Shown here: piece after piece, positions 1-64,000 of the stretch
Position numbering within the stretch: the first letter of the stretch is position 1
How the letters are laid out: every line of letters begins with the position of its first letter
DNA from: a phage
Sequence record: PV730302.1
DNA: 64,000 bases
Strand: one strand, 5' to 3'
Position numbers and translations under genes: made by a program
Notes under the pieces: model-generated
Database searches by the model: none
What the model saw: the letters and a program-made list of their open reading frames with translations, nothing else
What the model was told of the DNA's origin: nothing

Positions 1-413
1 CGCAGAGCAGCCAGACGAGAACCTTTAACACCATATTTAGAAGCTTGCTTACGGACGTACCCTAAATAGGCTTTCATGTTGGTTGTATAGAACCGAGAAC
101 GATTGTCTTGGATAAATTTCCATACATCAGGTAAATCAGATTTAACCACCAGTTCAGGTGGAGTGTGGAGCATATCCAGAGCAACGGTTTCGCCTTCAGC
201 CGCCAGTTTAAAGAAATATTTCAGGCTATAAAGCTCGTGGTCAACATCATCTTTAGTGTTTTTGGAAGCAGTGTTATTCGTATTCAGGTTGGTATGGTTC
301 ATAGCCGTACCTAACAGAATATCACGCGGATGTGGAACAAAGATTTCTTTAAAATCAACATCAGATTCTGGAGTACTTGTTCCATAAAGGTGGCTACCGA
401 AGTAGCCTTTCAT
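1..413 (-). CDS. Pol-beta-type nucleotidyltransferase-like protein (N-terminal part; C-terminus lies beyond window start)
   Basis: Own translation of the minus strand (not in ORF track): MKGYFGSHLYGTSTPESDVDF... fits the GS-x(9-13)-DxD nucleotidyltransferase motif; ATG at 411-413. Confidence 0.5.
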   Translation of the reverse strand, partial: MKGYFGSHLYGTSTPESDVDFKEIFVPHPRDILLGTAMNHTNLNTNNTASKNTKDDVDHELYSLKYFFKLAAEGETVALDMLHTPPELVVKSDLPDVWKFIQDNRSRFYTTNMKAYLGYVRKQASKYGVKGSRLAAL

Positions 414-421
414 AACTGTTC

Positions 422-880
422 TCATTCTTTGTCCTCGAAGTGGATTACCGGACAGACCTTAGATTTACGAGCTTTAATGTATTGAATAACGATATTTTCT
501 TTAGTTTCTCGGCCTTCACGCTCAGCTTGAATACGTTGCCATTCCTTTTCTTCTCTACGGGCATCATACCATGCGTGTAAATTCATCGCACCGAATGCCA
601 AACCAATGGATAGCGCAATAATAAGAGCTATTGCAACCAATCCTAAAACAAACCCTAGACTCAACAGAACAGGGGTACTTAATACAAAGAAATGCTCTAA
701 TACACCAACACCTGCAACAGTTAATCCAAAAAGCGTACTACCTGCAACAACAGCACAAGCAAAACAAGCCCAAACCATTTTCCAGAAGTAAGCACATAAA
801 GAGTGCGGTCGAGAATGACTGTCATAAAAACGGTCATGAAGTTTAGCGTGCCAAGAGTTTGCATTGATAATCATAATCAT
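422..880 (-). CDS. small membrane protein (hypothetical)
   Basis: ORF track 152 aa; long hydrophobic segments consistent with 2-3 TM helices. Confidence 0.5.
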   Translation of the reverse strand: MIMIINANSWHAKLHDRFYDSHSRPHSLCAYFWKMVWACFACAVVAGSTLFGLTVAGVGVLEHFFVLSTPVLLSLGFVLGLVAIALIIALSIGLAFGAMNLHAWYDARREEKEWQRIQAEREGRETKENIVIQYIKARKSKVCPVIHFEDKE

Positions 881-890
881 AATATTTTCC

Positions 891-1451
891 TTAAGAGTTC
901 ATAGTTGGGATAACAGAGTTCAGATAAGAGACTAAAACTTTTAGTTCGTCTTTAGTAAATACCACTTCACTTTCACCATCGTGTCTTTGGGTCAAGGATA
1001 ACAAATCACGGCCCTGATGTTGATACACGGTTAATTCAGTATCATAATTCAGTTCTTCTTCATCACCTTCAAAGGTTTCACTAGAACGAATCACGGCATC
1101 TTGGCCAGGGACTTTCCATTCAACTTCCGGCTTGCATTCTTCCTGGAACAGTTTGAAAATACAATCAAAGAATTTATCAGAATCGCTGATGCTCAGACAT
1201 TCCCCGTCTGTTTCCAAATTAAACCCGTTGTCATGGTTATAAATCTGGGCCCACATATCATCGTTAATATCAAATACACCTCTAAAACTACCATTAAGAT
1301 ATTCGTGTTTATCCAAAACCTTTAAATCGTAAAGTGGTTTGATATCTTGGATAGTCAGTACGATTTTATCGTCTTCTTGTGAAAGCACAATCGCATTATC
1401 AACTACTTCAGCGGTCAGGTCACCAAACAACCCAGATGTTTCAATAATCAT
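891..1451 (-). CDS. hypothetical acidic protein
   Basis: ORF track 186 aa; tightly packed in minus-strand early operon. Confidence 0.5.
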   Translation of the reverse strand: MIIETSGLFGDLTAEVVDNAIVLSQEDDKIVLTIQDIKPLYDLKVLDKHEYLNGSFRGVFDINDDMWAQIYNHDNGFNLETDGECLSISDSDKFFDCIFKLFQEECKPEVEWKVPGQDAVIRSSETFEGDEEELNYDTELTVYQHQGRDLLSLTQRHDGESEVVFTKDELKVLVSYLNSVIPTMNS

Positions 1452-1461
1452 TTTCCGTTCC

Positions 1462-1644
1462 TCATTTCACATTTTGTTTAATAAAATTTAACAACTCATT
1501 AAGAGCTTTATCTTCTTCTTTGGAAAGCCTAGTACAATCATCAACCGAGTAATGGTTGCAAAATGCTGTTTCGAATCTAGCAACTGTACCTGCATAGGCC
1601 TCGATAAGCTCTTCAAGCTTTAAGTGCTTTTCTTTAGTTTTCAT
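1462..1644 (-). CDS. hypothetical small protein
   Basis: ORF track 60 aa; fits gene packing. Confidence 0.35.
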   Translation of the reverse strand: MKTKEKHLKLEELIEAYAGTVARFETAFCNHYSVDDCTRLSKEEDKALNELLNFIKQNVK

Positions 1645-1647
1645 AAA

Positions 1648-1932
1648 TCACCGGTTATGTTTTAAAATACTATAAAGCTCTTCAACTTGGCTTGCATCCA
1701 GATAAATGACCTCGTCATCTTGTTCCAGAACAATCCCACCTTTAATGAGGTTCCATTCCACCACTTCAACAGTCATATCATCACCGGAACCGGCTAATGT
1801 TTCTGGTTCTAAAACGATAACGCCATTTTCGGAATTACCACTCGGGTCATATAACATTACAGTTTCCTCGCTAACCGTGAAAAGAATAAACCAATTAAAA
1901 CAGGCCCTACAACCATTGTTAACCAAGCCCAA
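1648..1932 (-). CDS. hypothetical protein
   Basis: ORF track 94 aa. Confidence 0.45.
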   Translation of the reverse strand: MGLVNNGCRACFNWFILFTVSEETVMLYDPSGNSENGVIVLEPETLAGSGDDMTVEVVEWNLIKGGIVLEQDDEVIYLDASQVEELYSILKHNR

Positions 1933-1977
1933 GGTTCAAGATAGTAAATCATCTTCATGCTCCTATGCCACCAGCCA

Positions 1978-2160
1978 TTAGGCTTTCAATTCTTCTAAAT
2001 AATCAACCAAAGCCTGTTTTGATTTAGCCAAATCTCGTTTACACCGTTCTATTCCGGAATATGAATAACCTTCACACATCTCAACCGCAAGGTCGTTAGA
2101 ATCTCTTTCAATTTCAATAGCTAATTTAAGAATTTTTGCACACTGTTCAGCAGTTAACAT
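1978..2160 (-). CDS. hypothetical small protein
   Basis: ORF track 60 aa. Confidence 0.35.
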   Translation of the reverse strand: MLTAEQCAKILKLAIEIERDSNDLAVEMCEGYSYSGIERCKRDLAKSKQALVDYLEELKA

Positions 2161-2164
2161 ATCA

Positions 2165-2401
2165 TCACCAATATTTGTTAATGTTAGAAATCAATTCCTG
2201 GACCTGGGTAGTCTTCAGCTTACACCCACAACCCTTTAATGTATCTTTAAGGAGCCATGGCTCCTTGAGCTCGTCCTTTTCTAGACGAATTCTGTATCCT
2301 CGATAATCGGCGAAGATGCTTCGGTCGTCGAATATCTTAATCTCAAGGAGGCGGTTATTGATTTCATATTCTAATGAAACCGTAGTACTTGTAAGTTTCA
2401 T
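2165..2401 (-). CDS. hypothetical protein
   Basis: ORF track 78 aa; early promoter cassette immediately upstream (2419-2458); SD GGAG before ATG. Confidence 0.5.
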   Translation of the reverse strand: MKLTSTTVSLEYEINNRLLEIKIFDDRSIFADYRGYRIRLEKDELKEPWLLKDTLKGCGCKLKTTQVQELISNINKYW

Positions 2402-2418
2402 ACTGTTCTCCTCATTAG

Positions 2419-2458
2419 TTGATAAGTCTATAGTATCATGTTCCTAGAGGATGTAAAC
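2419..2458 (-). promoter_or_regulatory. early promoter/stem-loop cassette (core TTGATAAGTCTATAGTATCA)
   Basis: minus sense GTTTAC-N17-TACTAT, SD GAGGAG, ATG at 2401. Confidence 0.6.
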
Positions 2459-2498
2459 ACCTAAACGAAAAAAGGTCCCACCGAAGTGAGACCTTTGA

Positions 2499-2882
2499 TT
2501 ATTCTAACGTCAGCAAATACTTAGTCTGGTAAAAGACGCCAGTGATATCGTCCAAAGTCGACTGGATGGCCTTGGGAAGGGTATCATAGATTTTATCAGA
2601 TGCTTTAAGAAGCTCGTCAAGGAAATCTACAGGGTCCTTAGGCAAGTCTGAAGCAGACGGTAATGATGCTTTATATTCTTTGCCACTGAATCCAAGATAT
2701 TGCTCACTAAATTGGTCCAATGGGCCTTGAACTTCTACATAATAGAAGTCATACGCTTTGTGTCTTGCATAGCTTTTGGTTTCTAAATGGGCTGACTTAA
2801 AATAGGCTAAAGAAACCAGTAGCCAACCAATATAAGAATCCACTTCAGACCCTCGACCGGGTACGAAATCATTGAACTTCAT
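2499..2882 (-). CDS. hypothetical protein
   Basis: ORF track 127 aa. Confidence 0.5.
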   Translation of the reverse strand: MKFNDFVPGRGSEVDSYIGWLLVSLAYFKSAHLETKSYARHKAYDFYYVEVQGPLDQFSEQYLGFSGKEYKASLPSASDLPKDPVDFLDELLKASDKIYDTLPKAIQSTLDDITGVFYQTKYLLTLE

Positions 2883-3162
2883 CTTCCACCTTCATTAGTT
2901 TTACATAACGCTCTCCGATGGCACGACCTTCAATTGAGCACGCTTCTATAGTCCGACAACTTGACATCTTCCAAGAAGCCGTAACATAGGCCCAATAGTC
3001 TTCAGAGGCCTTTACGCTGGGTCTACTCATTTGTGCATAAACAGGCATCGCACTACTAGCAAATGCATCCATCAATTTATCGTTGGTGTTATTTGCTAGT
3101 GAAACTGTAGGGCTTAAACATCCCGCCATAAGGATACAAGCCGCTGTACGGAAAATATCCAT
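2869..3162 (-). CDS. hypothetical protein, possible signal peptide or lipoprotein
   Basis: ORF track 97 aa; N-terminal hydrophobic stretch ending ...LMAGC. Confidence 0.4.
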   Translation of the reverse strand: MDIFRTAACILMAGCLSPTVSLANNTNDKLMDAFASSAMPVYAQMSRPSVKASEDYWAYVTASWKMSSCRTIEACSIEGRAIGERYVKLMKVEDEVQ

Positions 3163-3254
3163 ACAAAAGTCCTTTGTTGTTTTATACTATTTGCCTTTCG
3201 GCCTTAACCGATAGCGATTACCAAAAGCTAAAGCTCTACGGTTAGTATTATTAT

Positions 3255-3533
3255 TTATAGCTTTTTAAGCTTACGACAATAAGAATAGAACACGTCGTTA
3301 AAATTATGCTCAACCCAATTCCTCTGTATAGGCGAGGTAATGGAAAGCATATAATGAGCTTTAATTAAATCCATCCCATTTTTATTAGGACATTCTTTAT
3401 TATTAGCATTATACGTCGCTGCTACAACCTCTATCTCTCTTTTGTAAGCCACATCATCCATGATAGGCGAAAGAACAATATAAGAAATAGCCACAGCGAA
3501 CGCTAGAATTAAAATCTTTGAATTTAGGTCCAT
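3255..3533 (-). CDS. small membrane or secreted protein
   Basis: ORF track 92 aa; N-terminal hydrophobic helix. Confidence 0.45.
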   Translation of the reverse strand: MDLNSKILILAFAVAISYIVLSPIMDDVAYKREIEVVAATYNANNKECPNKNGMDLIKAHYMLSITSPIQRNWVEHNFNDVFYSYCRKLKKL

Positions 3534-3540
3534 AGTACCC

Positions 3541-4113
3541 TCAACTCGTTATTTCTATCCAGTGCTTCCTGCACAATGACACGTAAGAATCGTTGCCACC
3601 TATAGAAACTTGGGCTCCGTCCTTAATTGCAATACCATCTTGGATACGAGCCGTCATAGTAGCTTTACGGCCGCAATGGCACACACCTTTGTACTCAACG
3701 AGTTTATCTGCTGTAGCGAGTAATTCAGCAGAGCCAGGAAACAGTTTACCCTGAAAATCAGTTCTTAGCCCATAGCACATAACTGGAACATTATAATTGT
3801 CTACTATCTTTGCCAGTTGTTTTATCTGTGCAGGTTCTAAGAACTGTGCTTCATCCACAAATACACAGTGGATATCTTTTTGAGATTCAGCCCAACGATA
3901 GAACTCGTATAGGTCCATATCCGGAGTCACGGCATTAGCCTCTTGACTAATCCCTATACGAGACGAAATGCTATGGCTTGATTCTCTATTGTCTATCGCA
4001 GGCTTTAAAAGGAGTACGCCCATACCGCGTTCTTTGTAGTTATGAGCCGCTGTTAGCAATGAAGCGGTCTTCCCAGAATTCATCGCCGCATAGTGAAAAT
4101 AAAGTTGAGCCAT
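3541..4113 (-). CDS. tk: thymidine kinase
   Basis: 190 aa; P-loop MNSGKTASLL, C-terminal Cys cluster CHCGRKA...LCRKH; size matches T4 Tk. Confidence 0.9.
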   Translation of the reverse strand: MAQLYFHYAAMNSGKTASLLTAAHNYKERGMGVLLLKPAIDNRESSHSISSRIGISQEANAVTPDMDLYEFYRWAESQKDIHCVFVDEAQFLEPAQIKQLAKIVDNYNVPVMCYGLRTDFQGKLFPGSAELLATADKLVEYKGVCHCGRKATMTARIQDGIAIKDGAQVSIGGNDSYVSLCRKHWIEITS

Positions 4114-4122
4114 ATTACCTTC

Positions 4123-4329
4123 TTAAAGACTATTTACATAAGCAATTAATTCATTTTCTTTCTCATCAAATCGATTAGCAAATTCTTCCAGATGGTCGGC
4201 ATCTATAGGGCCATATTCATCATAAAAAGAATTTGCTTCTGCATGCTCATCTAGAAGTTCATGGATAAGCTCAAACAATTTATCTTTCTGCTCTTTACTC
4301 AGACTCATAACCATTGTACCTTTAAGCAA
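4123..4329 (-). CDS. hypothetical small acidic protein
   Basis: ORF track 68 aa. Confidence 0.35.
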   Translation of the reverse strand: MLKGTMVMSLSKEQKDKLFELIHELLDEHAEANSFYDEYGPIDADHLEEFANRFDEKENELIAYVNSL

Positions 4330-4517
4330 TATTCTTCAACATGCTGTTTGCGTTTATTTTTATCTATAAAAGTATATTCAACATATTCACCAATATACCA
4401 TTTATCGGTGTTATGTTGACTTTTTATAGGGCATTTAGTTACTCGGGTTTCGGACCAGTGTCGAATAATTTCCGCTTTATTTTTAGGGTCAAACGGATGC
4501 GGGTAATGGGCTTTCAT
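4305..4517 (-). CDS. hypothetical protein
   Basis: ORF track 70 aa. Confidence 0.4.
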   Translation of the reverse strand: MKAHYPHPFDPKNKAEIIRHWSETRVTKCPIKSQHNTDKWYIGEYVEYTFIDKNKRKQHVEEYCLKVQWL

Positions 4518-4956
4518 AATCTACCACCACTAAATTAATATCAGGAGTAAACAAATTAATCAATTGATAAACCTTGTCCCAATCACCACCAGCAATACCA
4601 CAACCGATGCGAGGGATATAAATTCTTGGTTTAAACAAAAGACCCTTTGCGGTACGGTTTAATTCTATCATACAGTTTACTAAAGCACCGTAATCAAGAT
4701 TAGGGCCCGGTTCGTATTGGGTGTATAAATTATAGCAAATTTGGCCCTTATTACCTGTGGCTTGAGTAAACGTGCCAAGTTTTTCCAAATGGCCTAAATA
4801 AGTGGTTTTATCGATAGCGAGAATAGGCGGATAAGCCTTAGCCAATTGCCCAGCTACACCTGAACCCATTGTATGGAAACAGTTACACCCGTGAGCAACA
4901 TTATTACCTTGAAGAAACAGGGCGACGATATCGCCCTTAATATAATCAATAATCAT
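4489..4956 (-). CDS. macro-domain-like protein (putative ADP-ribose binding or hydrolase)
   Basis: 155 aa; N-terminal GDI...GNNVAHGCNC...GSGVAGQL resembles the macro-domain GDI/NAAN/GGGV motifs (pattern recognition, not computed). Confidence 0.5.
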   Translation of the reverse strand: MIIDYIKGDIVALFLQGNNVAHGCNCFHTMGSGVAGQLAKAYPPILAIDKTTYLGHLEKLGTFTQATGNKGQICYNLYTQYEPGPNLDYGALVNCMIELNRTAKGLLFKPRIYIPRIGCGIAGGDWDKVYQLINLFTPDINLVVVDYESPLPASV

Positions 4957-5309
4957 TTAGAGTTTAGTCCTCGGTTGTAAGAGTCAACGAGTCTGTCTAC
5001 CATAGACGCGCACATTTCTTTGTACTTTTTATCAGATGGAATACATTCAGTAACGTTTAGACGTTGCTCGTATCTTTTAGAAAGAGTTTTCTCTTTCATT
5101 CGGCGATGCTCTACGTCATTCTGGCCATCTTTAAAAGCAGCTGTGATTTTTGAACTGAATTCGATAATGCATTCAGTATTACTCGGATGACAATAATCTT
5201 TTGCTGTACGGGTAGCATACTCGACAATTGAATTATTACTATCATAAACTTGTGACGCTAATACTCCCGGAGCAATCAACATAAGCGCTATAGTCATCTG
5301 CTTAATCAT
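4953..5309 (-). CDS. secreted hypothetical protein
   Basis: 118 aa; N-terminal signal-like MIKQMTIALMLIAPGVLAS. Confidence 0.5.
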   Translation of the reverse strand: MIKQMTIALMLIAPGVLASQVYDSNNSIVEYATRTAKDYCHPSNTECIIEFSSKITAAFKDGQNDVEHRRMKEKTLSKRYEQRLNVTECIPSDKKYKEMCASMVDRLVDSYNRGLNSK

Positions 5310-5849
5310 TTAATATACCGCCTCAAACATCTTTTTAGATTTTAGATAATTGGCCTTTTCTAGAACTTCAGAAGCATATTTACTGCCTACTTTGACGTTC
5401 CAGCCCGCATTATAAGAAGCAATCGCTTTTCTCAGGTCACCTTTGTGAACATCAATCCAATAAGACAGTTCAATGTAGGCCCAAGAGGCACTGTTCTGTC
5501 GTTTTTGGACCATACGGATTATTTCTTTATCAGACATCTTCCAACCTACCTGTTGAACACGACTTCTTAACGTAGGCAAGTAATTTTGGAACATGCCATA
5601 AGCATGGTGCTTATCTTTATTTAAACCCTGATTAATTCCGGCGGATGATTCCTGCCATAGTAATCCGGCCATGATATATCCTAATCCTTTTTGATTAGGG
5701 TTTTCTTTGAACTTTCCCGACTTTTGGTATTGTTCACCGAAAGCATACGCATAATGTAAATTATCGAGTTGTTCATTACTGAAAGTAGGCTCTACGCTAT
5801 GGGCAGACATACTAACTGTCAATAGTAAAGTGGCTAATACTTTTTTCAT
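5310..5849 (-). CDS. secreted lytic-transglycosylase-like (SLT domain) protein
   Basis: 179 aa; signal peptide MKKVLATLLLTVSMSAHS; motifs LLWQESS, GMFQ, SYNAGW resemble the SLT catalytic signature. Confidence 0.55.
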   Translation of the reverse strand: MKKVLATLLLTVSMSAHSVEPTFSNEQLDNLHYAYAFGEQYQKSGKFKENPNQKGLGYIMAGLLWQESSAGINQGLNKDKHHAYGMFQNYLPTLRSRVQQVGWKMSDKEIIRMVQKRQNSASWAYIELSYWIDVHKGDLRKAIASYNAGWNVKVGSKYASEVLEKANYLKSKKMFEAVY

Positions 5850-5861
5850 GAGACCTCATTA

Positions 5862-6320
5862 TTAAAGATAGATTACTTTCGTGCTGGTTTTACCTTCTAA
5901 ACGTTTAGAGTTAACAAATGCCATACGACATTTAAGGGAATATCCTTTATCAGGATGCTTACGGTCTACTGTCATACCCAACCATAAGGTTTTATCGGTA
6001 ATTTCTAGACGCAATGGGCGATACACTTTACCAGGGACAATTTCGGATTCTACATCAGGCAGAGGTTCCTGGATTAAAAATTCATGGATTTCTTTAACAT
6101 GGTTATGGAGTTGCTTGAATAAAGCAAAAACGTATTTTTCGTCGATTTCACGTTGGATAGCACGGTCCAACAAGTGATTAGAGTACTTAATAAAGAAGGC
6201 TGGGACTCCGCTCTTGATGGCGGCTTTTTTGATGGACGTATTCAGTTCACGGAATTCGGTTTCGAACTGACGACGTAATTTATTGCGGCGGATGAATACT
6301 TCTGAATTAATTTCTGACAT
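5862..6320 (-). CDS. regB: RegB site-specific endoribonuclease
   Basis: 152 aa; N-terminus ...EVFIRRNKLRR...HLLDRAIQREIDE matches remembered T4 RegB; early promoter cassette upstream. Confidence 0.85.
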   Translation of the reverse strand: MSEINSEVFIRRNKLRRQFETEFRELNTSIKKAAIKSGVPAFFIKYSNHLLDRAIQREIDEKYVFALFKQLHNHVKEIHEFLIQEPLPDVESEIVPGKVYRPLRLEITDKTLWLGMTVDRKHPDKGYSLKCRMAFVNSKRLEGKTSTKVIYL

Positions 6321-6338
6321 TTTGTAATCTCCTGTAGT

Positions 6339-6377
6339 TGATAGGTCTATAGTACCACGTCTACAGGAGATGTAAAC
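6339..6377 (-). promoter_or_regulatory. early promoter/stem-loop cassette upstream of regB
   Basis: minus sense GTTTAC-AT-CTCCTGTAG...TACTATAGACCTATCAA-CTACAGGAG-ATTACAAA-ATG. Confidence 0.7.
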
Positions 6378-6381
6378 TGCT

Positions 6382-6591
6382 TTATTCTTGGAATGGGGTA
6401 AGTTTTCCAGCAGCTGAACAAATTTCTACCAGTACAGGGTAAAACTCTTTCACTTGTTCAAGGCGTTGGGCTGCATACTGTACTTCACCTTCTTCGAGAC
6501 AAGCCATTTGGTCGTCAAGCAAGTATTTGTGGTAGCCAGTACAGGCTTCACCGATGATACGCTGGAAATCTTGTAAACTTTCAATTTTCAT
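6382..6591 (-). CDS. hypothetical protein
   Basis: ORF track (start moved to internal MKIESL giving an ATGA overlap with the upstream ORF). Confidence 0.45.
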   Translation of the reverse strand: MKIESLQDFQRIIGEACTGYHKYLLDDQMACLEEGEVQYAAQRLEQVKEFYPVLVEICSAAGKLTPFQE

Positions 6592-6869
6592 CAGTATTTT
6601 TCCTCGGGTTGGAAAACGGAACGACACGCCCACATGCTTGCTTCTTTCAGACGGTCAATTGCATTACGAATCTGGGTGATGCGTTCATGAGCCTGGTCTA
6701 GTTCTTGTTCAGAAACCTCTTCGGTATCTAAGTTCATATAATGAGTAACATGTTCTTCTTCCAGAGCTTTAAACATTAACCCAAGACGAACTTCAGCATC
6801 TTTGATAGCGTTTACTTTACCGATTTTATCGTCGGTATGCGGCTTATAACCCTTGATATCTTCAATCAT
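6591..6869 (-). CDS. hypothetical protein
   Basis: ORF track 92 aa. Confidence 0.45.
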   Translation of the reverse strand: MIEDIKGYKPHTDDKIGKVNAIKDAEVRLGLMFKALEEEHVTHYMNLDTEEVSEQELDQAHERITQIRNAIDRLKEASMWACRSVFQPEEKY

Positions 6870-7084
6870 TTCACTTCCTCGCCAGTTGCGATATCATATT
6901 CTACCAAACGAAGGCCTTCAGTCCAACCTTGCACGGAGATATAGGTAGTCGGGTAAATCATTTCTTTACCATTCCACCGACCGCCATCCCAGACTTCCAG
7001 AAAGTCTTGTTCACCTGGTCCATTAAGCCATTCAACAAATCTTTTCAGAGCTTCTTCAGAACCTTCAATTGTCAATTTAGACAT
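6866..7084 (-). CDS. hypothetical protein
   Basis: ORF track 72 aa. Confidence 0.4.
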   Translation of the reverse strand: MSKLTIEGSEEALKRFVEWLNGPGEQDFLEVWDGGRWNGKEMIYPTTYISVQGWTEGLRLVEYDIATGEEVK

Positions 7085-7373
7085 ATTTTTTCCAATCAGA
7101 AATCATATGAATCTCTTGGTCATAAGTCAAGAGACTACGAGCAATAATACCCTTACAAGGCCCTGAGATGAACTCGAGAGTGAAGTAAGGAACCTGTTTC
7201 ATTAATCGGATACTAGGAGCATGACATCTAAAACGAGAGCCCTTAAAGGGCCCTGTCATGAATACATATTCCAATGGGTAGAAATAAGCATATTCGAAAT
7301 TTGCAGTAAGGTCCTCTCTTCGAACCTTACGTGAGAAATAACAGAACTCAAAAAGTTCTTCATCAGTCATCAT
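7077..7373 (-). CDS. hypothetical protein
   Basis: ORF track (listed 7077-7421; internal start MMTDEEL avoids overlap). Confidence 0.45.
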   Translation of the reverse strand: MMTDEELFEFCYFSRKVRREDLTANFEYAYFYPLEYVFMTGPFKGSRFRCHAPSIRLMKQVPYFTLEFISGPCKGIIARSLLTYDQEIHMISDWKKYV

Positions 7374-7897
7374 TGCATTCCTATCACAAAGAACAGAGGC
7401 AAAGGCTTGTCGCCTTGGCACATAAATTTATTAATCATTACCTGGTAAGCTTCATAGAACTTATCCATCGCTGGAAGGCGCATTGGCTCTTCGATAATAA
7501 TCAATAATCGAGTAACAGATAGTCCACGATACTTATGGAAATTGTCTTCATCAAGGAAACTGCGCACAGTATCATAGACAACAAAACCAGGACCTTCGAC
7601 TTGGAGATGTGGGTGTGCCTTAGAAACCTGTTTTATTACATTACAAATTTCTCGCGAGCGATGCGAAGAACTCGACATAACAATCACATCATTACCCTTG
7701 GAAACCCAATCAGCGGCGAACTGAGCAAGGGCACTTGTTTTACCTGTTTGGCGTCCGCCATCAAGTCGAAGAGTACCAAACTCTTGCATTCTTGAAGCAG
7801 GTTCATACCATGTGTATTGGTCTGAGTCTAAACGTTCAATGGCGCGTTCAGCGAAGGCGTGCATTAAGGTTAGATAAATGGGAGTTAAAAATTTCAT
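7370..7897 (-). CDS. P-loop NTPase-like protein
   Basis: 175 aa; Walker A GRQTGKTS. Confidence 0.5.
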   Translation of the reverse strand: MKFLTPIYLTLMHAFAERAIERLDSDQYTWYEPASRMQEFGTLRLDGGRQTGKTSALAQFAADWVSKGNDVIVMSSSSHRSREICNVIKQVSKAHPHLQVEGPGFVVYDTVRSFLDEDNFHKYRGLSVTRLLIIIEEPMRLPAMDKFYEAYQVMINKFMCQGDKPLPLFFVIGMQ

Positions 7898-7932
7898 AGT
7901 AGTCTCTTAGTGGTGGGGCCATTCCTTGGCAC

Positions 7933-7961
7933 ATAATTCGTCCATGTATCCGTATGTAAAC
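7933..7961 (-). promoter_or_regulatory. possible early promoter (GTTTAC -35, weak -10) without the conserved cassette core
   Basis: minus-strand GTTTAC-N17-AATTAT upstream of ORF 7370-7897. Confidence 0.3.
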
Positions 7962-8057
7962 CCTTTACCGCACTTGGGCTCGACCTTATTACAGGTAGGG
8001 AAAGGTCCATCACTCAGAGGACGCGACGTTCATGAGGAGAGGGCCGGCTTGCCTTTA

Positions 8058-8357
8058 TTAGAAAGAACCAGAACCTCTAATTGTGTTCTGGCGACCTTTA
8101 TTTTCTAATTCATAGTCGTCGATTTCGTAGGCTTGTGCTACACCAAAAGCCTTTTTAACTTTAGCTAAAGAGCCTTTAGACGTAACAATATTAAAAGTAT
8201 TACCTTTGGTAAAATCAACCAAATCCACTTGTACACCCTGTTTACCGAGGCTTGCTACAATAGCATCAACATATTCCTGGTCTAAATTGCCTTGAACTCC
8301 AATTTGAAATACTTTAGGAGCTTTGGCTTCTGTAATAAATTCTTGGTAAGTTTTCAT
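8058..8357 (-). CDS. internal-protein-like (capsid targeting sequence MKTYQEFITE)
   Basis: 99 aa; N-terminal 10 residues match the T4 IP capsid targeting sequence with an I-x-E cleavage motif; paralog of 21257-21565. Confidence 0.7.
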   Translation of the reverse strand: MKTYQEFITEAKAPKVFQIGVQGNLDQEYVDAIVASLGKQGVQVDLVDFTKGNTFNIVTSKGSLAKVKKAFGVAQAYEIDDYELENKGRQNTIRGSGSF

Positions 8358-8399
8358 ATTATTCCTTAAGTTGGTAGAAGTATTCTATCACGGATTTAA

Positions 8400-8816
8400 T
8401 TAAGCGTAAATCGCCTTACCATAATGTTTGTACCAGGTAGGGCGTTGTGCAATTTTTTCGTCCAAACGGGCTTGTGAAATGGCGATAGAAGCTTCGTGAG
8501 GAACATAATCATCACGGAATTCCTGAGGAATGTCACTAATGTCCTGGACAGTAGTATCCTTGATATTAAAACCACGTTTTAAACATTCGGCTATAAGCTC
8601 AATTTGTCGCTTACGTAAAAATTCAAGCTTATCGTAAAAGAATGTAACATGGCCTGTGCCAAGGATAAAAGTAGGACTGATTTTGAAATCACGGACACGT
8701 TTACCATTAGCAACATGCTTACGAACTGCACCGAAAACACGTGGTAATTCACGATATTCAGCCATTAAGTGTTGGTCAGCCAATTCAGATACTAAGGTAA
8801 GGTTGATACGAGTCAT
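8400..8816 (-). CDS. denV: endonuclease V, pyrimidine-dimer DNA glycosylase
   Basis: 138 aa; [31 protein letters not shown]... essentially identical to remembered T4 EndoV. Confidence 0.95.
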
Positions 8817-8832
8817 TTTTAATCTCCTGTAG

Positions 8833-8872
8833 TTGATAGGTCTATAGTATCATGACTACAGGAGATGTAAAC
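8833..8872 (-). promoter_or_regulatory. early promoter/stem-loop cassette upstream of denV
   Basis: same architecture; inverted repeat CTCCTGTAG/CTACAGGAG brackets the -10. Confidence 0.7.
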
Positions 8873-8896
8873 AACTTTTATCAAGTATCGGCTTTA

Positions 8897-9493
8897 TTAA
8901 TTACCACGGGCTGCATTAGCAACGGCGTAAGCGTACTGAATATTAGCGTCTTTAAACGTACCTTTAGAGGTATCTATTTCTGCCTTAAAGCCGCCTTTAG
9001 CCATAACATCGGCAAATTCTTTACGGAAAGTCATTGCATCAAGACCTTTCCATGTTGATTTGTGCTTGGCAAATTCAAGACCAGCGAAGTTGACAGCCTT
9101 AGCCAATTTATTATCAATAGTCCATTTACCTGCTTTAGGTACAAACACCGGGCCTTTCTGTTTAGAGAACAGTTTTAAATTCCAGCGACGAAGGTCACCG
9201 TCAGCTTTAACAAAAGCTGCGTCCAAGTTACTAGCAACAACATCTTGGATATGGGCAAATTTAAGTCCATCAGCTTCAATATTTAGGTCGTTACGCCAGC
9301 GAAGTCCTTCCCAGGCGAAAGCTTTAAAGTCGGAAGCTTTTGTAGCCAAGTACCGTTCAATAGGAGCTGTTTTAGCGTCAAAACCGTTTCCTGGGTTGTC
9401 AACGCCGTTTCCTTTGTAAGTCCACTCATCTTTATTAATGCCTTGGACCTTTCCTACAGAAGCTTCGGCGATAAATTCTTTATACGTTTTCAT
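8897..9493 (-). CDS. internal-protein-like (CTS MKTYKEFIAE), ipII/ipIII locus
   Basis: 198 aa; CTS at N-terminus; lies between denV and e as ipII/ipIII do in T4. Confidence 0.7.
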   Translation of the reverse strand: MKTYKEFIAEASVGKVQGINKDEWTYKGNGVDNPGNGFDAKTAPIERYLATKASDFKAFAWEGLRWRNDLNIEADGLKFAHIQDVVASNLDAAFVKADGDLRRWNLKLFSKQKGPVFVPKAGKWTIDNKLAKAVNFAGLEFAKHKSTWKGLDAMTFRKEFADVMAKGGFKAEIDTSKGTFKDANIQYAYAVANAARGN

Positions 9494-9540
9494 ACGGGTT
9501 CCTTAAAGGTAAATATTTTAATTGGTCTGTTCAAGTAACT

Positions 9541-9575
9541 GTAGATATACTATCACAATTCTAGGAGATGTAAAC
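9541..9575 (-). promoter_or_regulatory. early promoter, degenerate cassette variant
   Basis: GTTTAC at 9570-9575 (minus sense); core GTAGATATACTATCA. Confidence 0.45.
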
Positions 9576-9974
9576 TTATTTGTAGGTCTTCATCCAATTC
9601 TTGAACAAAGCCGCGACGTCTTTCTCTTTAACGTTCAGTTTAATGTCCAACATTTTACCACCGGCAGCACGTGTCTGACGAATCTTAGCAGTACCGGTTT
9701 CGCCATTCCACTCAACATAATACTGCCCAGTGTTCATTGCAATACCATCGCCGTAGTCTTCATTTTTAGAAGTTGTGAAGGCCAGCTTCATAGTCTTAGA
9801 TACACGAGCCTGCATGCCAGTCTGAAGGGCATTACGAACGCGAATAACTTGAGGAGTGGCCTGGGTCAGGTTCTCATTCAGTTCTTCAGTGAACTCTTCA
9901 GATTCAAACATCGCCAAAAGTTCTTTAGATGCAGGAATTACATTCTCTGCGATAAATTCATTATAAGTTTTCAT
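9576..9974 (-). CDS. internal-protein-like ([13 protein letters not shown]), ipII/ipIII locus
   Basis: 132 aa; CTS at N-terminus; immediately downstream of e. Confidence 0.7.
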
Positions 9975-10455
9975 ATGCTTTCCAAGTACCTGTTTTAAAT
10001 GTTGAAATCACGCGCTTAGCACGATTAGGAGTTTGTTTATACCAACGGGATTGAGCCAGGTTAACTGCCGCATCGTTCCAACGTTTCTGTTGGAGCATAC
10101 GTAAAGAGTTAGTGAACCCTGCTACGCCTGCTTCACCCATTTGGAAGACCATGTTAATTAAAGCACAACGACGAACTTCGTCCAGTACATCATAAACAGG
10201 TTTCAATTTAGGATTACGCAGAATAGCTCTACGAGCATTTTCAACCGATCGGTTAAAGAGTTGTTCAGCTTCAGCCATAGTAATACGACCATTACAAACT
10301 CGACCCATAAGCTTATCAAGTTCAGCACGAGCAACATCTTTAGAAGGGTTCTTAGTAATCAATTGGCCAATACCAATAGTCCAATAACCTTCAGTGTCTT
10401 TATAAAGATTTAAATCAAGACCTTCGTCTTGACGTAACATATCAAAAATATCCAT
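9961..10455 (-). CDS. e: endolysin (T4 lysozyme family)
   Basis: 164 aa; [13 protein letters not shown]...[13 protein letters not shown] with E11, D20, T26 conserved; same length as T4 lysozyme. Confidence 0.95.
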
Positions 10456-10478
10456 AATACCTCCTGAGTATAGGAGGT

Positions 10479-10486
10479 ATTTATAT
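10479..10486 (-). promoter_or_regulatory. late promoter TATAAATA for gene e, adjoining the SD-sequestering hairpin
   Basis: minus sense TATAAATA-CCTCCT-ATACTC-AGGAGG-TATT-ATG. Confidence 0.7.
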
Positions 10487-10932
10487 CAAAAGAGCGAATC
10501 TAAAACCTTAAACATCGACGGGCCCATGACATATTCCCATTGCGGACGTTTAATCAAAGCGAACGCATCGAATTCAGGAATAGTACGACCATCAGGGAAC
10601 GTATGGTAAGCCGTACATTTGCAATCCTTGAACTGCTCGTGTTCCACAGGCACTGTATATAAGAACAGATGTAGATTCTTATTGCTTGAATATTTGAACT
10701 CACCCAGGTCTTTCAGGAATGCAGGATCGTATGCTGTGAATCCAATCTCTTCTTCGGTTTCGCGCATTGCCGCTTGAATAGGCTCTTCGCCTGGTTCGAC
10801 ATGGCCTTTAGGAATGTCCCATTTATGACGCATGTTCTCTGGATTACGAGAGCCTGTTACACGACCCATGACCAGTTCTTTATCAACGGTCATGAACAAA
10901 ATACCTGCCGATAATTCCTTAGCTTTCTTACC
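10486..10932 (-). CDS. nudE: Nudix hydrolase
   Basis: Nudix box GHVEPGEEPIQAAMRETEEEIGF; start set at internal MGKKAKEL (149 aa, T4 NudE is about 151). Confidence 0.8.
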   Translation of the reverse strand, partial: GKKAKELSAGILFMTVDKELVMGRVTGSRNPENMRHKWDIPKGHVEPGEEPIQAAMRETEEEIGFTAYDPAFLKDLGEFKYSSNKNLHLFLYTVPVEHEQFKDCKCTAYHTFPDGRTIPEFDAFALIKRPQWEYVMGPSMFKVLDSLF

Positions 10933-11164
10933 CATCGTCTCGTTCCCATGATTGTTTAAAAATATCTTGCATAATAATTTGAAGTCTATTTTCTGATGAT
11001 GGACTTTCACTATCAGACACTTGAAGCATATAGTCACCAATAGGACAGAACATATCCATATCGCTTTCTAAGTCTTCTTTAATTTTCTCTTCTGATGTTC
11101 CGGTATCATAGGAATACAGATAAGAATCACATGACTCAGATTTAATATAAATTGCAATACTCAT
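10928..11164 (-). CDS. hypothetical small acidic protein
   Basis: ORF track 78 aa. Confidence 0.35.
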   Translation of the reverse strand: MSIAIYIKSESCDSYLYSYDTGTSEEKIKEDLESDMDMFCPIGDYMLQVSDSESPSSENRLQIIMQDIFKQSWERDDG

Positions 11165-11748
11165 TTACGGCATTCCTTAATAAAAGAGTTTAATGTATTT
11201 TTCTTAGTGATATCGTCATATACCTTTTTAACTTTAGAAATACGAAAAGGTACTTCGATAACAGAGGTCCATAAAAATGATGCGATAAGACCCAAGATAG
11301 CAGCAGACATCGCTGAAGCGAATACACAAATAGGCAGGTCATTATCTGTTGTCAGGAAAAACCATAGGAGTGGGAAAAATAATATACCCATCCAAACATA
11401 GAATCTAGAACTCACCAATTTGTCGTATTCATCACTCCATGCACGGAAGCCGTATTTTTTGCTATAACAAATCAATGGGTCTGGAGTCTGTTCTTTATGT
11501 GGTTCCGCTTGCCAGCCGTTTACGATATAGCCCATTTTATATTCCTCAATTAAAAGCTGTTTCATTTCGGCAGTACAACCTGACCAATCTATTGTACTGG
11601 CTGAAATTCCTTCATCACCGTCATCGATATTTCGCCAGGACTTTTTAATAATCATAGTCTCACCACTTGGGATAATAATTCCAGCATTTTCCGACCGACG
11701 GATGAAGTTTGTATCAATACCCATACAACCAGGTTCATAAAGGGCCAT
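11161..11748 (-). CDS. membrane protein with C-terminal ...NSFIKECRK motif
   Basis: 195 aa; two hydrophobic helices; C-terminus paralogous to ORFs at 15802-16155 and 16148-16684. Confidence 0.5.
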   Translation of the reverse strand: MALYEPGCMGIDTNFIRRSENAGIIIPSGETMIIKKSWRNIDDGDEGISASTIDWSGCTAEMKQLLIEEYKMGYIVNGWQAEPHKEQTPDPLICYSKKYGFRAWSDEYDKLVSSRFYVWMGILFFPLLWFFLTTDNDLPICVFASAMSAAILGLIASFLWTSVIEVPFRISKVKKVYDDITKKNTLNSFIKECRK

Positions 11749-12437
11749 TACCAGCCCTCCATAGGGAATTCCAGATATACTTGAGCATTAACGCGGATTT
11801 CATTTGTAATCTTTTTAACACGGTCTGTATTACGAGACACACGACCAAACCAGCGCCACCCATTACTTACTGCACGAGAACCTGTATGCCATGTCTGCCA
11901 ATCAAACTGGAGCAACGTGCGGTCAGGAGCATCCCACTTGGTTAATTCATTGGACTCAATTTTTTCCAGAACTTCTTTATGCCACTGGCGATAGATAAGT
12001 TCGCCTTCAGGAATCTGACTGAACTGTGCAGTTCCGGTTGCAAAATGAGTAGGACACACATCAGCATTAACAAGACCAAGAATATGTTCAGAATGGTATC
12101 GAGGATTATCATAATCAGGTTGCCCTGCGGTAATAAAGTGTTGACCCACCGGAATATCCGGGCGTGGTACATCATCATGGTGGAAGCCTGGAATTGCAGG
12201 GTACCAGCCAGGCATTAACATGTGTACACGGGAATCAAATACAATATCAGGGCCACATTGCCAATCTTCAGGCAGGTTTTCAATAAAGCTACGAGTAATA
12301 GGACCACCGTGTTTATGAGCAAAATAAGCATCGCAATTAAAGAACATAGGCTCATTTTTAATCATATCATTACTGATATCTTGAGCAAAACCACCGACTG
12401 CACGAGCTTGAGAATTAAAAGTTTTCGGGCCGTTCAT
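11748..12437 (-). CDS. hypothetical protein (His/Asp-rich, possible metal-dependent enzyme)
   Basis: 229 aa ORF; GFHHDDVPRPD and HSEH motifs. Confidence 0.5.
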   Translation of the reverse strand: MNGPKTFNSQARAVGGFAQDISNDMIKNEPMFFNCDAYFAHKHGGPITRSFIENLPEDWQCGPDIVFDSRVHMLMPGWYPAIPGFHHDDVPRPDIPVGQHFITAGQPDYDNPRYHSEHILGLVNADVCPTHFATGTAQFSQIPEGELIYRQWHKEVLEKIESNELTKWDAPDRTLLQFDWQTWHTGSRAVSNGWRWFGRVSRNTDRVKKITNEIRVNAQVYLEFPMEGW

Positions 12438-12451
12438 AATATTTTCCTCAC

Positions 12452-12666
12452 TTACTTTTTGTTGAAAAAGTACATTTTACCTTTAGGGGATAAGGATACA
12501 CGAAGTGCGTTACCAATACCAACTGAACATTTAACCAGGTCAGCAGATTTCAATTCACCAAATGCTTGACGAAGGTCACCGTCACGAGTGTTAACCATCA
12601 GGCATTTAGCACCAGCTGCACGAACTTCGTTTAACATGTTGATTGCTTGGTTAGAAAGTTTCATTT
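12452..12666 (-). CDS. hypothetical protein
   Basis: start moved to MKLSNQ (SD GGAG 6 nt upstream); early promoter cassette directly upstream. Confidence 0.5.
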
Positions 12667-12690
12667 TATTCTCCATTTCACTCTGTTGTT

Positions 12691-12730
12691 TTGATAGGTC
12701 TATAGTATCACACCTATAGACCTTGTACAC
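12691..12730 (-). promoter_or_regulatory. early promoter/stem-loop cassette (core TTGATAGGTCTATAGTATCA; -35 GTGTAC)
   Basis: inverted repeat GGTCTATAGG/CCTATAGACC; upstream of ORF 12452-12666. Confidence 0.6.
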
Positions 12731-12742
12731 TGTTTTGTGTAA

Positions 12743-13702
12743 TTATTTTTCGAAAGGACGAATTAAATGTTGGTTATCTTGGAAACGCTTGATGTAGTCG
12801 TTTTCACCTAAAGTCTTGTACATATTAACCACCGCTTGGTAGTTTTCCCAGGCGTACTCGCGGAACCAACCTGAAGTGATTGAGGTGCACACTTTCTCAA
12901 GAGCCATATAGAAACTTAATGATGGCGAAATATTAAAGTCATTAGGAACCTGTGAACGTTCTAGTGCCAGGACACAAGTTTCTTCATACACACCGGCCAA
13001 TTTAATAGCTTCAGGCAAAGCTTCAAACTTCTCACGAGAGGTCATGACTTCAGAACCATCCTTCATATAAAAGGTATATGCAGGGCGGCCTGCCAATGCT
13101 ACTGCTTCGTGGATGGAGTCATGGTCCAGCGTATAAATGGTATCATTAAAGAATGATGATTTGTTAACGTCTAATTTAGGGTGAGAATAGCTCAACGTTT
13201 CTTTTTGACGTTGCAGCATAATTTCCTGGAGTTCTTCGTTCAGGGTCACGCCTTTATTACGAAGGTATTTGATGTGGGACATAGTTTTCAAGAAGAACGG
13301 ATTATTCTTAAGGAAACGATGAGAGGTTTTGATAGCCAGACAGATATCAGGGGTTGCCCAATAGAAACCAGTAAGACGGTCCTTTTTAATATGATTTTCA
13401 GCATATTTCAGGAGACGATAGCTTGAAGTGAAATCTTCGTCTTGAAGCTCACCGGTAATTTCTCGTACGTTAGTCAGAGCACGAACGATATAAGCTTCAA
13501 AATAGGTTTCTTTACCATTATGCATACATTTGAAAGCCTGGACATCAGGATTGTCAACGTGTACATGGGCACCAAACATCCGAGCTTTAAAGTGATTCCA
13601 TGAGCCTTGGTCGGCAATGAAATCCCAATCAGAATTTTCGATATGCTTACTTTCAATCAGACCAGCGTGGTGCAGTGCACGAGAACCAATAACTAACATC
13701 AT
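12743..13702 (-). CDS. hypothetical 319-aa protein, possible nucleotidyltransferase fold
   Basis: N-terminus IGSRALHH...SDWDF loosely resembles a GS...DxD motif (spacing atypical). Confidence 0.5.
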   Translation of the reverse strand: MMLVIGSRALHHAGLIESKHIENSDWDFIADQGSWNHFKARMFGAHVHVDNPDVQAFKCMHNGKETYFEAYIVRALTNVREITGELQDEDFTSSYRLLKYAENHIKKDRLTGFYWATPDICLAIKTSHRFLKNNPFFLKTMSHIKYLRNKGVTLNEELQEIMLQRQKETLSYSHPKLDVNKSSFFNDTIYTLDHDSIHEAVALAGRPAYTFYMKDGSEVMTSREKFEALPEAIKLAGVYEETCVLALERSQVPNDFNISPSLSFYMALEKVCTSITSGWFREYAWENYQAVVNMYKTLGENDYIKRFQDNQHLIRPFEK

Positions 13703-13715
13703 AATATTTTCCTCA

Positions 13716-13883
13716 TTAGTAGAGACGAGTTACTTCATATTTACCTAGTTCAGATTTTTTTGCTTCAATACGCGTGGCGGCGAGATTAGCGGCCTCTAGT
13801 GAAGAAAATTGAACCACTTGTGAAGTATTCTGCCTTACGCCACCTTGTGGGTGAGTAACAAAAACAATAAGAACATTATACAT
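13716..13883 (-). CDS. hypothetical small protein
   Basis: internal start MYNVLIV with SD GAGGAAAA upstream. Confidence 0.35.
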   Translation of the reverse strand: MYNVLIVFVTHPQGGVRQNTSQVVQFSSLEAANLAATRIEAKKSELGKYEVTRLY

Positions 13884-13902
13884 AATATTTTCCTCAGATA
13901 AC

Positions 13903-14142
13903 TTAAATTTCGGCAACGTAAGTGTTATGCAATTCCCACATATCATCAGAATTGCTCTTAATGATAGGGATTATCTCATTAGAGATTTCTTCAGCATAAG
14001 GGTCATTGATACAGTGGGCATCTTCAAAACGAACACCGTAATCAGACTTCTTATAGGCAAAGCCATAAATCTTTTTAAACTTGGCACGGGTAATGCGTAC
14101 CGGTTCATTAGACTTATCAGACAACGGAGAGTAATACCACAT
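13903..14142 (-). CDS. hypothetical protein
   Basis: ORF track 79 aa. Confidence 0.4.
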   Translation of the reverse strand: MWYYSPLSDKSNEPVRITRAKFKKIYGFAYKKSDYGVRFEDAHCINDPYAEEISNEIIPIIKSNSDDMWELHNTYVAEI

Positions 14143-14185
14143 ATGTTCTCCTCATGTTTGTGTAGGGTAATAGTAACACGTATTT

Positions 14186-14536
14186 TTAGAGTTGTACATC
14201 ACTTCTGCAATATTCTAAAAATAATTTATCGTTGTCTACCGTATCCCAACGACGCCAAGATGGATTCCAGACCAAAGCGTTGTCACCACAATCATTGAGC
14301 TTAAAATGGTCGTAGTACATAGCTATACGTCTAGTTTCGTCACCAGAGAACCCCAGTATAGGCTCGCCGTGGGTGTGATACATATGATGGTGCATTGAGA
14401 GGTCGCATTTGTAAAACATCTCACGTTTACCACGAACGAACAAGAAGGCTTGCCCATTCATATAGAATTCTTTATCTGTTTTCAAAAGATATTTGAATAC
14501 TGAATCTTTATGCATAAGTCCTCCTACCACATCCAT
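14186..14536 (-). CDS. hypothetical protein (His-rich HHHMYHTH segment)
   Basis: ORF track 116 aa. Confidence 0.45.
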   Translation of the reverse strand: MDVVGGLMHKDSVFKYLLKTDKEFYMNGQAFLFVRGKREMFYKCDLSMHHHMYHTHGEPILGFSGDETRRIAMYYDHFKLNDCGDNALVWNPSWRRWDTVDNDKLFLEYCRSDVQL

Positions 14537-14545
14537 GTGGTTAAA

Positions 14546-14773
14546 TTATTTTCCTAACGAAACACGAGTAGGTTTTTTACCAAAATAGTCTTCGTAAGAA
14601 CCATCTAAACGGCCTGCTTTAGACCGACAATACGAATCATACTTTTTGTAATAAGTCATCTCGGTATTATAACGTGGGTGTCTATCAGCCATAATAATAC
14701 TTAACGGCCAACCTTTGGCATAATCGCGAAGACCATTTATTTTACGAATGTATCTTTTCTTTAATTTTAGCAT
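14546..14773 (-). CDS. hypothetical basic protein
   Basis: ORF track 75 aa. Confidence 0.4.
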   Translation of the reverse strand: MLKLKKRYIRKINGLRDYAKGWPLSIIMADRHPRYNTEMTYYKKYDSYCRSKAGRLDGSYEDYFGKKPTRVSLGK

Positions 14774-14991
14774 GAGCTCGGATACCAGATTTTACCATCG
14801 GCCTGAGCAACGAAGGTGCGACCAGCTTCTTCACCATAACAAGAGCTATTCAGCCAATCTTCGAGACGAACTTCACCGTCATAATCATCGAGCTCAACAC
14901 CGAAATCCTGGGCAGAAGCCATATCTTTTACTTTCTTATACAGTGCAGCCAGTTCAAGAGCAGCTTTTTCTAATTCATTAATATCAGACAT
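14767..14991 (-). CDS. C-terminal-Cys family small protein, member 4 (ends WYPSSC)
   Basis: start set at MSDINELEK; shares N-terminal helix, central aromatic/Gly motif and terminal W-x-SS-x-C with three upstream paralogs. Confidence 0.55.
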   Translation of the reverse strand: MSDINELEKAALELAALYKKVKDMASAQDFGVELDDYDGEVRLEDWLNSSCYGEEAGRTFVAQADGKIWYPSSC

Positions 14992-15001
14992 TTTTATTTC
15001 C

Positions 15002-15214
15002 TTAGCAAGACATAGAAGAAGTAAACCAGAAACCATCACCATCAGGAATGCCGTAATCATCACGGACCCATTCATAATCATCATATTCCGGGTTCTTTGG
15101 AGAAATGTATTGTCCACGACCAGAAACATGGAACTCTTCACCCGTTTCGTCAGCCACAGACTGGCCTTTACGTACTAATTCACGGATTTGGTTTTCAATT
15201 TCATCAATAGTCAT
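15002..15214 (-). CDS. C-terminal-Cys family small protein, member 3 (ends WFTSSMSC)
   Basis: ORF track 70 aa; paralog. Confidence 0.55.
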   Translation of the reverse strand: MTIDEIENQIRELVRKGQSVADETGEEFHVSGRGQYISPKNPEYDDYEWVRDDYGIPDGDGFWFTSSMSC

Positions 15215-15223
15215 TTTATTTCC

Positions 15224-15505
15224 TTAACATTCAGAAGAAGAGGACACCCAACCACCATTTTCTAGGCTGGTAGTGTAATCATGTTGGTTTACAATAGCGT
15301 ACTGAGCTTCACCGTATTCTTCCCAGTGGGCAAGGTCGGCTTTCAAGGCGCCAGGAGAATAATAGTCACCGCCCATACCGCGAGCAGGGTATATATTAAA
15401 ATGAGTCTCATATTTGTTTGCAATTTCCTCGGCACGACGAATAGCTTTATGGATATCATTTACTGCTTCAGCCAATTCTTTATTTTTATGGTAATCATTC
15501 ATCAT
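15224..15505 (-). CDS. C-terminal-Cys family small protein, member 2 (ends GWVSSSSEC)
   Basis: ORF track 93 aa; paralog. Confidence 0.55.
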   Translation of the reverse strand: MMNDYHKNKELAEAVNDIHKAIRRAEEIANKYETHFNIYPARGMGGDYYSPGALKADLAHWEEYGEAQYAIVNQHDYTTSLENGGWVSSSSEC

Positions 15506-15514
15506 AGCGTTTCC

Positions 15515-15805
15515 TTAGCACATTGCCGAAGAGGAGATCCAAGCACCAACTGTAACGACGCCATTTTCAACTTCACCACCGTTGTTTTCAATTTCATCTT
15601 TAAACCACTGGGAGCATTCATAACCGACAGGATAATATGTACGGCCTGAACCATAATCACCGGTACCGAATTGGATACCATACTTATCGGCAATAGCTTC
15701 ACATTCATGTTCGATGGTATTCACTTTATTCAGAAGAGCATAGATAGCCTTTTCTGCAGATTTCTCGTCATTGTGTTCCGGGATTTCAATTTCAATTTTA
15801 TTCAT
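15515..15805 (-). CDS. C-terminal-Cys family small protein, member 1 (ends AWISSSAMC)
   Basis: ORF track 96 aa; paralog. Confidence 0.55.
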   Translation of the reverse strand: MNKIEIEIPEHNDEKSAEKAIYALLNKVNTIEHECEAIADKYGIQFGTGDYGSGRTYYPVGYECSQWFKDEIENNGGEVENGVVTVGAWISSSAMC

Positions 15806-16155
15806 GATTTACATTCCTTAATAAAGGTTTCAAGGTCATTACGTTTAGTTTGTTTTACATACTCATTATAATTAGCCATAGCTAAAGCATATCTCTTTTT
15901 ACGTGGCTTGTTTATTTTATTAGTTTGGGCAATATCAAAGACCCATGGGATAAAAAATCCTATTAAAGCCGGAACCCAAATCCATGCAAGGCTCATATCT
16001 TCAAACGGATGGCGAGGCATACCATTAATAATCCCACCGACAAGAAATCCAATTATCCCTGCAGTCATACTAGTAGCAATGCCGAGGAATAAGGAAATAG
16101 CTATATCATAATCTGCTAATGCGTAACCAGGGTCGGTTTTACTAGGCTTATGCAT
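15802..16155 (-). CDS. membrane protein with C-terminal ...ETFIKECKS motif
   Basis: start set at MHKPSK (SD AAGAGG upstream); TM helices; C-terminus paralogous to 11161-11748. Confidence 0.5.
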   Translation of the reverse strand: MHKPSKTDPGYALADYDIAISLFLGIATSMTAGIIGFLVGGIINGMPRHPFEDMSLAWIWVPALIGFFIPWVFDIAQTNKINKPRKKRYALAMANYNEYVKQTKRNDLETFIKECKS

Positions 16156-16684
16156 TTTGAACCTCTTTAGCGTATTCGCGACATTCAGCAATAAAACGAT
16201 TAAGCTTACGTTGTTGTTTACGACTTTCTAATGTGTACTCATTAGCCAAAATAATAAGCTCATCTTTATCGTAATTTTTAATATCAGAGTAAGATGGGCG
16301 ACGGTCAACCATTCCAAATACATCACCATTTTCTAAAGCTACATAACATACTAAATGGTAATCATCGTCTGCCATATTAAGAAGCACACAATCAGCGCTC
16401 TCGTTTAAAGAATATACCGAATAACGTAGTCCAGCGAATTCCACTCGTTGAATAGCCAGATTTACGTCAATAATTTCCAAAGCATCTTCAAAAGAAAGGT
16501 CTTCAGCTAAAGCAAAAATAAAAGGTAATTTGGTAGTATCGCCACGGCTAGATGTTCTGCTTAAGAAATCGTTTGAATAGCCTAGGTCTTGGCGAATTCT
16601 ATAAAGAACTGAATTAGTTTCATGTGAAAGACCACTATGCTTAAACCAATCAATATTTGATATCAGGTCGTCATATAAACTCAT
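16148..16684 (-). CDS. hypothetical protein with C-terminal ...LNRFIAECREY motif
   Basis: ORF track 178 aa. Confidence 0.5.
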   Translation of the reverse strand: MSLYDDLISNIDWFKHSGLSHETNSVLYRIRQDLGYSNDFLSRTSSRGDTTKLPFIFALAEDLSFEDALEIIDVNLAIQRVEFAGLRYSVYSLNESADCVLLNMADDDYHLVCYVALENGDVFGMVDRRPSYSDIKNYDKDELIILANEYTLESRKQQRKLNRFIAECREYAKEVQNA

Positions 16685-16707
16685 AATATTCTCCTCTCCT
16701 CCAAATA

Positions 16708-16725
16708 GGGAGACCGAAGTCTCCC
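16708..16725 (-). terminator. UUCG-tetraloop hairpin GGGAGAC-UUCG-GUCUCCC
   Basis: perfect 7-bp stem just downstream of ORF 16733-17326; identical hairpin follows gene 23 on the plus strand. Confidence 0.5.
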
Positions 16726-16732
16726 AGTAACA

Positions 16733-17326
16733 TTACTTAAGTGAATTAATGTAGTCTTCGATATCAGCAGAAGTCGTATCCATTCCAACTTGTGGGCCTT
16801 TAAACGTTTCTACACGAAGCAGGGTGTCTTCAATATCAATCTTAGTCAATGCAGCGATTTCAACAACATCATCGGCAGTAGCAATACCCAGGGCAGCCAT
16901 ATTACGAGTTTCACGAATGTACTCAAGCTTAACCGCTAGTTCCTGGCGAGAGTCATCAAGTTCCTTGACCTTAAGCTTAATTTCATTACGCATTTCAACA
17001 TAATCATCGGCTTTCTTACGAAGTTGAGTAGCCGTACGACGATAAAGGAGGCCGAGTTTAGCATGTACCTGGACATCGGCACCTTCTTTAATCAGTTTAC
17101 GAATTTCGCGTTCTTTGGAACTAGCCAGTTGGTCCTTTTCGTTAGCGAGTTCACGAATACGTTTTTCTTCATTCACAGACTTAACATGGGCAGTCTGGAG
17201 CTCAGTGATTTTATCAATCAGAGTAGAAGCAGCTTTGGTGTATTGGTCTTCGATTGACAGGTTCTGAGCCATTGCAGTACCCAATTTGGAACGGATGAAT
17301 TCAACGATTTTCTTTAAAGTGTTCAT
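16733..17326 (-). CDS. coiled-coil protein (possibly PspA/IM30-like)
   Basis: 197 aa; heptad-rich charged sequence throughout. Confidence 0.5.
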
Positions 17327-17350
17327 AGTATTTCCTTCAGTTGGTTAAGA

Positions 17351-17399
17351 TTTATAATCCATGAGGACATTATACCCTGTCCTCTGAGGGTTGTAAACA
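17351..17399 (-). promoter_or_regulatory. early promoter (GTTTAC -35, TATAAT -10) with flanking inverted repeat GAGGAC/GTCCTC
   Basis: read on minus strand; upstream of ORF 16733-17326. Confidence 0.6.
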
Positions 17400-17402
17400 T
17401 TT

Positions 17403-17801
17403 TTATTTCATTTTTGCGAGGCAAATTTCATTGGCTTCCCATTGAGCTTGCTTAATAATAGCTTTGGATACAGGAGCCCTTTGGCCATAAGTTTTTGACG
17501 TTGAGAGAACAATACATTTGTTTGCTTCATTATGCCAGCCCCATGATTTTTCGCCATGGGTACCTTTAATTACAGCAGACACCTCAACAGAGCAACCACC
17601 ATCAGAAATCTTGGTTTCGACAATCCATTCATTTCTCTCAGCAGCTTCAAGTTCTAATCTAGTTTTTTCTTCATACATCGCGGCCCAATCAGTTTTTGCC
17701 AAGTTGAAAGCAAGGGCTTTCTCTAATTCTTTGGCATATTTTTGTTGTTCAGGTGTTAATGAATTATACAACTCTTGCATTTCTTTATCTTCGATATTCA
17801 T
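17403..17801 (-). CDS. hypothetical protein
   Basis: ORF track 132 aa. Confidence 0.5.
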   Translation of the reverse strand: MNIEDKEMQELYNSLTPEQQKYAKELEKALAFNLAKTDWAAMYEEKTRLELEAAERNEWIVETKISDGGCSVEVSAVIKGTHGEKSWGWHNEANKCIVLSTSKTYGQRAPVSKAIIKQAQWEANEICLAKMK

Positions 17802-17820
17802 TATGTTCTCCTCAAATTAT

Positions 17821-17856
17821 GGGCTCATAATATCTTAATCATGAGCCCGTGTAAAC
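17821..17856 (-). promoter_or_regulatory. early promoter variant with inverted repeat GGGCTCAT/ATGAGCCC
   Basis: GTTTAC at 17851-17856 (minus sense); SD GAGGAG then ATG of ORF 17403-17801. Confidence 0.5.
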
Positions 17857-17859
17857 ATT

Positions 17860-18123
17860 TTATTTCATATTATTGAAATAATCTTCCGCATCAAAATCGT
17901 TATCATGGTAAACTTTGGTAGACGATTTGGCGTAGCCTTCAGCTGAGAACATATTAATCACAACTTTAATTGTATACCACTGTCCATCTTCATTACCCAT
18001 TACTGCATAGGTTTCATACACTGGGTGTTCAGGACCGATAACTTTAATATCGTTAACTGTAGCACCAAATTCTTCCGGAACACATTTCATAAAGAAATTA
18101 AACACTTCACCATAATTATCCAT
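17860..18123 (-). CDS. hypothetical protein
   Basis: start set at MDNYGEV (SD AAGGAG); promoter cassette upstream. Confidence 0.5.
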   Translation of the reverse strand: MDNYGEVFNFFMKCVPEEFGATVNDIKVIGPEHPVYETYAVMGNEDGQWYTIKVVINMFSAEGYAKSSTKVYHDNDFDAEDYFNNMK

Positions 18124-18147
18124 TTTACTCTCCTTCACACTGTTGTT

Positions 18148-18188
18148 TTGATAGGTCTATAGTATCATGTTCTACGAAAGAGTAAACA
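18148..18188 (-). promoter_or_regulatory. early promoter/stem-loop cassette (core TTGATAGGTCTATAGTATCA on plus strand)
   Basis: minus sense GTTTAC-N17-TACTAT with TGn extended -10. Confidence 0.65.
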
Positions 18189-18217
18189 TCTTTTTTAAAC
18201 TTTTTAGAAACAAAAAA

Positions 18218-18239
18218 GGCCCAACCTTTCGGAAGGGCC
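18218..18239 (-). terminator. intrinsic terminator hairpin GGCCC-UU-CC-GAAA-GG-UU-GGGCC plus U-run (minus sense)
   Basis: follows stop of ORF 18245-18820; A-run on plus strand 18212-18217. Confidence 0.6.
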
Positions 18240-18244
18240 TAGAA

Positions 18245-18820
18245 TCAGTTCTTGTAGAACCGGAACGGGTTTACATGGAAGGCTAACATGGCCTTAGGGA
18301 TTTTACGAGACAAAAGGCTCTTAAGCTTCCAACCACAGTACACGCGAAGGTAAAAGGTAATCCCACCAACCTTAAGATATGGAACTGAAGCAAATACACC
18401 CCAGGCGTCGTCATTCCACATCCATAACCACCCGTGATGAGCTTTATCAGGAGAACCGGATTCAACGTCAGGATTACCACGATAATGGAATTCTGAGCTA
18501 CAATCACGACCGAGTTTATGGTAAGCAAAGTTATAAGCTTTATTTCGCCATAGCCAAGCTACTCTCTGGAGATAAACACCACCTGGCATTTTCCTGATTT
18601 TAGCCCAACGTTTAATGTGACCTTTGTCACCGTCAATTGGATTATCGTATGTCATCATCCAATCAAAGCCATAAGGCAATTTACCGGTCTTTTTATTGTG
18701 GAAAGGAACTACAAAAGGCGCAAGGATAACAGCCAGAACCATAGAGATAAAATCCAGTGGAACCAACAGAACCCAACTCAAATATTTTAAAAGTTTCATA
18801 TATTTCTCTAATTTAACCAA
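18245..18820 (-). CDS. membrane protein (hypothetical)
   Basis: 191 aa; N-terminal TM helices; Trp-rich C-terminal domain. Confidence 0.55.
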   Translation of the reverse strand: MVKLEKYMKLLKYLSWVLLVPLDFISMVLAVILAPFVVPFHNKKTGKLPYGFDWMMTYDNPIDGDKGHIKRWAKIRKMPGGVYLQRVAWLWRNKAYNFAYHKLGRDCSSEFHYRGNPDVESGSPDKAHHGWLWMWNDDAWGVFASVPYLKVGGITFYLRVYCGWKLKSLLSRKIPKAMLAFHVNPFRFYKN

Positions 18821-18821
18821 A

Positions 18822-18841
18822 AAAGCCCCAGATGGGGCTTT
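18822..18841 (-). terminator. intrinsic terminator AAAGCCCC-AUCU-GGGGCUUUUUU (minus sense)
   Basis: hairpin plus U-run directly after stop of ORF 18844-19308. Confidence 0.65.
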
Positions 18842-18843
18842 CG

Positions 18844-19308
18844 TTATTTGATTTGTTTAGCAGACCAGATACGGTCTTTGATGATTTTCTGAATATCTTC
18901 AACATACTCTAAGTCGTGAGCATGCGGATTATCTTTGAAGCTATGTGCTCGTGCTAGTTTCTGGCCTTCTGTTTTGATTACTAAAAGCTCTTTAAGAATT
19001 GCTTCATACTTAGAAATAATTCCTTTGGCGATATTTTTTTCTTGAGCGGCTTTAGGGTCTGCTTTTGTAGCAGGTGCTTTACCTGTAGCTTTCTGGAACA
19101 ATTCACCTGATGCAGCTAGGCTTTTAAAAACTCGGCTAACAGTATTAGCATTAGTAAAACCTTCGGCTTTAAAATCTCTAATAAAACGGAAACGTTCTTC
19201 ATCAGAGGCGTCTTTGTAAGAATATTTACCTGCTTGAATTGCTGCAATCGCAGCGGCTTTTACATCTGAACTAGATTGTTCAGTCAAAAATTCATTGTAA
19301 GTTTTCAT
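18844..19308 (-). CDS. internal-protein-like (CTS MKTYNEFLTE)
   Basis: 154 aa; N-terminal CTS-like decapeptide. Confidence 0.65.
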   Translation of the reverse strand: MKTYNEFLTEQSSSDVKAAAIAAIQAGKYSYKDASDEERFRFIRDFKAEGFTNANTVSRVFKSLAASGELFQKATGKAPATKADPKAAQEKNIAKGIISKYEAILKELLVIKTEGQKLARAHSFKDNPHAHDLEYVEDIQKIIKDRIWSAKQIK

Positions 19309-19353
19309 TATTATTTCCTAAGTTAATTAACTTATCTATTTATTATGCCAAAA

Positions 19354-19377
19354 AGCCCCAACCTTTCGGAAGGGGCT
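19354..19377 (-). terminator. intrinsic terminator hairpin, compensatory variant of the 18218 hairpin
   Basis: AGCCCC-AA-CC-TTTC-GG-AA-GGGGCT on plus strand with A-run upstream (U-run in minus sense); closes the tRNA region. Confidence 0.55.
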
Positions 19378-19758
19378 ATGCCTTGCGGCAACCTTGTCGG
19401 GGTTCCACCTGCTAGGCAAGTGTTTGTACGAAACGCCGGGATTCGAACCCGGTTATTAAGTAGTTGACGCTACTCAATATTTTTAAAAGGCCATATCTCG
19501 ACCATATCCGAACGTTCCGTCAAAAACGCTACTCGGCTTACGGCAAAGATATTTCCTCGAATCGATAATTCGGTGCGCCGTTTCTGCTGTGATGTAAGGG
19601 GACGTTAACAGATCGTAAAGATTTGTTAATGTCAGTCCTTATTCAGGGAACATCAGTCCGACGACTTACCGGTAGCGACCCGGTTTCTTGTTTGGTGCGC
19701 CGGTGAATGCTGGTAATCAGTCTTCATACGACGGCTTGACTATATAATAGTCTTCATT

Positions 19759-19833
19759 TGGTATCCCGCCCTGGGATCGAACCAGGACCGCAAACTTAGA
19801 AGGATCGTATGCTATCCATTACACCAGCGGGAC
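19759..19833 (-). tRNA. tRNA-Arg (anticodon TCT), CCA encoded
   Basis: manual fold of minus strand: 7-bp acceptor stem, T-loop TTCGATC, anticodon loop CTTCTAA. Confidence 0.85.
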
Positions 19834-19838
19834 ATAGT

Positions 19839-19915
19839 TGGTGACCCGGACCAGATTTGAACTGGTAACCTTTCCCTTATGAGGGGACTGCTTCTAACCA
19901 TTGAGCTACAGGGCC
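19839..19915 (-). tRNA. tRNA with CAT anticodon (elongator Met or lysidine-type Ile), CCA encoded
   Basis: manual fold: acceptor GGCCCTG, T-arm ACCAG-TTCAAAT-CTGGT, anticodon loop CTCATAA; 5 nt from tRNA-Arg. Confidence 0.8.
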
Positions 19916-19920
19916 TTAAT

Positions 19921-20187
19921 TTAAATTACAAATCCAGCAGGAGCATTATCATCTTTAGCCATGTGCTGAATTGTATGATAAGTCATTTCTTCAGGAGCAA
20001 CCAGATAAGCCGCAACGTTAACTAGTGGAATTATTTTTGGTTTAGCGAACGTGCTATCAGAAATTGCCATAAAGGGCTCGCCGTCTCGTTCAACTTCGCC
20101 AAATTGGCATTCATATGAAATAGAACAACGTTTGGTAGTTGTTGTCTTGGTTTTAGGGTCATAAAAAGCTAATTTTAATACTAACAT
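19921..20187 (-). CDS. hypothetical protein
   Basis: ORF track 88 aa. Confidence 0.4.
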   Translation of the reverse strand: MLVLKLAFYDPKTKTTTTKRCSISYECQFGEVERDGEPFMAISDSTFAKPKIIPLVNVAAYLVAPEEMTYHTIQHMAKDDNAPAGFVI

Positions 20188-20315
20188 AACACCTCAAATA
20201 AAATTAAGTAAAGTAAGTTTAATTAATAGACCTTGTCTATTATGAAAGGTTCTTTGAGGGAAGAACCTTTGGTAATAGAGGGTATTAATGATAGAGTAAT
20301 AATATCACATAATTC

Positions 20316-20600
20316 TTAAAGCATATTAATGTAATCAAGTTTAATAGAAGCAATCTTCAAAGGATTTTTAAAGATGTCGTATTCGACCAATCCGTTTTCA
20401 GTTGCGGTATAAAAAGTAAAGTTAACAGAATTATAACGTTGGCTGTTAACTTTGAGTTTAACGTCGCTTGAACTACGGCCAATATTAACCTGTTGGACAT
20501 CAAGCACGGCATCTTTGCCAAAGTTGCGAATCAGTAGCTCTGCTGCAACCTGGTCTGAATTATATCCATTCTCTGGATTAGTAACCTTAACGTATAGCAT
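20316..20600 (-). CDS. hypothetical protein
   Basis: ORF track 94 aa. Confidence 0.45.
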   Translation of the reverse strand: MLYVKVTNPENGYNSDQVAAELLIRNFGKDAVLDVQQVNIGRSSSDVKLKVNSQRYNSVNFTFYTATENGLVEYDIFKNPLKIASIKLDYINML

Positions 20601-21002
20601 TTAACCCTCGTCTACAATAGTATGGGTATTAGCATTAACAATCTGCCACCAGTCAAAACGATCGGAGCCGTAAAGAAACTTATTCTCGTTTTCTTTAACA
20701 ATTTCACGTAGTTCATCTTCAGTGGCAGCTTTAGCGATTAAATCGGTATAGCCACCACGTGGATAGTAGTTATCACCCGCGAACAGAAGGAAATTTACTT
20801 TACCAGAAGGAACATATGCTTCCTTAGGATACTTGTTTCCTGCTTGGTCTACCACTTCAATATAACGGTAAGGAATATCGGTACTTTCAACCCATTGCCA
20901 AGCTGCAGCAGGGGATTCAAAAGCATCTACACCTAAACGGTTATCTTCATCTTTAGACGGATTATTTTCATAATCCGCATATGCATAATATTCAACGTTC
21001 AT
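20601..21002 (-). CDS. hypothetical protein
   Basis: ORF track 133 aa. Confidence 0.5.
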   Translation of the reverse strand: MNVEYYAYADYENNPSKDEDNRLGVDAFESPAAAWQWVESTDIPYRYIEVVDQAGNKYPKEAYVPSGKVNFLLFAGDNYYPRGGYTDLIAKAATEDELREIVKENENKFLYGSDRFDWWQIVNANTHTIVDEG

Positions 21003-21187
21003 TATTCACCTTTAGAGATTTTATCCATAACGATAGCGATTAAGCCGATTAGAAATGCTACTACCAATGAGATAGAATTTTCTGTTGTTGTCAGTAGTCC
21101 ACAAATGAATCCTACAAACATCGAAAAACTAAAAGCCATTGAAGCAATTACTACAGCAACATTACGAATCAGTTCAGCGCGTTTCAT
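21002..21187 (-). CDS. small membrane protein
   Basis: 61 aa, one to two TM helices; promoter cassette upstream. Confidence 0.4.
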   Translation of the reverse strand: MKRAELIRNVAVVIASMAFSFSMFVGFICGLLTTTENSISLVVAFLIGLIAIVMDKISKGE

Positions 21188-21204
21188 TTTATTCTCCTCA
21201 GTAG

Positions 21205-21244
21205 TTGATAGGGTAATAGTATCACTACCCTATCTAAAAGTAAA
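21205..21244 (-). promoter_or_regulatory. early promoter/stem-loop cassette (variant core TTGATAGGGTAATAGTATCA)
   Basis: GTTTAC at 21239-21244 in minus sense. Confidence 0.55.
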
Positions 21245-21256
21245 CGGTTTTATAAA

Positions 21257-21565
21257 CTATTTTATTCCGCGTGATGCAATCGTATTCTGCCGTTTAACGC
21301 CAGTTTGTTTAAAGTTATGATTGTCGAGTTGATCGGTACGAGCAACTCCGAATGATGATTTAATCTTAGCTTTAGATCCTTTAGTTATAGAAATAAACAT
21401 CTCGGGAGCCCCTTTCTTAAAGTCCGAAGCAATTACTTCAACACCGTTCTTAGCAAGTGACCTCAGAATTGCTTCCACATACTCATCATCAAGACCCGCT
21501 TGAGTATGAATAACGAATGTCTTTGGTGCAGCCGCTTCATTGATAAATTCTTTATAGGTTTTCAT
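21257..21565 (-). CDS. internal-protein-like (CTS MKTYKEFINE), ipI-like position next to 57B
   Basis: 102 aa; CTS; paralog of 8058-8357 with shared motifs along the whole length. Confidence 0.7.
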   Translation of the reverse strand: MKTYKEFINEAAAPKTFVIHTQAGLDDEYVEAILRSLAKNGVEVIASDFKKGAPEMFISITKGSKAKIKSSFGVARTDQLDNHNFKQTGVKRQNTIASRGIK

Positions 21566-21584
21566 TTTATGTTCCTAATTAATT

Positions 21585-21625
21585 TTGATGAGATAATAGT
21601 ACCACAACCCTATTTAAAAGTAAAC
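21585..21625 (-). promoter_or_regulatory. early promoter/stem-loop cassette (variant)
   Basis: GTTTAC at 21620-21625 in minus sense. Confidence 0.5.
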
Positions 21626-21898
21626 TCATTTTAAATAAATTGCATACTTTTTATAACCGGCCGTTTCGTGACGCAGCCCTTTTTCATTAGCAAAACGTTC
21701 AATATTGTTAATTTGATTCTGGTCGAGTTCTGAAGTATCAAATACAAAAAAGTTTCGCTTATTGCCTAAAGTTACGTGATTAGTCAAATCGATGTTATAG
21801 AGATGATTTATATCATCAATCATAGTCTTAACAGATTTGTTAATTTTTACTTCCTCATTAAGAATAGATTCAGCGATAAATTCTTGATAAGTTTTCAT
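21626..21898 (-). CDS. internal-protein-like (CTS MKTYQEFIAE)
   Basis: 90 aa; exact match to the canonical CTS decapeptide. Confidence 0.65.
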   Translation of the reverse strand: MKTYQEFIAESILNEEVKINKSVKTMIDDINHLYNIDLTNHVTLGNKRNFFVFDTSELDQNQINNIERFANEKGLRHETAGYKKYAIYLK

Positions 21899-21924
21899 TT
21901 TGATTTCCGTGCGGTTAGTTTGTT

Positions 21925-21964
21925 TTGATAGGTCTATAGTATCATGCCTATAGACCTTGTAAAC
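21925..21964 (-). promoter_or_regulatory. early promoter/stem-loop cassette (core TTGATAGGTCTATAGTATCA)
   Basis: GTTTAC at 21959-21964 in minus sense; inverted repeat GGTCTATAGG/CCTATAGACC. Confidence 0.65.
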
Positions 21965-21975
21965 ACCTTTTTAAA

Positions 21976-22653
<678 letters not shown>

Positions 22654-22661
<8 letters not shown>

Positions 22662-23415
22662 TTTTATTTCCTAATAATTTATCAATAGTAGTGTATAGTT
22701 CAGAAAGAGTGCCGTTATTTTCAACAACAACGTCACCAGGTAAAATTGGTAGACCCGCTTCAGTGATGTGCGAGTCTTGTACTTGACCGGTTTCAGAGCG
22801 AACTACATGAATAATCGTAGCACCCATCGCTCTGAGCGAATCAATTTCGTGTGTTTGACGAACATCAGGTACGACATAGTATTTCGCGTCAGAGTATATT
22901 TTATCAAAATAGTCTAAAGCGAACAACTTAACCCAATACATCTTATCAAATTGGTTAACAATAATATCAGTCCCAAGGGTCTGCATGAGACGACGTACTG
23001 ACCAATTGTTATTTTTATTTATTACTTCAAACAGTTGGTCTTTTGTTTCTTCAGACAGATACTGGACTGGGGTAAGACCATAATGATATGCGGTACGAAC
23101 ATCCATTCCTGGAATAGGAAGGATATTATTCAGTTTGACAATAGCATTTTCAAAGATATCAATAACGTCATATGGTTTTAAAGGAATGATTTCTTCACGG
23201 TCGTAACCGATACCTTCAAAACAGTTGAAATCCAGTTTAGGCATATAACTACGGTCGAATACAGGGTCATCAGAGATGTATTCATAGGCTTCAGCCAGAT
23301 ACTTTTTAATAGGACCTGCGAGCTGAAATTTTACCGAATCCATATTTTCGATTACATAGTTAGCAACGGTATCCTTACCGCTACGTTTGATTCCTACAAT
23401 TGATATTAGTTTCAT
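22654..23415 (-). CDS. 1: deoxynucleoside monophosphate kinase gp1
   Basis: P-loop GIKRSGKDT; WSVRRLMQTLGTDII and MYWVKLFALDY motifs as in T4 gp1. Confidence 0.9.
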
Positions 23416-24005
23416 TATTTTCTCATAGATGGATGCATAGACATACGAGCCACACGTTGTTCGGCATACGAATCAATTTGTGGACGACCTGTAACTATTG
23501 TACCATCTATTTCTACAGCAAACGATTTGAAGTTGAATGTTGCTGTAGCGATTATCGCAGGGTCAGAATCCTCTTTATAAGAGTACTGGATTTCCGAGAG
23601 GTCGGATGGCCAACCACCGTAGTAATGAATGCTCATTACGATTTTCTGTTTGTTATTATCAAGGATGTGGAGCGTAATTGCTTCAGGTAAGCCTTTAGGA
23701 TGCCAGGCTTCTGAATCATGGGTTACGTAGTTGTTTAATGACAACATCCACTTATAAACGTCAAGCCATGATTTCAATTCTTTGTCCACAAGAAAGTTCA
23801 CGACCAATGGGTCGAATTCTACAGTAGAACCTGGCAGCTTAGCACGATGTATGCCCTGGGTCGATCCTGGGACGTCTGAGATCGGAATATGGATACCAGG
23901 TAGTGTTACATCTTGTACGTTCAATTTGAATGCCTGGGTCATTCCTGCGTCACTAACCTCTAAGATAAAGTTGGTGGTGTTAGTTTGGTTAAATAAACCG
24001 TTCAT
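23415..24005 (-). CDS. 3: tail completion / sheath stabiliser gp3
   Basis: position between gp1 and gp2; true start may be internal Met near 23942 (175 aa vs T4 176). Confidence 0.75.
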   Translation of the reverse strand: MNGLFNQTNTTNFILEVSDAGMTQAFKLNVQDVTLPGIHIPISDVPGSTQGIHRAKLPGSTVEFDPLVVNFLVDKELKSWLDVYKWMLSLNNYVTHDSEAWHPKGLPEAITLHILDNNKQKIVMSIHYYGGWPSDLSEIQYSYKEDSDPAIIATATFNFKSFAVEIDGTIVTGRPQIDSYAEQRVARMSMHPSMRK

Positions 24006-24087
24006 AGGATTCCTATATTGCTTAAGTCCCAGACAGTGTATAATGGTCCTAGGTCTGTTCCATTCAATAACTGGCTGGGATAATAGA

Positions 24088-24915
24088 TTATGAATTCTTC
24101 CATACTTTCTGAGCTGAATAACGCTTGCCTTTAGACATGAACTGTTGGAGAGGCATCATGACCACATTAGCCCAATCAGCAGGTTTTATCTCTACTAAAG
24201 GGCCCTTGATATTTCCAGGGATATAAGCCTTAATCATAACGTCTGCGCCGGCGAATCCTTTTACCTTACTCCAATCGATTTTTAATTTAGTCGAGTTAGT
24301 AATGGTAGGCGTACTCGCGTATTGCTTCAGCAATTCTTCCAGAAATTGTTGACGTGCTTTAGGTGGGATATAGTGTAAGTTCAGCCCGTACATTAAATTA
24401 TGCTTACCTAACCCAAGATAAATGATTAAAGGATATTTGTCCCAATACGGTAGAGTATCCTTGTGCTTGGCGTCATAGATATAAGCATAAAGCTTACCAG
24501 GAGATGGTTTAGATACCTGGTGTCCACGAATTCCTTTCTTTAATGTTTCTGTAAACCATTTAGCTGATTTATTGTTTACAGCGGCGCCTTCGTTAGCAAT
24601 CTTATCACGAATACTCTTTCTAAAACTATTCACCAAAATTAATTGACGTTCGGCTTTGGTTAATTTATTGCCAGGTTTCTTCTGAAGTTTTTCAACCTGT
24701 ACAGCAGTTTTAATTCGACTCGAGTATCGAGACATCGCAGATGTAAAGCTAGAATACTTGATGCCTTTATCTTCAGCGAATTTCTTAGCCGAGACACCTT
24801 TAGCCTTGGCATTGGCATATTCAACGCCTAAAGTTATCCATTGTTGTTCTGAACGGGTGGGCTTGGAACCCTTTGTGGTTTCAGTAGCCTCATTGATGTA
24901 GGAAAATATACTCAT
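24088..24915 (-). CDS. 2: DNA end-protector protein gp2
   Basis: about 275 aa, basic; synteny 3-2-4; start set at MSIFSY. Confidence 0.8.
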
Positions 24916-25361
24916 CCTTTCCATCCTAATTTTTTCAGTGAATGTTCGGTAATCAATCTAAAGGTGATACCCATTTTATCTGCTGTAGCTTTAGCTGCTT
25001 TCCACTTATCAGTATTAACAGACCAAGTATAGTGTTCGTTGATATATCTCTTTTTAGCAGCCGTAGTCATTTTAACAGGCACCGCAGGAGCATGGGTTTC
25101 TTTAAAAGGTTTGACTTCAAAAAAGAATTGTTGGCCCGTATCAAATTTAACCCAGAAGTCCATAAAATATCGTCTTTTCTTTCCTTCGGCATTGCAAAAG
25201 TAAGGAATGACCACCTCTTCTGAATTCCACTGGACTACATTAGGATGGTTGTCAAGCCAACGCATAAACCATGCTTCCCAAGAGGAACGATATTGGATTT
25301 TCTTCCAGTCACCTTTATATTTTTGTAAGTTTGTAGGTTTAAATTTCCCTGAGTAAGCCAT
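24912..25361 (-). CDS. 4: head completion protein gp4
   Basis: start at MAYSGKFKP gives 149 aa (T4 gp4 150 aa); late promoter upstream on minus strand. Confidence 0.85.
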
Positions 25362-25372
25362 AGTTGCCTCCT

Positions 25373-25380
25373 TATAAATA
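25373..25380 (+). promoter_or_regulatory. late promoter TATAAATA (gene 53)
   Basis: exact octamer 28 nt upstream of the 53 ATG. Confidence 0.7.
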
Positions 25381-25387
25381 TTAATAT

Positions 25388-25395
25388 TATTTATA
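25388..25395 (-). promoter_or_regulatory. late promoter TATAAATA (minus sense, gene 4)
   Basis: TATTTATA on plus strand, divergent from the gene 53 promoter. Confidence 0.6.
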
Positions 25396-25407
25396 CTCGG
25401 AGGCCCT

Positions 25408-26010
25408 ATGCTCTTCTCATTTTTCGATCCCATCGATTACGAATCAAAAACAGTCAAGCCGGATTCGGGCTCATTAACAAATGCCGATGTACTGAGCGTG
25501 CCGATGACTGATATATTTAGAAATTATAAAGAATATTTTGATAAAGTGGCTAAAAACTATACACTAAAGACTTATTATATCAACGGGGCCCCTCGTCCAG
25601 AAGAATTGGCCAATCAACTTTACGGTAACGTTCAGTTATACTGGGTTTTATTGATGTGCAATAACGTATATGACCCATATTACGGCTGGATTACAGGCCA
25701 AGAAGTCGCATATCAAGCAGCAATCCAAAGATATTCTACTGCAGGTGGCAATCAAGTTCTTTATCATGTTAATGAAAAGGGTGAGAAATTCTGGAATCTT
25801 GTTAATACTCCAGAAAACCCATATACTTGGTATGATAAAGGTGATACAGAAAAACGTTATCCTCAATATGAGGGCCCTTTGGCTGCAGTAGATATTTACG
25901 AGGATGCTATTCGTAAAAATGAATATAAGCGCGAAATAAAGATTGTAGACCCTAATGATATTGAGTCCTTTATTTCTGCCCTTATTCGCGAAATGGAGAA
26001 AGCCCTCTAA
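25408..26010 (+). CDS. 53: baseplate wedge protein gp53
   Basis: 200 aa (T4 gp53 196); first gene of plus-strand baseplate operon. Confidence 0.85.
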   Translation: MLFSFFDPIDYESKTVKPDSGSLTNADVLSVPMTDIFRNYKEYFDKVAKNYTLKTYYINGAPRPEELANQLYGNVQLYWVLLMCNNVYDPYYGWITGQEVAYQAAIQRYSTAGGNQVLYHVNEKGEKFWNLVNTPENPYTWYDKGDTEKRYPQYEGPLAAVDIYEDAIRKNEYKREIKIVDPNDIESFISALIREMEKAL

Positions 26011-27797
26011 TGATTAACATGTCTGATAATGTAAGTTGGTTCGTCGGTGTAGTTGAAGACCGAATGGACCCGCTCAAACAAGGCCGAGTACGCGTGCGCG
26101 TATGGGGTATGCATCCCTATGAAAAGGTACAAGGCCCTGTAAAAGGTCTTCGTACAGAAGATTTACCATGGATGTCGGTATTAATGCCTACATCTTCGGC
26201 CTCTGTTTCAGGTATACAAACCGCTATGACAGGTATGGTCCCAGGTACACAAGTTTATGGCCACTTTCTTGATAAGTGGAAATTAAACGGACTTGTCCTT
26301 GGTACATACGGTTCCGCTTCAAGACAAAAGGCTAACCCTAATGAAGGTTTTAGCGACCCAACAGGCCAATACCCACTTTATTTAGGTAATGATGCCGCGG
26401 CTTTAAACCGAGGTGGTGAAGTTGGATATGATGCCACTTCTAACGTAATCCAGGATTCTAATCTAGATTTGGGTCTTAATCCTGATGGTTTAGATTTAAG
26501 TCAAGTCAAACCTGACGATAATCCTAATTTCACAATAGAAAACATGCTTCACCGTGATGAAGGGCTTAGACTGAAGGTATATTGGGACACCGAAGGATAC
26601 CCTACTATAGGTATAGGTCACCTTATTACGCCACAACCTATTAGAGATATGAACCAAATAAACAAAATATTGTCTAAACAAATAGGTCGAGAAGTTAAAG
26701 GTAACCCTGGTGCAATATCAATGGATGAGGCTTCTAAATTATTCCAAGAAGACCTTAAAAAAGTCCAAAGCGATATAGGTCGACATAGTGTTGTGGGTCC
26801 GGTTTACAATAAAGAAAACCGTTCAAGACAAATGGCTCTTGAAAACATGGCTTTCCAAATGGGATTGGGTGGACTGGCTAAATTTAGAACCATGCTCGCT
26901 GCAATGTTAGCCGGAGATTATAAGAAAGCATTTGATGCCGCTCGTGATTCTGTGTGGTTTAACCAAACTAAAGGTCGTGCATCAAGGGTATCAATGATTA
27001 TCCTTACAGGTAACATGGAATCATACGGTATTATGGCCCCTAAAGAAAGGTCATTTAAAGGGCGTTCGTATAGAATGATTCAAACTTTTGCCGCACCTGC
27101 AAATTCAGACCCAGCCGACCCATGGACCCCAGAAGATACAAGGATTCTGTTTAAAGAACCCGAATCAAGTTATAAGGGCGAATATCCTTATGTGCAGACA
27201 ATGCAAACTGAAGGTGGGCATATCCAAGAATTCGATAACACCCCAGGGCAAGAACGTTATCGTTTAATCCATCCTACAGGTAGTTATGAAGAAGTTGCTC
27301 CTGATGGACGTAAAACTTCTAAGACGGTAGCCGACGGATATTATATGACCCAAGGCGATTCTAATACTTATGTCGGCGGTAATAATAAAGTCAACATAGG
27401 CGGTGATGAAACCTATTATAATATGGCAAACGTGCGCCGTCAAACTGACGGGTCCGAAAGCATCCATATTCGTGGTAATGAAACCAAAACAGTAGAAGGT
27501 GATGGAACTCTGCTTGTTAAAGGAAATGTTAAAATAGTTATTATGGGTACTGCTGATATAACTGTTGAACAAGAAGCATATATTACGGTTGAAAAAGATA
27601 CAACAGTTAATGTCAACCAGAATGCAGATATAAGCGTTAAACAAAAGGCCACAATCAATGCTCAAAATATGGATGTAAATGTCGAACAAGATTTAAATTT
27701 TGCAGCGACGAACATTAATTTAAACGCATCAAATACTGTGCATATGGATGGCGGTTCATTAGCTAAAGTATCTGGTGGCAACGTACAGGTCGGTTAA
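26010..27797 (+). CDS. 5: baseplate hub/spike protein with lysozyme domain gp5
   Basis: 595 aa; lysozyme core DEGLRLKVYWDTEGYPTIGIGHLI; C-terminal beta-helix repeats. Confidence 0.95.
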   Translation: MINMSDNVSWFVGVVEDRMDPLKQGRVRVRVWGMHPYEKVQGPVKGLRTEDLPWMSVLMPTSSASVSGIQTAMTGMVPGTQVYGHFLDKWKLNGLVLGTYGSASRQKANPNEGFSDPTGQYPLYLGNDAAALNRGGEVGYDATSNVIQDSNLDLGLNPDGLDLSQVKPDDNPNFTIENMLHRDEGLRLKVYWDTEGYPTIGIGHLITPQPIRDMNQINKILSKQIGREVKGNPGAISMDEASKLFQEDLKKVQSDIGRHSVVGPVYNKENRSRQMALENMAFQMGLGGLAKFRTMLAAMLAGDYKKAFDAARDSVWFNQTKGRASRVSMIILTGNMESYGIMAPKERSFKGRSYRMIQTFAAPANSDPADPWTPEDTRILFKEPESSYKGEYPYVQTMQTEGGHIQEFDNTPGQERYRLIHPTGSYEEVAPDGRKTSKTVADGYYMTQGDSNTYVGGNNKVNIGGDETYYNMANVRRQTDGSESIHIRGNETKTVEGDGTLLVKGNVKIVIMGTADITVEQEAYITVEKDTTVNVNQNADISVKQKATINAQNMDVNVEQDLNFAATNINLNASNTVHMDGGSLAKVSGGNVQVG

Positions 27798-27798
27798 T

Positions 27799-29862
27799 AT
27801 GAATTACTACGATAAAGTTGATGAAGTGGTAGGGACTGTAACAAGTCCCTGTGATGACGCAGTAGGACCTGGTGAATATCGCCGGGTTAAATGGGAATTA
27901 TATAACCCAACAGGTGCTTTTATTCAACCTGGGAATGGCGTTGAATGGGATACCGAGATTATTCCACTAGCTACACATTTATACACACAAAATCCATTTG
28001 GTAATAAGTCCGAAACTTTTCCTGCACCTCCCCCACCGGAAGATGGAACAAGTCAAGGTATCTGGTGTGCTAAACTCGGAATATTCTTTATTACGCAATT
28101 GGATTTAGAAAATTATGTAGAATCGATTGGTGCAACTCTTTTGCCCGGTAATGATTGGTACGGCGCTGATTTATCAAAATCTGTATTGTATAAAACATCT
28201 ATTGAATATGATATGTATCGCATCGAAAACTGTGGCGGTGTATGGACGTCACAGGGCCCCAGAATGGACCCCAGGACGATGATTGCAGTTACGGCTGATT
28301 ATCATATGTATGTCAACTTTAACGGCCTTGGTGACTCCCGCAGGGCTTATTTGAAGTACTATGAGACAAAACCTTGTACTTATGTTGGACTGGTATTAAA
28401 TCTAGATGTCGATATGAGTATCCCAGGAACTCCGATTCCGGGACCGGTATCCATCGGGTCTTTACCGCCAGAAATAACCGGGCGAGCCAGGACAATAAGC
28501 TGTGTTCCTTTTACAGCGGAATTCCCTTACAACGGATTGACTAATGCGATTATGGCTTCATGGAATACATCTAGGAATTCATTCAAATTATATTGGGATA
28601 TGCTCCCTGGATGGCCATCATCTGGTGGAACCGATTGGGAAAAATTCTTCGATTCCGGTTATAGTAAGCTATCGGTCGCAATGGAAGAGCTAGGCAACTC
28701 AGCTGTTGCTATGTGTCAATATGTTCAGCAAATGGCTTTTCTTGCATTTAAAGATGCCATATCACAGGTCTTGAATATTGTTGGCGGTGGGTGGGACTTA
28801 CTTAAAAGCTTTTTACCCTCGATTACTATTATGGGCATGACTATTGACCTGGAAGACCTCTGCACTTCAGGTGATGGTGTACAGAAATTAAAAGAAGCAT
28901 GGAAAAACTTTAATTTAGAAGAAACCATCCAATCGATTTATTCTGCCATTGGGTCGGCATACGATTATTCGGTTGAACGCGTCAAGATGTATTCGCGTGA
29001 CCTTATTGATGCAATTACAGACTTGTATGACTGGGCCTGGTCTCAATTGCTTATGGCTGGTGTTGCATTATCAAAACTGTGTGTAGACCTCGCTCAAATA
29101 TGGAGTATGCCTCCTATAGTTCCGAACCCAGTTTGGAGCGTTATTACTGCGGTCAAGGAAATGATGAAGCAAGTTAAACCACTGGACATGATAATGAGCG
29201 GTAACTTTCCAGGATTCACAGCATCAGATGTTTATCAAATGGTTATGGAAAAGGTAGACCAGAAAATAGACGAAGCTTATGCAATGATTGAGGCTCTTAA
29301 AACCCAGGCACTCAATCTGTGGAATGAGATTAAGCTCAAAAAGCAAGAAGTACAAAAACAAGCTATTGAATTTAAACAATATCTTTCAGGAATGTACGAA
29401 AAAGTTACAGACGAGCTAACTGCTCAGAAGGAAGCCGCATTAGCACAAGCTGAAGCTGCACTTGAACTTTTAAAGAATAAATATAATCAGATTAAGAACT
29501 CTATTACCGAAAGTCAAACCTCCGTTTCTGATGTATTAGATATGGCTTTAGAAGAATTCAAAAAACTTCCTATTGTGGCTCAAATGGAAGAACTTCTCGG
29601 TATGCTCGGAGCTACTGTAGATGATATCATGGTTATATACGAGAACTCAGTAACTAAAGCAAAATCTTTATATCACGAATTTACTGATGGTTCCAGGTCA
29701 ATGAAAGACTTGTGCAAATCAATGTATAACCAAATATCAACATTATCCTTAAGTAAGGTGGTACAATGGATTAATAAGATGCTGGGAATATTCGGTTTAA
29801 CGATTACATTTCCATCCCTTTCCATTTGCATACCTTGTTTAGAATCTCCTACTAGGAATTAA
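27799..29862 (+). CDS. large hypothetical protein between gp5 and gp6 (687 aa)
   Basis: ATG immediately after gp5 stop, stop 1 nt before gp6 ATG; Cys/Gly/Pro-rich N-terminus, hydrophobic segments and a coiled-coil stretch; T4 as remembered has only small ORFs 5.1-5.4 here. Confidence 0.7.
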   Translation: MNYYDKVDEVVGTVTSPCDDAVGPGEYRRVKWELYNPTGAFIQPGNGVEWDTEIIPLATHLYTQNPFGNKSETFPAPPPPEDGTSQGIWCAKLGIFFITQLDLENYVESIGATLLPGNDWYGADLSKSVLYKTSIEYDMYRIENCGGVWTSQGPRMDPRTMIAVTADYHMYVNFNGLGDSRRAYLKYYETKPCTYVGLVLNLDVDMSIPGTPIPGPVSIGSLPPEITGRARTISCVPFTAEFPYNGLTNAIMASWNTSRNSFKLYWDMLPGWPSSGGTDWEKFFDSGYSKLSVAMEELGNSAVAMCQYVQQMAFLAFKDAISQVLNIVGGGWDLLKSFLPSITIMGMTIDLEDLCTSGDGVQKLKEAWKNFNLEETIQSIYSAIGSAYDYSVERVKMYSRDLIDAITDLYDWAWSQLLMAGVALSKLCVDLAQIWSMPPIVPNPVWSVITAVKEMMKQVKPLDMIMSGNFPGFTASDVYQMVMEKVDQKIDEAYAMIEALKTQALNLWNEIKLKKQEVQKQAIEFKQYLSGMYEKVTDELTAQKEAALAQAEAALELLKNKYNQIKNSITESQTSVSDVLDMALEEFKKLPIVAQMEELLGMLGATVDDIMVIYENSVTKAKSLYHEFTDGSRSMKDLCKSMYNQISTLSLSKVVQWINKMLGIFGLTITFPSLSICIPCLESPTRN

Positions 29863-29863
29863 A

Positions 29864-31822
29864 ATGGCTACTCCTACGAATTACCAATTAACAAGAACCG
29901 TTAACGCTATCCCAAAAGTATTTGTGGGAGCTACGTTTGAAGAAATTAAAAAGAATATTATAGACTGGCTTTCTAGCCAGGACGAATTTAAGGATTATGA
30001 TTTCGTTGGTTCTCGAATGAATATCCTTATTGATATGCTTGCTTATAATACCCTTTATATGCAGCAATTTGCTAACACTGCTTTATACGAATCTTTTATA
30101 GGAACTGCAAACCTTCGTTCTTCGGTTGTCCAGGCTGCACAAGATAATGGATATCTTCCTAGTTCTAAATCCGCGGCAAAAACTACTGTAATGCTTACGT
30201 GTACTCAAGCCCTTAATGAAAAGAATATTCGTATTCCGAGAGGTACTAAATTCCTGGCTTATGCTCGTGATACTTCAGCCGATCCATATGCCTTTGTGAC
30301 CACTGATAACGTTATTGCAGTGCGTGACGTTAATAACCGGTATTGGCCTATTGTTTCTCTGGCTCAAGGACGTATTATTCGTACCGAACTTAAATACGAC
30401 CCTAAAACTCCTATTCTTATTCGTGACCCGGATATTGATAGACAAGAAGTTAAACTTTATGTTGATGGGGCAGAATGGATTAACTGGACCGATAAATCAA
30501 TGGTTCACGCTGGTAGCACCTCGACAATTTACTATATGCGCGAAACCGTAGATGGTAATACCGAATTCTTCTTTGGTGAAGGTGAAGCCGAGAAATCTGT
30601 TGCAGGTGGAGTATTAGAAGCTAATTATATCGGCGGTCTAAAACCTGTTAAAGATTCTACCATTGTTATAGAATACCTTCGTACAGACGGTGAAGTTGCA
30701 AACGGTGCTGTCGACTTCAGTTATGCCGACTCCTTGGCTTATATCACTGTAGAAAAAATTACTGAAAACTATAACGACGACCCTGATTATGTGGGTGCCG
30801 ATGGTGGTGGTGACCCTGAAGATATTGAACGTATTCGCGAATTGGCTGTAGTTAAGCGCGAAGCCCAGATGCGTGCTGTAACAGGAACCGACTACGATAC
30901 ATTCGTGTCCGAGCGTTTTGGTTCTATTGTACAAGCAGTACAAACCTTTACGGACCCAAATAAACCTGGTTATGCTTTTGTCACCATTAAACCCAAATCA
31001 GGGCTATATTTGACGGCAGTCCAACGTGAAGATATCCAAGGCTATCTAAAAGAATTTAACTTAGCCCCTATTACCGCTTCTGTTATTTCTCCTGATTATT
31101 TGTTCTTAAAGCATAAAATTAAGGTATCATATGCCTTGAATAAATTACAGGAATCTGAACAGTGGCTATCGGCTCAAATTCTTTCTCAGATAGACCGCTA
31201 TTATATTAACGAAGTAGAAATTTTTAACCACGGATTCGCTAAGTCAAAAATGCTGACTTATATTGATAATGCTGACCATAGTATTTTAGGCTCCTCTGCT
31301 ACCATAACAATGGTTCGTGAGGTATTGAACTTTTTCAAAACCCCTGAATCAGGTATTAAATACTATAATCAATACACTAACCGTTCTGTGGTTTCTAGTG
31401 AATTTGAGTTTGTCCCTACTATCGTTTCTGAAGACAGTCCGGCGTATAATGTCAGAATTGCCGCTACAGATAAAGACGGCCGTGGTGATGGTAAAATGGT
31501 TATTGGGCCTTTCCGTCCAGGAGATGTAATTGAAAACCAATACATTAAACCATATACAGGAAATGACTTTGACAAAATGCCTGCTCCTGCAGACCAATCC
31601 GTTTATTACGTTATAGGTGAAATTGATTATTATTCAGATTTCATTTTCTGGGACATTGCGGCTATCGGTTTAACGTCCGATCGTTTTGAAGTTCAATCTA
31701 TAGAACTTTATGCGGGACCTGACCAAGACAACATCTTTACAAAAGACGGTTCGTTAATCGTATTTGAAGATGACCTCCGCCCTCAATACACGACCATTGA
31801 ATTAGAACCTATTACAATATAA
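29864..31822 (+). CDS. 6: baseplate wedge protein gp6
   Basis: 652 aa; MATPTNYQLTRTVNAIPKVFVGATFEEIK... matches remembered T4 gp6 N-terminus. Confidence 0.95.
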   Translation: MATPTNYQLTRTVNAIPKVFVGATFEEIKKNIIDWLSSQDEFKDYDFVGSRMNILIDMLAYNTLYMQQFANTALYESFIGTANLRSSVVQAAQDNGYLPSSKSAAKTTVMLTCTQALNEKNIRIPRGTKFLAYARDTSADPYAFVTTDNVIAVRDVNNRYWPIVSLAQGRIIRTELKYDPKTPILIRDPDIDRQEVKLYVDGAEWINWTDKSMVHAGSTSTIYYMRETVDGNTEFFFGEGEAEKSVAGGVLEANYIGGLKPVKDSTIVIEYLRTDGEVANGAVDFSYADSLAYITVEKITENYNDDPDYVGADGGGDPEDIERIRELAVVKREAQMRAVTGTDYDTFVSERFGSIVQAVQTFTDPNKPGYAFVTIKPKSGLYLTAVQREDIQGYLKEFNLAPITASVISPDYLFLKHKIKVSYALNKLQESEQWLSAQILSQIDRYYINEVEIFNHGFAKSKMLTYIDNADHSILGSSATITMVREVLNFFKTPESGIKYYNQYTNRSVVSSEFEFVPTIVSEDSPAYNVRIAATDKDGRGDGKMVIGPFRPGDVIENQYIKPYTGNDFDKMPAPADQSVYYVIGEIDYYSDFIFWDIAAIGLTSDRFEVQSIELYAGPDQDNIFTKDGSLIVFEDDLRPQYTTIELEPITI

Positions 31823-31825
31823 GCC

Positions 31826-31839
31826 TCTTAGGAGGCTTT
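31826..31839 (+). terminator. hairpin GCCTC-TTAG-GAGGC between genes 6 and 7 (weak terminator or attenuator)
   Basis: 5-bp stem followed by TTTG. Confidence 0.3.
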
Positions 31840-31850
31840 GAGGAGATTTA

Positions 31851-34800
31851 ATGTCTGTGCAAGCGCCTTCCGTTACTAGTTTGAGAATTGATAAACTCTC
31901 GGCTAACCATGTAAGTATTCTTTGGGATGACGTAGGCGCCAATTTCTATTATTTCGTAGAACTGGCCCAAACCAAGGATGCGGGTGAATCTATACCCGAT
32001 GATAAGTTATTTTGGAGAAATTTAGGTTACACCCCGAACAATAACTGGTTCGAAGAAAGATTTATTTCTCCTAATTCGTTTTATAAAATGCGTGTCGCTG
32101 TAGCTGCTCAAGGATTTGAACAATCTGACTGGGTTTATACAGAAGAATTCGAGACATTTTCTACTAACGCGTATACCTTCGAGCATATGCGTGAATTCAC
32201 TTTATCCAATAAATTCATTGAAGAAAAATTTACCAAAAATAACCAGAGTTACGTGGATTTTAATAGTGATGCCATTATGGCTTCTATGATGTCCGAAGAT
32301 TTTACTTGGACTCCGGCGTATTCACATCTTTCTTCAATTTCCAATTATGTATTAAAGGCCGACCGCTTCCATGAGATTCAAGGAAGTATCCAGGCCGTTT
32401 GTAAAGACCCTAATCGTTCTATTTTAATGGAGCTTGGTGGCGTACTTTACCTTTTAGAAAGATTCCAGAACACCGCTAAGGTATCTAACGATAAGGCCCA
32501 GAACTGGCATTATATCCGTTTGTTTAATGATAGAGTAGGTAATCCGGTTTCACGTACGGCTCATTATCAAACAGATACAACAACTTATATTTTAGGATAC
32601 GACCGCATATTTTACGGACGTAAATCAAGTGATATTCGTTGGTCTGCCGATGATGTACGTTTTAGCTCACAAGACGTGACATTTGCCAAAATTGGTAGTG
32701 ATATCGACCTGGACTTCGAAATCGAAATTTTCGGTTCTTATGCCCGTTTACCATTAGCTATTTCTACTATCGCAGAAGCTATGTGTGCTTCGGATGATTT
32801 TATTTACGTTGCGGCTCGTGACAGAGTTTATAAAGCAAAAACTACTGATGCCCCTATTGACACCGACCCGGGCTCTCCTACTTACGGTGAGAAAATATTT
32901 GAAAGTGGCTATTCGACCATAACCGGTAACCCTAAAGCGGTTTGTTATAAGTTAGATTCTATCCAAGGAAATACCTTTGCCTTAATTACGGGTGAAGTTA
33001 AAGAAGAAAGAATGGACCCTACTAAAGAAGAAAACGTGGTTGATTCTGAATCTAAAGGTGTTTATTGGTTGGATGCCGAAACCGATACATGGACCAGAGT
33101 ATTTGGTAATACTGAAGAAGAGAGACGTCGTATTGAGCATGGCTATACTAGCATGTCTACCGATGGCGAAGAAATATTCTTTAGCTCAAGTAACTTCAAA
33201 TATGAAGTAGAAGTTGATAACGAATTACCTTTAGAATACCCTATTGTGGCCTCAGCGGTAAAATACGTTAAGGACGAACAGTGGATTCATGATAAACATT
33301 ATCTGATGATGAGCTTTAGAGCTAACAGTAAGTCAGATTTTAAAGAATTCAAACCGGGTCGAATGGCCTATTATGCTGAACCGTTCTTTAGTTGGTCTAG
33401 ACGCGACGGGACACGTTCTTGGATTACCACAAGTAACCATGCAATGGTTGTTTATAATGATGCCTTATACCAGAAAATTATTGATTTAAACAGTGGTTCT
33501 TCTCCTGAACGTATTATCCGTGAAATTTGGGATAAAGGCTTTTGTACCGTAACATGTCCTAATATCGAATTCAATGGATTTAAAAAATACTCTTCAGGTA
33601 TAATGATTCACAAATCATCAGGTGAATTGGTTGGATATTTCGAGTTCGACTACCGAGTTCGAGATGAAGTTAAAATAATTTGGAAGCCTAAAGAAATAAT
33701 GTTTACGGCTGAACTCCAAAACCAAGAGCATGAAATTCCATGGGCCCCTAAAGAGGAAACTGGTGAACAAGACCCTGATTTGCGTCCTTTATTGGTTAAA
33801 ATGGTTCCTGATAGTTATTTGCTTCAAGATTCTAACTTTGAAAAATTCTGCGAATATTATCTCCAGTTTATTAGTGATGGCTCCGGCACCCATTATAATA
33901 ATCTATTAAATCTTATTCGTAACCAATATCCTAGAGAAGAAGATGCATGGGAATACTTATGGTCTGAAATCTATAAACGCAATATCTATTTGTCTAAAGA
34001 AAAACGCGACGAAGTAGTTCGTTTCTTCCAAGCAAGACAATCGGATTTCTGGTCTACAAAAGGTACCGAAGCTTCATATAAATTCCTGTTTAAATTGCTT
34101 TATAACGAAGATGTTGAAATTGACATCGAGTCCAAGAACTCGATTGAATATGATATCATCGTAGAATCCGACAATATCAGTGAAGATATCGTAGGCCAAA
34201 CAATTTATACCCCTACAGGAAGAAGTAATGTTACTTATATAGAACGAAATTACAAAGATGGTAAATTGCAATGGCGTTTAACCATTCACAATCTTTTAGG
34301 CCGTTTTATAGTCGGACAAGAGATTAAATCTGAACGCACCTCATTTAAAGGTATGATAGTGCAGGGTGTACGCGGTAAAGAATTGTTAAGTAACAATATC
34401 GATTATATTAACCGCAACCGTTCTTATTATGTTATGACTATTAAATCCAACCTCCCTACTTCTCGATACCGTAATGACGTGTTGAGATTTGTCCATCCTG
34501 TAGGATTTGGTTTTATAGGGATTACGTTGCTTTCTATGTTTGTTAATGTCGGTTTGACATTAAAGCACACGGAAACCATTATTAATATACTTAAGAACTA
34601 TAAGTGGGACTCAGGTCTTCCATCCGAGTGGTACGATAGAGTTGCTGTAATCGGATTTGATGGTAATATAGAAAGAGACCCTAGAACAGGACTTCCGGTT
34701 TATAACGTTGGACCTAAAGCAGGCGAACCGTTCCCTATTCCTGTTGATTATGATGCAGAAAATGATTTCTCTGTATTCCAAGGTCAATTACCTCATGAAC

Positions 34801-34943
34801 GTATTAAAAAGCATAGTCCTTTATTTGACCAAAGTGCAGTAACATTTTCAAAATGGCGTGCTTTAGTTGATGACAGACTTAAAGCTGATATTGGAAACCC
34901 TAGAGACCCGCAAGACCCAACTCAGGTAAAAATTGATGATTAA
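31851..34943 (+). CDS. 7: baseplate wedge protein gp7
   Basis: 1030 aa (T4 gp7 1032). Confidence 0.9.
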   Translation: MSVQAPSVTSLRIDKLSANHVSILWDDVGANFYYFVELAQTKDAGESIPDDKLFWRNLGYTPNNNWFEERFISPNSFYKMRVAVAAQGFEQSDWVYTEEFETFSTNAYTFEHMREFTLSNKFIEEKFTKNNQSYVDFNSDAIMASMMSEDFTWTPAYSHLSSISNYVLKADRFHEIQGSIQAVCKDPNRSILMELGGVLYLLERFQNTAKVSNDKAQNWHYIRLFNDRVGNPVSRTAHYQTDTTTYILGYDRIFYGRKSSDIRWSADDVRFSSQDVTFAKIGSDIDLDFEIEIFGSYARLPLAISTIAEAMCASDDFIYVAARDRVYKAKTTDAPIDTDPGSPTYGEKIFESGYSTITGNPKAVCYKLDSIQGNTFALITGEVKEERMDPTKEENVVDSESKGVYWLDAETDTWTRVFGNTEEERRRIEHGYTSMSTDGEEIFFSSSNFKYEVEVDNELPLEYPIVASAVKYVKDEQWIHDKHYLMMSFRANSKSDFKEFKPGRMAYYAEPFFSWSRRDGTRSWITTSNHAMVVYNDALYQKIIDLNSGSSPERIIREIWDKGFCTVTCPNIEFNGFKKYSSGIMIHKSSGELVGYFEFDYRVRDEVKIIWKPKEIMFTAELQNQEHEIPWAPKEETGEQDPDLRPLLVKMVPDSYLLQDSNFEKFCEYYLQFISDGSGTHYNNLLNLIRNQYPREEDAWEYLWSEIYKRNIYLSKEKRDEVVRFFQARQSDFWSTKGTEASYKFLFKLLYNEDVEIDIESKNSIEYDIIVESDNISEDIVGQTIYTPTGRSNVTYIERNYKDGKLQWRLTIHNLLGRFIVGQEIKSERTSFKGMIVQGVRGKELLSNNIDYINRNRSYYVMTIKSNLPTSRYRNDVLRFVHPVGFGFIGITLLSMFVNVGLTLKHTETIINILKNYKWDSGLPSEWYDRVAVIGFDGNIERDPRTGLPVYNVGPKAGEPFPIPVDYDAENDFSVFQGQLPHERIKKHSPLFDQSAVTFSKWRALVDDRLKADIGNPRDPQDPTQVKIDD

Positions 34944-35940
34944 TTCAACAGTAATATACCGTTCTATTGTTACTTCTAAATTTAGAACGGAAAAGATGTA
35001 CAACTTTTACAGAACAATTGGTGATGGTGAAGACCAGAACACGATGTATGTATCTTTCGGGAGAGCCCAACCATGGGCTCCTAACGAAAACGACCCAGGC
35101 TTTGCTCCACCTTATCCTGTAGATGATTCTGAGGGCGTAGAAGACGTCTGGACAAACATGATGGGTTGTGTTAAGGTTTATAAGAGCATGTTGGATTGTG
35201 TTGTTCCTCGCAAAGACTGGGGCGATACCTCTTATCCTAACCCTTTCACTTTCCAAATTGGCGAAATTGTAGTGGCGAATAGCCAACCTCAAAACCGTAC
35301 TGATGTGGGTGCAGGTTGGATGGTTTATCGTTGTGTAGACGTACCGGAATCTGGAGCATGTTCTATTTTATCTCTTGATAACAAAACCGAGTGTATTAAA
35401 CTTGGCGGTAAATGGACTGCTAACGTTCCTTCAGTTAAAGCTCCGGCAGGACAAGGCGATACGGAAGGCATGGTAGACACTGGTGATGGTTACCTTTGGG
35501 AATACCTTTATGAGATTCCACCTGATGTAAGTATCAACCGTTGTACTAACGAATATATTGTAGTGCCATGGCCAGAAGAAATTGCCGAAGACCCGGAACG
35601 TTGGGGATATGAAAACAACCTCACTTGGCAGCAAGATGATTATGGTTTAATTTATCGTATTAAAGCCAATACTATTCGTTTTAAAGCATTCTTAGATTCA
35701 GTTTACTTCCCTGAATTTAGTCTGCCTGGTAACAAAGGGTTTAGACAGCTTTCGATAATTTCTAACCCGTTAGAAGCTAAAGCTCACCCATCCGATCCAA
35801 TCATTAAAGCTGAAAAAGAGTACTATGATGTTATAGACCTCTCCCGCCATTCAGGTGAAATGATTTATATGGAAAACCGTCCTCCGGTTATTCGTTCCAT
35901 GGACCAAACAGAAGAAATTAACATTATCTTCGAATTCTAA
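34933..35940 (+). CDS. 8: baseplate wedge protein gp8
   Basis: 335 aa; VIYRSIVTSKFRTEKM... and CTNEYIVVPWPEE match remembered T4 gp8. Confidence 0.95.
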   Translation: MMINSTVIYRSIVTSKFRTEKMYNFYRTIGDGEDQNTMYVSFGRAQPWAPNENDPGFAPPYPVDDSEGVEDVWTNMMGCVKVYKSMLDCVVPRKDWGDTSYPNPFTFQIGEIVVANSQPQNRTDVGAGWMVYRCVDVPESGACSILSLDNKTECIKLGGKWTANVPSVKAPAGQGDTEGMVDTGDGYLWEYLYEIPPDVSINRCTNEYIVVPWPEEIAEDPERWGYENNLTWQQDDYGLIYRIKANTIRFKAFLDSVYFPEFSLPGNKGFRQLSIISNPLEAKAHPSDPIIKAEKEYYDVIDLSRHSGEMIYMENRPPVIRSMDQTEEINIIFEF

Positions 35941-35943
35941 TAA

Positions 35944-35957
35944 GGGCCGCAAGGCCC
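35944..35957 (+). terminator. hairpin GGGCC-GCAA-GGCCC after gene 8
   Basis: 5-bp GC stem followed by TTTCG. Confidence 0.45.
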
Positions 35958-35966
35958 TTTCGGGGG

Positions 35967-35974
35967 TATAAATA
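35967..35974 (+). promoter_or_regulatory. late promoter TATAAATA (gene 9)
   Basis: exact octamer 27 nt upstream of gene 9 ATG. Confidence 0.7.
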
Positions 35975-36000
35975 CATTATATCAATAATGAGGCATACCT

Positions 36001-36861
36001 ATGATTAAGCAAACTGGTAAGTTACTAATTGACGTCGGTGAGATTGGTAATGCCAGCACCGGCGACATCTTATATGACGGTGGTGTTAAACTGAACACCG
36101 ACTTAAACAACATCTATAATACTTTTGGTGACCAACGTAAAGCAGCCCTTACAGGCGAAACTACTGGTCAAAAATTACATGCCACCGGATACTATCAAAA
36201 ATTCGGTGATACCGACCAAGCAGGTTCTGTTGATTTAGGCTCTTTGGTGGATGTCGATGCTTCTACCGGTTCTATAGTTTTAACAACTGTAAAAGGAGCT
36301 GTGGGCGAAGGTATTGAAATAATTAACTCTAATGGAAGTATTTCAGCTACCAACTATCTTGAAATCCGTATATTGGATTCGTTTTTGAACCATCCTACAT
36401 CAGCCTTAAGAATAGTAACTCCTTATACACGGGTACTTTTATGGTGTGTAAGTGATATAAACGGTATAGCTGTATGGGATTATTCTATTGAGAGTATGTT
36501 TGGTGACAAACGAGTACCATTAAATAGAACATATAACATTTCTAACGTACCTAGAGATATCCCAGTGGTTTTTTCAGGTCAATATTCTTTAGTTAAGCTT
36601 TTAGTTACGGCAGTAAATGCCAATGAAACCATTTATAAAGCTTCTGAATATCTTTTGTTTATGGATAACCAAGCTAAAAAAATATATTCTACGGAATACG
36701 CTGTTATCCGTCGTGGACAAGCCACTGATGAAGACGAAATTTACAATCTCGATTTTAAATTTGATACATCCAACTATATAGTGGCTACGGCATCATCTGA
36801 AATCCCTATGAGATTGGCAATTAAAGTCGTAGATACCCAAACTATTGGAGTCCCAGTATAA
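36001..36861 (+). CDS. 9: baseplate protein gp9 (long tail fibre socket)
   Basis: 286 aa (T4 288); synteny. Confidence 0.9.
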   Translation: MIKQTGKLLIDVGEIGNASTGDILYDGGVKLNTDLNNIYNTFGDQRKAALTGETTGQKLHATGYYQKFGDTDQAGSVDLGSLVDVDASTGSIVLTTVKGAVGEGIEIINSNGSISATNYLEIRILDSFLNHPTSALRIVTPYTRVLLWCVSDINGIAVWDYSIESMFGDKRVPLNRTYNISNVPRDIPVVFSGQYSLVKLLVTAVNANETIYKASEYLLFMDNQAKKIYSTEYAVIRRGQATDEDEIYNLDFKFDTSNYIVATASSEIPMRLAIKVVDTQTIGVPV

Positions 36862-38672
36862 TGAAACAAGAATTAAAAATCGGCCAGGCCGTTGACGATG
36901 GCTCCGGAGATTACCTGCGCGCAGGTGGTCTAAAAATCAATAATAACTTTAATGAGTTATATTATCAATTAGGTGATGGAGATAATCCACACGCTGCTGG
37001 TGCCTGGAAACAATATTCTACTGCAGATGGTCCTTTACTTAATGCTGTTATGGGTCATAGCTATACATTGAATACTCAAGGTGGAAGGATTAACGTTCAA
37101 CTTCCTAAAGGCACTCCATCAGAATATAACTTTGTAATTCGTTTACGTGACGTTTATTCTTCTTGGCAAGCTAACCCTGTGACTATTATACCGGCCCCAG
37201 GTGATACAATTAAAGGTTCCGCCGTACAGGTTGAAATAGCTCGTAATTTTGCCGACCTTGAACTTGTTTACTGTGCCCCGGGACGTTGGGAATATGTTGA
37301 GAACAAGCAAGTTAACCGTATTCCAAATAACGACCTCGCTACTGTAGCAACTAAACAGTTTATTGCTACTGAAGGCCAAACTGATTTCTTGGATATTTTC
37401 CCAGGTCTAACCTATAATATTTCAAGTCTTAGCGTTATCCAACGTGGTAACACCTTGTTCTACGGTGTGGATGATATATTTGATGAAGCTACTTCTGAAT
37501 TTGGTAGCCCAGGTACAAACCCAGGCGAATTGGTTGAATTGAACGGTAAAGATATCCGTTTGAAATATCCTTGTGAAGCTGGCGATACGGTAATTATTAA
37601 ATCGTATAACGATGGATTGGCTCAATGGCGCAGTTCTTATAATCGTCGCGATATTACTATTTTAGATACGACCCTTACCCATGAAACCACAGTTAACGGT
37701 TCTAAAGTAGTATTAGACCTTTCTACCGTACAGACTATCACATCGGCAGAATTAAATGTTTCTCCTACAAGCCCTATTAACCCTAATGCTTGTCAGGTAA
37801 TGCTTAATAGTACTTTATTGCATCAAGCTGGTACTGCCGGATTCCCTGCTTTCTATTGTGAAGGTGTTGATACAGATGATGCGGGCCTTTGTGCAGATTC
37901 GGGTGGCGTATGGACGCAATCCAAATCCGATTATATTTTGAATATAGCAGATGACGATAAAATCGAATCATTTGAATTTGGACGTAAACTGGAACATGGC
38001 GATATCCTTACTGTAATTTGGTATAATAATGATATCGGTACCACTATGACTATTGATGAGATTTTAGATACCACAAACGATATCTATATTTCTCAAGGTC
38101 CTTCGGTGTCTTTAACAGGTCAAGTTCGTATTACTGATGTGGATAATCCATTTTCTCCTAACTTTGAACCTGTAGCAGAATCTGAAGTTTCTATTAATAC
38201 GGCAGCAGTGATGTTTGATTTGCTCCACCCTATTGGAACGATTTATGAGAACACTGTGAACCCTAATAACCCTGCAACTTATATGGGTATGGGTAGTTGG
38301 AAACGTCTGTCTGATAGTTTCCTTGTAGGTTGGTCTCCGGATGCTGACTCGTTGTTCAATGCAAACAATAATGATTTAGACTCTGGTGGTGTTCCTAAAT
38401 CTACTGCCGGCGGGACGGGCGGTTCTCATAATATTTCCATTAAATATGAAAACGTTCCTGAACTTAATACAGACGACAAGGTATTAGTTGCCGATGATAA
38501 CGGCCCTATTGTTATTGGCGGATGTTTGGTAGACCCGGATGCCCAAGGCCCGGCTTATACAAAATATCGTGAAGATAAAGCTACGATAAACAAACAGCAA
38601 TCTACAACGCCTATTCCTATTGGCACTTTGCCTCCATATACAACCGTTTATCGCTGGGTGAGGATTGCGTAA
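36861..38672 (+). CDS. 10: baseplate wedge protein gp10
   Basis: 603 aa (T4 602); synteny. Confidence 0.9.
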   Translation: MKQELKIGQAVDDGSGDYLRAGGLKINNNFNELYYQLGDGDNPHAAGAWKQYSTADGPLLNAVMGHSYTLNTQGGRINVQLPKGTPSEYNFVIRLRDVYSSWQANPVTIIPAPGDTIKGSAVQVEIARNFADLELVYCAPGRWEYVENKQVNRIPNNDLATVATKQFIATEGQTDFLDIFPGLTYNISSLSVIQRGNTLFYGVDDIFDEATSEFGSPGTNPGELVELNGKDIRLKYPCEAGDTVIIKSYNDGLAQWRSSYNRRDITILDTTLTHETTVNGSKVVLDLSTVQTITSAELNVSPTSPINPNACQVMLNSTLLHQAGTAGFPAFYCEGVDTDDAGLCADSGGVWTQSKSDYILNIADDDKIESFEFGRKLEHGDILTVIWYNNDIGTTMTIDEILDTTNDIYISQGPSVSLTGQVRITDVDNPFSPNFEPVAESEVSINTAAVMFDLLHPIGTIYENTVNPNNPATYMGMGSWKRLSDSFLVGWSPDADSLFNANNNDLDSGGVPKSTAGGTGGSHNISIKYENVPELNTDDKVLVADDNGPIVIGGCLVDPDAQGPAYTKYREDKATINKQQSTTPIPIGTLPPYTTVYRWVRIA

Positions 38673-39337
38673 TGACTTTAACAGAAATGAAAAGCGGGTT
38701 AAAATCCCGCCTTGCCGACTTTTTAGAATTTTCTTTTACAACTAATCAACCTGCCGCAGTGGCAGGTCAACGCCCTATTGGTGGTCCATCGGCAAACCAA
38801 ACCCAAAAAGGTGTTTATTACCCTACGGTCCAAAGTGCTATTGATGATATTGCTTTCCGTGCAGAACTTCCTGTCAATGCAGTGGTAACTACTACTGAAA
38901 ACAGGGCACCCGGCTTTATTCAACAATCAGATAAATTAACTTTCTCCGGCTCCATTTCTTCTGGTGGCGAATTAGGCGATACGGTTATTATTAAGGTATT
39001 CGGTTTGCCTGTTGAAGTTATTGTGGGTGATTCTTCGGTCCTGGTTGCTTCTAAAGTTAACGATGCTTTTATAAGCGCTATTGCCGATAGTTATATTTTG
39101 GCAGAAACGTCTATCGACCCTCTAGACCAGTCTACTTTAAACATTAAATATAACGACTACCAAAACCATATTTTTGAGCCATTTAAACAAGCAGGATGCA
39201 CCATTTCTCAGACTATAGTTCAACAGCCTCGTGCAGGTTATGGATACTGGGAATATTTAGGTTCTACTACAGAATCTATGACAGGTGGAACCGTAAATGG
39301 AACAACAACCTTATATCACTATAAGCGAGTAAGTTAA
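38672..39337 (+). CDS. 11: baseplate wedge protein gp11
   Basis: 221 aa (T4 219); synteny. Confidence 0.9.
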   Translation: MTLTEMKSGLKSRLADFLEFSFTTNQPAAVAGQRPIGGPSANQTQKGVYYPTVQSAIDDIAFRAELPVNAVVTTTENRAPGFIQQSDKLTFSGSISSGGELGDTVIIKVFGLPVEVIVGDSSVLVASKVNDAFISAIADSYILAETSIDPLDQSTLNIKYNDYQNHIFEPFKQAGCTISQTIVQQPRAGYGYWEYLGSTTESMTGGTVNGTTTLYHYKRVS

Positions 39338-40869
39338 TGTCTACAAATACACTAAAACACATAAGTGATAAATCAGAATTTAAAACATTCGACCCTACTG
39401 GGTCGAATTTTGACCCCTCTATTACTAATGTCCAGGATGCATTGGCGTCTATTTCCGCTATAGGTGTTACAGGTAATATACCTTCAGCTTCTGAAACAGA
39501 ACAGGGTATTATTAGATTAGCGACCCAACAAGAAGTTATTGATGGCACCGATACTTTCTCTGCAGTAACTCCGGCCACTTTAAAAGGCCGTTTAGATATT
39601 CCTACTCAAGCAACAGAAACTTATGTAGGTATCACCCGTTACGCCACTAATGCTGAAGCCATTGCCGGAACAGAAACCCAGGCTGCAATCGTAGCATCGT
39701 CTTTGAAAGCTACTATAGATTATACATTCACCAATCGTTTAGCCACAGAGAACACTACAGGCGTACTCAAGATTTCAACCCTGCCTGCTGCTCTAGCCGG
39801 TACAGATGATACGACGGCAATGACACCGCTGAAAACCGCCCAGGCAATTGGCGCTGCTACATCGGCATTACCAACTTATTCAAGTGCTACTCAAACTACT
39901 GAAGGTATTGTTAGAATCGCAACAAACGCTGAAGTGGCAAATGGTACATTGACTAATGGTGTGGCAATTTCTCCTTCTGGGTTAAAATCTTTAACTTCTA
40001 CCCAAGGACGAGCAGGTATTATTAGATTAGCCACTCCACAAGAAGCTTCTGCTGGCAGTGATTCTAATATAGCTTTATCTCCTTCAACTCTTCTTTCTCG
40101 TACCGGTACTACCGGAAGGTTGGGTGTTGTTAAATTATCGACTACGGTTGGTTCTGGTGATGGGAATACTGCATTGGCATATAATGCTAACGTTATTTCT
40201 ACCACAGGCGGCACCATTAATGGTACTTTAAACGTTAACGGTACTTTACGTCGCAATGGGCGTGATGTTGTTACTATCGACCAATTAAAAGATTCTGTCC
40301 CTATCGGTACTATTGTTATGTGGGGAGGCCAGATTAATAATATCCCTGCAGGTTGGGCTGTTTGTGATGGTGGTAACTCTGGTGAACAAGGATTCCGAAA
40401 TGTAGTTGGTAGTAAATGGGGTTCAACCGGCGCTCGTCCTGATTTCCGTGGATTATATCCTCGCGGTGCAAACCAGACTAACGACGGTGGATTAAGAGAA
40501 TGGGATGCCAACGTTAGAATTAGAGATGCCAAAGGTAATGATGCCAAAGGTAAACCTAAATTAGGCGTGGGTTGCGGTTCATATGGCCATGGCACTGTAC
40601 AAGCCCAGCAGCTTCGTTTCCATAAACACGCTGGTGGTTTTGGCGAACACGACAACGCAGGTGCATTTGGTAATACCGTTCGTTCCAACTTTGCAGGTAC
40701 TCGTAAAGGGCTGGACTGGGATAACCGTTCTTACTTTACAAACGAAGGATATGAAATTGACGGTTCAGGTTCACGAGATTCAAGAACTACTCTAAACAGC
40801 GAAGGGTTAGTTGGTAACGAAAACCGTCCTTGGACTATGTCCATCCTATTCATTATTAAAGTTGCTTAA
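39337..40869 (+). CDS. 12: short tail fibre protein gp12
   Basis: 510 aa; Gly/Thr/Ala-rich repeats; synteny. Confidence 0.85.
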   Translation: MSTNTLKHISDKSEFKTFDPTGSNFDPSITNVQDALASISAIGVTGNIPSASETEQGIIRLATQQEVIDGTDTFSAVTPATLKGRLDIPTQATETYVGITRYATNAEAIAGTETQAAIVASSLKATIDYTFTNRLATENTTGVLKISTLPAALAGTDDTTAMTPLKTAQAIGAATSALPTYSSATQTTEGIVRIATNAEVANGTLTNGVAISPSGLKSLTSTQGRAGIIRLATPQEASAGSDSNIALSPSTLLSRTGTTGRLGVVKLSTTVGSGDGNTALAYNANVISTTGGTINGTLNVNGTLRRNGRDVVTIDQLKDSVPIGTIVMWGGQINNIPAGWAVCDGGNSGEQGFRNVVGSKWGSTGARPDFRGLYPRGANQTNDGGLREWDANVRIRDAKGNDAKGKPKLGVGCGSYGHGTVQAQQLRFHKHAGGFGEHDNAGAFGNTVRSNFAGTRKGLDWDNRSYFTNEGYEIDGSGSRDSRTTLNSEGLVGNENRPWTMSILFIIKVA

Positions 40870-40878
40870 GGAAATAAA

Positions 40879-42468
40879 ATGATTGACAAACTGAGTATTA
40901 AAGAACTTCCGTTTGTCGATGGTGTACCCGATGCATCCCAAGAGCGTATCCGTTGGATACGCAATGGAGAATGTATTGAAGGAGCCACGACTAAATACGG
41001 TCACGACGGTAATTTGAATGCCCCTGCTTTAGGAGTACAAACCAACGTAGTTAGATTAGAAGAAAACAGTATAGCTTCTAAAGACAAAATTAACGAGCTT
41101 GTGGATAACGTTAATTTGATTAATGAAGCCCTAGATATTTCTACTGATACGGCGGTTATTCAGCAAATTGAAAAGAACCGTGTCGATATACTGGCTGTGG
41201 ATGAAAAGGCTTCCGAAACTAAACAAGAATTAGGTGACTTAACCGTTAATTTTAATTTTTTAGAAGAAGATGTAGGTTATTATGACCCGGCTTTAGACGG
41301 GACTTATCTAACCGTCAGAGAAAATATAAATCTTCTTAAATCTGAAATTGGTCATTATGCGAACCAGGATATAAACAGCCAACCGCTTCCTCCAGGTGAA
41401 ACTTCTGAAGCCACCGGCATGAAACGTCGCATTATGGATAATACCAGTGCTATTGTCGACCATTCACAACGTATAGATACCCTTGAAAAGAATTACGAAG
41501 ATTCTGATGTAGGGCAACTTGGGCTTAAGATTAACGAAATTCGTGAAGAACTCGGCCCTCATATCGATACCATAGGTAAACAACCGGCGTATACCAGGAT
41601 TTCCACTCTTGAAACTGCTGCTGTAAGCTTTAACGAATCAATAGATTCTATCAAAACCAGTATAGGTTTTAATAAAGGCCCTATTGATACAAGAGTAACC
41701 ACTCTGGAAACTAAAACTTCAACTTTAGAAAACACCGTTAATACCGGTTTGGTTCCTAGAGTTACTGCAGTGGAAACCGCTATCGGTACGGCAGATGCCC
41801 CTACTTCTATTAATGGTAGATTAGGTGGCTTACGTACCGATGTTAATGAACTAAAAACTATAGTAGGTGCTAGTTCGTCTGAAGGGCTTCGTTTCCAGGT
41901 TTCCGATATAGACCGTAAAATTGGTGCCGATGTAAGTCCGGCTGCGGGAACAATTAATAAACGTTTGAATGACCTTACGACTCAAGGTAATACTTCAGCC
42001 TCAACTATTCAGGATTTACAGGCTGAAATTGGTAATAACCAAACAGGTATTAAAGGTTCTATTCTTAAAATTACCAACCAAATTGAAGGAACAAACCCTA
42101 ACGGTAGTACTGTAGAAGAACGAGGGCTAATAAACTCTGTTAAAGGCCTTGAAGCTCAAATGCCTACTAAATTGAGTGACGCCCCTGCTGATGGTAAATT
42201 GTACGGACGTAAAGATGCGGCATGGGCTGAAGTTGTTGATGCAGGTACAGAAATAGCTGCAGTAAAAGCTTCTTTAGTAGTTACTGATGGTGAGGTTGAT
42301 GATTTAGGAACTCGTTTAACTGCGGCTGAAGGTAAAATCACTGCACTAGAAACTGAGTTGGCTAAACGCCCTCCTGTTGCTCCTGTGGCTGACGGACTTC
42401 CGTATGTTCTGGTTGATAACGCATGGGTACTATTGTCAGATTTTGTGACTTTAAACCCAGCACCGTAA
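40879..42468 (+). CDS. wac: fibritin (whisker antigen control)
   Basis: 529 aa coiled-coil protein; foldon-like C-terminus PVADGLPYVLVDNAWVLLSDF. Confidence 0.85.
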   Translation: MIDKLSIKELPFVDGVPDASQERIRWIRNGECIEGATTKYGHDGNLNAPALGVQTNVVRLEENSIASKDKINELVDNVNLINEALDISTDTAVIQQIEKNRVDILAVDEKASETKQELGDLTVNFNFLEEDVGYYDPALDGTYLTVRENINLLKSEIGHYANQDINSQPLPPGETSEATGMKRRIMDNTSAIVDHSQRIDTLEKNYEDSDVGQLGLKINEIREELGPHIDTIGKQPAYTRISTLETAAVSFNESIDSIKTSIGFNKGPIDTRVTTLETKTSTLENTVNTGLVPRVTAVETAIGTADAPTSINGRLGGLRTDVNELKTIVGASSSEGLRFQVSDIDRKIGADVSPAAGTINKRLNDLTTQGNTSASTIQDLQAEIGNNQTGIKGSILKITNQIEGTNPNGSTVEERGLINSVKGLEAQMPTKLSDAPADGKLYGRKDAAWAEVVDAGTEIAAVKASLVVTDGEVDDLGTRLTAAEGKITALETELAKRPPVAPVADGLPYVLVDNAWVLLSDFVTLNPAP

Positions 42469-42473
42469 TAAAA

Positions 42474-42491
42474 GGGCTTCGGCCCTTTTTT
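42474..42491 (+). terminator. intrinsic terminator GGGC-UUCG-GCCC plus U6 after wac
   Basis: hairpin immediately followed by TTTTTT. Confidence 0.7.
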
Positions 42492-42493
42492 GC

Positions 42494-42501
42494 TATAAAT
42501 A
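42494..42501 (+). promoter_or_regulatory. late promoter TATAAATA (gene 13)
   Basis: exact octamer 22 nt upstream of gene 13 ATG. Confidence 0.7.
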
Positions 42502-42522
42502 CGGTTATTAGAGGAATAAAAC

Positions 42523-43455
42523 ATGGCAAGTGAATCATTTAACCCTAAGCAACTCAAGGACGCTATCCTGCGCCGCCTGGGTGCGCCGATTACAAATATT
42601 GAAGTAACTACAGACCAAGTATATGATTGCATCCAGCGAGCCCTAGAGCTCTACGGTGAGTACCATTATAACGGGTATAACAAAGGTTATCAGGCTTTTT
42701 ATATCGGCCATGACGATGAAGAAAAATTCCGTAATGGGGTATTTGACCTTAAAGGCCGTAATATATTTGCAGTGACACAAATTTTGAGAACCAATGTAGG
42801 TTCTTTAACATCTATGGATGGGCAAGCGACTTATCCGTGGTTTACTGATTTTGTATTAGGCTTAGCAGGTATTAATGGCGGGCTAGGGTCTTCGTGTAAC
42901 AGTTTTGGACCTAATGCCTTCGGCGCCGACCTTGGTTATTTTACCCAACTAATGCAATATCGTTCTATGATGCAGGACCTTTTGGTTCCACTACCTGATT
43001 ATTGGTATAACGATGCCACCGAACAGTTGAAGGTAATGGGTAACTTTGTTAAAGGCGATTTTATTGTAATTGAAGTTTATACTCGCTCTTTTAATGGGGT
43101 TGATTCTATGGTAGGAAATACCGTAGGATACGGTTATGCTTCAGCTTGTGGTGAAGATGCATGGAGCCCGGGTGCTATTTGGGATAATCCGGCGCGTCGT
43201 ATTTCTGGTATGCGTGTAGGTGAGGACCTTGGTCTTCAAGATGGTGCATATAATAACCGTTGGGTCAAAGATTATGCCACGGCATTGGTTAAAGAAGTCA
43301 ATGGTAATATTTTAGCCAAACACCAAGGCATGCAACTTGCAGGTGGAACCACCGTAGATGGCATTCGATTGATTGAAGAAGCTCGTTTAGAAAAAGAACG
43401 ACTTCGCGAGGAATTAGATTTACTCGACCCACCAACACCTATTTTAATTGGATAA
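42523..43455 (+). CDS. 13: neck protein gp13
   Basis: 310 aa (T4 309); synteny. Confidence 0.9.
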
Positions 43456-43457
43456 TT

Positions 43458-44231
43458 ATGGCTACTTTCGATTCGAGTTTATTCGCTAAGCTAGAAGATA
43501 ATACTGGCTATGCTAACACGAACGAAACTGAAATAATGAACCCTTTCGTCAACTTTTACAAGCATGAGAATACCCAAACATTGGCTGATGCTTTAGTTGC
43601 TGAGTCTATTCAAATGCGTGGTATTGAGCTTTATTATATACCACGTGAATATGTTAAACCAGACCAGCTATTTGGCGAAGACCTTCAGAACAAATTTACT
43701 AAAGCCTGGAAGTTTGCAGGATATTTGGATTCCTTTGAAGGTTATTCCGGTGACAATACTTATTTCAGTAAGTTCGGTATGATGGTTAATGATGAAGTGA
43801 CAATCACAATTAACCCTAACCTTTTTAAACATCAATGCAATGGCACTGAACCTGTTTCAGGCGACTTGATTTATTTCCCAATGGACAATAGCCTATTCGA
43901 AATTAACTGGGTACAACCTTACGACCCATTCTATCAAGTAGGTGCTAACGTCCAGCGTCGAATCACTGCTACCAAGTTCATTTATAATGGTGAAGAACTT
44001 CGTCCTGAATTACAGAGAAATGAAGGTATTAATATTCCTGAATTTAGTGAGCTTGATTTAATGCCTGTTAAGAATATCGACGGATTGGCAGATATCTCAG
44101 ACATTCAATACGAAGAGGTCAACGAGATTAATGCTGAAGCGGCTGAATTCGTACATCCTTATGTTGTAATTAATGGTCGAGGAGAGGATGCTCCTCCTAC
44201 AGCATTTGATGATGCTTTTTTAGATGATTAA
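43458..44231 (+). CDS. 14: neck protein gp14
   Basis: 257 aa (T4 256); synteny. Confidence 0.9.
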
Positions 44232-44269
44232 ATAATACATGGCGCATGGTGCGCCATTTAGGAGGTTTG

Positions 44270-45132
44270 ATGTTTGGACATTGGTATAATAGTTCGCTAC
44301 GTCGCTATATTGTTTTGATGGGTGATTTATTTTCCCATGTTCAAGTAGCACGTCAAAGAGAAGATACAGGACTTAAATTTATTAAAGTTCCTATTACGTA
44401 TGCTTCTAAAGAAAGATTTATGGCAAATTTAGGTAAATGGACTGCTGTTCAAAATATTCCAAACCCTAATATGTCTCCTAAAGAACGAGCTGAACAAAAA
44501 GCTAAAGTGGAAACAGTTCTTCCACGTATGAACCTTCAAATGGTTGATATGCTTTATAACTCACAATACAAAACGGCTCTTCAGAACAGAACACAAATTC
44601 AATTTGAGAATGGTGACCCGAGAAAACGAGTTAGCCAATATTCTCCTACTCCAGTAAAAATGATTTTCGAACTGGGTATTTACACTAGAACCCAAGATGA
44701 TATGTTCCAAATTGTGGAACAGATTATGCCTTATTTCCAACCTCATTTTAATACTACAATTACCGAACTCTATACAAACGAGATTAAATTTGACCGTGAT
44801 ATTCGTATTGTGTTCCAGTCTATTGCAATGGATGAACAATTAGAAGGTGATACCACTTCACGTCGTCGCTTAGAATGGTCTATGATGTTTGAGGTTAACG
44901 GGTGGTTATATCCTCCAGTTAAAGAAATGGAAGGCGAAATTAAAACCATTTATCTTGATTTCTTTGCTAACTCAAAGGAACTCGCTCCTGAAGGTAATTT
45001 CGAATCGGTTGATAGCGAAGTGGTTCCTAGAGGTATAGAAGAAAAAGAATGGGATGGAAGTTCCGTTCAAACATATTCACAAGATATTCCAGTGCCTGTC
45101 GAGCCAGCGCCTCCAGCACCAAGGAGAACCCC

Positions 45133-45136
<4 letters not shown>
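44270..45136 (+). CDS. 15: tail sheath stabiliser / tail terminator gp15
   Basis: start at MFGHWYNSS (SD GGAGG 5 nt upstream); listed ORF begins 44246. Confidence 0.85.
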
Positions 45137-47446
<2,310 letters not shown>

Positions 47447-47475
47447 ACAATAAAGCATAACCAAGAGGATTCAAA

Positions 47476-49458
47476 ATGTCTTTATTATCACCGGGCATTG
47501 AGCTCAAAGAAACGTCCGTACAGAGTACTGTCGTTCGTAACGCAACGGGTCGTGCAGCGCTGGTTGGTAAATTCCAGTGGGGCCCTGCTTTCCAGGTAAC
47601 TCAAATTACTAACGAAGTTGAACTGGTGGATTTGTTTGGAGGTCCTAACAACGAAGTGGCAGATTATTTTATGTCTGGTATGAACTTCCTCCAATATGGT
47701 AACGACCTTCGTACTGTTCGTGTTGTTAACCGTGAATTCGCTAAAAACGCATCTCCTGTTGCAGGCAATATCGAAACCACTATTACTACGGCTGGTTCTA
47801 ACTATGCAGTAGGCGATAAAATTAATATCAAGCACAACCAAACTGTTGTTGAATCTGAAGGTCGTGTGACTTCTGTAGATACGGATGGTAAAATTCTTTC
47901 CGTGTTTATCCCATCAGCAAAAATTATTGCTTATGCACGTTCTTTAAACCAGTATCCTGCCCTGGGCCCGGCTTGGACGGCTGAAGTTACTTCCGCTTCT
48001 TCTGGTGTTTCCGGTACTATTACCGTAGGTAAAATTGTTACGGATTCAGGTATTCTTTTAACTGAAGCAGAGAACAGTGAAGAAGCTATTACTTCCCTGG
48101 AATTCCAAGCATCTCTTAAGAAATTTGCTATGCCGGGCGTAGTTGCTCTTTATCCAGGCGAAATTGGTTCCACCTTAGAAGTAGAAATCGTTTCCAAAGC
48201 CGCTTATGATGTTGGTTCTTCTAAAATGCTGGATATTTATCCGGGCGGTGGTTCTCGTGCTTCTATTGCCAAGGCGGTATTTAATTACGGCCCACAAACA
48301 GATGACCAATACGCGATTATTGTTCGTCGTGACGGCGCTATCGTAGAATCTGTCGTACTTTCTACCAAAGAAGGTGAAAAAGACGTTTACGGTAATAACA
48401 TTTATCTTGACGACTATTTCGCTAAAGGTACTTCTAACTATATTTTTGCTACCTCTTTGAACTGGCCTAAAGGCTTCAGTGGTATCATTAATCTGATGGG
48501 TGGTGTATCTGCTAACGATCAGGTTACTGCAAGTGATTTGATGCAGGGTTGGGATTTGTTTGCCGACCGTGAAGCACTCCATATTAACCTTTTGATTGCT
48601 GGTGCTGTTGCTGGTGAAGGCGATGAAGTTGCTTCTACCGTTCAGAAACACGTGGTGAGCATTGCTGATGAACGTCAAGATTGCTTAGCCTTTATTTCTC
48701 CTCCTAAAGGACTGTTGGTTAACGTTCCATTGACTCGTGCAGTAGATAACCTTATTGACTGGCGTACAGGTGCAGGTACTTTCGATACCAACAACATGAA
48801 CATTAGCACCACTTATGCTGCTATTGATGGTAACTATAAATATCAGTATGACAAATATAATGACGTAAACCGTTGGGTGCCTCTGGCCGCTGATATGGCT
48901 GGTTTGTGTGCGCGTACAGATGATGTTTCTCAGCCTTGGATGTCTCCGGCTGGTTATAACCGTGGTCAGATTCTTAACGTTCTGAAATTGGCAATTGAAC
49001 CACGCCAAGCTCAACGTGACCGCATGTACCAAGAAGCTATTAACCCGGTTGTTGGTTTTGCTGGTGGCGATGGTTTCGTATTGTTTGGTGATAAGACTGC
49101 AACTAAAGTTCCATCTCCGATGGACCATATTAACGTTCGCCGTCTGTTCAACATGCTTAAGAAAAATATCGGTGATGCCTCTAAATATAAACTGTTTGAA
49201 TTGAACGACAACTTCACTCGTTCAAGCTTCCGTATGGAAGTTTCTCAGTACTTAGATGGTATTAAGGCACTTGGTGGGATTTATGAAGGACGTGTGGTTT
49301 GTGATACTACAGTGAACACCCCTGCGGTTATCGACCGTAATGAGTTTATTGCTAATATCTATGTTAAACCTTCTCGTTCTATTAACTACATCACGTTGAA
49401 CTTCGTTGCAACGAGCACTGGTGCTGATTTTGATGAATTGATTGGACCTTTAGTATAA
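47476..49458 (+). CDS. 18: tail sheath protein gp18
   Basis: 660 aa (T4 659). Confidence 0.95.
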   Translation: MSLLSPGIELKETSVQSTVVRNATGRAALVGKFQWGPAFQVTQITNEVELVDLFGGPNNEVADYFMSGMNFLQYGNDLRTVRVVNREFAKNASPVAGNIETTITTAGSNYAVGDKINIKHNQTVVESEGRVTSVDTDGKILSVFIPSAKIIAYARSLNQYPALGPAWTAEVTSASSGVSGTITVGKIVTDSGILLTEAENSEEAITSLEFQASLKKFAMPGVVALYPGEIGSTLEVEIVSKAAYDVGSSKMLDIYPGGGSRASIAKAVFNYGPQTDDQYAIIVRRDGAIVESVVLSTKEGEKDVYGNNIYLDDYFAKGTSNYIFATSLNWPKGFSGIINLMGGVSANDQVTASDLMQGWDLFADREALHINLLIAGAVAGEGDEVASTVQKHVVSIADERQDCLAFISPPKGLLVNVPLTRAVDNLIDWRTGAGTFDTNNMNISTTYAAIDGNYKYQYDKYNDVNRWVPLAADMAGLCARTDDVSQPWMSPAGYNRGQILNVLKLAIEPRQAQRDRMYQEAINPVVGFAGGDGFVLFGDKTATKVPSPMDHINVRRLFNMLKKNIGDASKYKLFELNDNFTRSSFRMEVSQYLDGIKALGGIYEGRVVCDTTVNTPAVIDRNEFIANIYVKPSRSINYITLNFVATSTGADFDELIGPLV

Positions 49459-49583
49459 TCTATTATCCCAGGCTGTAATATAAAGAACCTAAAACCATTA
49501 TACCATGAGTTTGGTTACAGCGTACATCACGTAGAATTGCGCCTGGGATTGATTAGCTATCAGGAATATGATTTATCAACTGT

Positions 49584-49591
49584 TATAAATA
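49584..49591 (+). promoter_or_regulatory. late promoter TATAAATA (gene 19)
   Basis: exact octamer; followed by 5' UTR hairpin GTTCCTGG-TGTGT-CCAGGAAC. Confidence 0.7.
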
Positions 49592-49643
49592 AATTAATCA
49601 GAACGTTCCTGGTGTGTCCAGGAACTGACTTATGAGGCATCCC

Positions 49644-50135
49644 ATGGAGTTGACAGATATCACTCGTGCATTTGAGTCAGGTGACTTTGCACGCCCTAAC
49701 CTTTTCGAAGTGGAAATTCCATTTCTTGGTAAAAACTTTAGCTTTAAATGTAAAGCAGCACCTATGCCAGCAGGCATTGTAGAAAAAGTACCGGTTGGCT
49801 ACATGAACCGTAAAATTAACGTAGCTGGTGACCGTACGTTTGATGATTGGACCATTACCATTTATAACGATGATGCACATGACACTCGTCAAGCAATTGT
49901 TGATTGGCAGAATCTCTGTCATGGTATGACCAATGAAATTACCGGTGCAGCACCTGCAGAATATAAGAAACAAGCAGTAGTTCGCCAGTTCCATCGTGAC
50001 GGCAAGACTGTGACCAAAGAAGTTACAATTTACGGCTTATGGCCTACTAACGTTGGTGAAGTCCAGATGGATTGGGACAGTAACAACGAAGTTGAAACGT
50101 TTGAAAGTACGTTCGCTATCGATTGGTGGGAATGA
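49644..50135 (+). CDS. 19: tail tube protein gp19
   Basis: start at MELTDITRAFESGDFARPNLF gives 163 aa, same as T4 gp19. Confidence 0.95.
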   Translation: MELTDITRAFESGDFARPNLFEVEIPFLGKNFSFKCKAAPMPAGIVEKVPVGYMNRKINVAGDRTFDDWTITIYNDDAHDTRQAIVDWQNLCHGMTNEITGAAPAEYKKQAVVRQFHRDGKTVTKEVTIYGLWPTNVGEVQMDWDSNNEVETFESTFAIDWWE

Positions 50136-50136
50136 G

Positions 50137-50144
50137 TATAAATA
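50137..50144 (+). promoter_or_regulatory. late promoter TATAAATA (gene 20)
   Basis: exact octamer right after gene 19 stop; followed by hairpin GGAGC-TTCG-GCTCC. Confidence 0.7.
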
Positions 50145-50192
50145 GAATTATCAAGGAGCTTCGGCTCCTTATCCCATTCATCGGAGACTCTA

Positions 50193-51767
50193 ATGGCAAA
50201 CTTTAATACAATATTAAGTTTTCTTAAGCCATGGGCTAATGAAGACGAAAAAGAATATAAACAACAAATTAATAACAATTTAGAGTCTGTCACCGCACCT
50301 AAGCTTGATGATGGCGCTCGCGAAATTGAGACACAAGAGCAAAATATCCCTTATAATGCTCTTATGCAACAGATGTTTGGTAGTAATGAGCCTGAAGTTA
50401 AAAATACCAGGGAACTTATTGATACCTACCGTAATTTAATGAATAACTACGAAGTCGACAACGCCGTACAGGAAATTGTGTCTGACGCTATTGTCTATGA
50501 GGATGATAAAGAAGTAGTTGCATTGAATTTAGACGGGACGGAATTTAGTCAAGCAATTAAAGATAAAATCTTGGCCGAATTCAGTGAAGTTTTAAACCTT
50601 TTAAATTTCCAACGTAAAGGCACTGACCATTTCCAACGCTGGTATGTAGACTCAAGAATTTTCTTTCATAAAATTATAAACCCTAAAAAAATGAAAGATG
50701 GTGTACAAGAGCTTCGTCGCTTAGACCCACGCCAAGTCCAATATATTCGTGAAATCGTTACACGTATGGAAGATGGTGTTAAAGTTGTAGACGGATATCG
50801 CGAGTTTTTCGTTTATGACACAGGTCATGAAAGTTATTGCGCAGATGGACGCATTTATTCAGCCGGGACTAAAGTTAAAATTCCTCGTGCTGCTGTGGTT
50901 TATGCCCATTCAGGATTATTAGATTGTTGTGGTAAAAACATCATTGGCTATTTGCAACGTGCTATTAAGCCGGCAAACCAGCTTAAATTGATGGAAGACG
51001 CAATGGTCATCTACCGTATTACCCGTGCTCCTGACCGTCGTGTGTTTTATATAGATACAGGTAATATGCCTTCACGTAAGGCTGCAGCACAAATGCAACA
51101 TATCATGAACACGATGAAAAACCGTGTGGTGTATGATGCTTCGACAGGTAAAATTAAAAACCAACAACACAATATGTCCATGACTGAAGACTATTGGTTG
51201 CAACGTCGTGATGGTAAAGCGGTAACAGAAGTTGATACAATGCCAGGTGCTACTGGTATGAGTGATATGGATGACGTTCTTTATTTCCGCACAGCACTTT
51301 ACCGTGCGTTGCGTGTTCCTGAATCACGTATCCCTAGCGAGTCTAATTCTGGTGTTATGTTTGATGCCGGTACAGCAATCACTCGTGACGAATTAAAATT
51401 CTCTAAATGGATTCGTCAACTACAAAACAAATTTGAAGAAATTTTCCTAGACCCGTTAAAAACAAACCTCATTCTTAAAAAGATTATTACAGAAGATGAG
51501 TGGGAAAAGGAAATAAATAATATTAAAGTTACGTTTAACCGTGATAGCTATTTCAGTGAAATGAAAGATGCTGAAATCATGGAACGCAGAATCAATATGC
51601 TAACGATGGCTGAACCATTTATTGGTAAGTACATTTCACATCAAACGGCTATGAAAGATTTCCTCCAAATGACCGACGAAGAAATTAATCAAGAAGCTAA
51701 GCAAATTGAAGAAGAGTCTAAAGAGGCTCGTTTCCAAAACCCAGATGAAGAAGAAGAGGATTTCTAA
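50193..51767 (+). CDS. 20: portal vertex protein gp20
   Basis: 524 aa, same as T4 gp20; long conserved blocks e.g. [21 protein letters not shown]. Confidence 0.95.
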
Positions 51768-52012
51768 TGGAAGATTTAATCGAAGCTATTAAATCAAACG
51801 ACCTCGTAGCAGTTCGTAAAGCAGCAGCCCCGCTTATCGAATCTCGAGTAACCGCTTTGATTGAAGCCCGTAAAGCAGAAATTGCTCGCTCCGTTATGAT
51901 TGAAGGCGAAGAAGCTGACGAAGATGACGAAGACGACGAAAAATCCGATAAAGCAGATAAGAAAGACAAAAAAGAATCTGACGATGCGGATGACGACGAG
52001 GACGACGAATAA
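51767..52012 (+). CDS. 67: prohead core protein gp67
   Basis: 81 aa with acidic D/E tail. Confidence 0.9.
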
Positions 52013-52440
52013 TGTTCCTTATCCCTGATGATTACGAATTAACTCTAGAAAGCGTAGAGGCCAAAATTCCAGAAGCACAGGGACGTTTTGCTGCTCTTTC
52101 TGAAGCGCTCGAGAAAAGCGATATAAATAATCTTGTAGAGAACATGATTGCTGAAGGCAATATCGAATGTGCTATCGCTCTTGGTTCTTTAAATGAATCA
52201 ATGGCTCTTAACGAATTTATAGTTAAACACGTTTCCTCTAAAGGTGAGCTTACTCGTACTAAAGATATTAAAACCCGTCAGCGTAATGCGTTCCAAACGA
52301 CAGGTTTATCTAAAGCAAAACGCCGTCAGATTGCTCGTAAAGCATCTAAAACCAAACGTGCTAATCCGTCTACTCAAGTACGTGCCGAACGTAAGCGTAA
52401 GAAAGCCCGTTCTAAACGTAAAGCTTTTGGACTTAACTAA
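52012..52440 (+). CDS. 68: prohead core protein gp68
   Basis: 142 aa with basic C-terminus; synteny. Confidence 0.85.
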
Positions 52441-53075
52441 TGAAACCTGAATTGCTCATCGAACATTGGGGACAACCAGGTGAAATTATCGATGGGGTTC
52501 CTATGTTGGAATCTCATGATGGAAAAAATTCTGGGCTTGCTCCCGGCCTTTATATAGAAGGCATTTTCATGCAAGCAGAGGTAGTTAACCGTAATAAACG
52601 CCTTTACCCAAAACCTATTTTGGAAAAAGCCGTTGCTGATTATATGGCAGAACAGGTTGCTACTAAACAAGCTTTAGGAGAATTAAACCATCCACCTCGT
52701 GCTAACGTTGACCCTATGCAAGCTGCTATCATTATTGAAGATATGTGGTGGAAAGGTAATGATGTTTATGGACGTGCACGTATCATCGAAGGTGACCATG
52801 GCCCTGGTGATAAACTAGCTGCTAATATTAGAGCTGGCTGGGTTCCTGGTGTTAGTTCTCGTGGTCTTGGTTCTTTAACCGAAACCAACAAAGGATATAA
52901 GCGTGTAAACGAAGGTTATAAATTAACTGTCGGTGTTGATGCAGTATGGGGACCATCTGCTCCTGATGCTTATGTAACTCCGAAGCAAATTACAGAATCA
53001 CAAACGGTAGAAACCGATACCAGTGCCGATGACGCCTTTATGGCTCTCGCAGAGGCCATGAAAAAAGCGTTATAA
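52440..53075 (+). CDS. 21: prohead core protease gp21
   Basis: 211 aa; synteny 68-21-22. Confidence 0.9.
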   Translation: MKPELLIEHWGQPGEIIDGVPMLESHDGKNSGLAPGLYIEGIFMQAEVVNRNKRLYPKPILEKAVADYMAEQVATKQALGELNHPPRANVDPMQAAIIIEDMWWKGNDVYGRARIIEGDHGPGDKLAANIRAGWVPGVSSRGLGSLTETNKGYKRVNEGYKLTVGVDAVWGPSAPDAYVTPKQITESQTVETDTSADDAFMALAEAMKKAL

Positions 53076-53078
53076 ATA
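53071..53078 (+). promoter_or_regulatory. late promoter TATAAATA (gene 22)
   Basis: octamer overlapping the gp21 stop. Confidence 0.7.
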
Positions 53079-53105
53079 TTATTATCTAAACAACAGGACT
53101 ACAAA

Positions 53106-53921
53106 ATGCTTAAAGAACAACTGATCGCTGAAGCACAGAATATTGATGCTTCCGTTGCTCTTGACAGTATTTTCGAATCAGTTAATATTTCTCCGGAAGC
53201 AAAAGAAACTTTCGGCACTGTATTCGAAGCTACCGTCAAGCAACACGCCGTGAAACTGGCTGAATCTCACATCGCTAAAATCGCTGAAAAAGCGGAAGAA
53301 GAAGTCGAGAAAAATAAAGAAGAAGCTGAAGAAAAAGCCGATAAGAAAATCCAAGAAGCTGCCGGTCGTTTCCTTGACCACGTTGCTAAAGAATGGATGG
53401 CTGAAAACCAGCTGGCTGTTGATAAAGGTATTAAAGCCGAACTGTTCGAATCCATGTTGATGGGTATGAAAGAACTGTTTGTTGAACACAATGTGGTTGT
53501 TCCAGAAGAAGCAGTAGATGTTGTTGCTGAAATGGAAGAAGAGCTCCAAGAGCAGAAAGATGAAACCGCTCGTCTGTTCGAAGAAGTTGGTAAGCGCGAT
53601 GCGTATATTAATTACGTACAGCGTGAAGTTGCTGTTACAGAAGCAACTAAAGACCTGACTGAATCCCAAAAAGAAAAAGTTAGTTCTCTGGTAGAAGGCA
53701 TGGATTATTCCGATGCATTCGGTAAAAAAATTGGCGCTATTGTTGAAATGGTTAAAGGTCAGTCTGACGTTGAAAACCCAATCACCGAAGCCGCTATAAA
53801 TAAAAATGTAGACGATGCTGCGGCCCTGAATTACATTTCAGAAGCAGTTGAAGAAAAAGGCTCTAAGCCTACCCTGTCCTTCGCGGACCTGTCTGCAATC
53901 GCAGCATCACGAATTTCTTAA
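53106..53921 (+). CDS. 22: prohead scaffold core protein gp22
   Basis: 271 aa, Glu/Lys-rich helical. Confidence 0.9.
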   Translation: MLKEQLIAEAQNIDASVALDSIFESVNISPEAKETFGTVFEATVKQHAVKLAESHIAKIAEKAEEEVEKNKEEAEEKADKKIQEAAGRFLDHVAKEWMAENQLAVDKGIKAELFESMLMGMKELFVEHNVVVPEEAVDVVAEMEEELQEQKDETARLFEEVGKRDAYINYVQREVAVTEATKDLTESQKEKVSSLVEGMDYSDAFGKKIGAIVEMVKGQSDVENPITEAAINKNVDDAAALNYISEAVEEKGSKPTLSFADLSAIAASRIS

Positions 53922-53942
53922 TTTAATAAGGTTATACAACAC

Positions 53943-55502
53943 ATGAAAAAGAATGCATTAGTTCAAAAATGGTCCGCTCTGCTGGAAAACGAAGCCCTTC
54001 CTGAAATCGTGGGTGCTTCTAAACAAGCTATCATCGCTAAAATTTTCGAAAACCAGGAACAAGACATCCTGACTGCTCCGGAATACCGTGATGAAAAAAT
54101 CTCTGAAGCATTTGGTTCTTTCCTGACCGAAGCTGAAATTGGTGGTGACCACGGTTATGATGCTACCAATATCGCAGCTGGCCAGACTTCTGGTGCTGTA
54201 ACTCAGATTGGGCCGGCAGTAATGGGTATGGTTCGTCGTGCTATTCCTCATCTGATTGCTTTTGATATTTGCGGTGTTCAGCCTCTGAATAACCCTACCG
54301 GCCAGGTATTTGCCCTTCGTGCAGTTTATGGTAAAGACCCTATCGCTGCTGGCGCTAAAGAAGCTTTCCATCCGATGTATTCTCCGGACGCTATGTTCTC
54401 TGGTCAGGGTGCTGCTAAATCTTTCGAAGCACTGGCTGCAAGCAAAGTTCTGGAAGTTGGTAAAATTTATTCCCACTTCTTCGAAGCTACCGGTGCTGCA
54501 CACTTCCAGGCTGTTGAAGCTGTAACCGTTGATGCTGCTGCTACCGATGCCGCTAAACTGGATGCTGCTGTTACCGCTTTGATTGAAGCAGGTAAGTTGG
54601 CTGAATTGGCTGAAGGTATGGCTACTTCTATCGCTGAACTTCAGGAAGGCTTTAACGGTTCTACCGATAACCCGTGGAACGAAATGGGCTTCCGCATCGA
54701 CAAACAAGTTATCGAAGCTAAATCCCGTCAGCTGAAAGCAAGCTACTCTATCGAACTGGCACAGGACCTTCGTGCAGTACACGGTATGGATGCAGATGCT
54801 GAACTGTCCGGTATCCTTGCTACCGAAATTATGCTCGAAATCAACCGTGAAGTTATCGATTGGATTAACTACTCTGCACAGGTTGGTAAATCTGGTATGA
54901 CCAACACCGTTGGCGCTAAAGCTGGTGTGTTTGACTTCCAGGACCCGATTGATATCCGTGGTGCTCGTTGGGCCGGTGAGAGCTTTAAAGCCCTTCTGTT
55001 CCAGATTGATAAAGAAGCAGCCGAAATCGCTCGTCAGACCGGTCGTGGTGCTGGTAACTTCATCATCGCTTCCCGTAACGTAGTTAACGTACTGGCTGCA
55101 GTTGATACTTCTGTAAGTTATGCAGCTCAAGGTCTGGGTCAAGGTTTCAACGTTGACACAACCAAAGCAGTATTTGCCGGTGTTCTTGGTGGTAAATATC
55201 GCGTTTACATCGACCAGTATGCACGTTCCGATTACTTCACCATCGGTTATAAAGGCGCTAACGAAATGGACGCAGGTATCTACTATGCTCCGTACGTTGC
55301 ACTGACCCCGCTGCGTGGTTCCGATCCGAAGAACTTCCAACCGGTAATGGGCTTCAAAACTCGTTACGGTATCGGTATCAACCCGTTCGCTGACCCGTCT
55401 GCACAGGCTCCTACCAAACGTATTCAGAGCGGTATGCCTGACATCGTTAACAGCCTTGGTCTGAATGGTTACTTCCGTCGCGTATATGTTAAAGGTATCT
55501 AA
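53943..55502 (+). CDS. 23: major capsid protein gp23
   Basis: 519 aa; long blocks identical to remembered T4 gp23. Confidence 0.97.
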   Translation: MKKNALVQKWSALLENEALPEIVGASKQAIIAKIFENQEQDILTAPEYRDEKISEAFGSFLTEAEIGGDHGYDATNIAAGQTSGAVTQIGPAVMGMVRRAIPHLIAFDICGVQPLNNPTGQVFALRAVYGKDPIAAGAKEAFHPMYSPDAMFSGQGAAKSFEALAASKVLEVGKIYSHFFEATGAAHFQAVEAVTVDAAATDAAKLDAAVTALIEAGKLAELAEGMATSIAELQEGFNGSTDNPWNEMGFRIDKQVIEAKSRQLKASYSIELAQDLRAVHGMDADAELSGILATEIMLEINREVIDWINYSAQVGKSGMTNTVGAKAGVFDFQDPIDIRGARWAGESFKALLFQIDKEAAEIARQTGRGAGNFIIASRNVVNVLAAVDTSVSYAAQGLGQGFNVDTTKAVFAGVLGGKYRVYIDQYARSDYFTIGYKGANEMDAGIYYAPYVALTPLRGSDPKNFQPVMGFKTRYGIGINPFADPSAQAPTKRIQSGMPDIVNSLGLNGYFRRVYVKGI

Positions 55503-55518
55503 GATATAACCTTATTAT

Positions 55519-55536
55519 GGGAGACTTCGGTCTCCC
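55519..55536 (+). terminator. terminator hairpin GGGAGAC-UUCG-GUCUCCC after gene 23
   Basis: perfect 7-bp stem with UUCG tetraloop followed by AUUCUUGUUU. Confidence 0.65.
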
Positions 55537-55551
55537 ATTCTTGTTTCTGTA

Positions 55552-55818
55552 CTATGCAATCTTAACTCGACGGTTGATGATATCACGGAAGTCAATACGA
55601 TTTTCTTGGATTTTCAGCCAGTTACCAGATTTGTCTTTGGTATGGGTAGAGTATTCACCGTTCCACCAGAAATCAGTTTCATAAGCCAGAGCTTCGTATT
55701 TCTTAACCAATGCATTAACTGCATTACCATTAGGATTGGTACCAAATTTTTCTACCAGAGCTTTGATGTCTTTGTCAAGGTTAGAAAGAGTGGTACGGAT
55801 AAAGTTTAATTTGTTCAT
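55552..55818 (-). CDS. hypothetical early protein inserted between capsid genes 23 and 24
   Basis: start set at MNKLNF; opposite strand to flanking late genes; own early promoter cassette at 55837-55877. Confidence 0.55.
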   Translation of the reverse strand: MNKLNFIRTTLSNLDKDIKALVEKFGTNPNGNAVNALVKKYEALAYETDFWWNGEYSTHTKDKSGNWLKIQENRIDFRDIINRRVKIA

Positions 55819-55836
55819 TTTTAATCTCCTCATGTT

Positions 55837-55877
55837 TTGATAGGTCTATAGTAACACGACGCTTTTTGTGTGTAAAC
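55837..55877 (-). promoter_or_regulatory. early promoter/stem-loop cassette (core TTGATAGGTCTATAGTAACA)
   Basis: GTTTAC at 55872-55877 in minus sense; abuts gene 24 late promoter. Confidence 0.6.
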
Positions 55878-55883
55878 CACTTT

Positions 55884-55891
55884 TATAAATA
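55884..55891 (+). promoter_or_regulatory. late promoter TATAAATA (gene 24)
   Basis: exact octamer 29 nt upstream of gene 24 ATG. Confidence 0.7.
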
Positions 55892-55920
55892 AAATTATAT
55901 TCTCAATAAGGAAAATAGCA

Positions 55921-57201
55921 ATGGCTAAAATTAACGACCTTTTAAAAGAGTCGACCATTACTTCGAGTTCTTCGATTGGTCGTCCAAATTTAGTAGCTTT
56001 AACCAGAGCTACGACCAAACTTGTTTATACCGACCTTGTAGCTCAGCAGCGTACTAACCAACCTTTGGCTGCTCTATATGGTATCAAATATCTTACAGAA
56101 AAAGATGAATTATCTTTCCAGACGGGTGCTACTTATTCCGGTGCAGTATCCGCTAAAGACCGTGCCACTATCCCAGTTTTCACTGCAGGTGCTGTTTACG
56201 CTAAAGATGATTTGTTCCAATTTGAAAACGTAGTTTATAAAGCTTTGGTAGCAACACCATTTGCAGGTGCTACTGGTGATGAATACGAACAACTTCAAGA
56301 AGCTATTGTTAAGTTGACTATTCGTATTATGTCTGACGCCGCACTGACTGAGCGTTTTGAAGGTCCTCAAGAAGTAGATATTTCTGAAGCTAAATTCGTC
56401 GTTAATAAATGGAACGCTCCAGTTAAATCCCGTAAGTTGAAGAGCACTGTTACTGTAGAACTGGCTCAAGACCTCGAAGCAAATGGTTTCGATGCCCCTA
56501 ATTTCTTGGAAGACCTCCTGGCTACTGAAATGGCTGATGAAATCAACAAAGATATTCTTCAGTCCCTGGTTACGGTTTCCAAGCGTTATAAAGTTGAAGG
56601 TTTGTGTGATGATGGCTTAATTGACCTGAGTTATGCTAACTCACCAGAAGCTTCTCGCAAGCTTTATGAGATAGTTTGTGAAATGGTTTCTCATATCCAG
56701 CGCGCAACCTCTTATACGGCAACTTATGTGGTAGCGAGTACTCGTGTAGCTGCTGTTCTGGCTGGTTCCGGATGGTTAAGACACACCCCACAGAACGACA
56801 AATATCTTTCTGCAAATGCATACGGATTCCTGGAAAACGGTTTGCCGGTGTATTGTGATACCAACACGCCAATTGATTATGTTACTGTAGGTGTTAAAGA
56901 GGAATTTGGTGGGAAAGAAGCAGTAGGTTCTTTGTTCTATGCGCCGTATACAGAAGGCCTTGATTTGGCTGACCCTGAACATGTGGGTACATTTAAAGTG
57001 GTTGTTGACCCTGAAAGCCTGCAACCATCTATTGCATTAATGGTTCGTTATGCACTGGCTGCTAACCCTTATACGGTTACTGCTGATGATAAACAAGCCC
57101 GTATTATTGATGCGACTAATATGGATTTGATGGCGGGACGTTCTGATATGTCTGTATTGCTTGGTGTGAAACTTCCTAAAGTTTTGACTGAATTAAACTA
57201 A
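55921..57201 (+). CDS. 24: capsid vertex protein gp24
   Basis: 426 aa (T4 427); gp23 paralog. Confidence 0.95.
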   Translation: MAKINDLLKESTITSSSSIGRPNLVALTRATTKLVYTDLVAQQRTNQPLAALYGIKYLTEKDELSFQTGATYSGAVSAKDRATIPVFTAGAVYAKDDLFQFENVVYKALVATPFAGATGDEYEQLQEAIVKLTIRIMSDAALTERFEGPQEVDISEAKFVVNKWNAPVKSRKLKSTVTVELAQDLEANGFDAPNFLEDLLATEMADEINKDILQSLVTVSKRYKVEGLCDDGLIDLSYANSPEASRKLYEIVCEMVSHIQRATSYTATYVVASTRVAAVLAGSGWLRHTPQNDKYLSANAYGFLENGLPVYCDTNTPIDYVTVGVKEEFGGKEAVGSLFYAPYTEGLDLADPEHVGTFKVVVDPESLQPSIALMVRYALAANPYTVTADDKQARIIDATNMDLMAGRSDMSVLLGVKLPKVLTELN

Positions 57202-57208
57202 CAAAAAA

Positions 57209-57224
57209 GGGACCTCACGGTCCC
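57209..57224. terminator. bidirectional terminator hairpin GGGACC-TCAC-GGTCCC between 24 and rnlB
   Basis: flanked by A-run upstream and T-run downstream. Confidence 0.65.
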
Positions 57225-57232
57225 TTTATCAT

Positions 57233-58240
57233 TTATTTGGATACTAGGTCAATCCATACATGTCTTAATGTTTCTTTTACAGACTCGATGAGTTGCTTTT
57301 TAACTTCAACAGGATTTTCAGCATCAGTTAATTCTAATTCTTCACGGGCAGCTTCTTCTAAGATATCTTGGACTGTCAAGCCCATTACCTTTCCAAAATC
57401 CTTCGGCGATACTTCACCAATCTTACTGATGACGTTGTTAATGCGGTTAACAGTCACATAATCAGTGAATTGCCACATCAAGTCCATATCGTCTTGGGAT
57501 AAAACCACTGCAACTTTAATAGGCTTATCAGACTTTTTCTTCTCGCTGAATTTAGAGTTCTTACATTTAATCGCTACACGATTTCCATTAGGAAGCCAGA
57601 GTGGGTAGCAAGGTTTTAATACATACCCTTCAGCCGTAAATACTTCGCCTTTTGCTTCAGCATTCCACACATGGGTATTAGCTTCAATTAGCCCGACGTT
57701 ATCTACCATAAAATTATAATCAGGAAGGACGGAATCTAAATCATTTGGCAATTTAATAAGGTCTTCAAATTTACCACGTCCTAAAAGTGGAGCCAGTTTA
57801 AATCCAAAGGTCTTACAAAATGATTCCATCATATAATCATCGACATAGGTCACATCACCGCTTTCGGTGGTAACAATAATGTCAAATACATAAAAATCTT
57901 TAGCACCGTAATCAACATTCTTCTGAATGCCCGTTCCAGCGAATTCACCGAAAACTTGATAAGATACAGCTGCCGAAGTTTCCATAATATCTTGTACGGC
58001 TTTAATAGAATCAGCATAGTTCTTAAGTACAATTTCATAACCATAGAAATCTTCAGCAGGGAGGATAGGGCCAGTGCGCTTGGCGCATGTGACTGCGTCA
58101 CGTTCTATGATTAAACTAAAGTTGGTCCCATGAATCTTCTCACGTGCTGCCCATTCACCACCAGTCAAACCGTTAGTACGGAGTTTTTCGATAAACTTAT
58201 TGTTGTAGTGGTTTTCGAGACTGCTATATTTCTTGAACAT
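57233..58240 (-). CDS. rnlB: RNA ligase 2
   Basis: 335 aa; [19 protein letters not shown]...[18 protein letters not shown] (KxHG motif) matches remembered T4 Rnl2. Confidence 0.95.
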
Positions 58241-58354
58241 AAATCACCATAATAAATATAATTAAATAGAAGAGCTAGTAGTCTTCTGTCACCAAGCCAA
58301 ATGGTTTAACGGAAGGACCTAGACCCATTATATCACACCTAAATTTAAAGCATA

Positions 58355-58564
58355 TTACTTTGAACCAGAACGCGCTTTACGCCGAACCTTATTGTTCAAT
58401 CTTTTACGATAAACAACCTTTTCTTTCGCTTTAAATTTGGCCTTGGCTTGTTCTACATCAACCCATGCTTTGGCCATATCCTTAGCGGTCCCGCCCATTT
58501 TTTTAGCAATTTCTATAAAATTCAACCCAGATTCGTGTAAAAAATGTACTTTAACCTTGTCCAT
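58355..58564 (-). CDS. small basic protein, possible helix-turn-helix
   Basis: start set at MDKVKVHF; GLNFIEIAKKMGGTAKDMAKAW resembles an HTH. Confidence 0.45.
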   Translation of the reverse strand: MDKVKVHFLHESGLNFIEIAKKMGGTAKDMAKAWVDVEQAKAKFKAKEKVVYRKRLNNKVRRKARSGSK

Positions 58565-58649
58565 AACAATTCTCTCGTTGAGTTGGTAAACCCATCTTAA
58601 CATAGGATTTTTAACTTGTAAACAGGAATTTTGTACTTTAATGCAAAAT

Positions 58650-58663
58650 GGGCCGAAAGGCCC
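58650..58663 (-). terminator. terminator hairpin GGGCC-UUUCG-GCCC plus U-rich tract (minus sense) after hoc
   Basis: directly downstream of hoc stop. Confidence 0.55.
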
Positions 58664-58667
58664 ATAA

Positions 58668-59516
58668 TTAGTAAACGTAATCGTATATAATACCAGCTTC
58701 TAAAGCGGTGCGATGAATAATTCGACCATTACGAGATTCTTGTACATCAACCTCTGGATAGTCGGTAATCATTTTTTGAAGTGTGTATCGGTGCAAATAA
58801 TACGGGCTATCTGGGTTATCTGTTTTCCAGTCTTGACCAGCAAGAGTCATTTTCTGAATTTCGTCCATAACCCACCAACCGCACCAAATATAAGCTGAAT
58901 TACGTACCGGCAGCGGATGAACGTAAGGTAGTTCACCATCCGGAACTGGTGCGACTTCAGCCGTGACTGTTACATTACCGGTTTTTGTGACAGTCGCCGG
59001 GTCATAATCAGTCGCCGAAACCACAACAGAAACTTCAATAACCTGTGAACCTTCAGTGCTTGTGTCGATTGCTAGAGTATCCGTGGTGCCAACTACAGGA
59101 GAACCGTCTTTCTTCCAAGAATAGGCAAAAGTAGCGCCAGCAGGCGCGCCGACTACATCCGCTTTAAAAGAAGCTGGAGTGCCTTCCGGAACATTAATTG
59201 ATTCTGGGGTTAATGTCACAGAAACATCTGACATAGTTTTGTTCTGGATAGTTAAAGTCGTCTCAGCTTCAGCAGTTTCCGGTTCGCCGTCCGCTGGTGT
59301 AGTTGTTGCAACAACTTTAATAGTCTTGCTGCCTGCTGGACCAACAGCAACATAATCCATTGCAGCAGTCACAGAAGATTGAGGAACGCCATCAACAGTC
59401 CAGACAAATGATTCGGTACCTTCAGCTGCAGCACCGGAACCGGTCGCAGTGAAATTGGTTGTTGCTCCAATAACGGCCGTAGCCGCCAAAGGAGCAATAT
59501 CTACGGTATAAGCCAT
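58668..59516 (-). CDS. hoc: outer capsid decoration protein Hoc (shortened, about two Ig-like domains)
   Basis: 282 aa; Thr/Val/Ala-rich Ig-like repeats plus a Trp-rich C-terminal module; T4 position. Confidence 0.75.
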   Translation of the reverse strand: MAYTVDIAPLAATAVIGATTNFTATGSGAAAEGTESFVWTVDGVPQSSVTAAMDYVAVGPAGSKTIKVVATTTPADGEPETAEAETTLTIQNKTMSDVSVTLTPESINVPEGTPASFKADVVGAPAGATFAYSWKKDGSPVVGTTDTLAIDTSTEGSQVIEVSVVVSATDYDPATVTKTGNVTVTAEVAPVPDGELPYVHPLPVRNSAYIWCGWWVMDEIQKMTLAGQDWKTDNPDSPYYLHRYTLQKMITDYPEVDVQESRNGRIIHRTALEAGIIYDYVY

Positions 59517-59526
59517 AATAAAACCC

Positions 59527-60198
59527 TTATTTTAAAGTGACAAAAGATGAGTTACGAGTTTCTCGTACTAGAACAGACCCATTACGATTGATGTAATAAA
59601 TCAAGCTGAATAGTGTTTGGTGTGCGGTAGGATGTTGGAAACTGGTTGGACGTTCTTTCCAATCCGGAGTCTCAGAAATCCATTGGTAAATCCACCAAGG
59701 AACGGTGCAATAACCAGGGTTCTTACCGATAAGCAAAAGATTAGGACTGAAGTTTTCAGGTAAAGAGAATACAGGTTTTTCAGATTCAACCACCTTGGCT
59801 ACAGCCTCTTTGAATTTCTCTTCGTCAAATGGAACATCCTCTTCGATAATCTCTACCTTAGGAAGTTCGGCCACCTCTATTACTTCAACAACCGCCTCAG
59901 GAGCATCGAACAACAGGGTTGCTTCTTCTTTAGCTGGTTCTACACCTTCGATAAAATCATTATCACCAGTGAGTTCGTCAGCAGCATCAATCAAATCAGA
60001 AATAGACAACCCGTCTGTTTCCGGAAGTGGTTCGTCAGCCAAGGCTTTAAGGCCTTCAGAGATATCGATAATCAAATTATCAAACGAACGGGTTTTCTTA
60101 AGTTTTAAACCGAACTGTTCGCCGTATTCGATTAACTTAGCTTTAGCTTCTTTTTTATCTTTGAGTGCACGAAGCTCTTCAATATATTGAGTATCCAT
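59527..60198 (-). CDS. inh: prohead protease inhibitor Inh-like
   Basis: 223 aa (T4 Inh about 226); position between hoc and uvsW; late promoter upstream. Confidence 0.65.
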   Translation of the reverse strand: MDTQYIEELRALKDKKEAKAKLIEYGEQFGLKLKKTRSFDNLIIDISEGLKALADEPLPETDGLSISDLIDAADELTGDNDFIEGVEPAKEEATLLFDAPEAVVEVIEVAELPKVEIIEEDVPFDEEKFKEAVAKVVESEKPVFSLPENFSPNLLLIGKNPGYCTVPWWIYQWISETPDWKERPTSFQHPTAHQTLFSLIYYINRNGSVLVRETRNSSFVTLK

Positions 60199-60217
60199 AA
60201 TTAGTCTCTTGTTGGTG

Positions 60218-60225
60218 TATAAATA
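60218..60225 (+). promoter_or_regulatory. late promoter TATAAATA (uvsW)
   Basis: exact octamer 28 nt upstream of uvsW ATG. Confidence 0.65.
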
Positions 60226-60231
60226 TAACTA

Positions 60232-60239
60232 TATTTATA
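60232..60239 (-). promoter_or_regulatory. late promoter TATAAATA (minus sense, inh)
   Basis: TATTTATA on plus strand upstream of inh. Confidence 0.55.
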
Positions 60240-60253
60240 ACTGAGAATTACTT

Positions 60254-61750
60254 ATGCAAATTCAAGTACATTTTGATAATTTTAGTCATGTCCGTATCGA
60301 GTGTGATGAATCCACATTCTACGAACTCAGAGACTATTTTAGCTTTGAAGCTGATGGATATAAATTCAACCCTAAATTTCGTTATGGGCAATGGGATGGG
60401 CGTATTCGTCTTCTAGATTATAACCGTAAACTGCCTTATGGACTTGTCCCTCAAATTAAAAAGTTCGCCGAACAATTTGAATATTCTCTGTGGATTGACC
60501 CACGTATTCTTGAACAGGAAGATATTTCTCGTGAAGATTTTGACTCATGGGTTGCTTCTCAAGAAATTTATTCAGGGTCTACCAAGATTGAGCCTCATTG
60601 GTATCAGAATGAAGCCGTATACAACGGCCTGACAAAACGACGCGCAATTCTGAATTTACCTACATCCGCAGGTAAATCATTGATTCAGGCGCTCCTGAGT
60701 CGATATTACGTTGAGAACTACGAAGGTAAAATCCTTATTCTGGTTCCTACTACTGCACTTGTCGACCAGATGATTAATGACTTCATCGATTATCGATTGT
60801 TCCCTAAAGCAGCAATGCTTGGTATTCGTTCAGGTACTGCTCGTGATTCTGATGCAATGATTTACGTTTCAACTTATCAAACTGCTATCAAGCAACCTAA
60901 AGAATGGTTTGCTCAGTTTGGTATGTTTATGAACGACGAATGCCATTTGGCTACAGGTAAATCTATTTCTACTATCATCGAAGGCCTAACCAACTGTATG
61001 TTTAAATTCGGTTTGTCTGGTTCTTTAAAAGATGGTAAAGCTAATTTAATGCAATATATGGGTTTGTTTGGTGATGTGTTTAAGCCGGTATCCACTTCCC
61101 AATTAATGGAAGAAGGACAGGTTACTGACCTTAAAATCAACAGTATTTTCCTTCGATACCCAGACGAATTCACTGTTAAGATGAAAGGTAAAGATTACCA
61201 ATCAGAAATTAAAGTCATTACTAAGGCTACTCGTCGTAATAAATGGGTTGCTAATTTAGCTGTTAAACTCGCTAAGAAAGAAGAGAACGTATTCCTGATG
61301 TTTAAAAACATCGAACACGGTAAAACTCTTTTTGAAATGGTTAAAGAGCAACATAAAGAAGTTTATTACGTATCAGGTGAAGTTAATACCGAAACGCGTA
61401 ATGCTCTGAAAGTAATGGCGGAAAATGGTAAGGGTATTATTGTTGTGGCAAGTTATGGTGTGTTCTCTACTGGTATTTCCGTTAAGAACCTTCACCACGT
61501 TGTATTTGCCCATCCAGTAAAATCTAAAATCATTGTACTCCAGACAATTGGTCGTGTACTCCGTAAACATGCCTCTAAATCAACAGCACAGGTGTGGGAT
61601 ATCATCGACGACATGGGTGTTAAGCCTAAATCAGCTACGGCTAAAAAGAAATATGTTCATTTGAACTACGCCCTCAAACACGCTTTAGAACGTATTCAAC
61701 GTTATGCTGATGAGAAATTTAATTACGTAATGAAACAGGTGGATTTATGA
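60254..61750 (+). CDS. uvsW: UvsW RNA-DNA and DNA-DNA helicase
   Basis: 498 aa; helicase motifs LNLPTSAGKS and MNDECH; strong match to remembered T4 UvsW. Confidence 0.95.
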   Translation: MQIQVHFDNFSHVRIECDESTFYELRDYFSFEADGYKFNPKFRYGQWDGRIRLLDYNRKLPYGLVPQIKKFAEQFEYSLWIDPRILEQEDISREDFDSWVASQEIYSGSTKIEPHWYQNEAVYNGLTKRRAILNLPTSAGKSLIQALLSRYYVENYEGKILILVPTTALVDQMINDFIDYRLFPKAAMLGIRSGTARDSDAMIYVSTYQTAIKQPKEWFAQFGMFMNDECHLATGKSISTIIEGLTNCMFKFGLSGSLKDGKANLMQYMGLFGDVFKPVSTSQLMEEGQVTDLKINSIFLRYPDEFTVKMKGKDYQSEIKVITKATRRNKWVANLAVKLAKKEENVFLMFKNIEHGKTLFEMVKEQHKEVYYVSGEVNTETRNALKVMAENGKGIIVVASYGVFSTGISVKNLHHVVFAHPVKSKIIVLQTIGRVLRKHASKSTAQVWDIIDDMGVKPKSATAKKKYVHLNYALKHALERIQRYADEKFNYVMKQVDL

Positions 61751-61974
61751 AAACCTTTAAAGAAGTTATTCAAGAAGCATCTATTGAAAGCTTCATGGCT
61801 AAAATTGGTTCTTGTCAGACTATGGATGGTCTGAAGGAATTGGAAAAGTATTACAAAACTCGTAGTAAGGAAGCTGAACTTCGTGATTCGGATGATATTA
61901 GCGTGCGCGATGCATTGGCTGGTAAGAGAGCTGAATTGGAGTCGATGGACGACGAGGAAGAGGAAGATTTCTAA
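61747..61974 (+). CDS. uvsW.1: UvsW.1-like small acidic protein
   Basis: 75 aa overlapping uvsW stop; N-terminus MKTFKEVIQE resembles the capsid targeting sequence. Confidence 0.7.
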   Translation: MKTFKEVIQEASIESFMAKIGSCQTMDGLKELEKYYKTRSKEAELRDSDDISVRDALAGKRAELESMDDEEEEDF

Positions 61975-61982
61975 ACAAAAAA

Positions 61983-62004
61983 GGCCCAACCTTTCGGAAG
62001 GGCC
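61983..62004 (-). terminator. terminator hairpin GGCCC..GAAA..GGGCC plus U-run (minus sense), identical to 18218-18239
   Basis: 22-mer identical to the copy at 18218; A-run on plus strand upstream. Confidence 0.55.
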
Positions 62005-62027
62005 AATAACCATAAATGGCTATACAC

Positions 62028-62201
62028 ACTAGACTAAAGTAGTAATTGGGTTTCGTTCAGCTGTTCTTCAGTGTTTTCCGTAACCGGCAAGCTTTGAACG
62101 TAATTATAACATGAGCCCGGATGAACCGGACCTTTTTCTGTTTCAACAACCAATGCAGCATCGATTGGAGTTTTACAGACAACGCAAATCTTATCTGACA
62201 T
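62028..62201 (-). CDS. small Cys-containing protein (uvsY-upstream ORF)
   Basis: 57 aa, own translation MSDKICVVCKTPIDAALVVETEKGPVHPGSCYNY...; not in ORF track. Confidence 0.4.
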
Positions 62202-62327
62202 GATTGTCTCCTTAGTTTAACTTACATATCTATTTATTACTTGATAAAGCGGTATTAATGAATTCTTGAAGAAGTTTCATTTTATCGGCATCTACTTTAA
62301 TGGGTTTGGTATTTTTAGTACGTCTCA

Positions 62328-62762
62328 TTATTTACCTGCCTCAAATTGTCTCATCTCATGCATGGTCTTAAGGTTAAAACCACGCGCCTTAATAGCATCA
62401 AGTGCTGAACTACAAAAGTCCTGTAATAAAGCCCAATACTGGATTGATGTATCGATTTTAATTACACTCGAATCTGCAGCCATAACGGTCTTTAATTCAG
62501 ACTTCTCATACTGGTCCATACAAACCTCATCACCAGGCTCTCCACGTCCCGTGTAGAAATCTAATCGCTTCTTAAGTGAGGTCTTTTTCTGGATTTCTAA
62601 TCTCATTATTTCTTTCTTACAATTCGTATACAGCCTTAGCCATTTGCTGTGCAGCAAAACGTTGTTCTGTACTTCATATTGTAAACGAGTTCCATCAATC
62701 TTTAAATCCTCGTCTAATGCGTCCTGAAATGATTCTAATTTATATTCAATCTCTTTACTCAT
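62328..62762 (-). CDS. uvsY: UvsY recombination mediator
   Basis: start set at MSKEIEY; C-terminal half LQYWALLQDFCSSALDAIKARGF...FEAGK matches remembered T4 UvsY. Confidence 0.9.
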   Translation of the reverse strand: MSKEIEYKLESFQDALDEDLKIDGTRLQYEVQNNVLLHSKWLRLYTNCKKEIMRLEIQKKTSLKKRLDFYTGRGEPGDEVCMDQYEKSELKTVMAADSSVIKIDTSIQYWALLQDFCSSALDAIKARGFNLKTMHEMRQFEAGK

Positions 62763-62820
62763 CGCATGTTTCCTGTGTAATAACCATAGGACCATTATAC
62801 ACTATTCATTTGAACAGCAA

Positions 62821-63210
62821 TTAACCACTCTGTGAGAGCTGGATTCTAATTTGCTCTAATGTATCCGGGTCATCAACTATACTAAACTGAACGGTCACTA
62901 TAATCGAGTTATCATCGTACACAGGTGTCACACCTACAGCCAGGGTAGAAATTCTGGGTTCGAAGTTCCGCACAGCGGAAACTATATTACGCTTAATGGT
63001 ATCCGTGATTAGTGGAGTAATATTCTCAAACAATTGGTTACTGATGTCACAACCAAATTCAGGCATAAAAGGGCGTGAACCTTTGCGAGTAGTAATAATG
63101 CCTAACAAACTATTTTTTACTGCACGAGCACCTGTGGCTTTAGCGACGTCTCTATTCCAAGACGTCCTCATTTCAGGGTCTAAATCTGAATACATTTTAT
63201 TGATATTCAT
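62821..63210 (-). CDS. 25: baseplate wedge protein gp25
   Basis: 129 aa; [14 protein letters not shown]...LLGIITTRKGSRPFMPEFGCD matches remembered T4 gp25. Confidence 0.95.
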   Translation of the reverse strand: MNINKMYSDLDPEMRTSWNRDVAKATGARAVKNSLLGIITTRKGSRPFMPEFGCDISNQLFENITPLITDTIKRNIVSAVRNFEPRISTLAVGVTPVYDDNSIIVTVQFSIVDDPDTLEQIRIQLSQSG

Positions 63211-63833
63211 TACATCACCTTAAAGAACTCTTTAAGTCCCTCAATAACGTGGACGGTATGTTCACCGCATTCGCAAGAAATAGGTATAGCCAAAATAGGC
63301 TTAGGGGCAACTAGTGCATCATAAACTTCTTTTATGTCTTTTTCTGATATCACAGAATAAAGGTCATCAAGTTCCGCATCGCTTAAATCGGAAAGAAAAA
63401 GCTTTTCGCCTGCAGAAGTTAAAATATAATCGATACACCCTGCGACCATCATAGCTCTATTTTTATCTTCAAAGAGTTTAGGATATCTGAAAACAATTTT
63501 AAAGTTGCCAAAGTCTTTAATAACATCAGGCTCTTTACCTAATGTTGCGCGAGTTAGTGTCATAGGGACAACCTGTGAACGACCACAACTACAAACCCAC
63601 TCACGTTCTATATTCACTTCAGCTAATGAATGGGCCCACAGGTTTATCACCAGGAGCTCAGATTCTTGCTTGTTTAAATCACGAGCATCTGTGCAATTCG
63701 AAATGAGTTCATTGATAAAGGACTCTATTCTGCCTTCTAATTTAGCTTGGAGCAAGTCCTTATACTCTCTGAGGGTAAATGCTCTGCATTTTATGGTTTT
63801 GTTTTTAATTTTTACGTCAAAAGTATAATTCAT
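63210..63833 (-). CDS. 26: baseplate hub protein gp26
   Basis: 207 aa (T4 208); synteny 25-26-51. Confidence 0.85.
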
Positions 63834-63851
63834 TGTCTTCTCCTTTAAGCT

Positions 63852-63859
63852 TATTTATA
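63852..63859 (-). promoter_or_regulatory. late promoter TATAAATA (minus sense, gene 26)
   Basis: TATTTATA on plus strand 19 nt upstream of gene 26 ATG. Confidence 0.6.
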
Positions 63860-63863
63860 AATA
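63856..63863 (+). promoter_or_regulatory. late promoter TATAAATA (gene 51)
   Basis: overlaps the minus-strand octamer (TATTTATAAATA). Confidence 0.65.
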
Positions 63864-63883
63864 CATCAATAAGAGGACACCCT

Positions 63884-64000
63884 ATGGCTAATATAGTACG
63901 TTGTGAAATGCCTGATGGAGTCCACCGATTTAAACCTTTTACAGTAGCTGATTATCGTGATTTTATTTTGATTCGAAATGACATGAATAATAAATCACCT
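63884..64000 (+). CDS. 51: baseplate hub assembly protein gp51 (N-terminal fragment, runs off window)
   Basis: own translation [19 protein letters not shown]...; position after gene 26. Confidence 0.6.

Follow-up and report, generated by a model that had tools for sequence, protein, structure and literature searches.

The window analysed here, a 64,000-nucleotide stretch of a phage genome (record PV730302.1), comes from a Dhakavirus (JS98/WG01-type T4-like coliphage). Several of its open reading frames (ORFs) begin with nearly the same ten residues, which raises the question of whether their products are internal proteins (Ips) addressed to the phage head, how many there are, and what they might do. 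T4 has three internal proteins, as the initial annotation of this DNA correctly stated, and the N-terminal 10 residues of IpIII are sufficient for packaging (PMC9026906). Within this capsid targeting sequence (CTS), positions 4 and 7 are important for targeting and positions 8 and 10 for processing (T4 experiments reviewed in PMC9026906); the T4 work is that of the Black laboratory (Mullaney and Black, 1996, as reviewed in PMC9026906 and PMC3012670). T4 Ips are ejected into the host with the DNA (PMC12373910), and Ips are described as a diverse set with only the CTS in common (PMC3012670).

Six ORFs of the ORF list, all on the minus strand and designated A to F (Table 1), open with MKTY(Q/K/N)EF(I/L)xE. 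This confirms what had been noted for ORFs 8058, 8897, 9576, 18844, 21257 and 21626; these numbers give the lower coordinate of each ORF, where its stop codon lies, and the ORFs start at 8357, 9493, 9974, 19308, 21565 and 21898, respectively. The decapeptides match the T4 IpII/IpIII CTS, MKTYQEFIAE, and the proposal that they represent a T4 CTS with an I-x-E (here I/L-x-E) site for the gp21 protease is supported at the sequence level. All six carry MKTYxEF, with an aromatic residue 4 and Phe 7, and (I/L)-x-E occupies residues 8-10 (ITE, IAE, IAE, LTE, INE and IAE from A to F). The residue following the predicted cut is A, A, N, Q, A and S in the same order: Ala is found in the T4 Ips as in A, B and E, and Ser in F. 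The Asn of C and the Gln of D are unusual at this place, and residues 4, 7, 8 and 10 of the CTS are kept in these two genes as in the others.

The tag also stands apart from the other gene starts of the window, as scored on the 559 ATG starts that open a frame of 50 or more codons. With a weight matrix derived from A to F themselves, these six score 30-34 bits, and with one derived from the three T4 Ips only, 14-33 bits; the best unrelated start reaches -7 and -0.6 bits, respectively. A to F agree with MKTYQEFIAE at 7-10 of its 10 positions, uvsW.1 at 6, and all other starts at 4 at most; apart from A to F, no ORF start among the 559 approaches the CTS.

Table 1. Features of the window relevant to the CTS genes; a slash marks the predicted gp21 cut.
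Feature	Coordinates	Strand	Length	Description
A	8058..8357	-	99 aa	MKTYQEFITE/A; Ip7-like family; just downstream of denV
B	8897..9493	-	198 aa	MKTYKEFIAE/A; IpIII orthologue by sequence
Promoter-like site	9547..9574	-		early-type; TTTACA-16-TAGTAT with TG; upstream of B; consensus match only
C	9576..9974	-	132 aa	tag then /N; family annotated only hypothetical
Late-promoter motif	10478..10485	-		TATAAATA; upstream of e; motif search
D	18844..19308	-	154 aa	MKTYNEFLTE/Q; widespread family annotated only hypothetical
E	21257..21565	-	102 aa	MKTYKEFINE/A; Ip7 family; classical ipI locus
F	21626..21898	-	90 aa	MKTYQEFIAE/S; Ip9 family; adjoins 57B; position of T4 ipI
Promoter-like site	21936..21963	-		early-type; TTTACA-16-TACTAT with TG; upstream of F; consensus scan
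gp67	51767..52012			just upstream of gp22; Pfam GP67, 3.3e-18
ORF in gp68 position	52012..52440			no Pfam match; assigned by position only
gp21 prohead protease	52440..53075	+		Pfam Peptidase_S77, 6.4e-103
gp22 scaffold core protein	53106..53921	+		Pfam T4_CASP, 5.7e-90
uvsW.1	61747..61974	+	75 aa	MKTFKEVIQE; Pfam UvsW-1 (PF11637), 2.5e-24

The same window encodes the protease and core components that such a tag calls upon. gp21 is expected to be the enzyme that would remove the CTS, and gp22, which contains many [LI]xE sites, is thought to be part of the structure bound by it. T4-type cleavage sites are also present in gp23 (LTE/AEIGGDHGY) and in gp24 (LKE/S at residue 10). A to F are thus very probably internal proteins that are packaged in the head, processed by gp21 and injected, with inhibition of type IV restriction enzymes as their likeliest role. 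During prohead assembly, the decapeptide MKTYxEF(I/L)xE would bind its cargo to the gp22/gp67/gp68 scaffold core, and gp21 would cleave after Glu10 of (I/L)-x-E, releasing the mature protein within the head. The mature proteins would lie amid the packaged DNA, be ejected with it into the next host, and there may act ahead of any phage gene expression. We infer this packaging, cleavage and injection, and likewise the targets of A to F considered below. A comparable route is known for the ejection proteins of phiKZ and SPN3US, where an N-terminal propeptide leads to the prohead and a gp21-related protease cuts after Glu; these propeptides are often >100 residues long with an A/S-x-E motif, in contrast to the short T4-type decapeptide found here (PMC5694885).

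The initial annotation had described the bodies behind the tag as diverse (90-198 aa), and they are indeed mutually unrelated, except for the A/E pair. The mature forms, 9-21 kDa and mostly basic (pI 6.8-9.9, 10-14% Lys), resemble the T4 Ips, with which A to F also share the decapeptide, the gp21 site and the size range. Four of the six (A, B, E and F) fall in PHROG families labelled internal head or virion protein, and related records carry the names Ip7, Ip9 and IpIII for homologues of A/E, F and B, respectively. Searches with the mature domains of A to F, as had been suggested, yielded no relative of known function, whether in Pfam, by sequence against the PDB, by fold or, for C, by exhaustive profile search. 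CTS cargo forms about 38 clusters with dozens of unrelated folds, and Ip genes are gained and lost between genomes that are about 96% identical. The tag would serve to address exchangeable cargo to the head, which accounts for cargo content that differs between near-identical genomes, and the six Ip genes found here lie within the range seen among the related genomes examined.

B is recognized as the IpIII orthologue by its mature region, which is 87% identical to that of T4 IpIII; it has a pI of 9.5 and matches phrog_5341 (3e-115), its JS10 counterpart is annotated ipIII, and the promoter-like site and leader upstream of it are homologous to those of T4 ipIII. A and E both match phrog_2667, 'internal head protein' (2.2e-42 and 3e-41, respectively), homologues of E being named 'Ip7 protein' in database records, and to judge by the 47% identity of their mature regions they are paralogues within the Ip7 family, whose members alternate between Y and F at position 4 (compare T4 IpI). 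Mature A is a 9.6-kDa protein of pI 8.2. The predicted model of E (pLDDT 77) has a generic ferredoxin/ACT-like beta-alpha-beta fold for which fold searches gave no specific match. Over a 59-nt block, made of 37 nt of leader and the initial 22 nt of the CTS, E and T4 ipI are 91.5% identical, although the cargo behind the block is unrelated. F, which has a second LNE site at residue 15, matches phrog_7673 'internal head protein' (2e-56), and the WG01 record carries the note 'Ip9 gene product' for its homologue; mature F is neutral (pI 6.8), and a sequence search found no relative in the PDB.

C and D belong to families that have not been labelled as Ips. C, whose start overlaps the last 14 nt of the lysozyme gene e, is in phrog_15461 (function label unknown), and it is found in 50 phage records, each of them annotated 'hypothetical'. 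Even homologues as distant as 56% identity keep M1, K2, T3, Y4, E6, F7, I8 and E10 invariant, next to residues 11-30 that are variable and contain deletions. Domain, sequence and fold searches gave no Pfam or PDB relative of C. D is in phrog_2280 (function label unknown), and its family of 512 phage records, including RB32, RB51 and PP01, is again 'hypothetical' throughout; alignments run from residue 1, and Y4, F7, L8 and E10 are kept across the family. Mature D is a 16-kDa protein of pI 9.5 with 14% Lys. No Ip label for C or D was seen in PHROGs or in the GenBank records examined, in which respect they differ from the variable T-even Ip families represented by Ip7 and Ip9, although they may have been named by Repoila et al. 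(1994). No virion proteomics on this phage or on families C and D was found in the literature.

The distribution of the CTS genes is better described as three sites than as the two first proposed: one holds C and B, together with A just past denV; another D alone; and the third F with E. B and C in the e-denV interval and E and F in the trna.4-57B interval occupy the same two intervals as the T4 ip genes. A, just beyond denV, and D, downstream of rnaC, both lie outside these T4 intervals; in T4, denV is directly followed by vs.8, and the equivalent of D's site between rnaC and the e.x gene block is an empty 284-nt gap. T4 further differs in having three ip genes instead of six, two of which (ipI and ipII) have no orthologue in this window, although the close relative UGJNEcP3 has IpII; conversely, none of the cargo domains of A, C, D, E and F is related to a T4 Ip. 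The new elements are the two unlabelled Ip families, C and D, and a CTS gene at a site unused by T4.

An inhibition of GmrSD by a T4 internal protein was reportedly described by Bair, Rifat and Black in 2007-2008. More recently, T4 Ip1, Ip2 and Ip3 were each found to inhibit a distinct GmrSD type IV enzyme (Silas et al., 2025, PMC12373910), and the ip hotspot was proposed to hold inhibitors of further GmrSD variants (PMC12373910). By analogy, A to F would most likely be specific inhibitors of type IV enzymes of the GmrSD family, which attack modified phage DNA. B is the one whose sequence itself points to a putative GmrSD inhibitor, as it is 87% identical to Ip3, which acts on the GmrSD of E. 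coli ECOR17 (PMC12373910). For the others, the suggestion comes from the predicted common delivery route and the genomic hotspot; their mature domains differ from Ip1 and Ip2 in lacking sequence or fold similarity to them. Dhakavirus DNA is moreover predicted to carry arabinosylated 5-hydroxycytosine, and not glucosylated cytosine derivatives (PMC13326640), so that the relevant restriction enzymes may differ; BrxU, a GmrSD-family enzyme, cleaves arabinosylated DNA (PMC13390438). The initial view of these genes as candidate injected anti-defence effectors fits the T4 precedent, by analogy; the novelty that it implied is not supported. That T-even phages have a diverse and variable set of Ips, recognizable only by the CTS, has been known since 1994 (Repoila et al., cited in PMC3012670 and PMC12373910), and inhibition by Ip1-3 was shown in 2025, which makes the present finding correct but ordinary. 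As in those Ip families, gene content varies among the close relatives of this phage, and cargo is swapped behind a conserved promoter-leader-CTS block.

It is also conceivable, if rather unlikely, that the proteins are packaged as proposed but mainly neutralize or organize the DNA and aid its ejection, only a few of them acting against host defences. Their basic, Lys-rich make-up is equally compatible with such a DNA-packing role; the T4 head holds about 1000 Ip molecules whose lysines contact DNA phosphates (PMC3012670), and the 87% conservation of IpIII between T4 and this phage, despite the different DNA modification predicted for Dhakavirus (PMC13326640), would fit a function independent of modification. 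However, a structural role alone predicts neither the dozens of unrelated folds nor the gain and loss of Ip genes between closely related genomes, and the neutral F does not suit a purely structural task. In T4, moreover, each of the three Ips has its specific GmrSD target, and their genes are described as non-essential (PMC12373910).

A seventh gene, uvsW.1, had been counted with the six in the initial annotation, but its membership is very improbable. Its start, which overlaps the uvsW stop codon, does reach 10-17 bits, far more than any other start outside the Ip set, with F4 as in T4 IpI and I-Q-E/A at positions 8-10. Residue 7 is nevertheless Val and not Phe, at a position that matters for targeting (PMC9026906). 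The protein matches both the UvsW.1 helicase-associated domain and the solved T4 structure (PDB 2jpn, 5e-28); this domain and the position directly after uvsW place the ORF in a family other than the Ips. The protein is also very acidic (pI 4.3, net charge -9), and the gene, located in the core region, is universal (1339 records), unlike the variable Ip genes. Finally, UvsW.1 proteins of six genera share the pattern M-x-x-F-(K/N)-x-(F/V/I)-(L/I/R)-x-E-A, which was seen in Tegunavirus, Bragavirus, Krischvirus, Slopekvirus and an Aeromonas phage, and as MLLEFKQFLYEA in T6; this argues for an ancestral feature of the family, conserved by descent, rather than an acquired tag.

At the nucleotide level, A to F are 77-90% identical over the 30-nt tag and 23-53% over the next 30 nt, and three codons are used for T3, two for Y4, three for I/L8 and two for E10. 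As synonymous codons vary while the tag residues stay fixed, selection appears to act on the protein. It is accordingly hardly credible that the common N-terminal sequence acts at the RNA level or in translation initiation, or is the trace of a recent gene conversion: positions 2, 6 and 7 are AAA, GAA and TTT in all six genes, and loose look-alikes (MK[TS]FKEV...) on uvsW.1 and gp61.1, which carry no internal-protein annotation, indicate that MK-rich starts are common in these genomes, but the synonymous variation, a family C tag that is invariant while adjacent sequence diverges, and the experimental sufficiency of the same peptide for packaging in T4 (PMC9026906) all favour a targeting signal.

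Upstream sequences were also compared. TATAAATA occurs exactly only once in the scanned stretches, 7900-10700 and 18700-22800, and could there allow late read-through into C and B. No late-promoter motif lies within 200 nt upstream of A to F, with the exception of a 7/8 match (AATAAATA) for D; given this near-absence, it is by analogy with T4 that the genes are assumed to be expressed while the prohead assembles. Early-type promoter-like sites precede B and F, and E has a comparable GTTTAC...TACTAT block upstream (about 21596-21625). Upstream of B and of E, the blocks show homology to their counterparts in T4 ipIII and ipI, respectively, even where the cargo differs, and the T4 ip genes carry the same early-type upstream blocks.

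Six minus-strand ORFs of the window (A-F, listed in the table) share the start MKTY(Q/K/N)EF(I/L)xE, the corresponding starts in T4 being MKTYQEFIAE for the internal proteins (Ips) IpII and IpIII, and MKTFKEF...ITE/A for IpI (here and below, a slash marks the cleavage position). When 559 candidate ATG starts were scored with two weight matrices, one built from A-F and the other from the T4 Ips alone, A-F reached 30-34 and 14-33 bits, respectively, versus -7 and -0.6 bits for the top unrelated start. The T4 capsid targeting sequence (CTS), a ten-residue N-terminal tag behind which the prohead protease gp21 cuts, is thus real on these six ORFs and far beyond chance, and the initial annotation, which had counted seven CTS genes, is borne out for all but uvsW.1.

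Coordinates of the features discussed (positions in the window)
Feature	Position	Strand	Length or match
A	8058-8357	-	99 aa
B	8897-9493	-	198 aa
C	9576-9974	-	132 aa
D	18844-19308	-	154 aa
E	21257-21565	-	102 aa
F	21626-21898	-	90 aa
Overlap of C start with e end	9961-9974		14 nt
C-terminal MKTYK of ORF C	9576-9593		
rnaC homologue	19427-19565	-	T4 rnaC, 99.3% identical over 139 nt
rnaD homologue	19572-19688	-	T4 rnaD, 86% over 118 nt
Four tandem small ORFs	14767-15805	-	about 70-96 aa
Three ORFs with a CTS-core-like C-terminal motif	11161-11748, 15802-16191, 16148-16684	-	
gp23 residues 55-99	54105-54239		
gp24 ORF	55921-57201		
uvsW.1	61747-61974		

A review of experimental work on T4 names CTS positions 4 and 7 as important for targeting and positions 8 and 10 for processing, and adds that the ten N-terminal residues of IpIII are enough for packaging (PMC9026906). 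Several synonymous codons are used among A-F at T3, Y4, I/L8, and E10, and nucleotide identity, 77-90% over the 30 nt of the tag, falls to 23-53% directly after it, a pattern that points to selection working on the CTS peptide. In the family of ORF C, M1, K2, T3, Y4, E6, F7, I8, and E10 do not vary among homologues as distant as 56% identity, unlike the approximately 20 residues after the tag, which are variable, with deletions; the family of ORF D retains Y4, F7, L8, and E10, also in T4-type members (MKSYAQFLNE). The CTS is an engineering tool for loading foreign proteins into T4 heads, and natural tag-bearing variants such as these would reveal which of its positions tolerate change. The C-terminal MKTYK of ORF C was also considered as a CTS remnant of recombination and rejected: the C-terminus varies in the family (KTHK, KVHK, K--K) and is merely the end of a conserved helix.

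The prohead machinery is encoded in the same window, with gp21 (Peptidase_S77, 6.4e-103), the scaffold protein gp22 (5.7e-90), gp67, and, at the position of gp68, an ORF without a Pfam match. Its gp23 has a T4-type maturation site, LTE/AEIGGDHGY, and its gp24 has LKE/S at residue 10.

As for the cargo, B corresponds to T4 IpIII as its orthologue, with a mature part (the residues after the tag) that is 87% identical. A and E, 47% identical to each other, are paralogues that both belong to phrog_2667, 'internal head protein', with homologues named 'Ip7' in several records, and F belongs to phrog_7673, again 'internal head protein', and is 'Ip9' in a WG01 note. An internal-protein label is, then, already in databases for four of the six genes. 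The other two belong to families of unknown function whose listed members are all 'hypothetical': phrog_15461 for C, with 50 phage records, and phrog_2280 for D, with 512, including RB32, RB51, and PP01. Judging from their sequences, both look like unlabelled internal-protein families, which could be relabelled as probable internal proteins (in 50 and 512 genomes, respectively) and included in anti-defence screens. A metagenomic protein of 194 aa, P0041, has a degenerate CTS-like start (MKSFDQYIME/S); its residues 92-192 match the core of family C (E = 1.4e-25) and its N-terminal half resembles, by eye, another CTS cargo cluster. Such a two-part make-up would fit a tag behind which cargo domains are reshuffled and joined to one another.

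The e-denV interval, home of ipIII and ipII in T4, holds C and B, and directly beyond denV, at a point without a gene in T4, comes A; F and E occupy the ipI interval of T4, from 57B to trna.4. D stands by itself downstream of rnaC, where T4 has an empty gap; it is preceded by a hairpin resembling a terminator and by a motif close to that of late promoters (AATAAATA). The CTS genes, previously assigned to two loci, are therefore found at three sites (e/denV including A, past rnaC, and 57B-trna.4), and their presence outside the two T4 loci is a new, if modest, point. The ORF-free stretch between tRNA-Arg and D, in which no Rfam family was matched, holds homologues of the stable RNAs rnaC and rnaD as determined by BLAST against T4, the identity of the former being far above the 80-90% band of most other phage records across the same region.

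B, E, and F are each preceded by a promoter-like block of the T4 early type (GTTTAC-N17-TA[G/C]TAT), with homologues upstream of the T4 ip genes. E and T4 ipI share 91.5% identity over a 59-nt block (37 nt of leader and 22 nt from the start of the CTS), with unrelated cargo behind it; in these comparisons, the promoter-leader-CTS head looks conserved and the cargo exchangeable. The start of C (ATGAAAACTTATAA) is made from the last codons of the lysozyme gene e (…GCA TAT GAA AAC TTA TAA), and this overlap leaves C no room for a promoter of its own. A motif search found the exact late-promoter motif TATAAATA upstream of none of the six ORFs; its sole occurrence in the scanned stretches (7900-10700 and 18700-22800) is upstream of e.

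CTS gene content varies among close relatives, so that six Ip genes, although twice T4's count, are inside the range of the related genomes examined. In JS10, the same stretch has four CTS ORFs, one of them unannotated, and C follows ipIII rather than abutting e. The unannotated JS10 ORF (EU863409.1, L001:14984-15274, 97 aa), which starts with MKTYQEFIKESTDLYS and lies in the otherwise empty ipI interval between trna.4 and 57B, is probably a missed internal-protein gene. UGJNEcP3 has one additional IpII orthologue. WG01 has one additional CTS ORF, of 69 aa, at the ipI site, as well as a gene of 73 aa that bears the annotation 'internal virion protein' and that the CTS pattern does not catch; a scan of the WG01 genome parts outside the region of the window gave no more strict CTS genes. 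In public viral contigs, 127 ORFs matched a strict CTS-coding DNA pattern; clustering of their mature parts gave about 38 groups unrelated to one another, and some of these parts reach 364-388 residues. Also annotated in WG01, beyond or next to the region of the window, are three tandem genes for Alt-like ADP-ribosyltransferases (L007:23345-29457), T4 Alt being a packaged ejection protein that is processed by gp21 (PMC5694885), and two adjacent head vertex (gp24-like) genes (L007:7577-10140); the window has a single gp24 ORF.

Internal proteins in general enter the host with the DNA, and since they are delivered ahead of any phage gene expression, they would be the phage's first answer to restriction enzymes destroying the incoming genome. 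At least 10 Ips have been reported (PMC12373910, citing Repoila 1994), and each of T4 Ip1, Ip2, and Ip3 has a target of its own among the GmrSD type IV restriction enzymes, which it inhibits (PMC12373910). As each known T4 Ip disarms one GmrSD variant, each new cargo family is a candidate inhibitor, potentially of a defence enzyme whose inhibitor remains to be found. Dhakaviruses, the genus of the source phage, are predicted by comparative genomics to carry arabinosylated 5-hydroxycytosine (PMC13326640), and arabinosylated DNA is cleaved by the GmrSD-family enzyme BrxU (PMC13390438). By analogy, inhibitors of enzymes attacking arabinosylated DNA may reasonably be presumed to be among A-F, and Dhakavirus Ips would be a reasonable place to seek inhibitors of those that attack arabinosylated cytosine DNA. 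The reading of these genes as candidate injected anti-defence effectors, made initially from the sequence, is essentially textbook for an already known phenomenon, and the practical gain from the window is modest.

This functional reading rests on published work because the mature domains gave no relative of known function when these were sought by profile and structure, as the initial annotation had proposed. Neither Pfam (nothing above threshold for A-F) nor a sequence search of the PDB (nothing significant) was informative; a weak flagellin match of family C in the PDB (E = 0.01) was unsupported by model or fold search and was discarded. An exhaustive profile search with C returned family members only, besides matches in beta-propeller proteins that are short, repeat-like, and uninformative on function. 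The model of E (pLDDT 77) gave only generic ferredoxin/ACT-like folds (TM 0.4-0.5), and that of C (pLDDT 62) is weak, too low for reliance. Literature searches on virion proteomics of Dhakaviruses or of the A-F families yielded nothing usable. Without their ten first residues, the predicted products of A-F are of 9-21 kDa, with a pI of 6.8-9.9 and 10-14% lysine, similar to the T4 Ips, and a mainly structural, DNA-packing role for the basic members is a live alternative to inhibition of restriction enzymes.

A side lead on the origin of the CTS comes from the likeness between gp61.1 and gp23. gp61.1 is a protein of 53-54 aa encoded in the early region of about 1400 T4-like genomes, outside the window (WG01 L005:16627-16788); its start is MKTYKEFIKE, which is a perfect CTS, in the T4-type phages, and MKSFKEVMNE in WG01. 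It aligns to residues 55-99 of the major capsid protein gp23 (pairwise E = 1e-8), which places its CTS-like N-terminus exactly on the gp23 maturation cut (FGSFLTE/AEIGG) and hints that the CTS may mimic the end of the gp23 propeptide. Against the CTS weight matrix, the gp23 junction ranks 45th of 22,642 positions with 2.8 bits, which alone is suggestive, not significant. It seems improbable that the CTS is an outright copy of this propeptide end, as opposed to an arbitrary label, and that the capsid-targeted set extends beyond the recognised Ips; were this true, one would expect gp61.1, and perhaps also UvsW.1, to enter the head or act as a competitor at the CTS binding site, and C and D to be additional injected effectors against enzymes attacking arabinosylated DNA.

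The start of uvsW.1, MKTFKEVIQE, is a statistical outlier (10-17 bits), and its start codon overlaps the uvsW stop. Its product has a UvsW.1 domain (Pfam 2.5e-24) and matches the T4 protein of known structure, 2jpn, at 5e-28; it is very acidic (pI 4.3, net charge -9) and has Val, not Phe, at position 7. M-x-x-F-(K/N)-x-(F/V/I)-(L/I/R)-x-E-A is a pattern shared by UvsW.1 of Tegunavirus, Bragavirus, Krischvirus, Slopekvirus, and one Aeromonas phage, with MLLEFKQFLYEA in T6, and this recurrence across genera argues for the CTS likeness being an ancestral family feature. On these grounds uvsW.1 was rejected as an Ip gene, a role that we regard as very unlikely.

The window as a whole (64 kb, 40% G+C) stems from a T4-like coliphage of the genus Dhakavirus, with JS98, JS10, WG01, and UGJNEcP3 as relatives; the best-matching records are 96-97% identical in nucleotide sequence and, among the matches listed, none covers the whole window. 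Its gene order is T4-like, with vs.8, denV, e, nudE, a variable e.x block, tRNAs, trna.2-4, 57B, and 57A, followed farther along by the head genes 20, 67, 68, 21, 22, 23, and 24, and then uvsW. The variable e.x block contains four tandem small ORFs that are paralogue-like, with the shared ending W-[IVFY]-[STP]-S-S..C (...WISSSAMC, ...WVSSSSEC, ...WFTSSMSC, ...WYPSSC). Outside the Ips, the CTS core was matched best by (L)-x-x-F-I-(A/K)-E-C-(R/K), a motif at or close to the C-terminal end of three further ORFs, two of which contain hydrophobic segments of membrane-like character.

Follow-up and report, generated by a model that had tools for sequence, protein, structure and literature searches.

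The stretch of DNA analysed here, called the window, comprises 64,000 nt of record PV730302.1 and covers the early-gene and internal-protein (IP) region of a T4-type phage of the genus Dhakavirus (JS98-like). Two minus-strand ORFs lie 13 kb apart in it, at 8058..8357 (99 aa) and 21257..21565 (102 aa), and are named ip7A and ip7B here. They raise the question of whether they are two copies of one gene and how a single genome came to hold both. The initial annotation regarded them as full-length paralogs that arose by duplication and relocation, possibly mediated by promoter cassettes.

Genomic setting

The nearest records to the window are MX01, UGJNEcP3/4, QL01 and WG01, which match it in pieces at ~95-98% nucleotide identity. 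The gene order is T4-like, with vs.8, denV, ipIII and e followed by the tRNAs, trna.2-4, the IP genes, 57B, 57A and gene 1. According to maps of the window, MX01 and T4, both genes are encoded in variable IP loci, namely the denV/ipII/ipIII region and the hyperplastic ipI region by 57B. The gene maps confirm that ip7A adjoins denV, since it sits between denV and vs.8. The placement of ip7B next to 57B has to be corrected, as its actual neighbours are ip9 (21626-21898) and, on the other flank, trna.4 (21002-21187). Gene 57B (21976-22431) lies beyond ip9 and has no direct contact with ip7B.

Six ORFs of the window begin with MKTY..EF and thus bear a capsid-targeting sequence (CTS); they start at 8058, 8897, 9576, 18844, 21257 and 21626. 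An Rfam search of the whole window at gathering thresholds returned only two tRNAs and nothing near ip7A or ip7B, and a permissive Rfam scan of 7800-8500 gave no match near ip7A. The two tRNA genes lie at 19762-19915 on the minus strand, and the equivalent region of phage IME08 has three (Arg, Asn, and Met).

Homology and family identity

The products of ip7A and ip7B align in BLASTP from residue 1 to within two residues of both C-termini, with 51 of 100 positions identical (51%) and an E value of 1e-30. The two ORFs are thus full-length paralogs, as had been proposed, and the shared motifs listed earlier (AAPK.F, EYV.AI, and others) are visible in this alignment. The similarity is not confined to the CTS: when the first 10 residues are removed, 43 of 90 positions are still identical (48%, E 5e-24). 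In an all-versus-all comparison of the six CTS-bearing ORFs without the CTS, ip7A and ip7B were the sole related pair, and every other comparison had E > 0.5. The nucleotide identity of the two ORFs is 58.6%.

Both proteins match PHROG 2667 ("internal head protein") over the whole profile of 101 positions. Residues 1-99 of ip7A align with positions 1-101 (E 2e-42), and residues 1-102 of ip7B with the same positions (E 3e-41). An alignment of the family also shows invariant core motifs, and the members in RB15, RB32, CC31, VR7 and MX01 are named Ip7 in GenBank. By these profile matches, both ORFs are end-to-end members of the Ip7 internal head protein family. None of the six CTS-bearing ORFs has a significant match to a Pfam family. 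A reading of ip7A or ip7B as T4 IPII or IPI was rejected, as only the CTS aligns. The same holds for ip7A as T4 ipII in particular, and the gene lies on the vs.8 side of denV and not in the denV-ipIII slot.

An exhaustive profile search of 1.84 billion representatives recovered six proteins, all of which, including the distant ones, have CTS-like starts. By this search the Ip7 family is confined to T4-like phages. In a tblastn search, 284 of 50,697 phage records contain the family, at only 288 places, and one copy per genome is the rule.

Close counterparts of both genes are already on record. The ip7A product is 100% identical to MX01 gp111 and 90-100% identical to the gene of the vs.8-denV slot in Dhaka- and Gapriverviruses (JS98 ORF112c and "ip7" of VR7, VR20 and VR26), with which it shares the position between denV and vs.8. 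There is no material difference between ip7A and these genes. The GenBank note of VR7 reads [quoted passage not shown], so the homology between the two loci has been noted before. The ip7B product is 88-99% identical to known Ip7 proteins of the same slot (57B-[ip5]-ip9-ip7-trna.4). Over residues 12-102 (tblastn), it is 100% identical to WG01 gp144 (Ip7), 98.9% to the protein of Mosigvirus phi25-307, and 91% to RB32 Ip7; the full-length identity to the WG01 cluster representative P0022 is 98%. The known ip7 genes of the ipI slot also share with ip7B the same ~43-bp direct-repeat promoter cassettes. In contrast to them, ip7B sits in a Dhakavirus backbone, and most Dhakavirus relatives lack it. 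A search for Ip7 gave no match among the phage papers covered.

Capsid-targeting sequence and predicted processing

The IP-type N-terminus MKT(Y/F)(Q/K)EF(I/L)xE is present in both proteins and aligns with the N-termini of T4 IPI and IPII. In ip7A the CTS is MKTYQEFITE (8328..8357, minus strand, codons 1-10), with I-x-E at residues 8-10 and a predicted prohead-protease cut before Ala11. In ip7B it is MKTYKEFINE (21536..21565, minus strand, codons 1-10), again with I-x-E at residues 8-10. The prohead protease (gp21) of T4 cleaves after I/L-x-E. Each protein contains one single (L/I)-x-E site, the one at residues 8-10, and all members of the Ip7 family retain the CTS with I-x-E, the distant ones included. 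The predicted mature proteins have 89 aa and a pI of 8.2 (ip7A) and 92 aa and a pI of 9.9 (ip7B).

The internal proteins of T4 are packaged via the CTS, injected, and regarded as a diverse anti-restriction set (PMC3012670). Ip7 resembles T4 IPI, IPII and IPIII (Ip1-3) in its N-terminal CTS, in its small size, and in being encoded at the two genomic IP loci. As in T4 IPI-III, the CTS would direct Ip7 into the prohead core. The prohead protease would then remove the CTS after Glu10 and leave a basic protein of ~9.6-10 kDa, which would be packaged with the DNA and injected. Packaging, cleavage and injection of Ip7 are inferred from this likeness, and the life cycle presumed for Ip7 is thus that of IPI-III, as is the presumed anti-restriction role.

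Two clades that follow the locus

A neighbour-joining tree was built from the window ORFs, database cluster representatives, and genes from annotated loci, with the first 10 columns (CTS) excluded. It has two clades, which follow the locus with a bootstrap support of 200/200. The vs.8-side clade comprises the genes of Dhakavirus, Gaprivervirus VR7, Marfavirus EI, and Jiaodavirus JD18 and KPV15. The ipI-locus clade comprises those of Tequatrovirus RB32, Karamvirus CC31, Moonvirus Moon, Mosigvirus mogra and phi25-307, together with the ipI-locus genes of the window, MX01 and WG01. The two copies of the window fall into separate clades and are not sisters; ip7A groups with the gene of Gaprivervirus VR7. 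Since each clade spans several genera and the split follows the locus, the two genes of the window appear to be old paralogs and not recent duplicates. On this tree, the split of Ip7 into two locus-specific subfamilies is old. An ancient duplication that founded the two subfamilies and left no trace in the flanks is possible.

Three of the four extra places in the tblastn search belong to identified two-copy records, namely two MX01 records and Tequatrovirus LYE-01. LYE-01 carries an Ip7 allele of the Klebsiella-phage type next to vs.8. The MX01 and LYE-01 records suggest that the co-residence of both Ip7 copies arose at least twice.

The imported ip7B-trna.4 tract

The region around ip7B contains a tract of ~590 bp (21003..21589, minus strand) that comprises ip7B, a cassette, and trna.4 and has 14 mismatches to Mosigvirus phi25-307. 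Just 4 of these mismatches fall in the 515 bp across 21018-21532. The nucleotide identity to phi25-307 is 97.1% for ip7, 100% for the ip7-trna.4 spacer, and 97.3% for trna.4, whereas in the flanks it is 71% for 57A, 73% for 57B, and ~65% for trna.3 and trna.2. Against Tequatrovirus RB32, ip7 is 92% identical, and 57B, ip9, trna.4, trna.3 and trna.2 are 62-80% identical. The comparison with Dhakavirus IME08 is the reverse. IME08 has no ip7, and its ip9 is followed directly by one cassette and trna.4; the window is 96.5% identical to it in 57B, 95.7% in ip9, 90.1% in trna.3, and 93.3% in trna.2, but only 67.2% in trna.4. The tract is thus near-identical to Mosigvirus and divergent from IME08, with the flanks showing the opposite, which indicates that ip7, the cassette, and trna.4 form a foreign module in a Dhakavirus backbone.

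On its left, the tract ends within the upstream promoter cassette, past the -10 box and ahead of the Shine-Dalgarno sequence, and the phi25-307 mismatches stop at 21590. The right edge is the trna.4/trna.3 junction. MX01 has kept an IME08-type cassette upstream of ip7, and in WG01 RB32-like sequence reaches into the 3' half of ip9. The left junction of MX01 thus differs from those of the window and WG01, which indicates that the crossovers differ between lineages. These comparisons indicate that ip7B was acquired laterally, by exchange of a module that has one of its breakpoints inside an early-promoter cassette. The ipI-locus ip7 probably arrived recently in this Dhakavirus lineage, by recombination with a phage of the Mosigvirus or Tequatrovirus type. 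The imported module consists of ip7, the early-promoter stem-loop cassette, and trna.4, and the breakpoint inside an early-promoter cassette is its left one.

Promoter cassettes

Early promoters of the form GTTTAC-N17/18-TAnTAT precede ip9, ip7B, trna.4, denV, ipIII and other genes. The cassette upstream of ip7B (21580..21626, minus strand; GTTTAC...TACTAT) has a degenerate stem with a fold of -1.9 kcal/mol. The one downstream of ip7B (21200..21246, minus strand), which drives trna.4, combines an early promoter with a perfect stem-loop of -16.4 kcal/mol. The stems of the cassettes at 21963 and 21244 are perfect over 9-10 bp (-17.2 and -16.4 kcal/mol), in contrast to the degenerate one at 21624. 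The two cassettes that flank ip7B (21624 and 21244) are direct repeats that are 78% alike, and they correspond to the GenBank note on RB32 ip7, "flanked by 43 bp direct repeat".

The early-type promoter of ip7A (8382..8410, minus strand; TTTACG, 17 nt, TAGAAT) shares sequence with the 3' end of denV and forms no strong stem-loop. It is 53-64% similar to the other cassettes. No stem-loop, no downstream cassette, and no bounding by direct-repeat cassettes were found in the promoter and flanks of ip7A. The upstream cassettes of ip7A and ip7B are 53% similar, the lowest value of all cassette pairs, and the downstream flanks are unrelated (47%). A comparison of the flanks therefore gave no cassette common to both copies beyond the promoter consensus. 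As a separate observation, early-promoter cassettes of the type GTTTACATCTCCTGTAG.C.TG.TACTATAGACCTATCAACTACAGGAG are dispersed on the minus strand at 2457, 6376, 8871, 18186 and 21963. They are 76-91% alike across 20 kb and are potential substrates for ectopic recombination.

Arbiol et al. (2010, PMC2839356) showed that ORFs flanked by PeSL are excised in the form of mini-circles and that the crossovers fall in the stretch from the -10 box to the ATG. The same paper cites Repoila et al. (1994) for comparable elements based on promoters in T-even phages, at their two variable IP loci. The ip7B module resembles the cassette shuffling of PeSL and of T-even phages (Repoila 1994; Arbiol 2010; Comeau 2014) in its bounding by an early promoter and stem-loop. 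It shares two further features with PeSL-type modules, namely presence or absence among close relatives and breakpoints that lie past the -10 box but ahead of the start codon. It differs from PeSL in that the exchanged tract includes trna.4 and ends at the trna.4/trna.3 junction and not at a cassette, and in that the stem of the cassette upstream of ip7B is degenerate.

The proposed role of the promoter cassettes therefore stands in part. At the ipI locus, cassettes delimit an ip7 module that is mobile, and cassette-bounded mobility of ip7B is supported by its presence or absence among close relatives (IME08 lacks ip7) and by left junctions that fall in cassettes. A cassette-mediated link between ip7A and ip7B is not supported by the flanks, which share just the promoter consensus (53%).

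The vs.8/denV-side copy and its slot

As in the window, ip7A lies next to vs.8 in VR7, EI, JD18, KPV15 and LYE-01. Compared with Gaprivervirus VR7, the nucleotide identity is 92% for ip7A, 94% for the spacer, and 90% for vs.8, but 72% for denV. This suggests that ip7A travels with vs.8, and the vs.8-side ip7 would thus move together with vs.8 in Dhaka-, Gapriver-, Marfa- and Jiaodaviruses.

In WG01, the equivalent of window positions 8058-8357 (1136-1761 in WG01) holds two other CTS-bearing ORFs of 258 and 360 nt in place of ip7A. This difference suggests that the vs.8-denV slot is a further variable IP locus in Dhakaviruses. Between denV and ipIII, positions 8817-8896 of the window form an 80-nt spacer with one promoter cassette and contain no ipII, and there is none elsewhere in the window. 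In MX01, the denV-ipIII slot holds an ipII that is close to T4 ipII by nucleotide alignment. The presence of ipII in MX01 and its absence from the window suggest that ipII is itself a present-or-absent module.

The spacer between ip7A and vs.8 (7898-8057, minus strand, 160 nt) has 51% GC compared with 40% for the window. It is conserved with T4 at the nucleotide level and is annotated there as the first ~44 aa of Vs.8; in the window this frame is broken in three ways. Vs.8 of LYE-01 begins with MRTFLTG, which suggests that the N-terminus of T4 Vs.8 is over-extended. A 17-mer in the spacer, GTGCCAAGGAATGGCCC (7916-7932), lies ~20 nt before the ATG of vs.8 and hardly varies among seven phages, which represent at least five genera. 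Words shared with the spacer (MCQGMAP...) also occur upstream of ip7-like genes in Klebsiella phages. The spacer has no Rfam match, and the RNA fold of 7890-8062 is no better than that of shuffled sequence (z 0.13).

Origin of the two copies

The proposed duplication and relocation inside this genome does not agree with these results. A recent in-genome event, in which one copy moved 13 kb by way of shared promoter cassettes, would account for the full-length homology of ip7A and ip7B, and early-promoter cassettes, some of them 80-91% alike, are indeed dispersed across the region. However, recent copies should not be as distant as 48-51% in protein and 58.6% in nucleotide identity, and each copy is far closer to genes of other genera (ip7B 98.9% to phi25-307; ip7A 92% in nucleotides to VR7). 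Clades that follow the locus at 200/200, an ip7B tract that is 97-99% identical to Mosigvirus between flanks of 65-73%, and upstream cassettes that form the least similar pair (53%) also contradict this origin, as does the single copy in most family-bearing genomes (284 records, 288 places). A recent duplication in this genome is therefore very improbable.

An ancient duplication in the Tevenvirinae could instead have been followed by differential loss, without lateral gain, so that the window retained both genes. Each clade extends over several genera and is yet tied to one locus, and the direct repeats that flank ip7B could delete it, as PeSL excision predicts. Retention, however, explains neither the 97-99% nucleotide identity to Mosigvirus beside flanks of 65-73% nor the fact that the tract is the divergent part in the comparison with another Dhakavirus (IME08), and this history is considered unlikely. 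A different doubt concerns the gene products, which might be ordinary early accessory proteins with a CTS-like N-terminus, or decaying copies, and not be packaged at all. Even though packaging of Ip7 rests on inference and no late promoter stands immediately upstream of the ORFs, both are intact and preceded by a promoter and a Shine-Dalgarno sequence, and they are 85-100% conserved in many phages; the CTS with I-x-E is kept across the family, distant members included, and both genes lie within the two classical IP loci. This reading is hardly credible. Ancient locus-specific Ip7 paralogs combined with a recent cross-genus import of the ip7B module are the best explanation overall and a highly probable one. 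A founding duplication may itself be true and is compatible with it.

Structure and possible function

The AlphaFold2 model of Ip7, based on an alignment of 23 sequences, has a pLDDT of 77 and a pTM of 0.69. It consists of a beta-alpha-beta-beta-alpha-beta core and a C-terminal helix. In a structure search of BFVD, the sole significant match was Ip7 of MX01. A sequence-profile search of the PDB gave only DARPin-like matches, which were judged to be due to chance. The structure and profile searches (PDB profile and model-based) found no similarity to a known inhibitor.

T4 Ip1, Ip2 and Ip3 each block one variant of GmrSD, a type IV restriction enzyme, and the authors of that study propose the same role for other genes of the two IP loci (PMC12373910). 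By analogy with these proteins, Ip7 is likely to be an injected anti-defence protein; that it acts on GmrSD specifically is conceivable, at somewhat less than an even chance. Diverged Ip7 copies would have different targets, for instance distinct type IV restriction enzymes of the GmrSD type. As a tentative proposal, which we consider plausible rather than probable, the two subfamilies could represent specificity variants of a single ferredoxin-like protein that is injected and counters restriction, each neutralising a different variant of host defence, so that carriers of both would gain host range.

Other CTS-bearing ORFs

Two further ORFs of the window bear a CTS outside the named IP genes. 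The ORF at 9576-9974 (minus strand, 132 aa) lies between e and ipIII, belongs to PHROG 15461, and is conserved in Dhaka- and Marfaviruses. Among the records listed, it is labelled only "hypothetical protein"; it probably represents an internal protein that has received no name. The five codons at its end encode MKTYK, and the stop that comes after them immediately precedes a promoter cassette; this end may be a recombination scar of another CTS. The ORF at 18844-19308 (minus strand, 154 aa) starts with MKTYNEFLTE and belongs to PHROG 2280 (unknown function). It is a candidate CTS-bearing internal protein outside the two classical IP loci.

Significance

Earlier work has already described the family, its two loci and their homology, as well as the shuffling mechanism, and the pair represents known, ordinary biology for these phages. 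For annotation, the gene at 8058 should be named ip7-like and not ipII. Beyond annotation, the pair matters little, and it is a clean small example of the exchange of an IP module between genera at a promoter cassette. If the two subfamilies are specificity variants, the phages to gain host range would be this one, MX01 and, independently, LYE-01, which have brought both together by capture of modules across genera. Ip7 would then become a fourth IP family to have a target, and would offer a natural case in which to study the diversification of paralogous inhibitors. If Ip7 proteins prove to inhibit restriction, as T4 Ip1-3 do, genomes with both subfamilies would help to map inhibitor specificity and to select phages with a broader host range.

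Follow-up and report, generated by a model that had tools for sequence, protein, structure and literature searches.

Does the leader of the endolysin gene in this phage delay lysozyme synthesis in the same way as the leader of gene e in T4? Control of T4 gene e was described by McPheeters et al. (1986, Nucleic Acids Res 14:5813) and is reviewed by Uzan & Miller (2010, PMC3014915), the source that we cite here. According to this review, longer early transcripts, which reach into e and form an inhibitory structure, yield 100-fold less lysozyme. RNAs made from the late promoters do not contain the 5′ strand of the structure and are translated well, and the mapped 5′ ends of T4 e transcripts are those produced by the upstream late promoter (legend of Fig. 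5 in PMC3014915). The initial annotation of the DNA studied here, a stretch of 64,000 nucleotides from sequence record PV730302.1 (henceforth, the window), had cited the T4 mechanism in terms that agree with this account, and had suggested that control of endolysin timing is conserved. Our analysis supports that suggestion on several grounds: the leader has the elements of the switch in the appropriate geometry, its predicted energetics agree, gene e is orthologous to that of T4 and has the same neighbours, and the arrangement is conserved within the Tevenvirinae. The combination of sequence, structure prediction and comparative analysis makes it very probable that the leader is the Dhakavirus version of the temporal switch of T4 gene e.

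The mechanism has been known since 1986, and its conservation among T4 relatives has already been predicted in print: in PMC3014915, similar e leaders are predicted for close T4-type relatives, each with a late promoter within the DNA that encodes the 5′ strand, and phages Aeh1, 44RR, 25, 31 and FelixO1 are listed as having no such structure in the e leader. Neither JS98 nor Dhakavirus is named in that text. A literature search on late promoters or e regulation in JS98 or Dhakavirus retrieved nothing specific, and the main text of a time-resolved omics paper on T4 does not mention lysozyme.

Gene e and its leader

The window phage is a Dhakavirus of the JS98/QL01/WG01 group. Over a 1-kb region, identity is 99.1% with Escherichia phage QL01, 98.3% with WG01 and 91.8% with JS98, all of them members of the JS98 group, and five other phages from the same set of matches (JS10, MN04, NC-G, CLB_P2 and dhabil) are classified as Dhakavirus. 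The product of gene e is 100% identical to a protein of Escherichia phage WG01. Its alignment with T4 lysozyme is gap-free over the full 164 amino acids and contains 122 identical residues, with E11, D20 and T26 kept; the resulting identity, 74%, is near the "roughly 70 percent" of the initial annotation and slightly higher. As in T4, e is preceded on this strand by nudE and followed by two internal-protein-like genes and a further ORF. Judging from its N-terminus, the last ORF is probably a counterpart of T4 endonuclease V (denV). The internal-protein-like gene that overlaps the end of e is probably carried on the same late transcript.

When read on the minus strand, positions 10490-10453 are tt-TGA-TATAAATA-CCTCCT-ATACTC-AGGAGG-TATT-ATG. 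The stretch from TATAAATA to ATG (10485-10453) had been reported letter by letter in the initial annotation, and the string proved exact. A 6-bp stem formed by CCTCCT and AGGAGG had also been described there. Pairing with the Shine-Dalgarno sequence (SD) stands; the length of the stem does not, as AATACCTCCT (10481-10472) and AGGAGGTATT (10465-10456) are complementary over their whole length, and the perfect inverted repeat comprises 10 Watson-Crick pairs. The stem reaches into the promoter, whose last four bases (AATA) belong to the 5′ arm. On the other side of the promoter, the TGA stop codon of nudE (10488-10486) abuts the octamer; the stop codon is 4 nt away from the stem base, and the SD is found 21 nt past the stop. 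The e promoter contains the sole NATAAATA of the minus strand within 8300-16500. Coordinates of all these features are given in Table 1.

Table 1. Features of the gene e region in the window.
Feature	Position	Strand	Basis or remark
Nearest upstream T4-type early promoter, TGTACA..17 nt..TG-A-TACTAT	12702..12729	-	Sequence motif
nudE, NUDIX hydrolase, gene upstream of e	10486..10935	-	Pfam NUDIX 7.6e-15; labelled nudix hydrolase or nudE in relatives
TATAAATA octamer, T4-type (gp55) late promoter element	10478..10485	-	Taken as -13 to -6 (rule: PMC1524935)
Hairpin 5′ arm, AAUACCUCCU (DNA AATACCTCCT)	10472..10481	-	Contains the anti-SD CCUCCU (10477-10472); shares the last 4 nt of the promoter
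Predicted late transcription start, U10472 (+1 by rule) or adjacent purine A10471	10471..10472	-	Inferred from the rule in PMC1524935
Hairpin loop, AUACUC, 6 nt	10466..10471	-	Sequence, fold and alignment
Hairpin 3′ arm, AGGAGGUAUU (DNA AGGAGGTATT)	10456..10465	-	SD AGGAGG (10465-10460) and spacer UAUU (10459-10456)
Start codon of e, ATG	10455-10453	-	Directly after the stem, unpaired
Gene e, T4-type lysozyme (endolysin), 164 aa	9961..10455	-	ORF; Pfam Phage_lysozyme 1e-12
Internal-protein-like gene, overlaps the end of e by 14 nt	9576..9974	-	IpII/IpIII internal head protein in IME08 and JS98

The leader of T4 gene e reads TAA-TTT-TATAAATA-CCTTC-TATAAATA-CTT-AGGAGG-TATT-ATG or, if divided like that of the window, TATAAATA-CCTTCT-ATAAATACTT-AGGAGG-TATT-ATG. 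Both leaders align base for base except for three differences. One is a T→C change in the arm of the window leader, which turns a G·U pair of T4 (CCUUCU) into a G-C pair. Another affects the loop, which in T4 has 10 nt and contains a second TATAAATA, while the loop of the window is 4 nt shorter (6 nt) and the second octamer is gone. The third is one further substitution in the loop. Two late promoters are thus found in the T4 leader, whereas the window has a single NATAAATA before e; this single promoter is found where T4 has its upstream promoter, the one to which transcript 5′ ends have been mapped. In addition, the predicted T4 helix continues past a 1-nt bulge and takes in the AUG, which in the window lies just outside the stem. 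The remaining traits are shared: the SD AGGAGG, the spacer UAUU, the AUG, an anti-SD placed directly after a TATAAATA late promoter, nudE upstream and internal proteins downstream. Predicted hairpin stabilities are also alike, with -14.1 kcal/mol in the window and about -13 to -15 kcal/mol in T4.

A comparable logic is described in PMC3014915 for T4 I-TevI, soc and gene 49 and for the mobE hairpin of Aeh1, where the SD and/or the AUG is sequestered in a helix formed by early or middle read-through RNA; in I-TevI, a late promoter adjoins the 5′ strand of the helix, and the late RNA is translatable. These genes differ from e and their leaders are not homologous to the e leader; the likeness considered here is one of logic.

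Proposed early read-through and late start

The course of events that we propose can be summarised as follows. Early in infection, RNA polymerase coming from upstream early promoters, the nearest of which is at 12729-12702, would cross a packed gene array and nudE and would enter e. In the long RNA made in this manner, AAUACCUCCU would pair with AGGAGGUAUU, and the entire SD would be buried in a 10-bp hairpin that ends at the AUG. With the SD buried, the 30S subunit would therefore be unable to initiate on the long RNA; e mRNA would be present and lysozyme would be absent. After the onset of DNA replication, RNA polymerase directed by gp55 would use the TATAAATA element located within the DNA that encodes the 5′ arm, and would start transcription some 6 nt downstream of the octamer, at U10472 or A10471. 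The late RNA would contain the loop and the 3′ arm and would be devoid of the 5′ arm, leaving the ribosome site open for lysozyme synthesis. In this phage, three of these points are inferred: that early RNA reads through into e, where late RNA starts, and how strongly translation is affected.

The minus strand contains a family of T4-type early promoters with the form TTTAC(A/T)..TG-n-TACTAT. From the promoter at 12729-12702 down to e, genes are co-directional and either overlap or abut, and a terminator scan of the minus strand between this promoter and the e start detected no terminator-like site. Judging from the sequence, this promoter is a likely source of early read-through RNA into e, and read-through from nudE to e seems plausible.

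The late-promoter rule places TATAAATA at -13 to -6 and the start 6 nt past the octamer (PMC1524935). The initial annotation had located the late start just after TATAAATA. The rule moves +1 to the last base of the arm, and by the same rule the 5′ arm is missing from the late RNA, as had been claimed. A10471 appears equally plausible as a late start, and of the 10 nt that make up the 5′ arm, 9-10 are expected to be missing from the predicted late RNA.

The initial annotation had proposed a comparison of fold energies for early and late 5′ ends, and the calculation agreed with its expectation: opening of the ribosome site is predicted to require about 15-16 kcal/mol in the former and about 5 kcal/mol in the latter. 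Specifically, with RNA 5′ ends placed 33, 60, 150 or 300 nt before the AUG, 14.7-16.1 kcal/mol are needed to open a 30-nt ribosome site, and the probability that the SD is unpaired is 0.013 in the predicted ensemble. If the 5′ end is moved to any position from 10473 to 10470, the predicted cost becomes 4.7-5.5 kcal/mol and the probability of an unpaired SD becomes 0.21-0.24. The cost in the late RNA is close to the median of the window (about 4.1 kcal/mol for 78 gene starts). With a start at 10476, just four bases upstream, the predicted cost is already 8.5 kcal/mol, and the geometry of the switch is therefore tight. A point against the switch is that, even in the late RNA, the SD is unpaired in only around 22% of the predicted ensemble because of a weak alternative pairing, rich in A-U and G-U, with codons 2-6; this alternative fold is no better than those of shuffled sequences.

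According to de Smit and van Duin, a difference of 10 kcal/mol in the stability of an initiation site reportedly causes a very large drop in translation. The predicted difference between long and late RNA, roughly 10 kcal/mol, is consistent with the 100-fold figure of T4.

Specificity and conservation of the arrangement

The 33-nt leader segment has a predicted folding energy of -14.1 kcal/mol, compared with -4.1 ± 2.1 kcal/mol for dinucleotide shuffles (z = -4.75), and none of 200 shuffles was as good. If perfect hairpins are counted in the 64-kb window (stem ≥10 bp, loop 3-10 nt), the total is four, versus 0.8 ± 1.0 in shuffles. When the 78 ORF starts of the window that are preceded by an SD were ranked by the energy lost on forcing the region from -16 to +3 open, e occupied the second position, with -14.1 kcal/mol against a median of -4.1 kcal/mol. 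Comparison of the leader with the covariance models of Rfam 15 did not identify a family; the three matches obtained (E 2-9) are all to the opposite strand, with scores well short of the gathering thresholds.

The window contains 19 TATAAATA sites, against 7.3 ± 2.5 expected, an enrichment that fits a phage with late promoters of the T4 type. The sequence CCTCC is present at -5 to -1 in the e promoter only. At the other 18 sites the five bases before +1 are A/T-rich, as exemplified by ttaat, aatta and aaaat. CCTCC, present at one site of 19, is thus not a generic feature of late promoters, and the idea that it might be a general late-promoter trait was rejected. The presence of an anti-SD at the e promoter is best explained by the need for pairing with the SD. 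A point against the proposed promoter is that CCTCC at -5 to -1 is unusually rich in G+C for a late promoter; the mapped upstream promoter of T4 is similar, with CCTTC.

Roughly 1,000 Straboviridae records contain an e homologue with an identity of at least 60%. To survey other phages, e leaders were gathered from IMG/VR contigs and from named GenBank phages, and 14 representatives spanning at least nine named Tevenvirinae genera were compared. The arrangement is present in the Dhakavirus group (the window phage, JS98 and VR5), in T4 (Tequatrovirus), JS09 (Mosigvirus), SP18 (Gaprivervirus), CIP9 (Kanagawavirus), CC31 (Karamvirus) and JD18 (Jiaodavirus), and in PEi20, Pectobacterium phage PM2, Serratia phage CBH8, Citrobacter phage Ci1 and the contig L019. 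All 14 leaders have NATAAATA (CTAAATA in Ci1), an anti-SD that directly follows or surrounds it, and then a paired SD. The minimum free energy (MFE) hairpins range from -11.7 to -17.8 kcal/mol. In 13 representatives, the MFE structure contains a wholly paired SD; in the remaining one, SP18, the automatic SD call gives half, and the SD GGGGG pairs with an anti-SD CCCC. The predicted +1 lies past the anti-SD in each of the 14. In CC31, if the aligned AATAAATA is considered the octamer, the start is placed as in PEi20. Among 17 aligned related e leaders, TAAATA is invariant and ATAAATA is found in 15.

Four lysozyme-homologue outgroups, Aeromonas phages AsFcp_4 and AS-gz (Straboviridae), Klebsiella phage KP13-26 and Escherichia phage tuntematon (Stephanstirmvirinae), showed neither the motif nor the hairpin, with z values from -1.2 to +1.5. 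The survey matches PMC3014915 on both points, the existence of leaders with the structure and that of phages without it.

Outside the SD, the stem varies by lineage and is complementary within each. An outward extension, AAUA/UAUU, is found in Dhakavirus, Tequatrovirus, Mosigvirus and Gaprivervirus, and an inward extension, UAU(C)/(G)AUA, in the group made of Karamvirus, Kanagawavirus, PEi20, PM2, CBH8 and JD18. Variants within Dhakavirus are structure-neutral: C or A in the loop (AUACUC or AUAAUC), T>A or T>G at -13, a C>U change that gives a G·U pair in NC-G, and a one-base bulge in JS98 and JS10. A leader identical to that of the window is present in QL01, IME281, CLB_P2 and dhabil. A second TATAAATA was detected only in the Tequatrovirus leaders of the sample (T4, L011-L014 and RPN226). 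Hence, the one-promoter form is the common form in the sample, and the two-promoter form of T4 is not the typical one.

For pair counts, a covariance model was built from six leaders and 13 leaders were aligned to it. A plain MAFFT alignment left stems of the Karamvirus/Kanagawavirus type one column off the Dhakavirus/T4 register, and was not used for this purpose. In the structure-guided alignment of 13 leaders, 83.9% of the cells are paired, compared with 38-55% in slid controls; column shuffles were uninformative. No pair changed on both sides in these 13 leaders because the 3′ arm, being the SD, cannot vary. At the sequence level, comparative support is therefore of a particular kind: conservation together with lineage-specific stem extension, and not classical covariation.

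Other readings of the hairpin and uses of the leader

The hairpin begins 4 nt past the nudE stop, and one may ask whether it serves mainly nudE, either as an intrinsic terminator or as a 3′ stabilising stem-loop, the hiding of the e SD being incidental. Its stability (-14.1 kcal/mol) would suit such a role, and the UAUUAU that follows the inner 6-bp stem is fairly U-rich. The complete 10-bp stem is, however, followed by AUGGAUAU and not by a run of U, and the terminator scan was negative. Moreover, the homologous structure of T4 lets early transcripts into e, according to PMC3014915. An element devoted to nudE would need neither a 3′ arm that is the SD of e nor a 5′ arm that follows a late promoter, yet both are found in every lineage, and JD18 retains the hairpin behind a different upstream gene. 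A main role in nudE expression is, in our opinion, very improbable. A Rho-independent terminator was rejected, as the scan did not flag the site and the G+C-rich stem has AUGGAUAU after it instead of a U run. We consider it extremely improbable that the inverted repeat is a functionless by-product, whether of chance or of a strong SD beside a promoter. Around 0.8 perfect 10-bp hairpins per 64 kb are expected by chance, two-sided changes are absent from the covariation test, and the window does contain a palindrome that exists for structural reasons, located between divergent genes (25361/25408) with opposed SDs and opposed TATAAATA elements. At e, in contrast, no divergent gene can account for the anti-SD, and CCTCC follows the octamer at just one of 19 late promoter sites. 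At least nine named genera keep the anti-SD at precisely this position despite divergence of flanks, loops and stem extensions, and the homologous structure of T4 has been validated experimentally (PMC3014915).

A different view would grant the hairpin a role in e expression and make it both a coupler and a timer. The hairpin would prevent independent initiation only, and ribosomes ending at the UGA of nudE would unwind it, thus permitting low, nudE-dependent synthesis of lysozyme at early times. The footprint of a terminating ribosome extends some 12-15 nt downstream; the nudE stop (10488-10486) is near the stem base (10481), and the upstream stop is likewise close to the promoter and stem in T4, JS09, SP18, CIP9 and CC31. 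On the other hand, T4 has the same geometry and yields 100-fold less lysozyme from long transcripts, as described in PMC3014915, so that coupling, if it occurs, must be weak. In addition, 21 nt separate the nudE stop from the SD, and the hairpin can refold fast. We regard this view as quite unlikely, and keep coupling as a minor modifier of the T4-type switch, one that could allow an early leak.

A broader speculation, which we still consider unlikely, is that the one-promoter, perfect 10-bp form might be the general and possibly ancestral e switch of the Tevenvirinae, the two-promoter form of T4 being an elaboration specific to Tequatrovirus, and that ribosomes terminating at nudE might open the hairpin, whose base is a few nucleotides from the upstream stop in the nudE-linked leaders examined, to provide a tunable, translation-coupled leak in place of a purely structural block.

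If the T4-type switch operates as proposed, the classic endolysin timing device would be intact in JS98-type coliphages, which are common candidates for phage therapy. In transcriptomes, abundance of early e mRNA should not be read as lysozyme synthesis. The leader would also constitute a compact, 33-nt cassette for late-only translation, which could be used to delay expression of a payload in engineered T4-like phages. For annotation, it fixes the start codon of e and marks the late promoter; in several close relatives, e is currently labelled either "hypothetical protein" or "baseplate hub + tail lysozyme".

Spacer between divergent late genes

Two late genes are divergently transcribed from a 46-nt spacer that is itself a near-palindrome, with two opposed copies each of TATAAATA and GGAGG. 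One of them encodes gp53; the product of the other possibly represents the homologue of the head-completion protein gp4. When the 78 ORF starts preceded by a Shine-Dalgarno (SD) sequence were ranked by the energy needed to open the ribosome binding site, starts 25361 and 25408 came 1st and 7th. In read-through RNA crossing the spacer in either direction, the SD lies inside a predicted hairpin of about -15 kcal/mol, and late transcripts would in each case lack the CCUCC arm. The palindrome may have arisen as a consequence of the divergent arrangement, or it may act as a second switch resembling the one at the lysozyme gene e, where the late promoter overlaps the 5' arm of an SD-hiding hairpin.

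Coordinates of the divergent late genes and of the early-promoter cassettes
Feature	Position	Strand	Remarks
149-aa protein, TnsA-like-N domain	start 25361	minus	late gene
gp53, baseplate wedge protein	start 25408	plus	late gene, divergent from the 149-aa gene
Early-promoter cassette	12696-12729	minus	recurrent sequence and stem-loop
Early-promoter cassette	21930-21963	minus	recurrent sequence and stem-loop
Related cassette site	18186-18159	minus	
Related cassette site	8871-8844	minus	

Other hairpins at starts and promoters

The 195-aa ORF 11161-11748 (minus strand, start 11748) has its SD and AUG in a predicted 11-bp hairpin (-13.7 kcal/mol, rank 4 among the same 78 starts) whose pairing partner is the ORF's own first codons (UAUGGAGGGCUGGUAAUGGCCCUUUAU). 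Because this start overlaps the stop codon of the upstream 229-aa ORF, the arrangement suggests that translation would occur by coupling only.

An early-promoter sequence recurs on the minus strand, (T)GTACA/TTTACA-AGGTCTATAGG..TGATACTATAGACCTATCAAAACAA, with the -10 region enclosed by a perfect 10-bp stem-loop. The stem-loops of the two cassettes account for half of the only four perfect hairpins in the window (stem of at least 10 bp, loop of 3-10 nt). The cassettes appear similar to those known as 'promoter-early stem-loop' (PeSL) cassettes, which have been described for T4-type phages.

Lysozyme gene e, its homologues and its neighbours

SD-sequestering hairpins are also predicted before lysozyme homologues of 40-54% identity on IMG/VR contigs, most of them much smaller than a T4-type genome; the hairpin region is about 60 nt upstream of the homologue. 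The predicted stem is UUCCUU/AAGGAA in one set (L022-L029), while those of the other (L032-L036) are of the CCUC...GAGG kind with 10 or more pairs, and three of the latter carry CATAAATA within the 5' arm. The e-type device may have been adopted convergently here.

In the GenBank entries for close relatives, the e orthologue is labelled 'hypothetical protein' in QL01, WG01, MX01 and IME540, and 'baseplate hub + tail lysozyme' in NC-G. The gene so labelled is the soluble endolysin e.

Several minus-strand ORFs (starts 9974, 9493, ~8356, ~21895 and ~21590) share the N-terminus MKTY(N/K/Q)EFI.., which is the capsid-targeting leader of internal proteins. The first of the set, ORF 9576-9974 (minus strand), shares 14 nt with the end of e. 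It lacks a dedicated late promoter, and its expression therefore probably relies on that of e. The internal-protein-like ORFs that follow are equipped with T4-type early promoters of their own (9574-9547 and 8410-8382, minus strand).

Follow-up and report, generated by a model that had tools for sequence, protein, structure and literature searches.

The window, by which we mean the whole 64,000-nucleotide stretch of DNA analysed, derives from a Dhakavirus (a JS98/Bp7-like T4-type phage) and carries all the genes concerned here on its minus strand (Table 1). In T4 the genes e.2, e.3, e.4, e.5 and e.6 (msp7 to msp3) are uncharacterised early genes, and to our knowledge no function has been assigned to e.2 to e.6 since they were sequenced. 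ORF A of the window is the homolog of e.2, ORF B the homolog of e.3 and ORF C the positional counterpart of e.5; the e.6 protein is 75% identical to that of T4, and e.3 and e.5 of T4 bear the same C-terminal tail as the window proteins. Unlike T4, the window has about 4.6 kb of additional genes in the interval from e.2 to e.3, lacks an e.4-type gene, carries an additional, probable soluble tail bearer (ORF D) and has an intact e.2, which in T4 is split, its tail being left as an unannotated 36-aa ORF. Gene C follows e.6 directly and overlaps the start of B, including its start codon, by 8 nt. The spacing of the genes is generally tight or overlapping, downstream of an early-type promoter, and in the T4 record L13089 -35/-10 signals are annotated at the equivalent site before msp3 (e.6).

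Table 1 Features of the e.2 to e.6 region in the window
Feature	Coordinates	Strand	Description
ORF A	11161..11748	-	195 aa; T4 e.2 homolog: cytoplasmic N-domain, 2-TM hairpin and tail (predicted)
Tail motif of A, LNSFIKECR (L186-R194)	11167..11193	-	translation confirmed
ORF D	14186..14536	-	116 aa, soluble, phrog_9796; probable fourth tail bearer
Tail core of D, FLEYCR	14204..14221	-	translation confirmed
ORF B	15802..16155	-	117 aa, e.3-like 2-TM protein, both termini cytoplasmic (predicted)
Tail motif of B, LETFIKECK	15808..15834	-	translation confirmed
ORF C	16148..16684	-	178 aa; soluble protein encoded at the position of T4 e.5
Tail motif of C, LNRFIAECR, with 9 further residues after it	16178..16204	-	translation confirmed
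e.6 homolog	16733..17326	-	197 aa, phrog_1203; PspA/IM30/Vipp1-like (ESCRT-III superfamily), candidate tail partner
Early-promoter-like site TTTACA-17-TATAAT	17369..17397	-	upstream of e.6; 11/12 consensus matches

The assignment of the ORFs to the T4 families rests on homology together with synteny between e.6 and nudE, in the case of C indirectly. A matches phrog_2203 (E 1e-71) and T4 e.2 (phmmer E 1.7e-13), and its counterpart in Bp7 is annotated as e.2. B belongs to phrog_2330, matches T4 e.3 (phmmer E 7.7e-7) and has only 8 relatives among 1.84 billion representative proteins. C belongs to phrog_8788; it gave no direct phmmer match to T4 e.5 and is joined to the e.5-position family through intermediates, a YS..LN motif, the tail itself and a weak phrog_2607 match. 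The alignment of this family, C included, holds 13 sequences from 10 genera.

An earlier note had picked out A, B and C as membrane-protein paralogs sharing a C-terminal FIKEC motif. The three ORFs and their common tail are real: A ends in ...KKNTLNSFIKECRK, B in ...KRNDLETFIKECKS and C in ...RKLNRFIAECREYAKEVQNA. The E of "FIKEC" turned out to be a non-conserved position, the consensus being phi-x-x-[FYW]-[IV]-x-x-C-[RK] with the core F-I-x-x-C-R, and in C the motif, although present, lies about 9-10 residues before the end and is not terminal. A further bearer had been missed: ORF D, ending in ...KLFLEYCRSDVQL (...DNDKLFLEYCRSDVQL as given in the feature list), matches the tail regular expression and scores 10.2 bits with the tail HMM (E 0.018 in the local ORF set), so that by sequence it is probably a tail bearer and the weakest member of the set.

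According to Kyte-Doolittle profiles, A (residues 116-134 and 138-156) and B (22-40 and 55-73) have two TM segments each, as the earlier note had proposed, and a basic cytoplasmic C-tail. No TM segment was detected in C and D, so the description of the bearers as membrane proteins holds for A and B but not for the other two of the four, which are soluble. In the AlphaFold model of B (pLDDT 82) there are helices at 18-44 and 57-116, TM2 being prolonged as a single helix of ~43 residues with the tail at its end; the model of C was unusable (pLDDT 42). The helical hydrophobic moment of the tail exceeds that of shuffled sequences in A and B, is borderline in C and does not exceed it in D. On these predictions the tail is shown as cytoplasmic and helical.

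Similarity among the bearers does reach beyond the pentapeptide, to which its restriction would have spoken against the earlier note; it goes no further than the tail. Pairwise BLASTP of A, B and C aligned only 14-22 tail residues (E 2e-4, 8e-3 and 1e-2), and profile-profile comparison of the families aligned only 17-26 columns (E 2.5e-6 to 3.4e-4) and ended at the tail. Since similarity is limited to 14-26 C-terminal residues, the bearers are not whole-protein paralogs, and with the tail masked those from ~12 Straboviridae lineages fall into more than 20 unrelated phmmer clusters. Judged from these comparisons, the shared tail is a module and not a mark of paralogy, and the name of paralogs, given also that half of the window bearers are soluble, has to be dropped.

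The tail is confined to this gene cluster. Among same-strand ORFs of 12 genus-level loci, the pattern [FYW][IVL]xxC[RK] within the last 32 aa was found in 37 of 419, against 0.78 expected from shuffling (~45-fold enrichment), and when the whole T4 genome was scanned in six frames with the tail HMM, only e.5, e.3 and the 36-aa remnant of e.2 came up. Bearers score 9-21 bits with this HMM and everything else below 6 bits, except one borderline, unclassified ORF (9.2 bits) of phage VP8. Within the families the tail comprises the most conserved residues of e.2, e.3 and e.5. The e.2 family (six lineages) has only five invariant residues, three of them, I190, C193 and R194, in the tail; Met1 and the tail Cys are the sole invariant residues of the e.5-position alignment, tail F and R being nearly so; and the last 10 residues of B are invariant in 17 homologs of the B/e.3 family with identities down to 50%. 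Some bearers lack the Cys, with mostly V, I or M and less often S or K in its place, which fits a packing interface. The Cys-less tails keep F-I and R (FVKEVRRK, FIKNVRRK, FIRGIRS, LQFIREVR), and in T4 e.4 the residue is shifted (FVKESRC). The earlier view of a cytoplasmic tail common to otherwise divergent small proteins was correct, and sequence conservation indicates that this tail is under selection as a peptide.

The tail is linked to e.6, the gene heading the cluster. In 12 of the 13 sampled Straboviridae lineages e.6 is directly followed by a tailed e.5-type gene, the exception being Providencia phage PSTCR6, in which e.6 is present and an e.5-type gene absent. The pair is kept in Pseudotevenvirus and in an Aeromonas phage despite entirely different neighbours. 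The conserved core across Straboviridae subfamilies consists of e.6 and then a soluble tailed protein. In one Ackermannviridae case the gene following an e.6-like gene encodes a membrane protein without the tail.

Compared with PDB sequences, the e.6 profile matched four Synechocystis Vipp1 chains (E 4e-5 to 1e-4, 26 bits) in register from residue 1 to ~145, the parts in which superfamily members are expected to be alike being the N-terminal helix and the alpha1-alpha3 hairpin, and the next match was Snf7 (E 0.06); the match is remote and lies on coiled-coil-rich sequence. Alignment of e.6 with PspA/Vipp1 by hhalign covered 171 columns (E 7.7e-4) with a probability of only 25%. Two of 13 e.6 family members match Pfam PspA_IM30 (PF04012; best E 4.2e-4), for which unrelated coiled-coil families score similarly; the window e.6 protein gave no match to PF04012 even at E up to 10, and E. 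coli PspA was left unscored by the e.6 profile. A likeness of phrog_1203 to PspA/Vipp1 has also been claimed from HHpred (PMC9409062). At the level of profile similarity e.6 is thus shown to resemble PspA/Vipp1 of the ESCRT-III superfamily.

The arrangement recalls the Psp and Lia systems (PspA with PspB/PspC, LiaH with LiaI), where a PspA/IM30-family gene is likewise followed in one operon by genes for small inner-membrane proteins. PspA is bound by PspC's cytoplasmic C-terminal domain (PMC5596341), and LiaH is recruited by LiaI (PMC7619361). A and B are predicted to be small inner-membrane proteins with a cytoplasmic C-terminal helix encoded near a PspA-family gene, as expected of PspA partners, and B would share with PspC its cytoplasmic ends as well. 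The two systems differ in that the window module is phage-encoded and that A and B have no detectable sequence relation to PspB, PspC or LiaI: at E up to 0.1 neither matched any Pfam or NCBIfam family, PspC (PF04024), PspB and LiaI-LiaF-TM included, and the tail HMM gave E. coli PspC -0.2 bits and did not report E. coli PspB. The phage module would have several interchangeable partners, some of them soluble, bearing one short motif, which is not described for Psp, and a survey of Psp systems (PMC11237479) does not mention viruses.

Short terminal address peptides are found on unrelated cargo elsewhere, as in T4, whose internal proteins carry the capsid targeting sequence MKTYQEFIAE, and in encapsulins with their cargo-loading peptides. 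The phage tail resembles them in being a short, conserved helix at the end of proteins that belong to one virus but are otherwise unrelated, and a superficial E-F-I-x-E likeness to the T4 sequence exists. We rejected the tail as a capsid targeting sequence (N-terminal MKTYxEFIxE, gp21 site I/L-x-E): it is C-terminal, it does not conserve the Glu that gp21 cleavage requires, the tail HMM scores capsid targeting sequences below 3 bits, and half of the bearers are integral membrane proteins, which could not be packaged.

The same tail on unrelated membrane and soluble proteins encoded right after a PspA/Vipp1-like gene points to a probable docking peptide and not to paralogy or an immunity signature. 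It is a short cytoplasmic amphipathic helix in which phi(-3), F, I/V and C make up the hydrophobic face and R/K comes next, and it has been retained through peptide-level selection on unrelated accessory proteins encoded directly downstream of e.6. We propose that it serves as a docking or assembly peptide. Inner-membrane proteins of the e.2, e.3 and e.4 types, with both termini cytoplasmic, and soluble proteins of the e.5 and D types would thereby reach a common partner, most likely the adjacent e.6 protein, a phage PspA/Vipp1 homolog; alternatively the bearers may bind one another. The outcome would be a phage-encoded module for maintenance or remodelling of the inner membrane, working in analogy to PspC and LiaI. 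We hold tentatively, at somewhat short of even confidence, that a cytoplasmic docking helix links both membrane anchors and soluble partners with a PspA-like module of the phage; binding of the tail to any partner, e.6 as that partner and the physiological role are what we infer.

Peptide conservation, modularity and cytoplasmic location would fit equally well a targeting or docking peptide for a host factor, the accessory proteins being effectors on one host protein or site, or a peptide for homo-oligomerisation, in either case unconnected to e.6, and e.6-like genes may indeed occur without tailed neighbours. We consider this unlikely, since the tight and ancient pair of e.6 and the e.5-type tailed gene survives changes of neighbourhood, a persistence that is simplest to explain if the two are functionally linked, and searches of Pfam and NCBIfam showed no likeness to a host motif. 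The tail could also be a by-product, a gene 3' end that partial duplication or recombination spread within a hyperplastic region and that was kept because it overlaps the ribosome-binding site and start codon of the next gene, the peptide having no shared function. Here the K-E codons of A and B (AAGGAA) make up a Shine-Dalgarno sequence at a distance of 9 nt from the ATG that follows, with overlapping stop and start codons; A and B share an identical 14-nt stretch; T4 retains the e.2 tail fragment overlapping the nudE start although e.2 is split; and within Dhakavirus the nine tail codons show about half the synonymous divergence of the remainder in A and C, and none at all in B and D, which implies some nucleotide-level constraint too. 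Against this, F, I, C and R are fixed as amino acids while from genus to genus their codons change freely (at the conserved positions TGT 18 / TGC 15; CGT 9, AGA 10, AGG 5, CGA 3), and the next ATG is 7 to 109 nt away from the motif, save one case with a 1-nt overlap. No Shine-Dalgarno overlap occurs in C or in D, whose tail core has the next start codon more than 40 nt downstream and so is clear of the ribosome-binding site. It is the x-x positions, which would encode the Shine-Dalgarno sequence, that vary; in three families with an overall identity of only 13-22%, no residues are better conserved than those of the tail, and long DNA repeats are absent. With codons and spacing both variable, the tail does not behave as a translational-coupling element; all that Shine-Dalgarno overlap explains is why A- and B-type genes prefer K-E / K-G, and the by-product explanation is improbable.

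A comparably small chance is given to cysteine chemistry, the Cys beside Arg/Lys acting as an intersubunit metal or Fe-S ligand or as a redox switch, or being covalently modified. The invariance of the Cys in the e.5-position and e.2 families, the basic residue that always follows it and a His-rich stretch near the tail of D would suit such a role; its replacement or shift in several bearers that keep F-I and R, the lack of a second conserved ligand in B and most e.5 proteins, and an i, i+3, i+4, i+7 spacing that fits a helix-packing face do not. The earlier note had taken the tail as the common cytoplasmic signature of superinfection-exclusion or immunity-type accessory genes, for which we found no evidence. 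The membrane bearers are small, early-transcribed inner-membrane proteins from a non-essential, variable region, and T4 Imm and Sp are also small early membrane proteins of T-even phages. However, the window proteins show no homology to these and gave no PADLOC, Pfam or NCBIfam matches, the BLASTP match between B and Imm being a 25-residue hydrophobic TM segment only. The tail is borne by soluble proteins too, and of all its bearers the soluble e.5-type protein, which is paired with the PspA-like gene, is the oldest and the most widely distributed. We know of no common C-terminal motif in Imm and Sp, nor of such a shared tail as a hallmark of exclusion proteins. The conserved pair of e.6 and a soluble tailed protein points instead to a membrane-maintenance module, and an exclusion role appears very improbable. 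Chance or compositional similarity, finally, might be argued from the pairwise BLASTP values (E 2e-4 to 1e-2), which would fail correction for all window ORF pairs; it is refuted by the enrichment, by the confinement to one gene cluster in the T4 genome and by the conservation within the e.5-position, e.2 and e.3 families across genera, and its probability is practically nil.

Returning to the docking tail, its place as the most conserved part of at least three families and its presence in ~20 others, all behind a PspA/Vipp1-like gene, turn e.2 to e.6, formerly a list of hypothetical proteins, into one testable module, for which the motif offers a simple handle in annotation, mutagenesis and pull-downs. 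In a broader and more doubtful version, T4-like phages may own a PspA/ESCRT-III-like inner-membrane system in which e.6 is the polymer and F-I-x-x-C-R a modular address tag for interchangeable anchors (e.2, e.3 and e.4 types) and the soluble e.5 type, possibly with a role in membrane energisation during infection or in countering depolarising defences. Should the tail dock on e.6, the module would amount to a version of the Psp/ESCRT-III membrane-repair machinery that is encoded by a virus and has plug-in partners, and, if true, it would bear on how lytic phages keep up the host membrane and evade abortive infection that collapses the proton-motive force.

The phage is a Dhakavirus, a T4-type phage related to JS98, Bp7 and WG01, and its DNA is 97% identical to that of phage 04086. 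Between 9 and 19 kb of the window the (-) strand carries every real gene, in the order e (lysozyme), nudE, a 78-aa ORF, A, eleven more genes, B, C and e.6. A, B, C and D denote the four ORFs bearing a short C-terminal helix (the tail, FIxxCR) with the consensus phi-x-x-[FYW]-[IV]-x-x-C-[RK]. D is probably a fourth bearer in the window, overlooked in the earlier note, and is the weakest of them (tail HMM score 10.2 bits). A promoter-like site of the early type is located immediately upstream of e.6, and equivalent signals are annotated before msp3 (= e.6) in the T4 record L13089.

Features of the FIxxCR gene cluster and its surroundings (window coordinates)
Feature	Position	Strand	Remarks
A (T4 e.2)	11161-11748	-	by homology; phrog_2203 match; e.2 in Bp7 annotation
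B (e.3-like)	15802-16155	-	by homology
C (T4 e.5 position)	16148-16684	-	directly after e.6
D	14186-14536	-	soluble 116-aa protein ending ...KLFLEYCRSDVQL; found by tail scan
e.6 (phrog_1203)	16733-17326	-	annotated hypothetical or 'host specificity protein' in the majority of phage records
e.6 and C in one reading frame	16148-17326	-	single TAA and 16 sense codons between; probably coincidence
phrog_1843 protein	11748-12437	-	229 aa
DUF7277 + DUF7275 protein	12743-13702	-	319 aa
phrog_899 tandem of four small ORFs	14767-15805	-	15515-15805, 15224-15505, 15002-15214, ~14767-14991
Internal-protein-like genes	8897-9493, 9576-9974, 18844-19308	-	start with capsid targeting sequence MKTY(K/N)EF(I/L)(A/T)E
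16-nt translation-initiation cassette	12435-12450, 13700-13715, 13881-13896, 16682-16697		TGAGGAAAATATTATG (coding strand)

Other elements of the region were recorded alongside. The phrog_1843 and DUF7277/DUF7275 proteins, both encoded within the cluster, are kept in Mosigvirus, Karamvirus and Winklervirus and absent from T4. The phrog_899 ORFs end in W-x-(S)SS-x(0-2)-Cys-stop (AWISSSAMC, GWVSSSSEC, FWFTSSMSC and IWYPSSC); this second family of the cluster with a conserved C-terminal cysteine is interspersed among FIxxCR genes in Mosigvirus, Karamvirus, Winklervirus and a Providencia phage. The initiation cassette, also found in other genera, coincides with listed ORF starts at three of its four window sites. 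Residues 44-56 of D form a His-rich stretch, CDLSMHHHMYHTH, whose composition suggests metal binding.

A, B and C had been described in the earlier note as membrane-protein paralogs with a common FIKEC tail. Their C-termini had been read correctly, except that C runs nine residues beyond the motif; paired hydrophobic segments separated by a short loop are present in A and B but C has no membrane segment. Since the C-terminal regions of A and B are strongly basic, their two-segment hairpins place both ends in the cytoplasm. In the AlphaFold model of B (pLDDT 82) TM1 is followed by TM2, which continues unbroken into a cytoplasmic helix of about 43 residues whose last turns are the motif; a fold search with this model against viral predictions matched only uncharacterised proteins of T4-like phages. 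The model of C, built from a 31-sequence alignment, reached a pLDDT of only 42, too low to be of use. Similarity among A, B and C does extend past the pentapeptide and ends at the tail: pairwise BLASTP alignments span only 14-22 residues and family profiles align over only 17-26 columns (E = 2.5e-6 for A-B, 1.4e-4 for C-A and 3.4e-4 for C-B). The three are thus not whole-protein paralogs. Searches of A-D against Pfam, NCBIfam, PADLOC, PDB sequences and Rfam gave no useful match, and PHROGs assigned them only to families without known function.

The same tail is present in T4, where e.3 ends ...MKEFVIDCRKIK, e.5 ends ...LEKFVKECREYVKAITIPSK and e.4 carries a shifted variant, FVKESRC. When the complete T4 genome was scanned in six frames (802 ORFs), the tail HMM had no hits other than e.5, e.3 and an ORF of 36 aa that lacks annotation, MFIEMPWRLR...NLNNFITECRKLK, between e.2 and nudE (NC_000866, 67472-67582, (-) strand; phrog_35580). 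It encodes the C-terminal tail piece that has become detached from a split e.2: the annotated e.2 (102 aa) is the 5' part only, stopping in TM1, and the detached fragment overlaps the nudE start. Loci anchored on e.6 were sampled from Mosigvirus, Jiaodavirus, Karamvirus (two phages), Winklervirus, Marfavirus, Pseudotevenvirus, Muldoonvirus, a Providencia phage and an Aeromonas phage of another subfamily. In nearly every one, between one and six ORFs immediately after e.6 end in [FYW]-[IVL]-x-x-C-[RK], usually with a hydrophobic residue at -3. Chance similarity is excluded: of 419 same-strand ORFs, 37 have the motif pattern close to the C-terminus where shuffled termini would yield 0.78, and the only occurrences outside the cluster are in thymidine kinase (YVSLCRKHW) and a single doubtful short ORF. 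A 15-column tail HMM gave 9-21 bits for bearers and below 6 for everything else, apart from a borderline, unclassified ORF of phage VP8 (9.2 bits). A 43-aa tail alignment had no matches in a collection of 5.8 billion proteins. Resemblances of the tail to the capsid targeting sequence (E-F-I-x-E) and to the e.6 N-terminus were rejected, both scoring below 5 bits with the tail HMM.

With the tail masked, bearers split into more than 20 phmmer clusters, among them large and small soluble proteins, e.2-type proteins and 2-TM proteins of about 100 aa. Conservation within families peaks at the tail. Among 13 sequences of the e.5-position family (13-22% identical) only Met1 and the tail Cys are invariant, the tail F and R being nearly so; I190, C193 and R194 are three of the five invariant residues of the e.2 family, and the last ten residues of the e.3 family are unchanged down to 50% identity. 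The E of FIKEC is not conserved, and the pentapeptide as such does not describe the motif. The Cys is occasionally swapped, mostly for V, I or M and less often for S or K, with F-I and R kept. Residues phi(-3), F(0), I(+1) and C(+4) fall on one helix face; compared with shuffled controls the hydrophobic moment of the tail is higher in A and B, borderline in C (6%) and not higher in D.

The codons of conserved residues vary freely between genera, a sign that selection acts on the peptide rather than the DNA. In A and B the AAG GAA (K-E) codons form a Shine-Dalgarno sequence, placed 9 nt ahead of the following ATG; the stop codon overlaps the start codon, and 14 identical nt at this site are the only DNA the two genes have in common; with identity so short, recent DNA duplication was rejected as the origin of the tail. 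Within Dhakavirus the nine tail codons of A and C show about half the synonymous divergence of the remaining codons, and those of B and D show none, so that some nucleotide-level constraint exists. It cannot explain the motif, because the Cys codon and the next ATG lie anywhere between 7 and 109 nt apart (with one case of 1-nt overlap), the tails of C and D overlap no ribosome-binding site, and the positions that would encode a Shine-Dalgarno sequence are the variable x-x ones; a Shine-Dalgarno explanation covers only the K-E and K-G positions. That the tail is a by-product of gene boundaries is accordingly improbable, given that both codons and spacing vary.

The gene e.6 is found in more than 1100 phage records. 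A tailed e.5-type protein directly follows it in 12 of 13 Straboviridae lineages sampled, being absent in Providencia phage PSTCR6. The pair is kept in different neighbourhoods, beside nrdD/nrdG in Pseudotevenvirus EC-W1 and gp31/cd/pseT in Aeromonas phage avDM6, which has two tailed e.5 paralogs. In Serratia phage IME250 (Ackermannviridae), the stretch 3333-4511 has an e.6-like gene and, next to it, one for a 177-aa protein that bears a TM segment at its N-terminus but lacks the FIxxCR tail, and co-transfer of e.6 and tail into Ackermannviridae was not seen at this locus. Searched against PDB sequences, a 13-sequence e.6 profile had Synechocystis Vipp1 as its four best matches (E = 4e-5 to 1e-4), a remote, coiled-coil-rich similarity in register from residue 1 to about 145; the next match was yeast Snf7 (E = 0.06). 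E. coli PspA itself receives no score from the profile. Pfam PspA_IM30 was matched by two of 13 e.6 members (best E = 4.2e-4), and hhalign against Vipp1 plus E. coli PspA aligned 171 columns in register (E = 7.7e-4, probability only 25%). The gene goes by 'shock protein A' in one GenBank record, and a Kuttervirus phrog_1203 protein has independently been reported, from HHpred, to be homologous to PspA, with an anti-abortive-infection role proposed (PMC9409062). On these sequence comparisons e.6 probably belongs to the PspA/IM30 superfamily.

In bacteria, small membrane partners recruit or regulate PspA-family proteins at the membrane: PspC binds PspA through its cytoplasmic C-terminal domain (PMC5596341), and LiaH is recruited by LiaI (PMC7619361). 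As B (about 117 aa) resembles Psp/Lia partners in its predicted architecture, with N- and C-termini in the cytoplasm and a long C-terminal helix there, we propose that the F-I-x-x-C-R helix is a docking element. It would link membrane proteins (e.2, e.3 and e.4 types) and soluble ones (e.5 and D types) to e.6, or to one another, at the cytoplasmic face of the inner membrane, and the outcome would be a phage-encoded membrane-maintenance module. The analyses above establish the motif with its specificity, selection on the peptide, the location and helical state of the tail, synteny with e.6 and the resemblance of e.6 to Vipp1; that the tail binds, what it binds and what this does in the cell are inferences. 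Comparison with PspB, PspC and LiaI, however, reveals no similarity in A or B, and E. coli PspC goes unmatched by the tail HMM; A and B may work like the bacterial partners rather than belong to their families.

Alternatively, the tail could dock a host factor or self-associate independently of e.6, which we regard as unlikely though worth keeping in mind. A tail built on cysteine chemistry would agree with the invariant Cys-Arg, but Cys-less variants exist and other ligands are lacking, making this very doubtful. The superinfection-exclusion or immunity role put forward in the earlier note is highly improbable: that bearers are small early membrane proteins is all that speaks for it, whereas half of the bearers are soluble and they show no similarity to Imm or defence-related families. 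Docking to e.6 or between bearers remains our preferred reading.

A-D and their kin are already known as hypothetical proteins, and the PspA-likeness of phrog_1203 has one earlier mention in the literature (PMC9409062). Literature searches found nothing on the function of e.2-e.6, on the common tail or on its link to a PspA-like gene, and viruses go unmentioned in a wide-ranging survey of Psp partners (PMC11237479). We propose that a Psp-like module with partner proteins is here phage-encoded and equipped with a modular tag; reading the tail together with e.6 makes a long-unexplained block of T4 genes testable.
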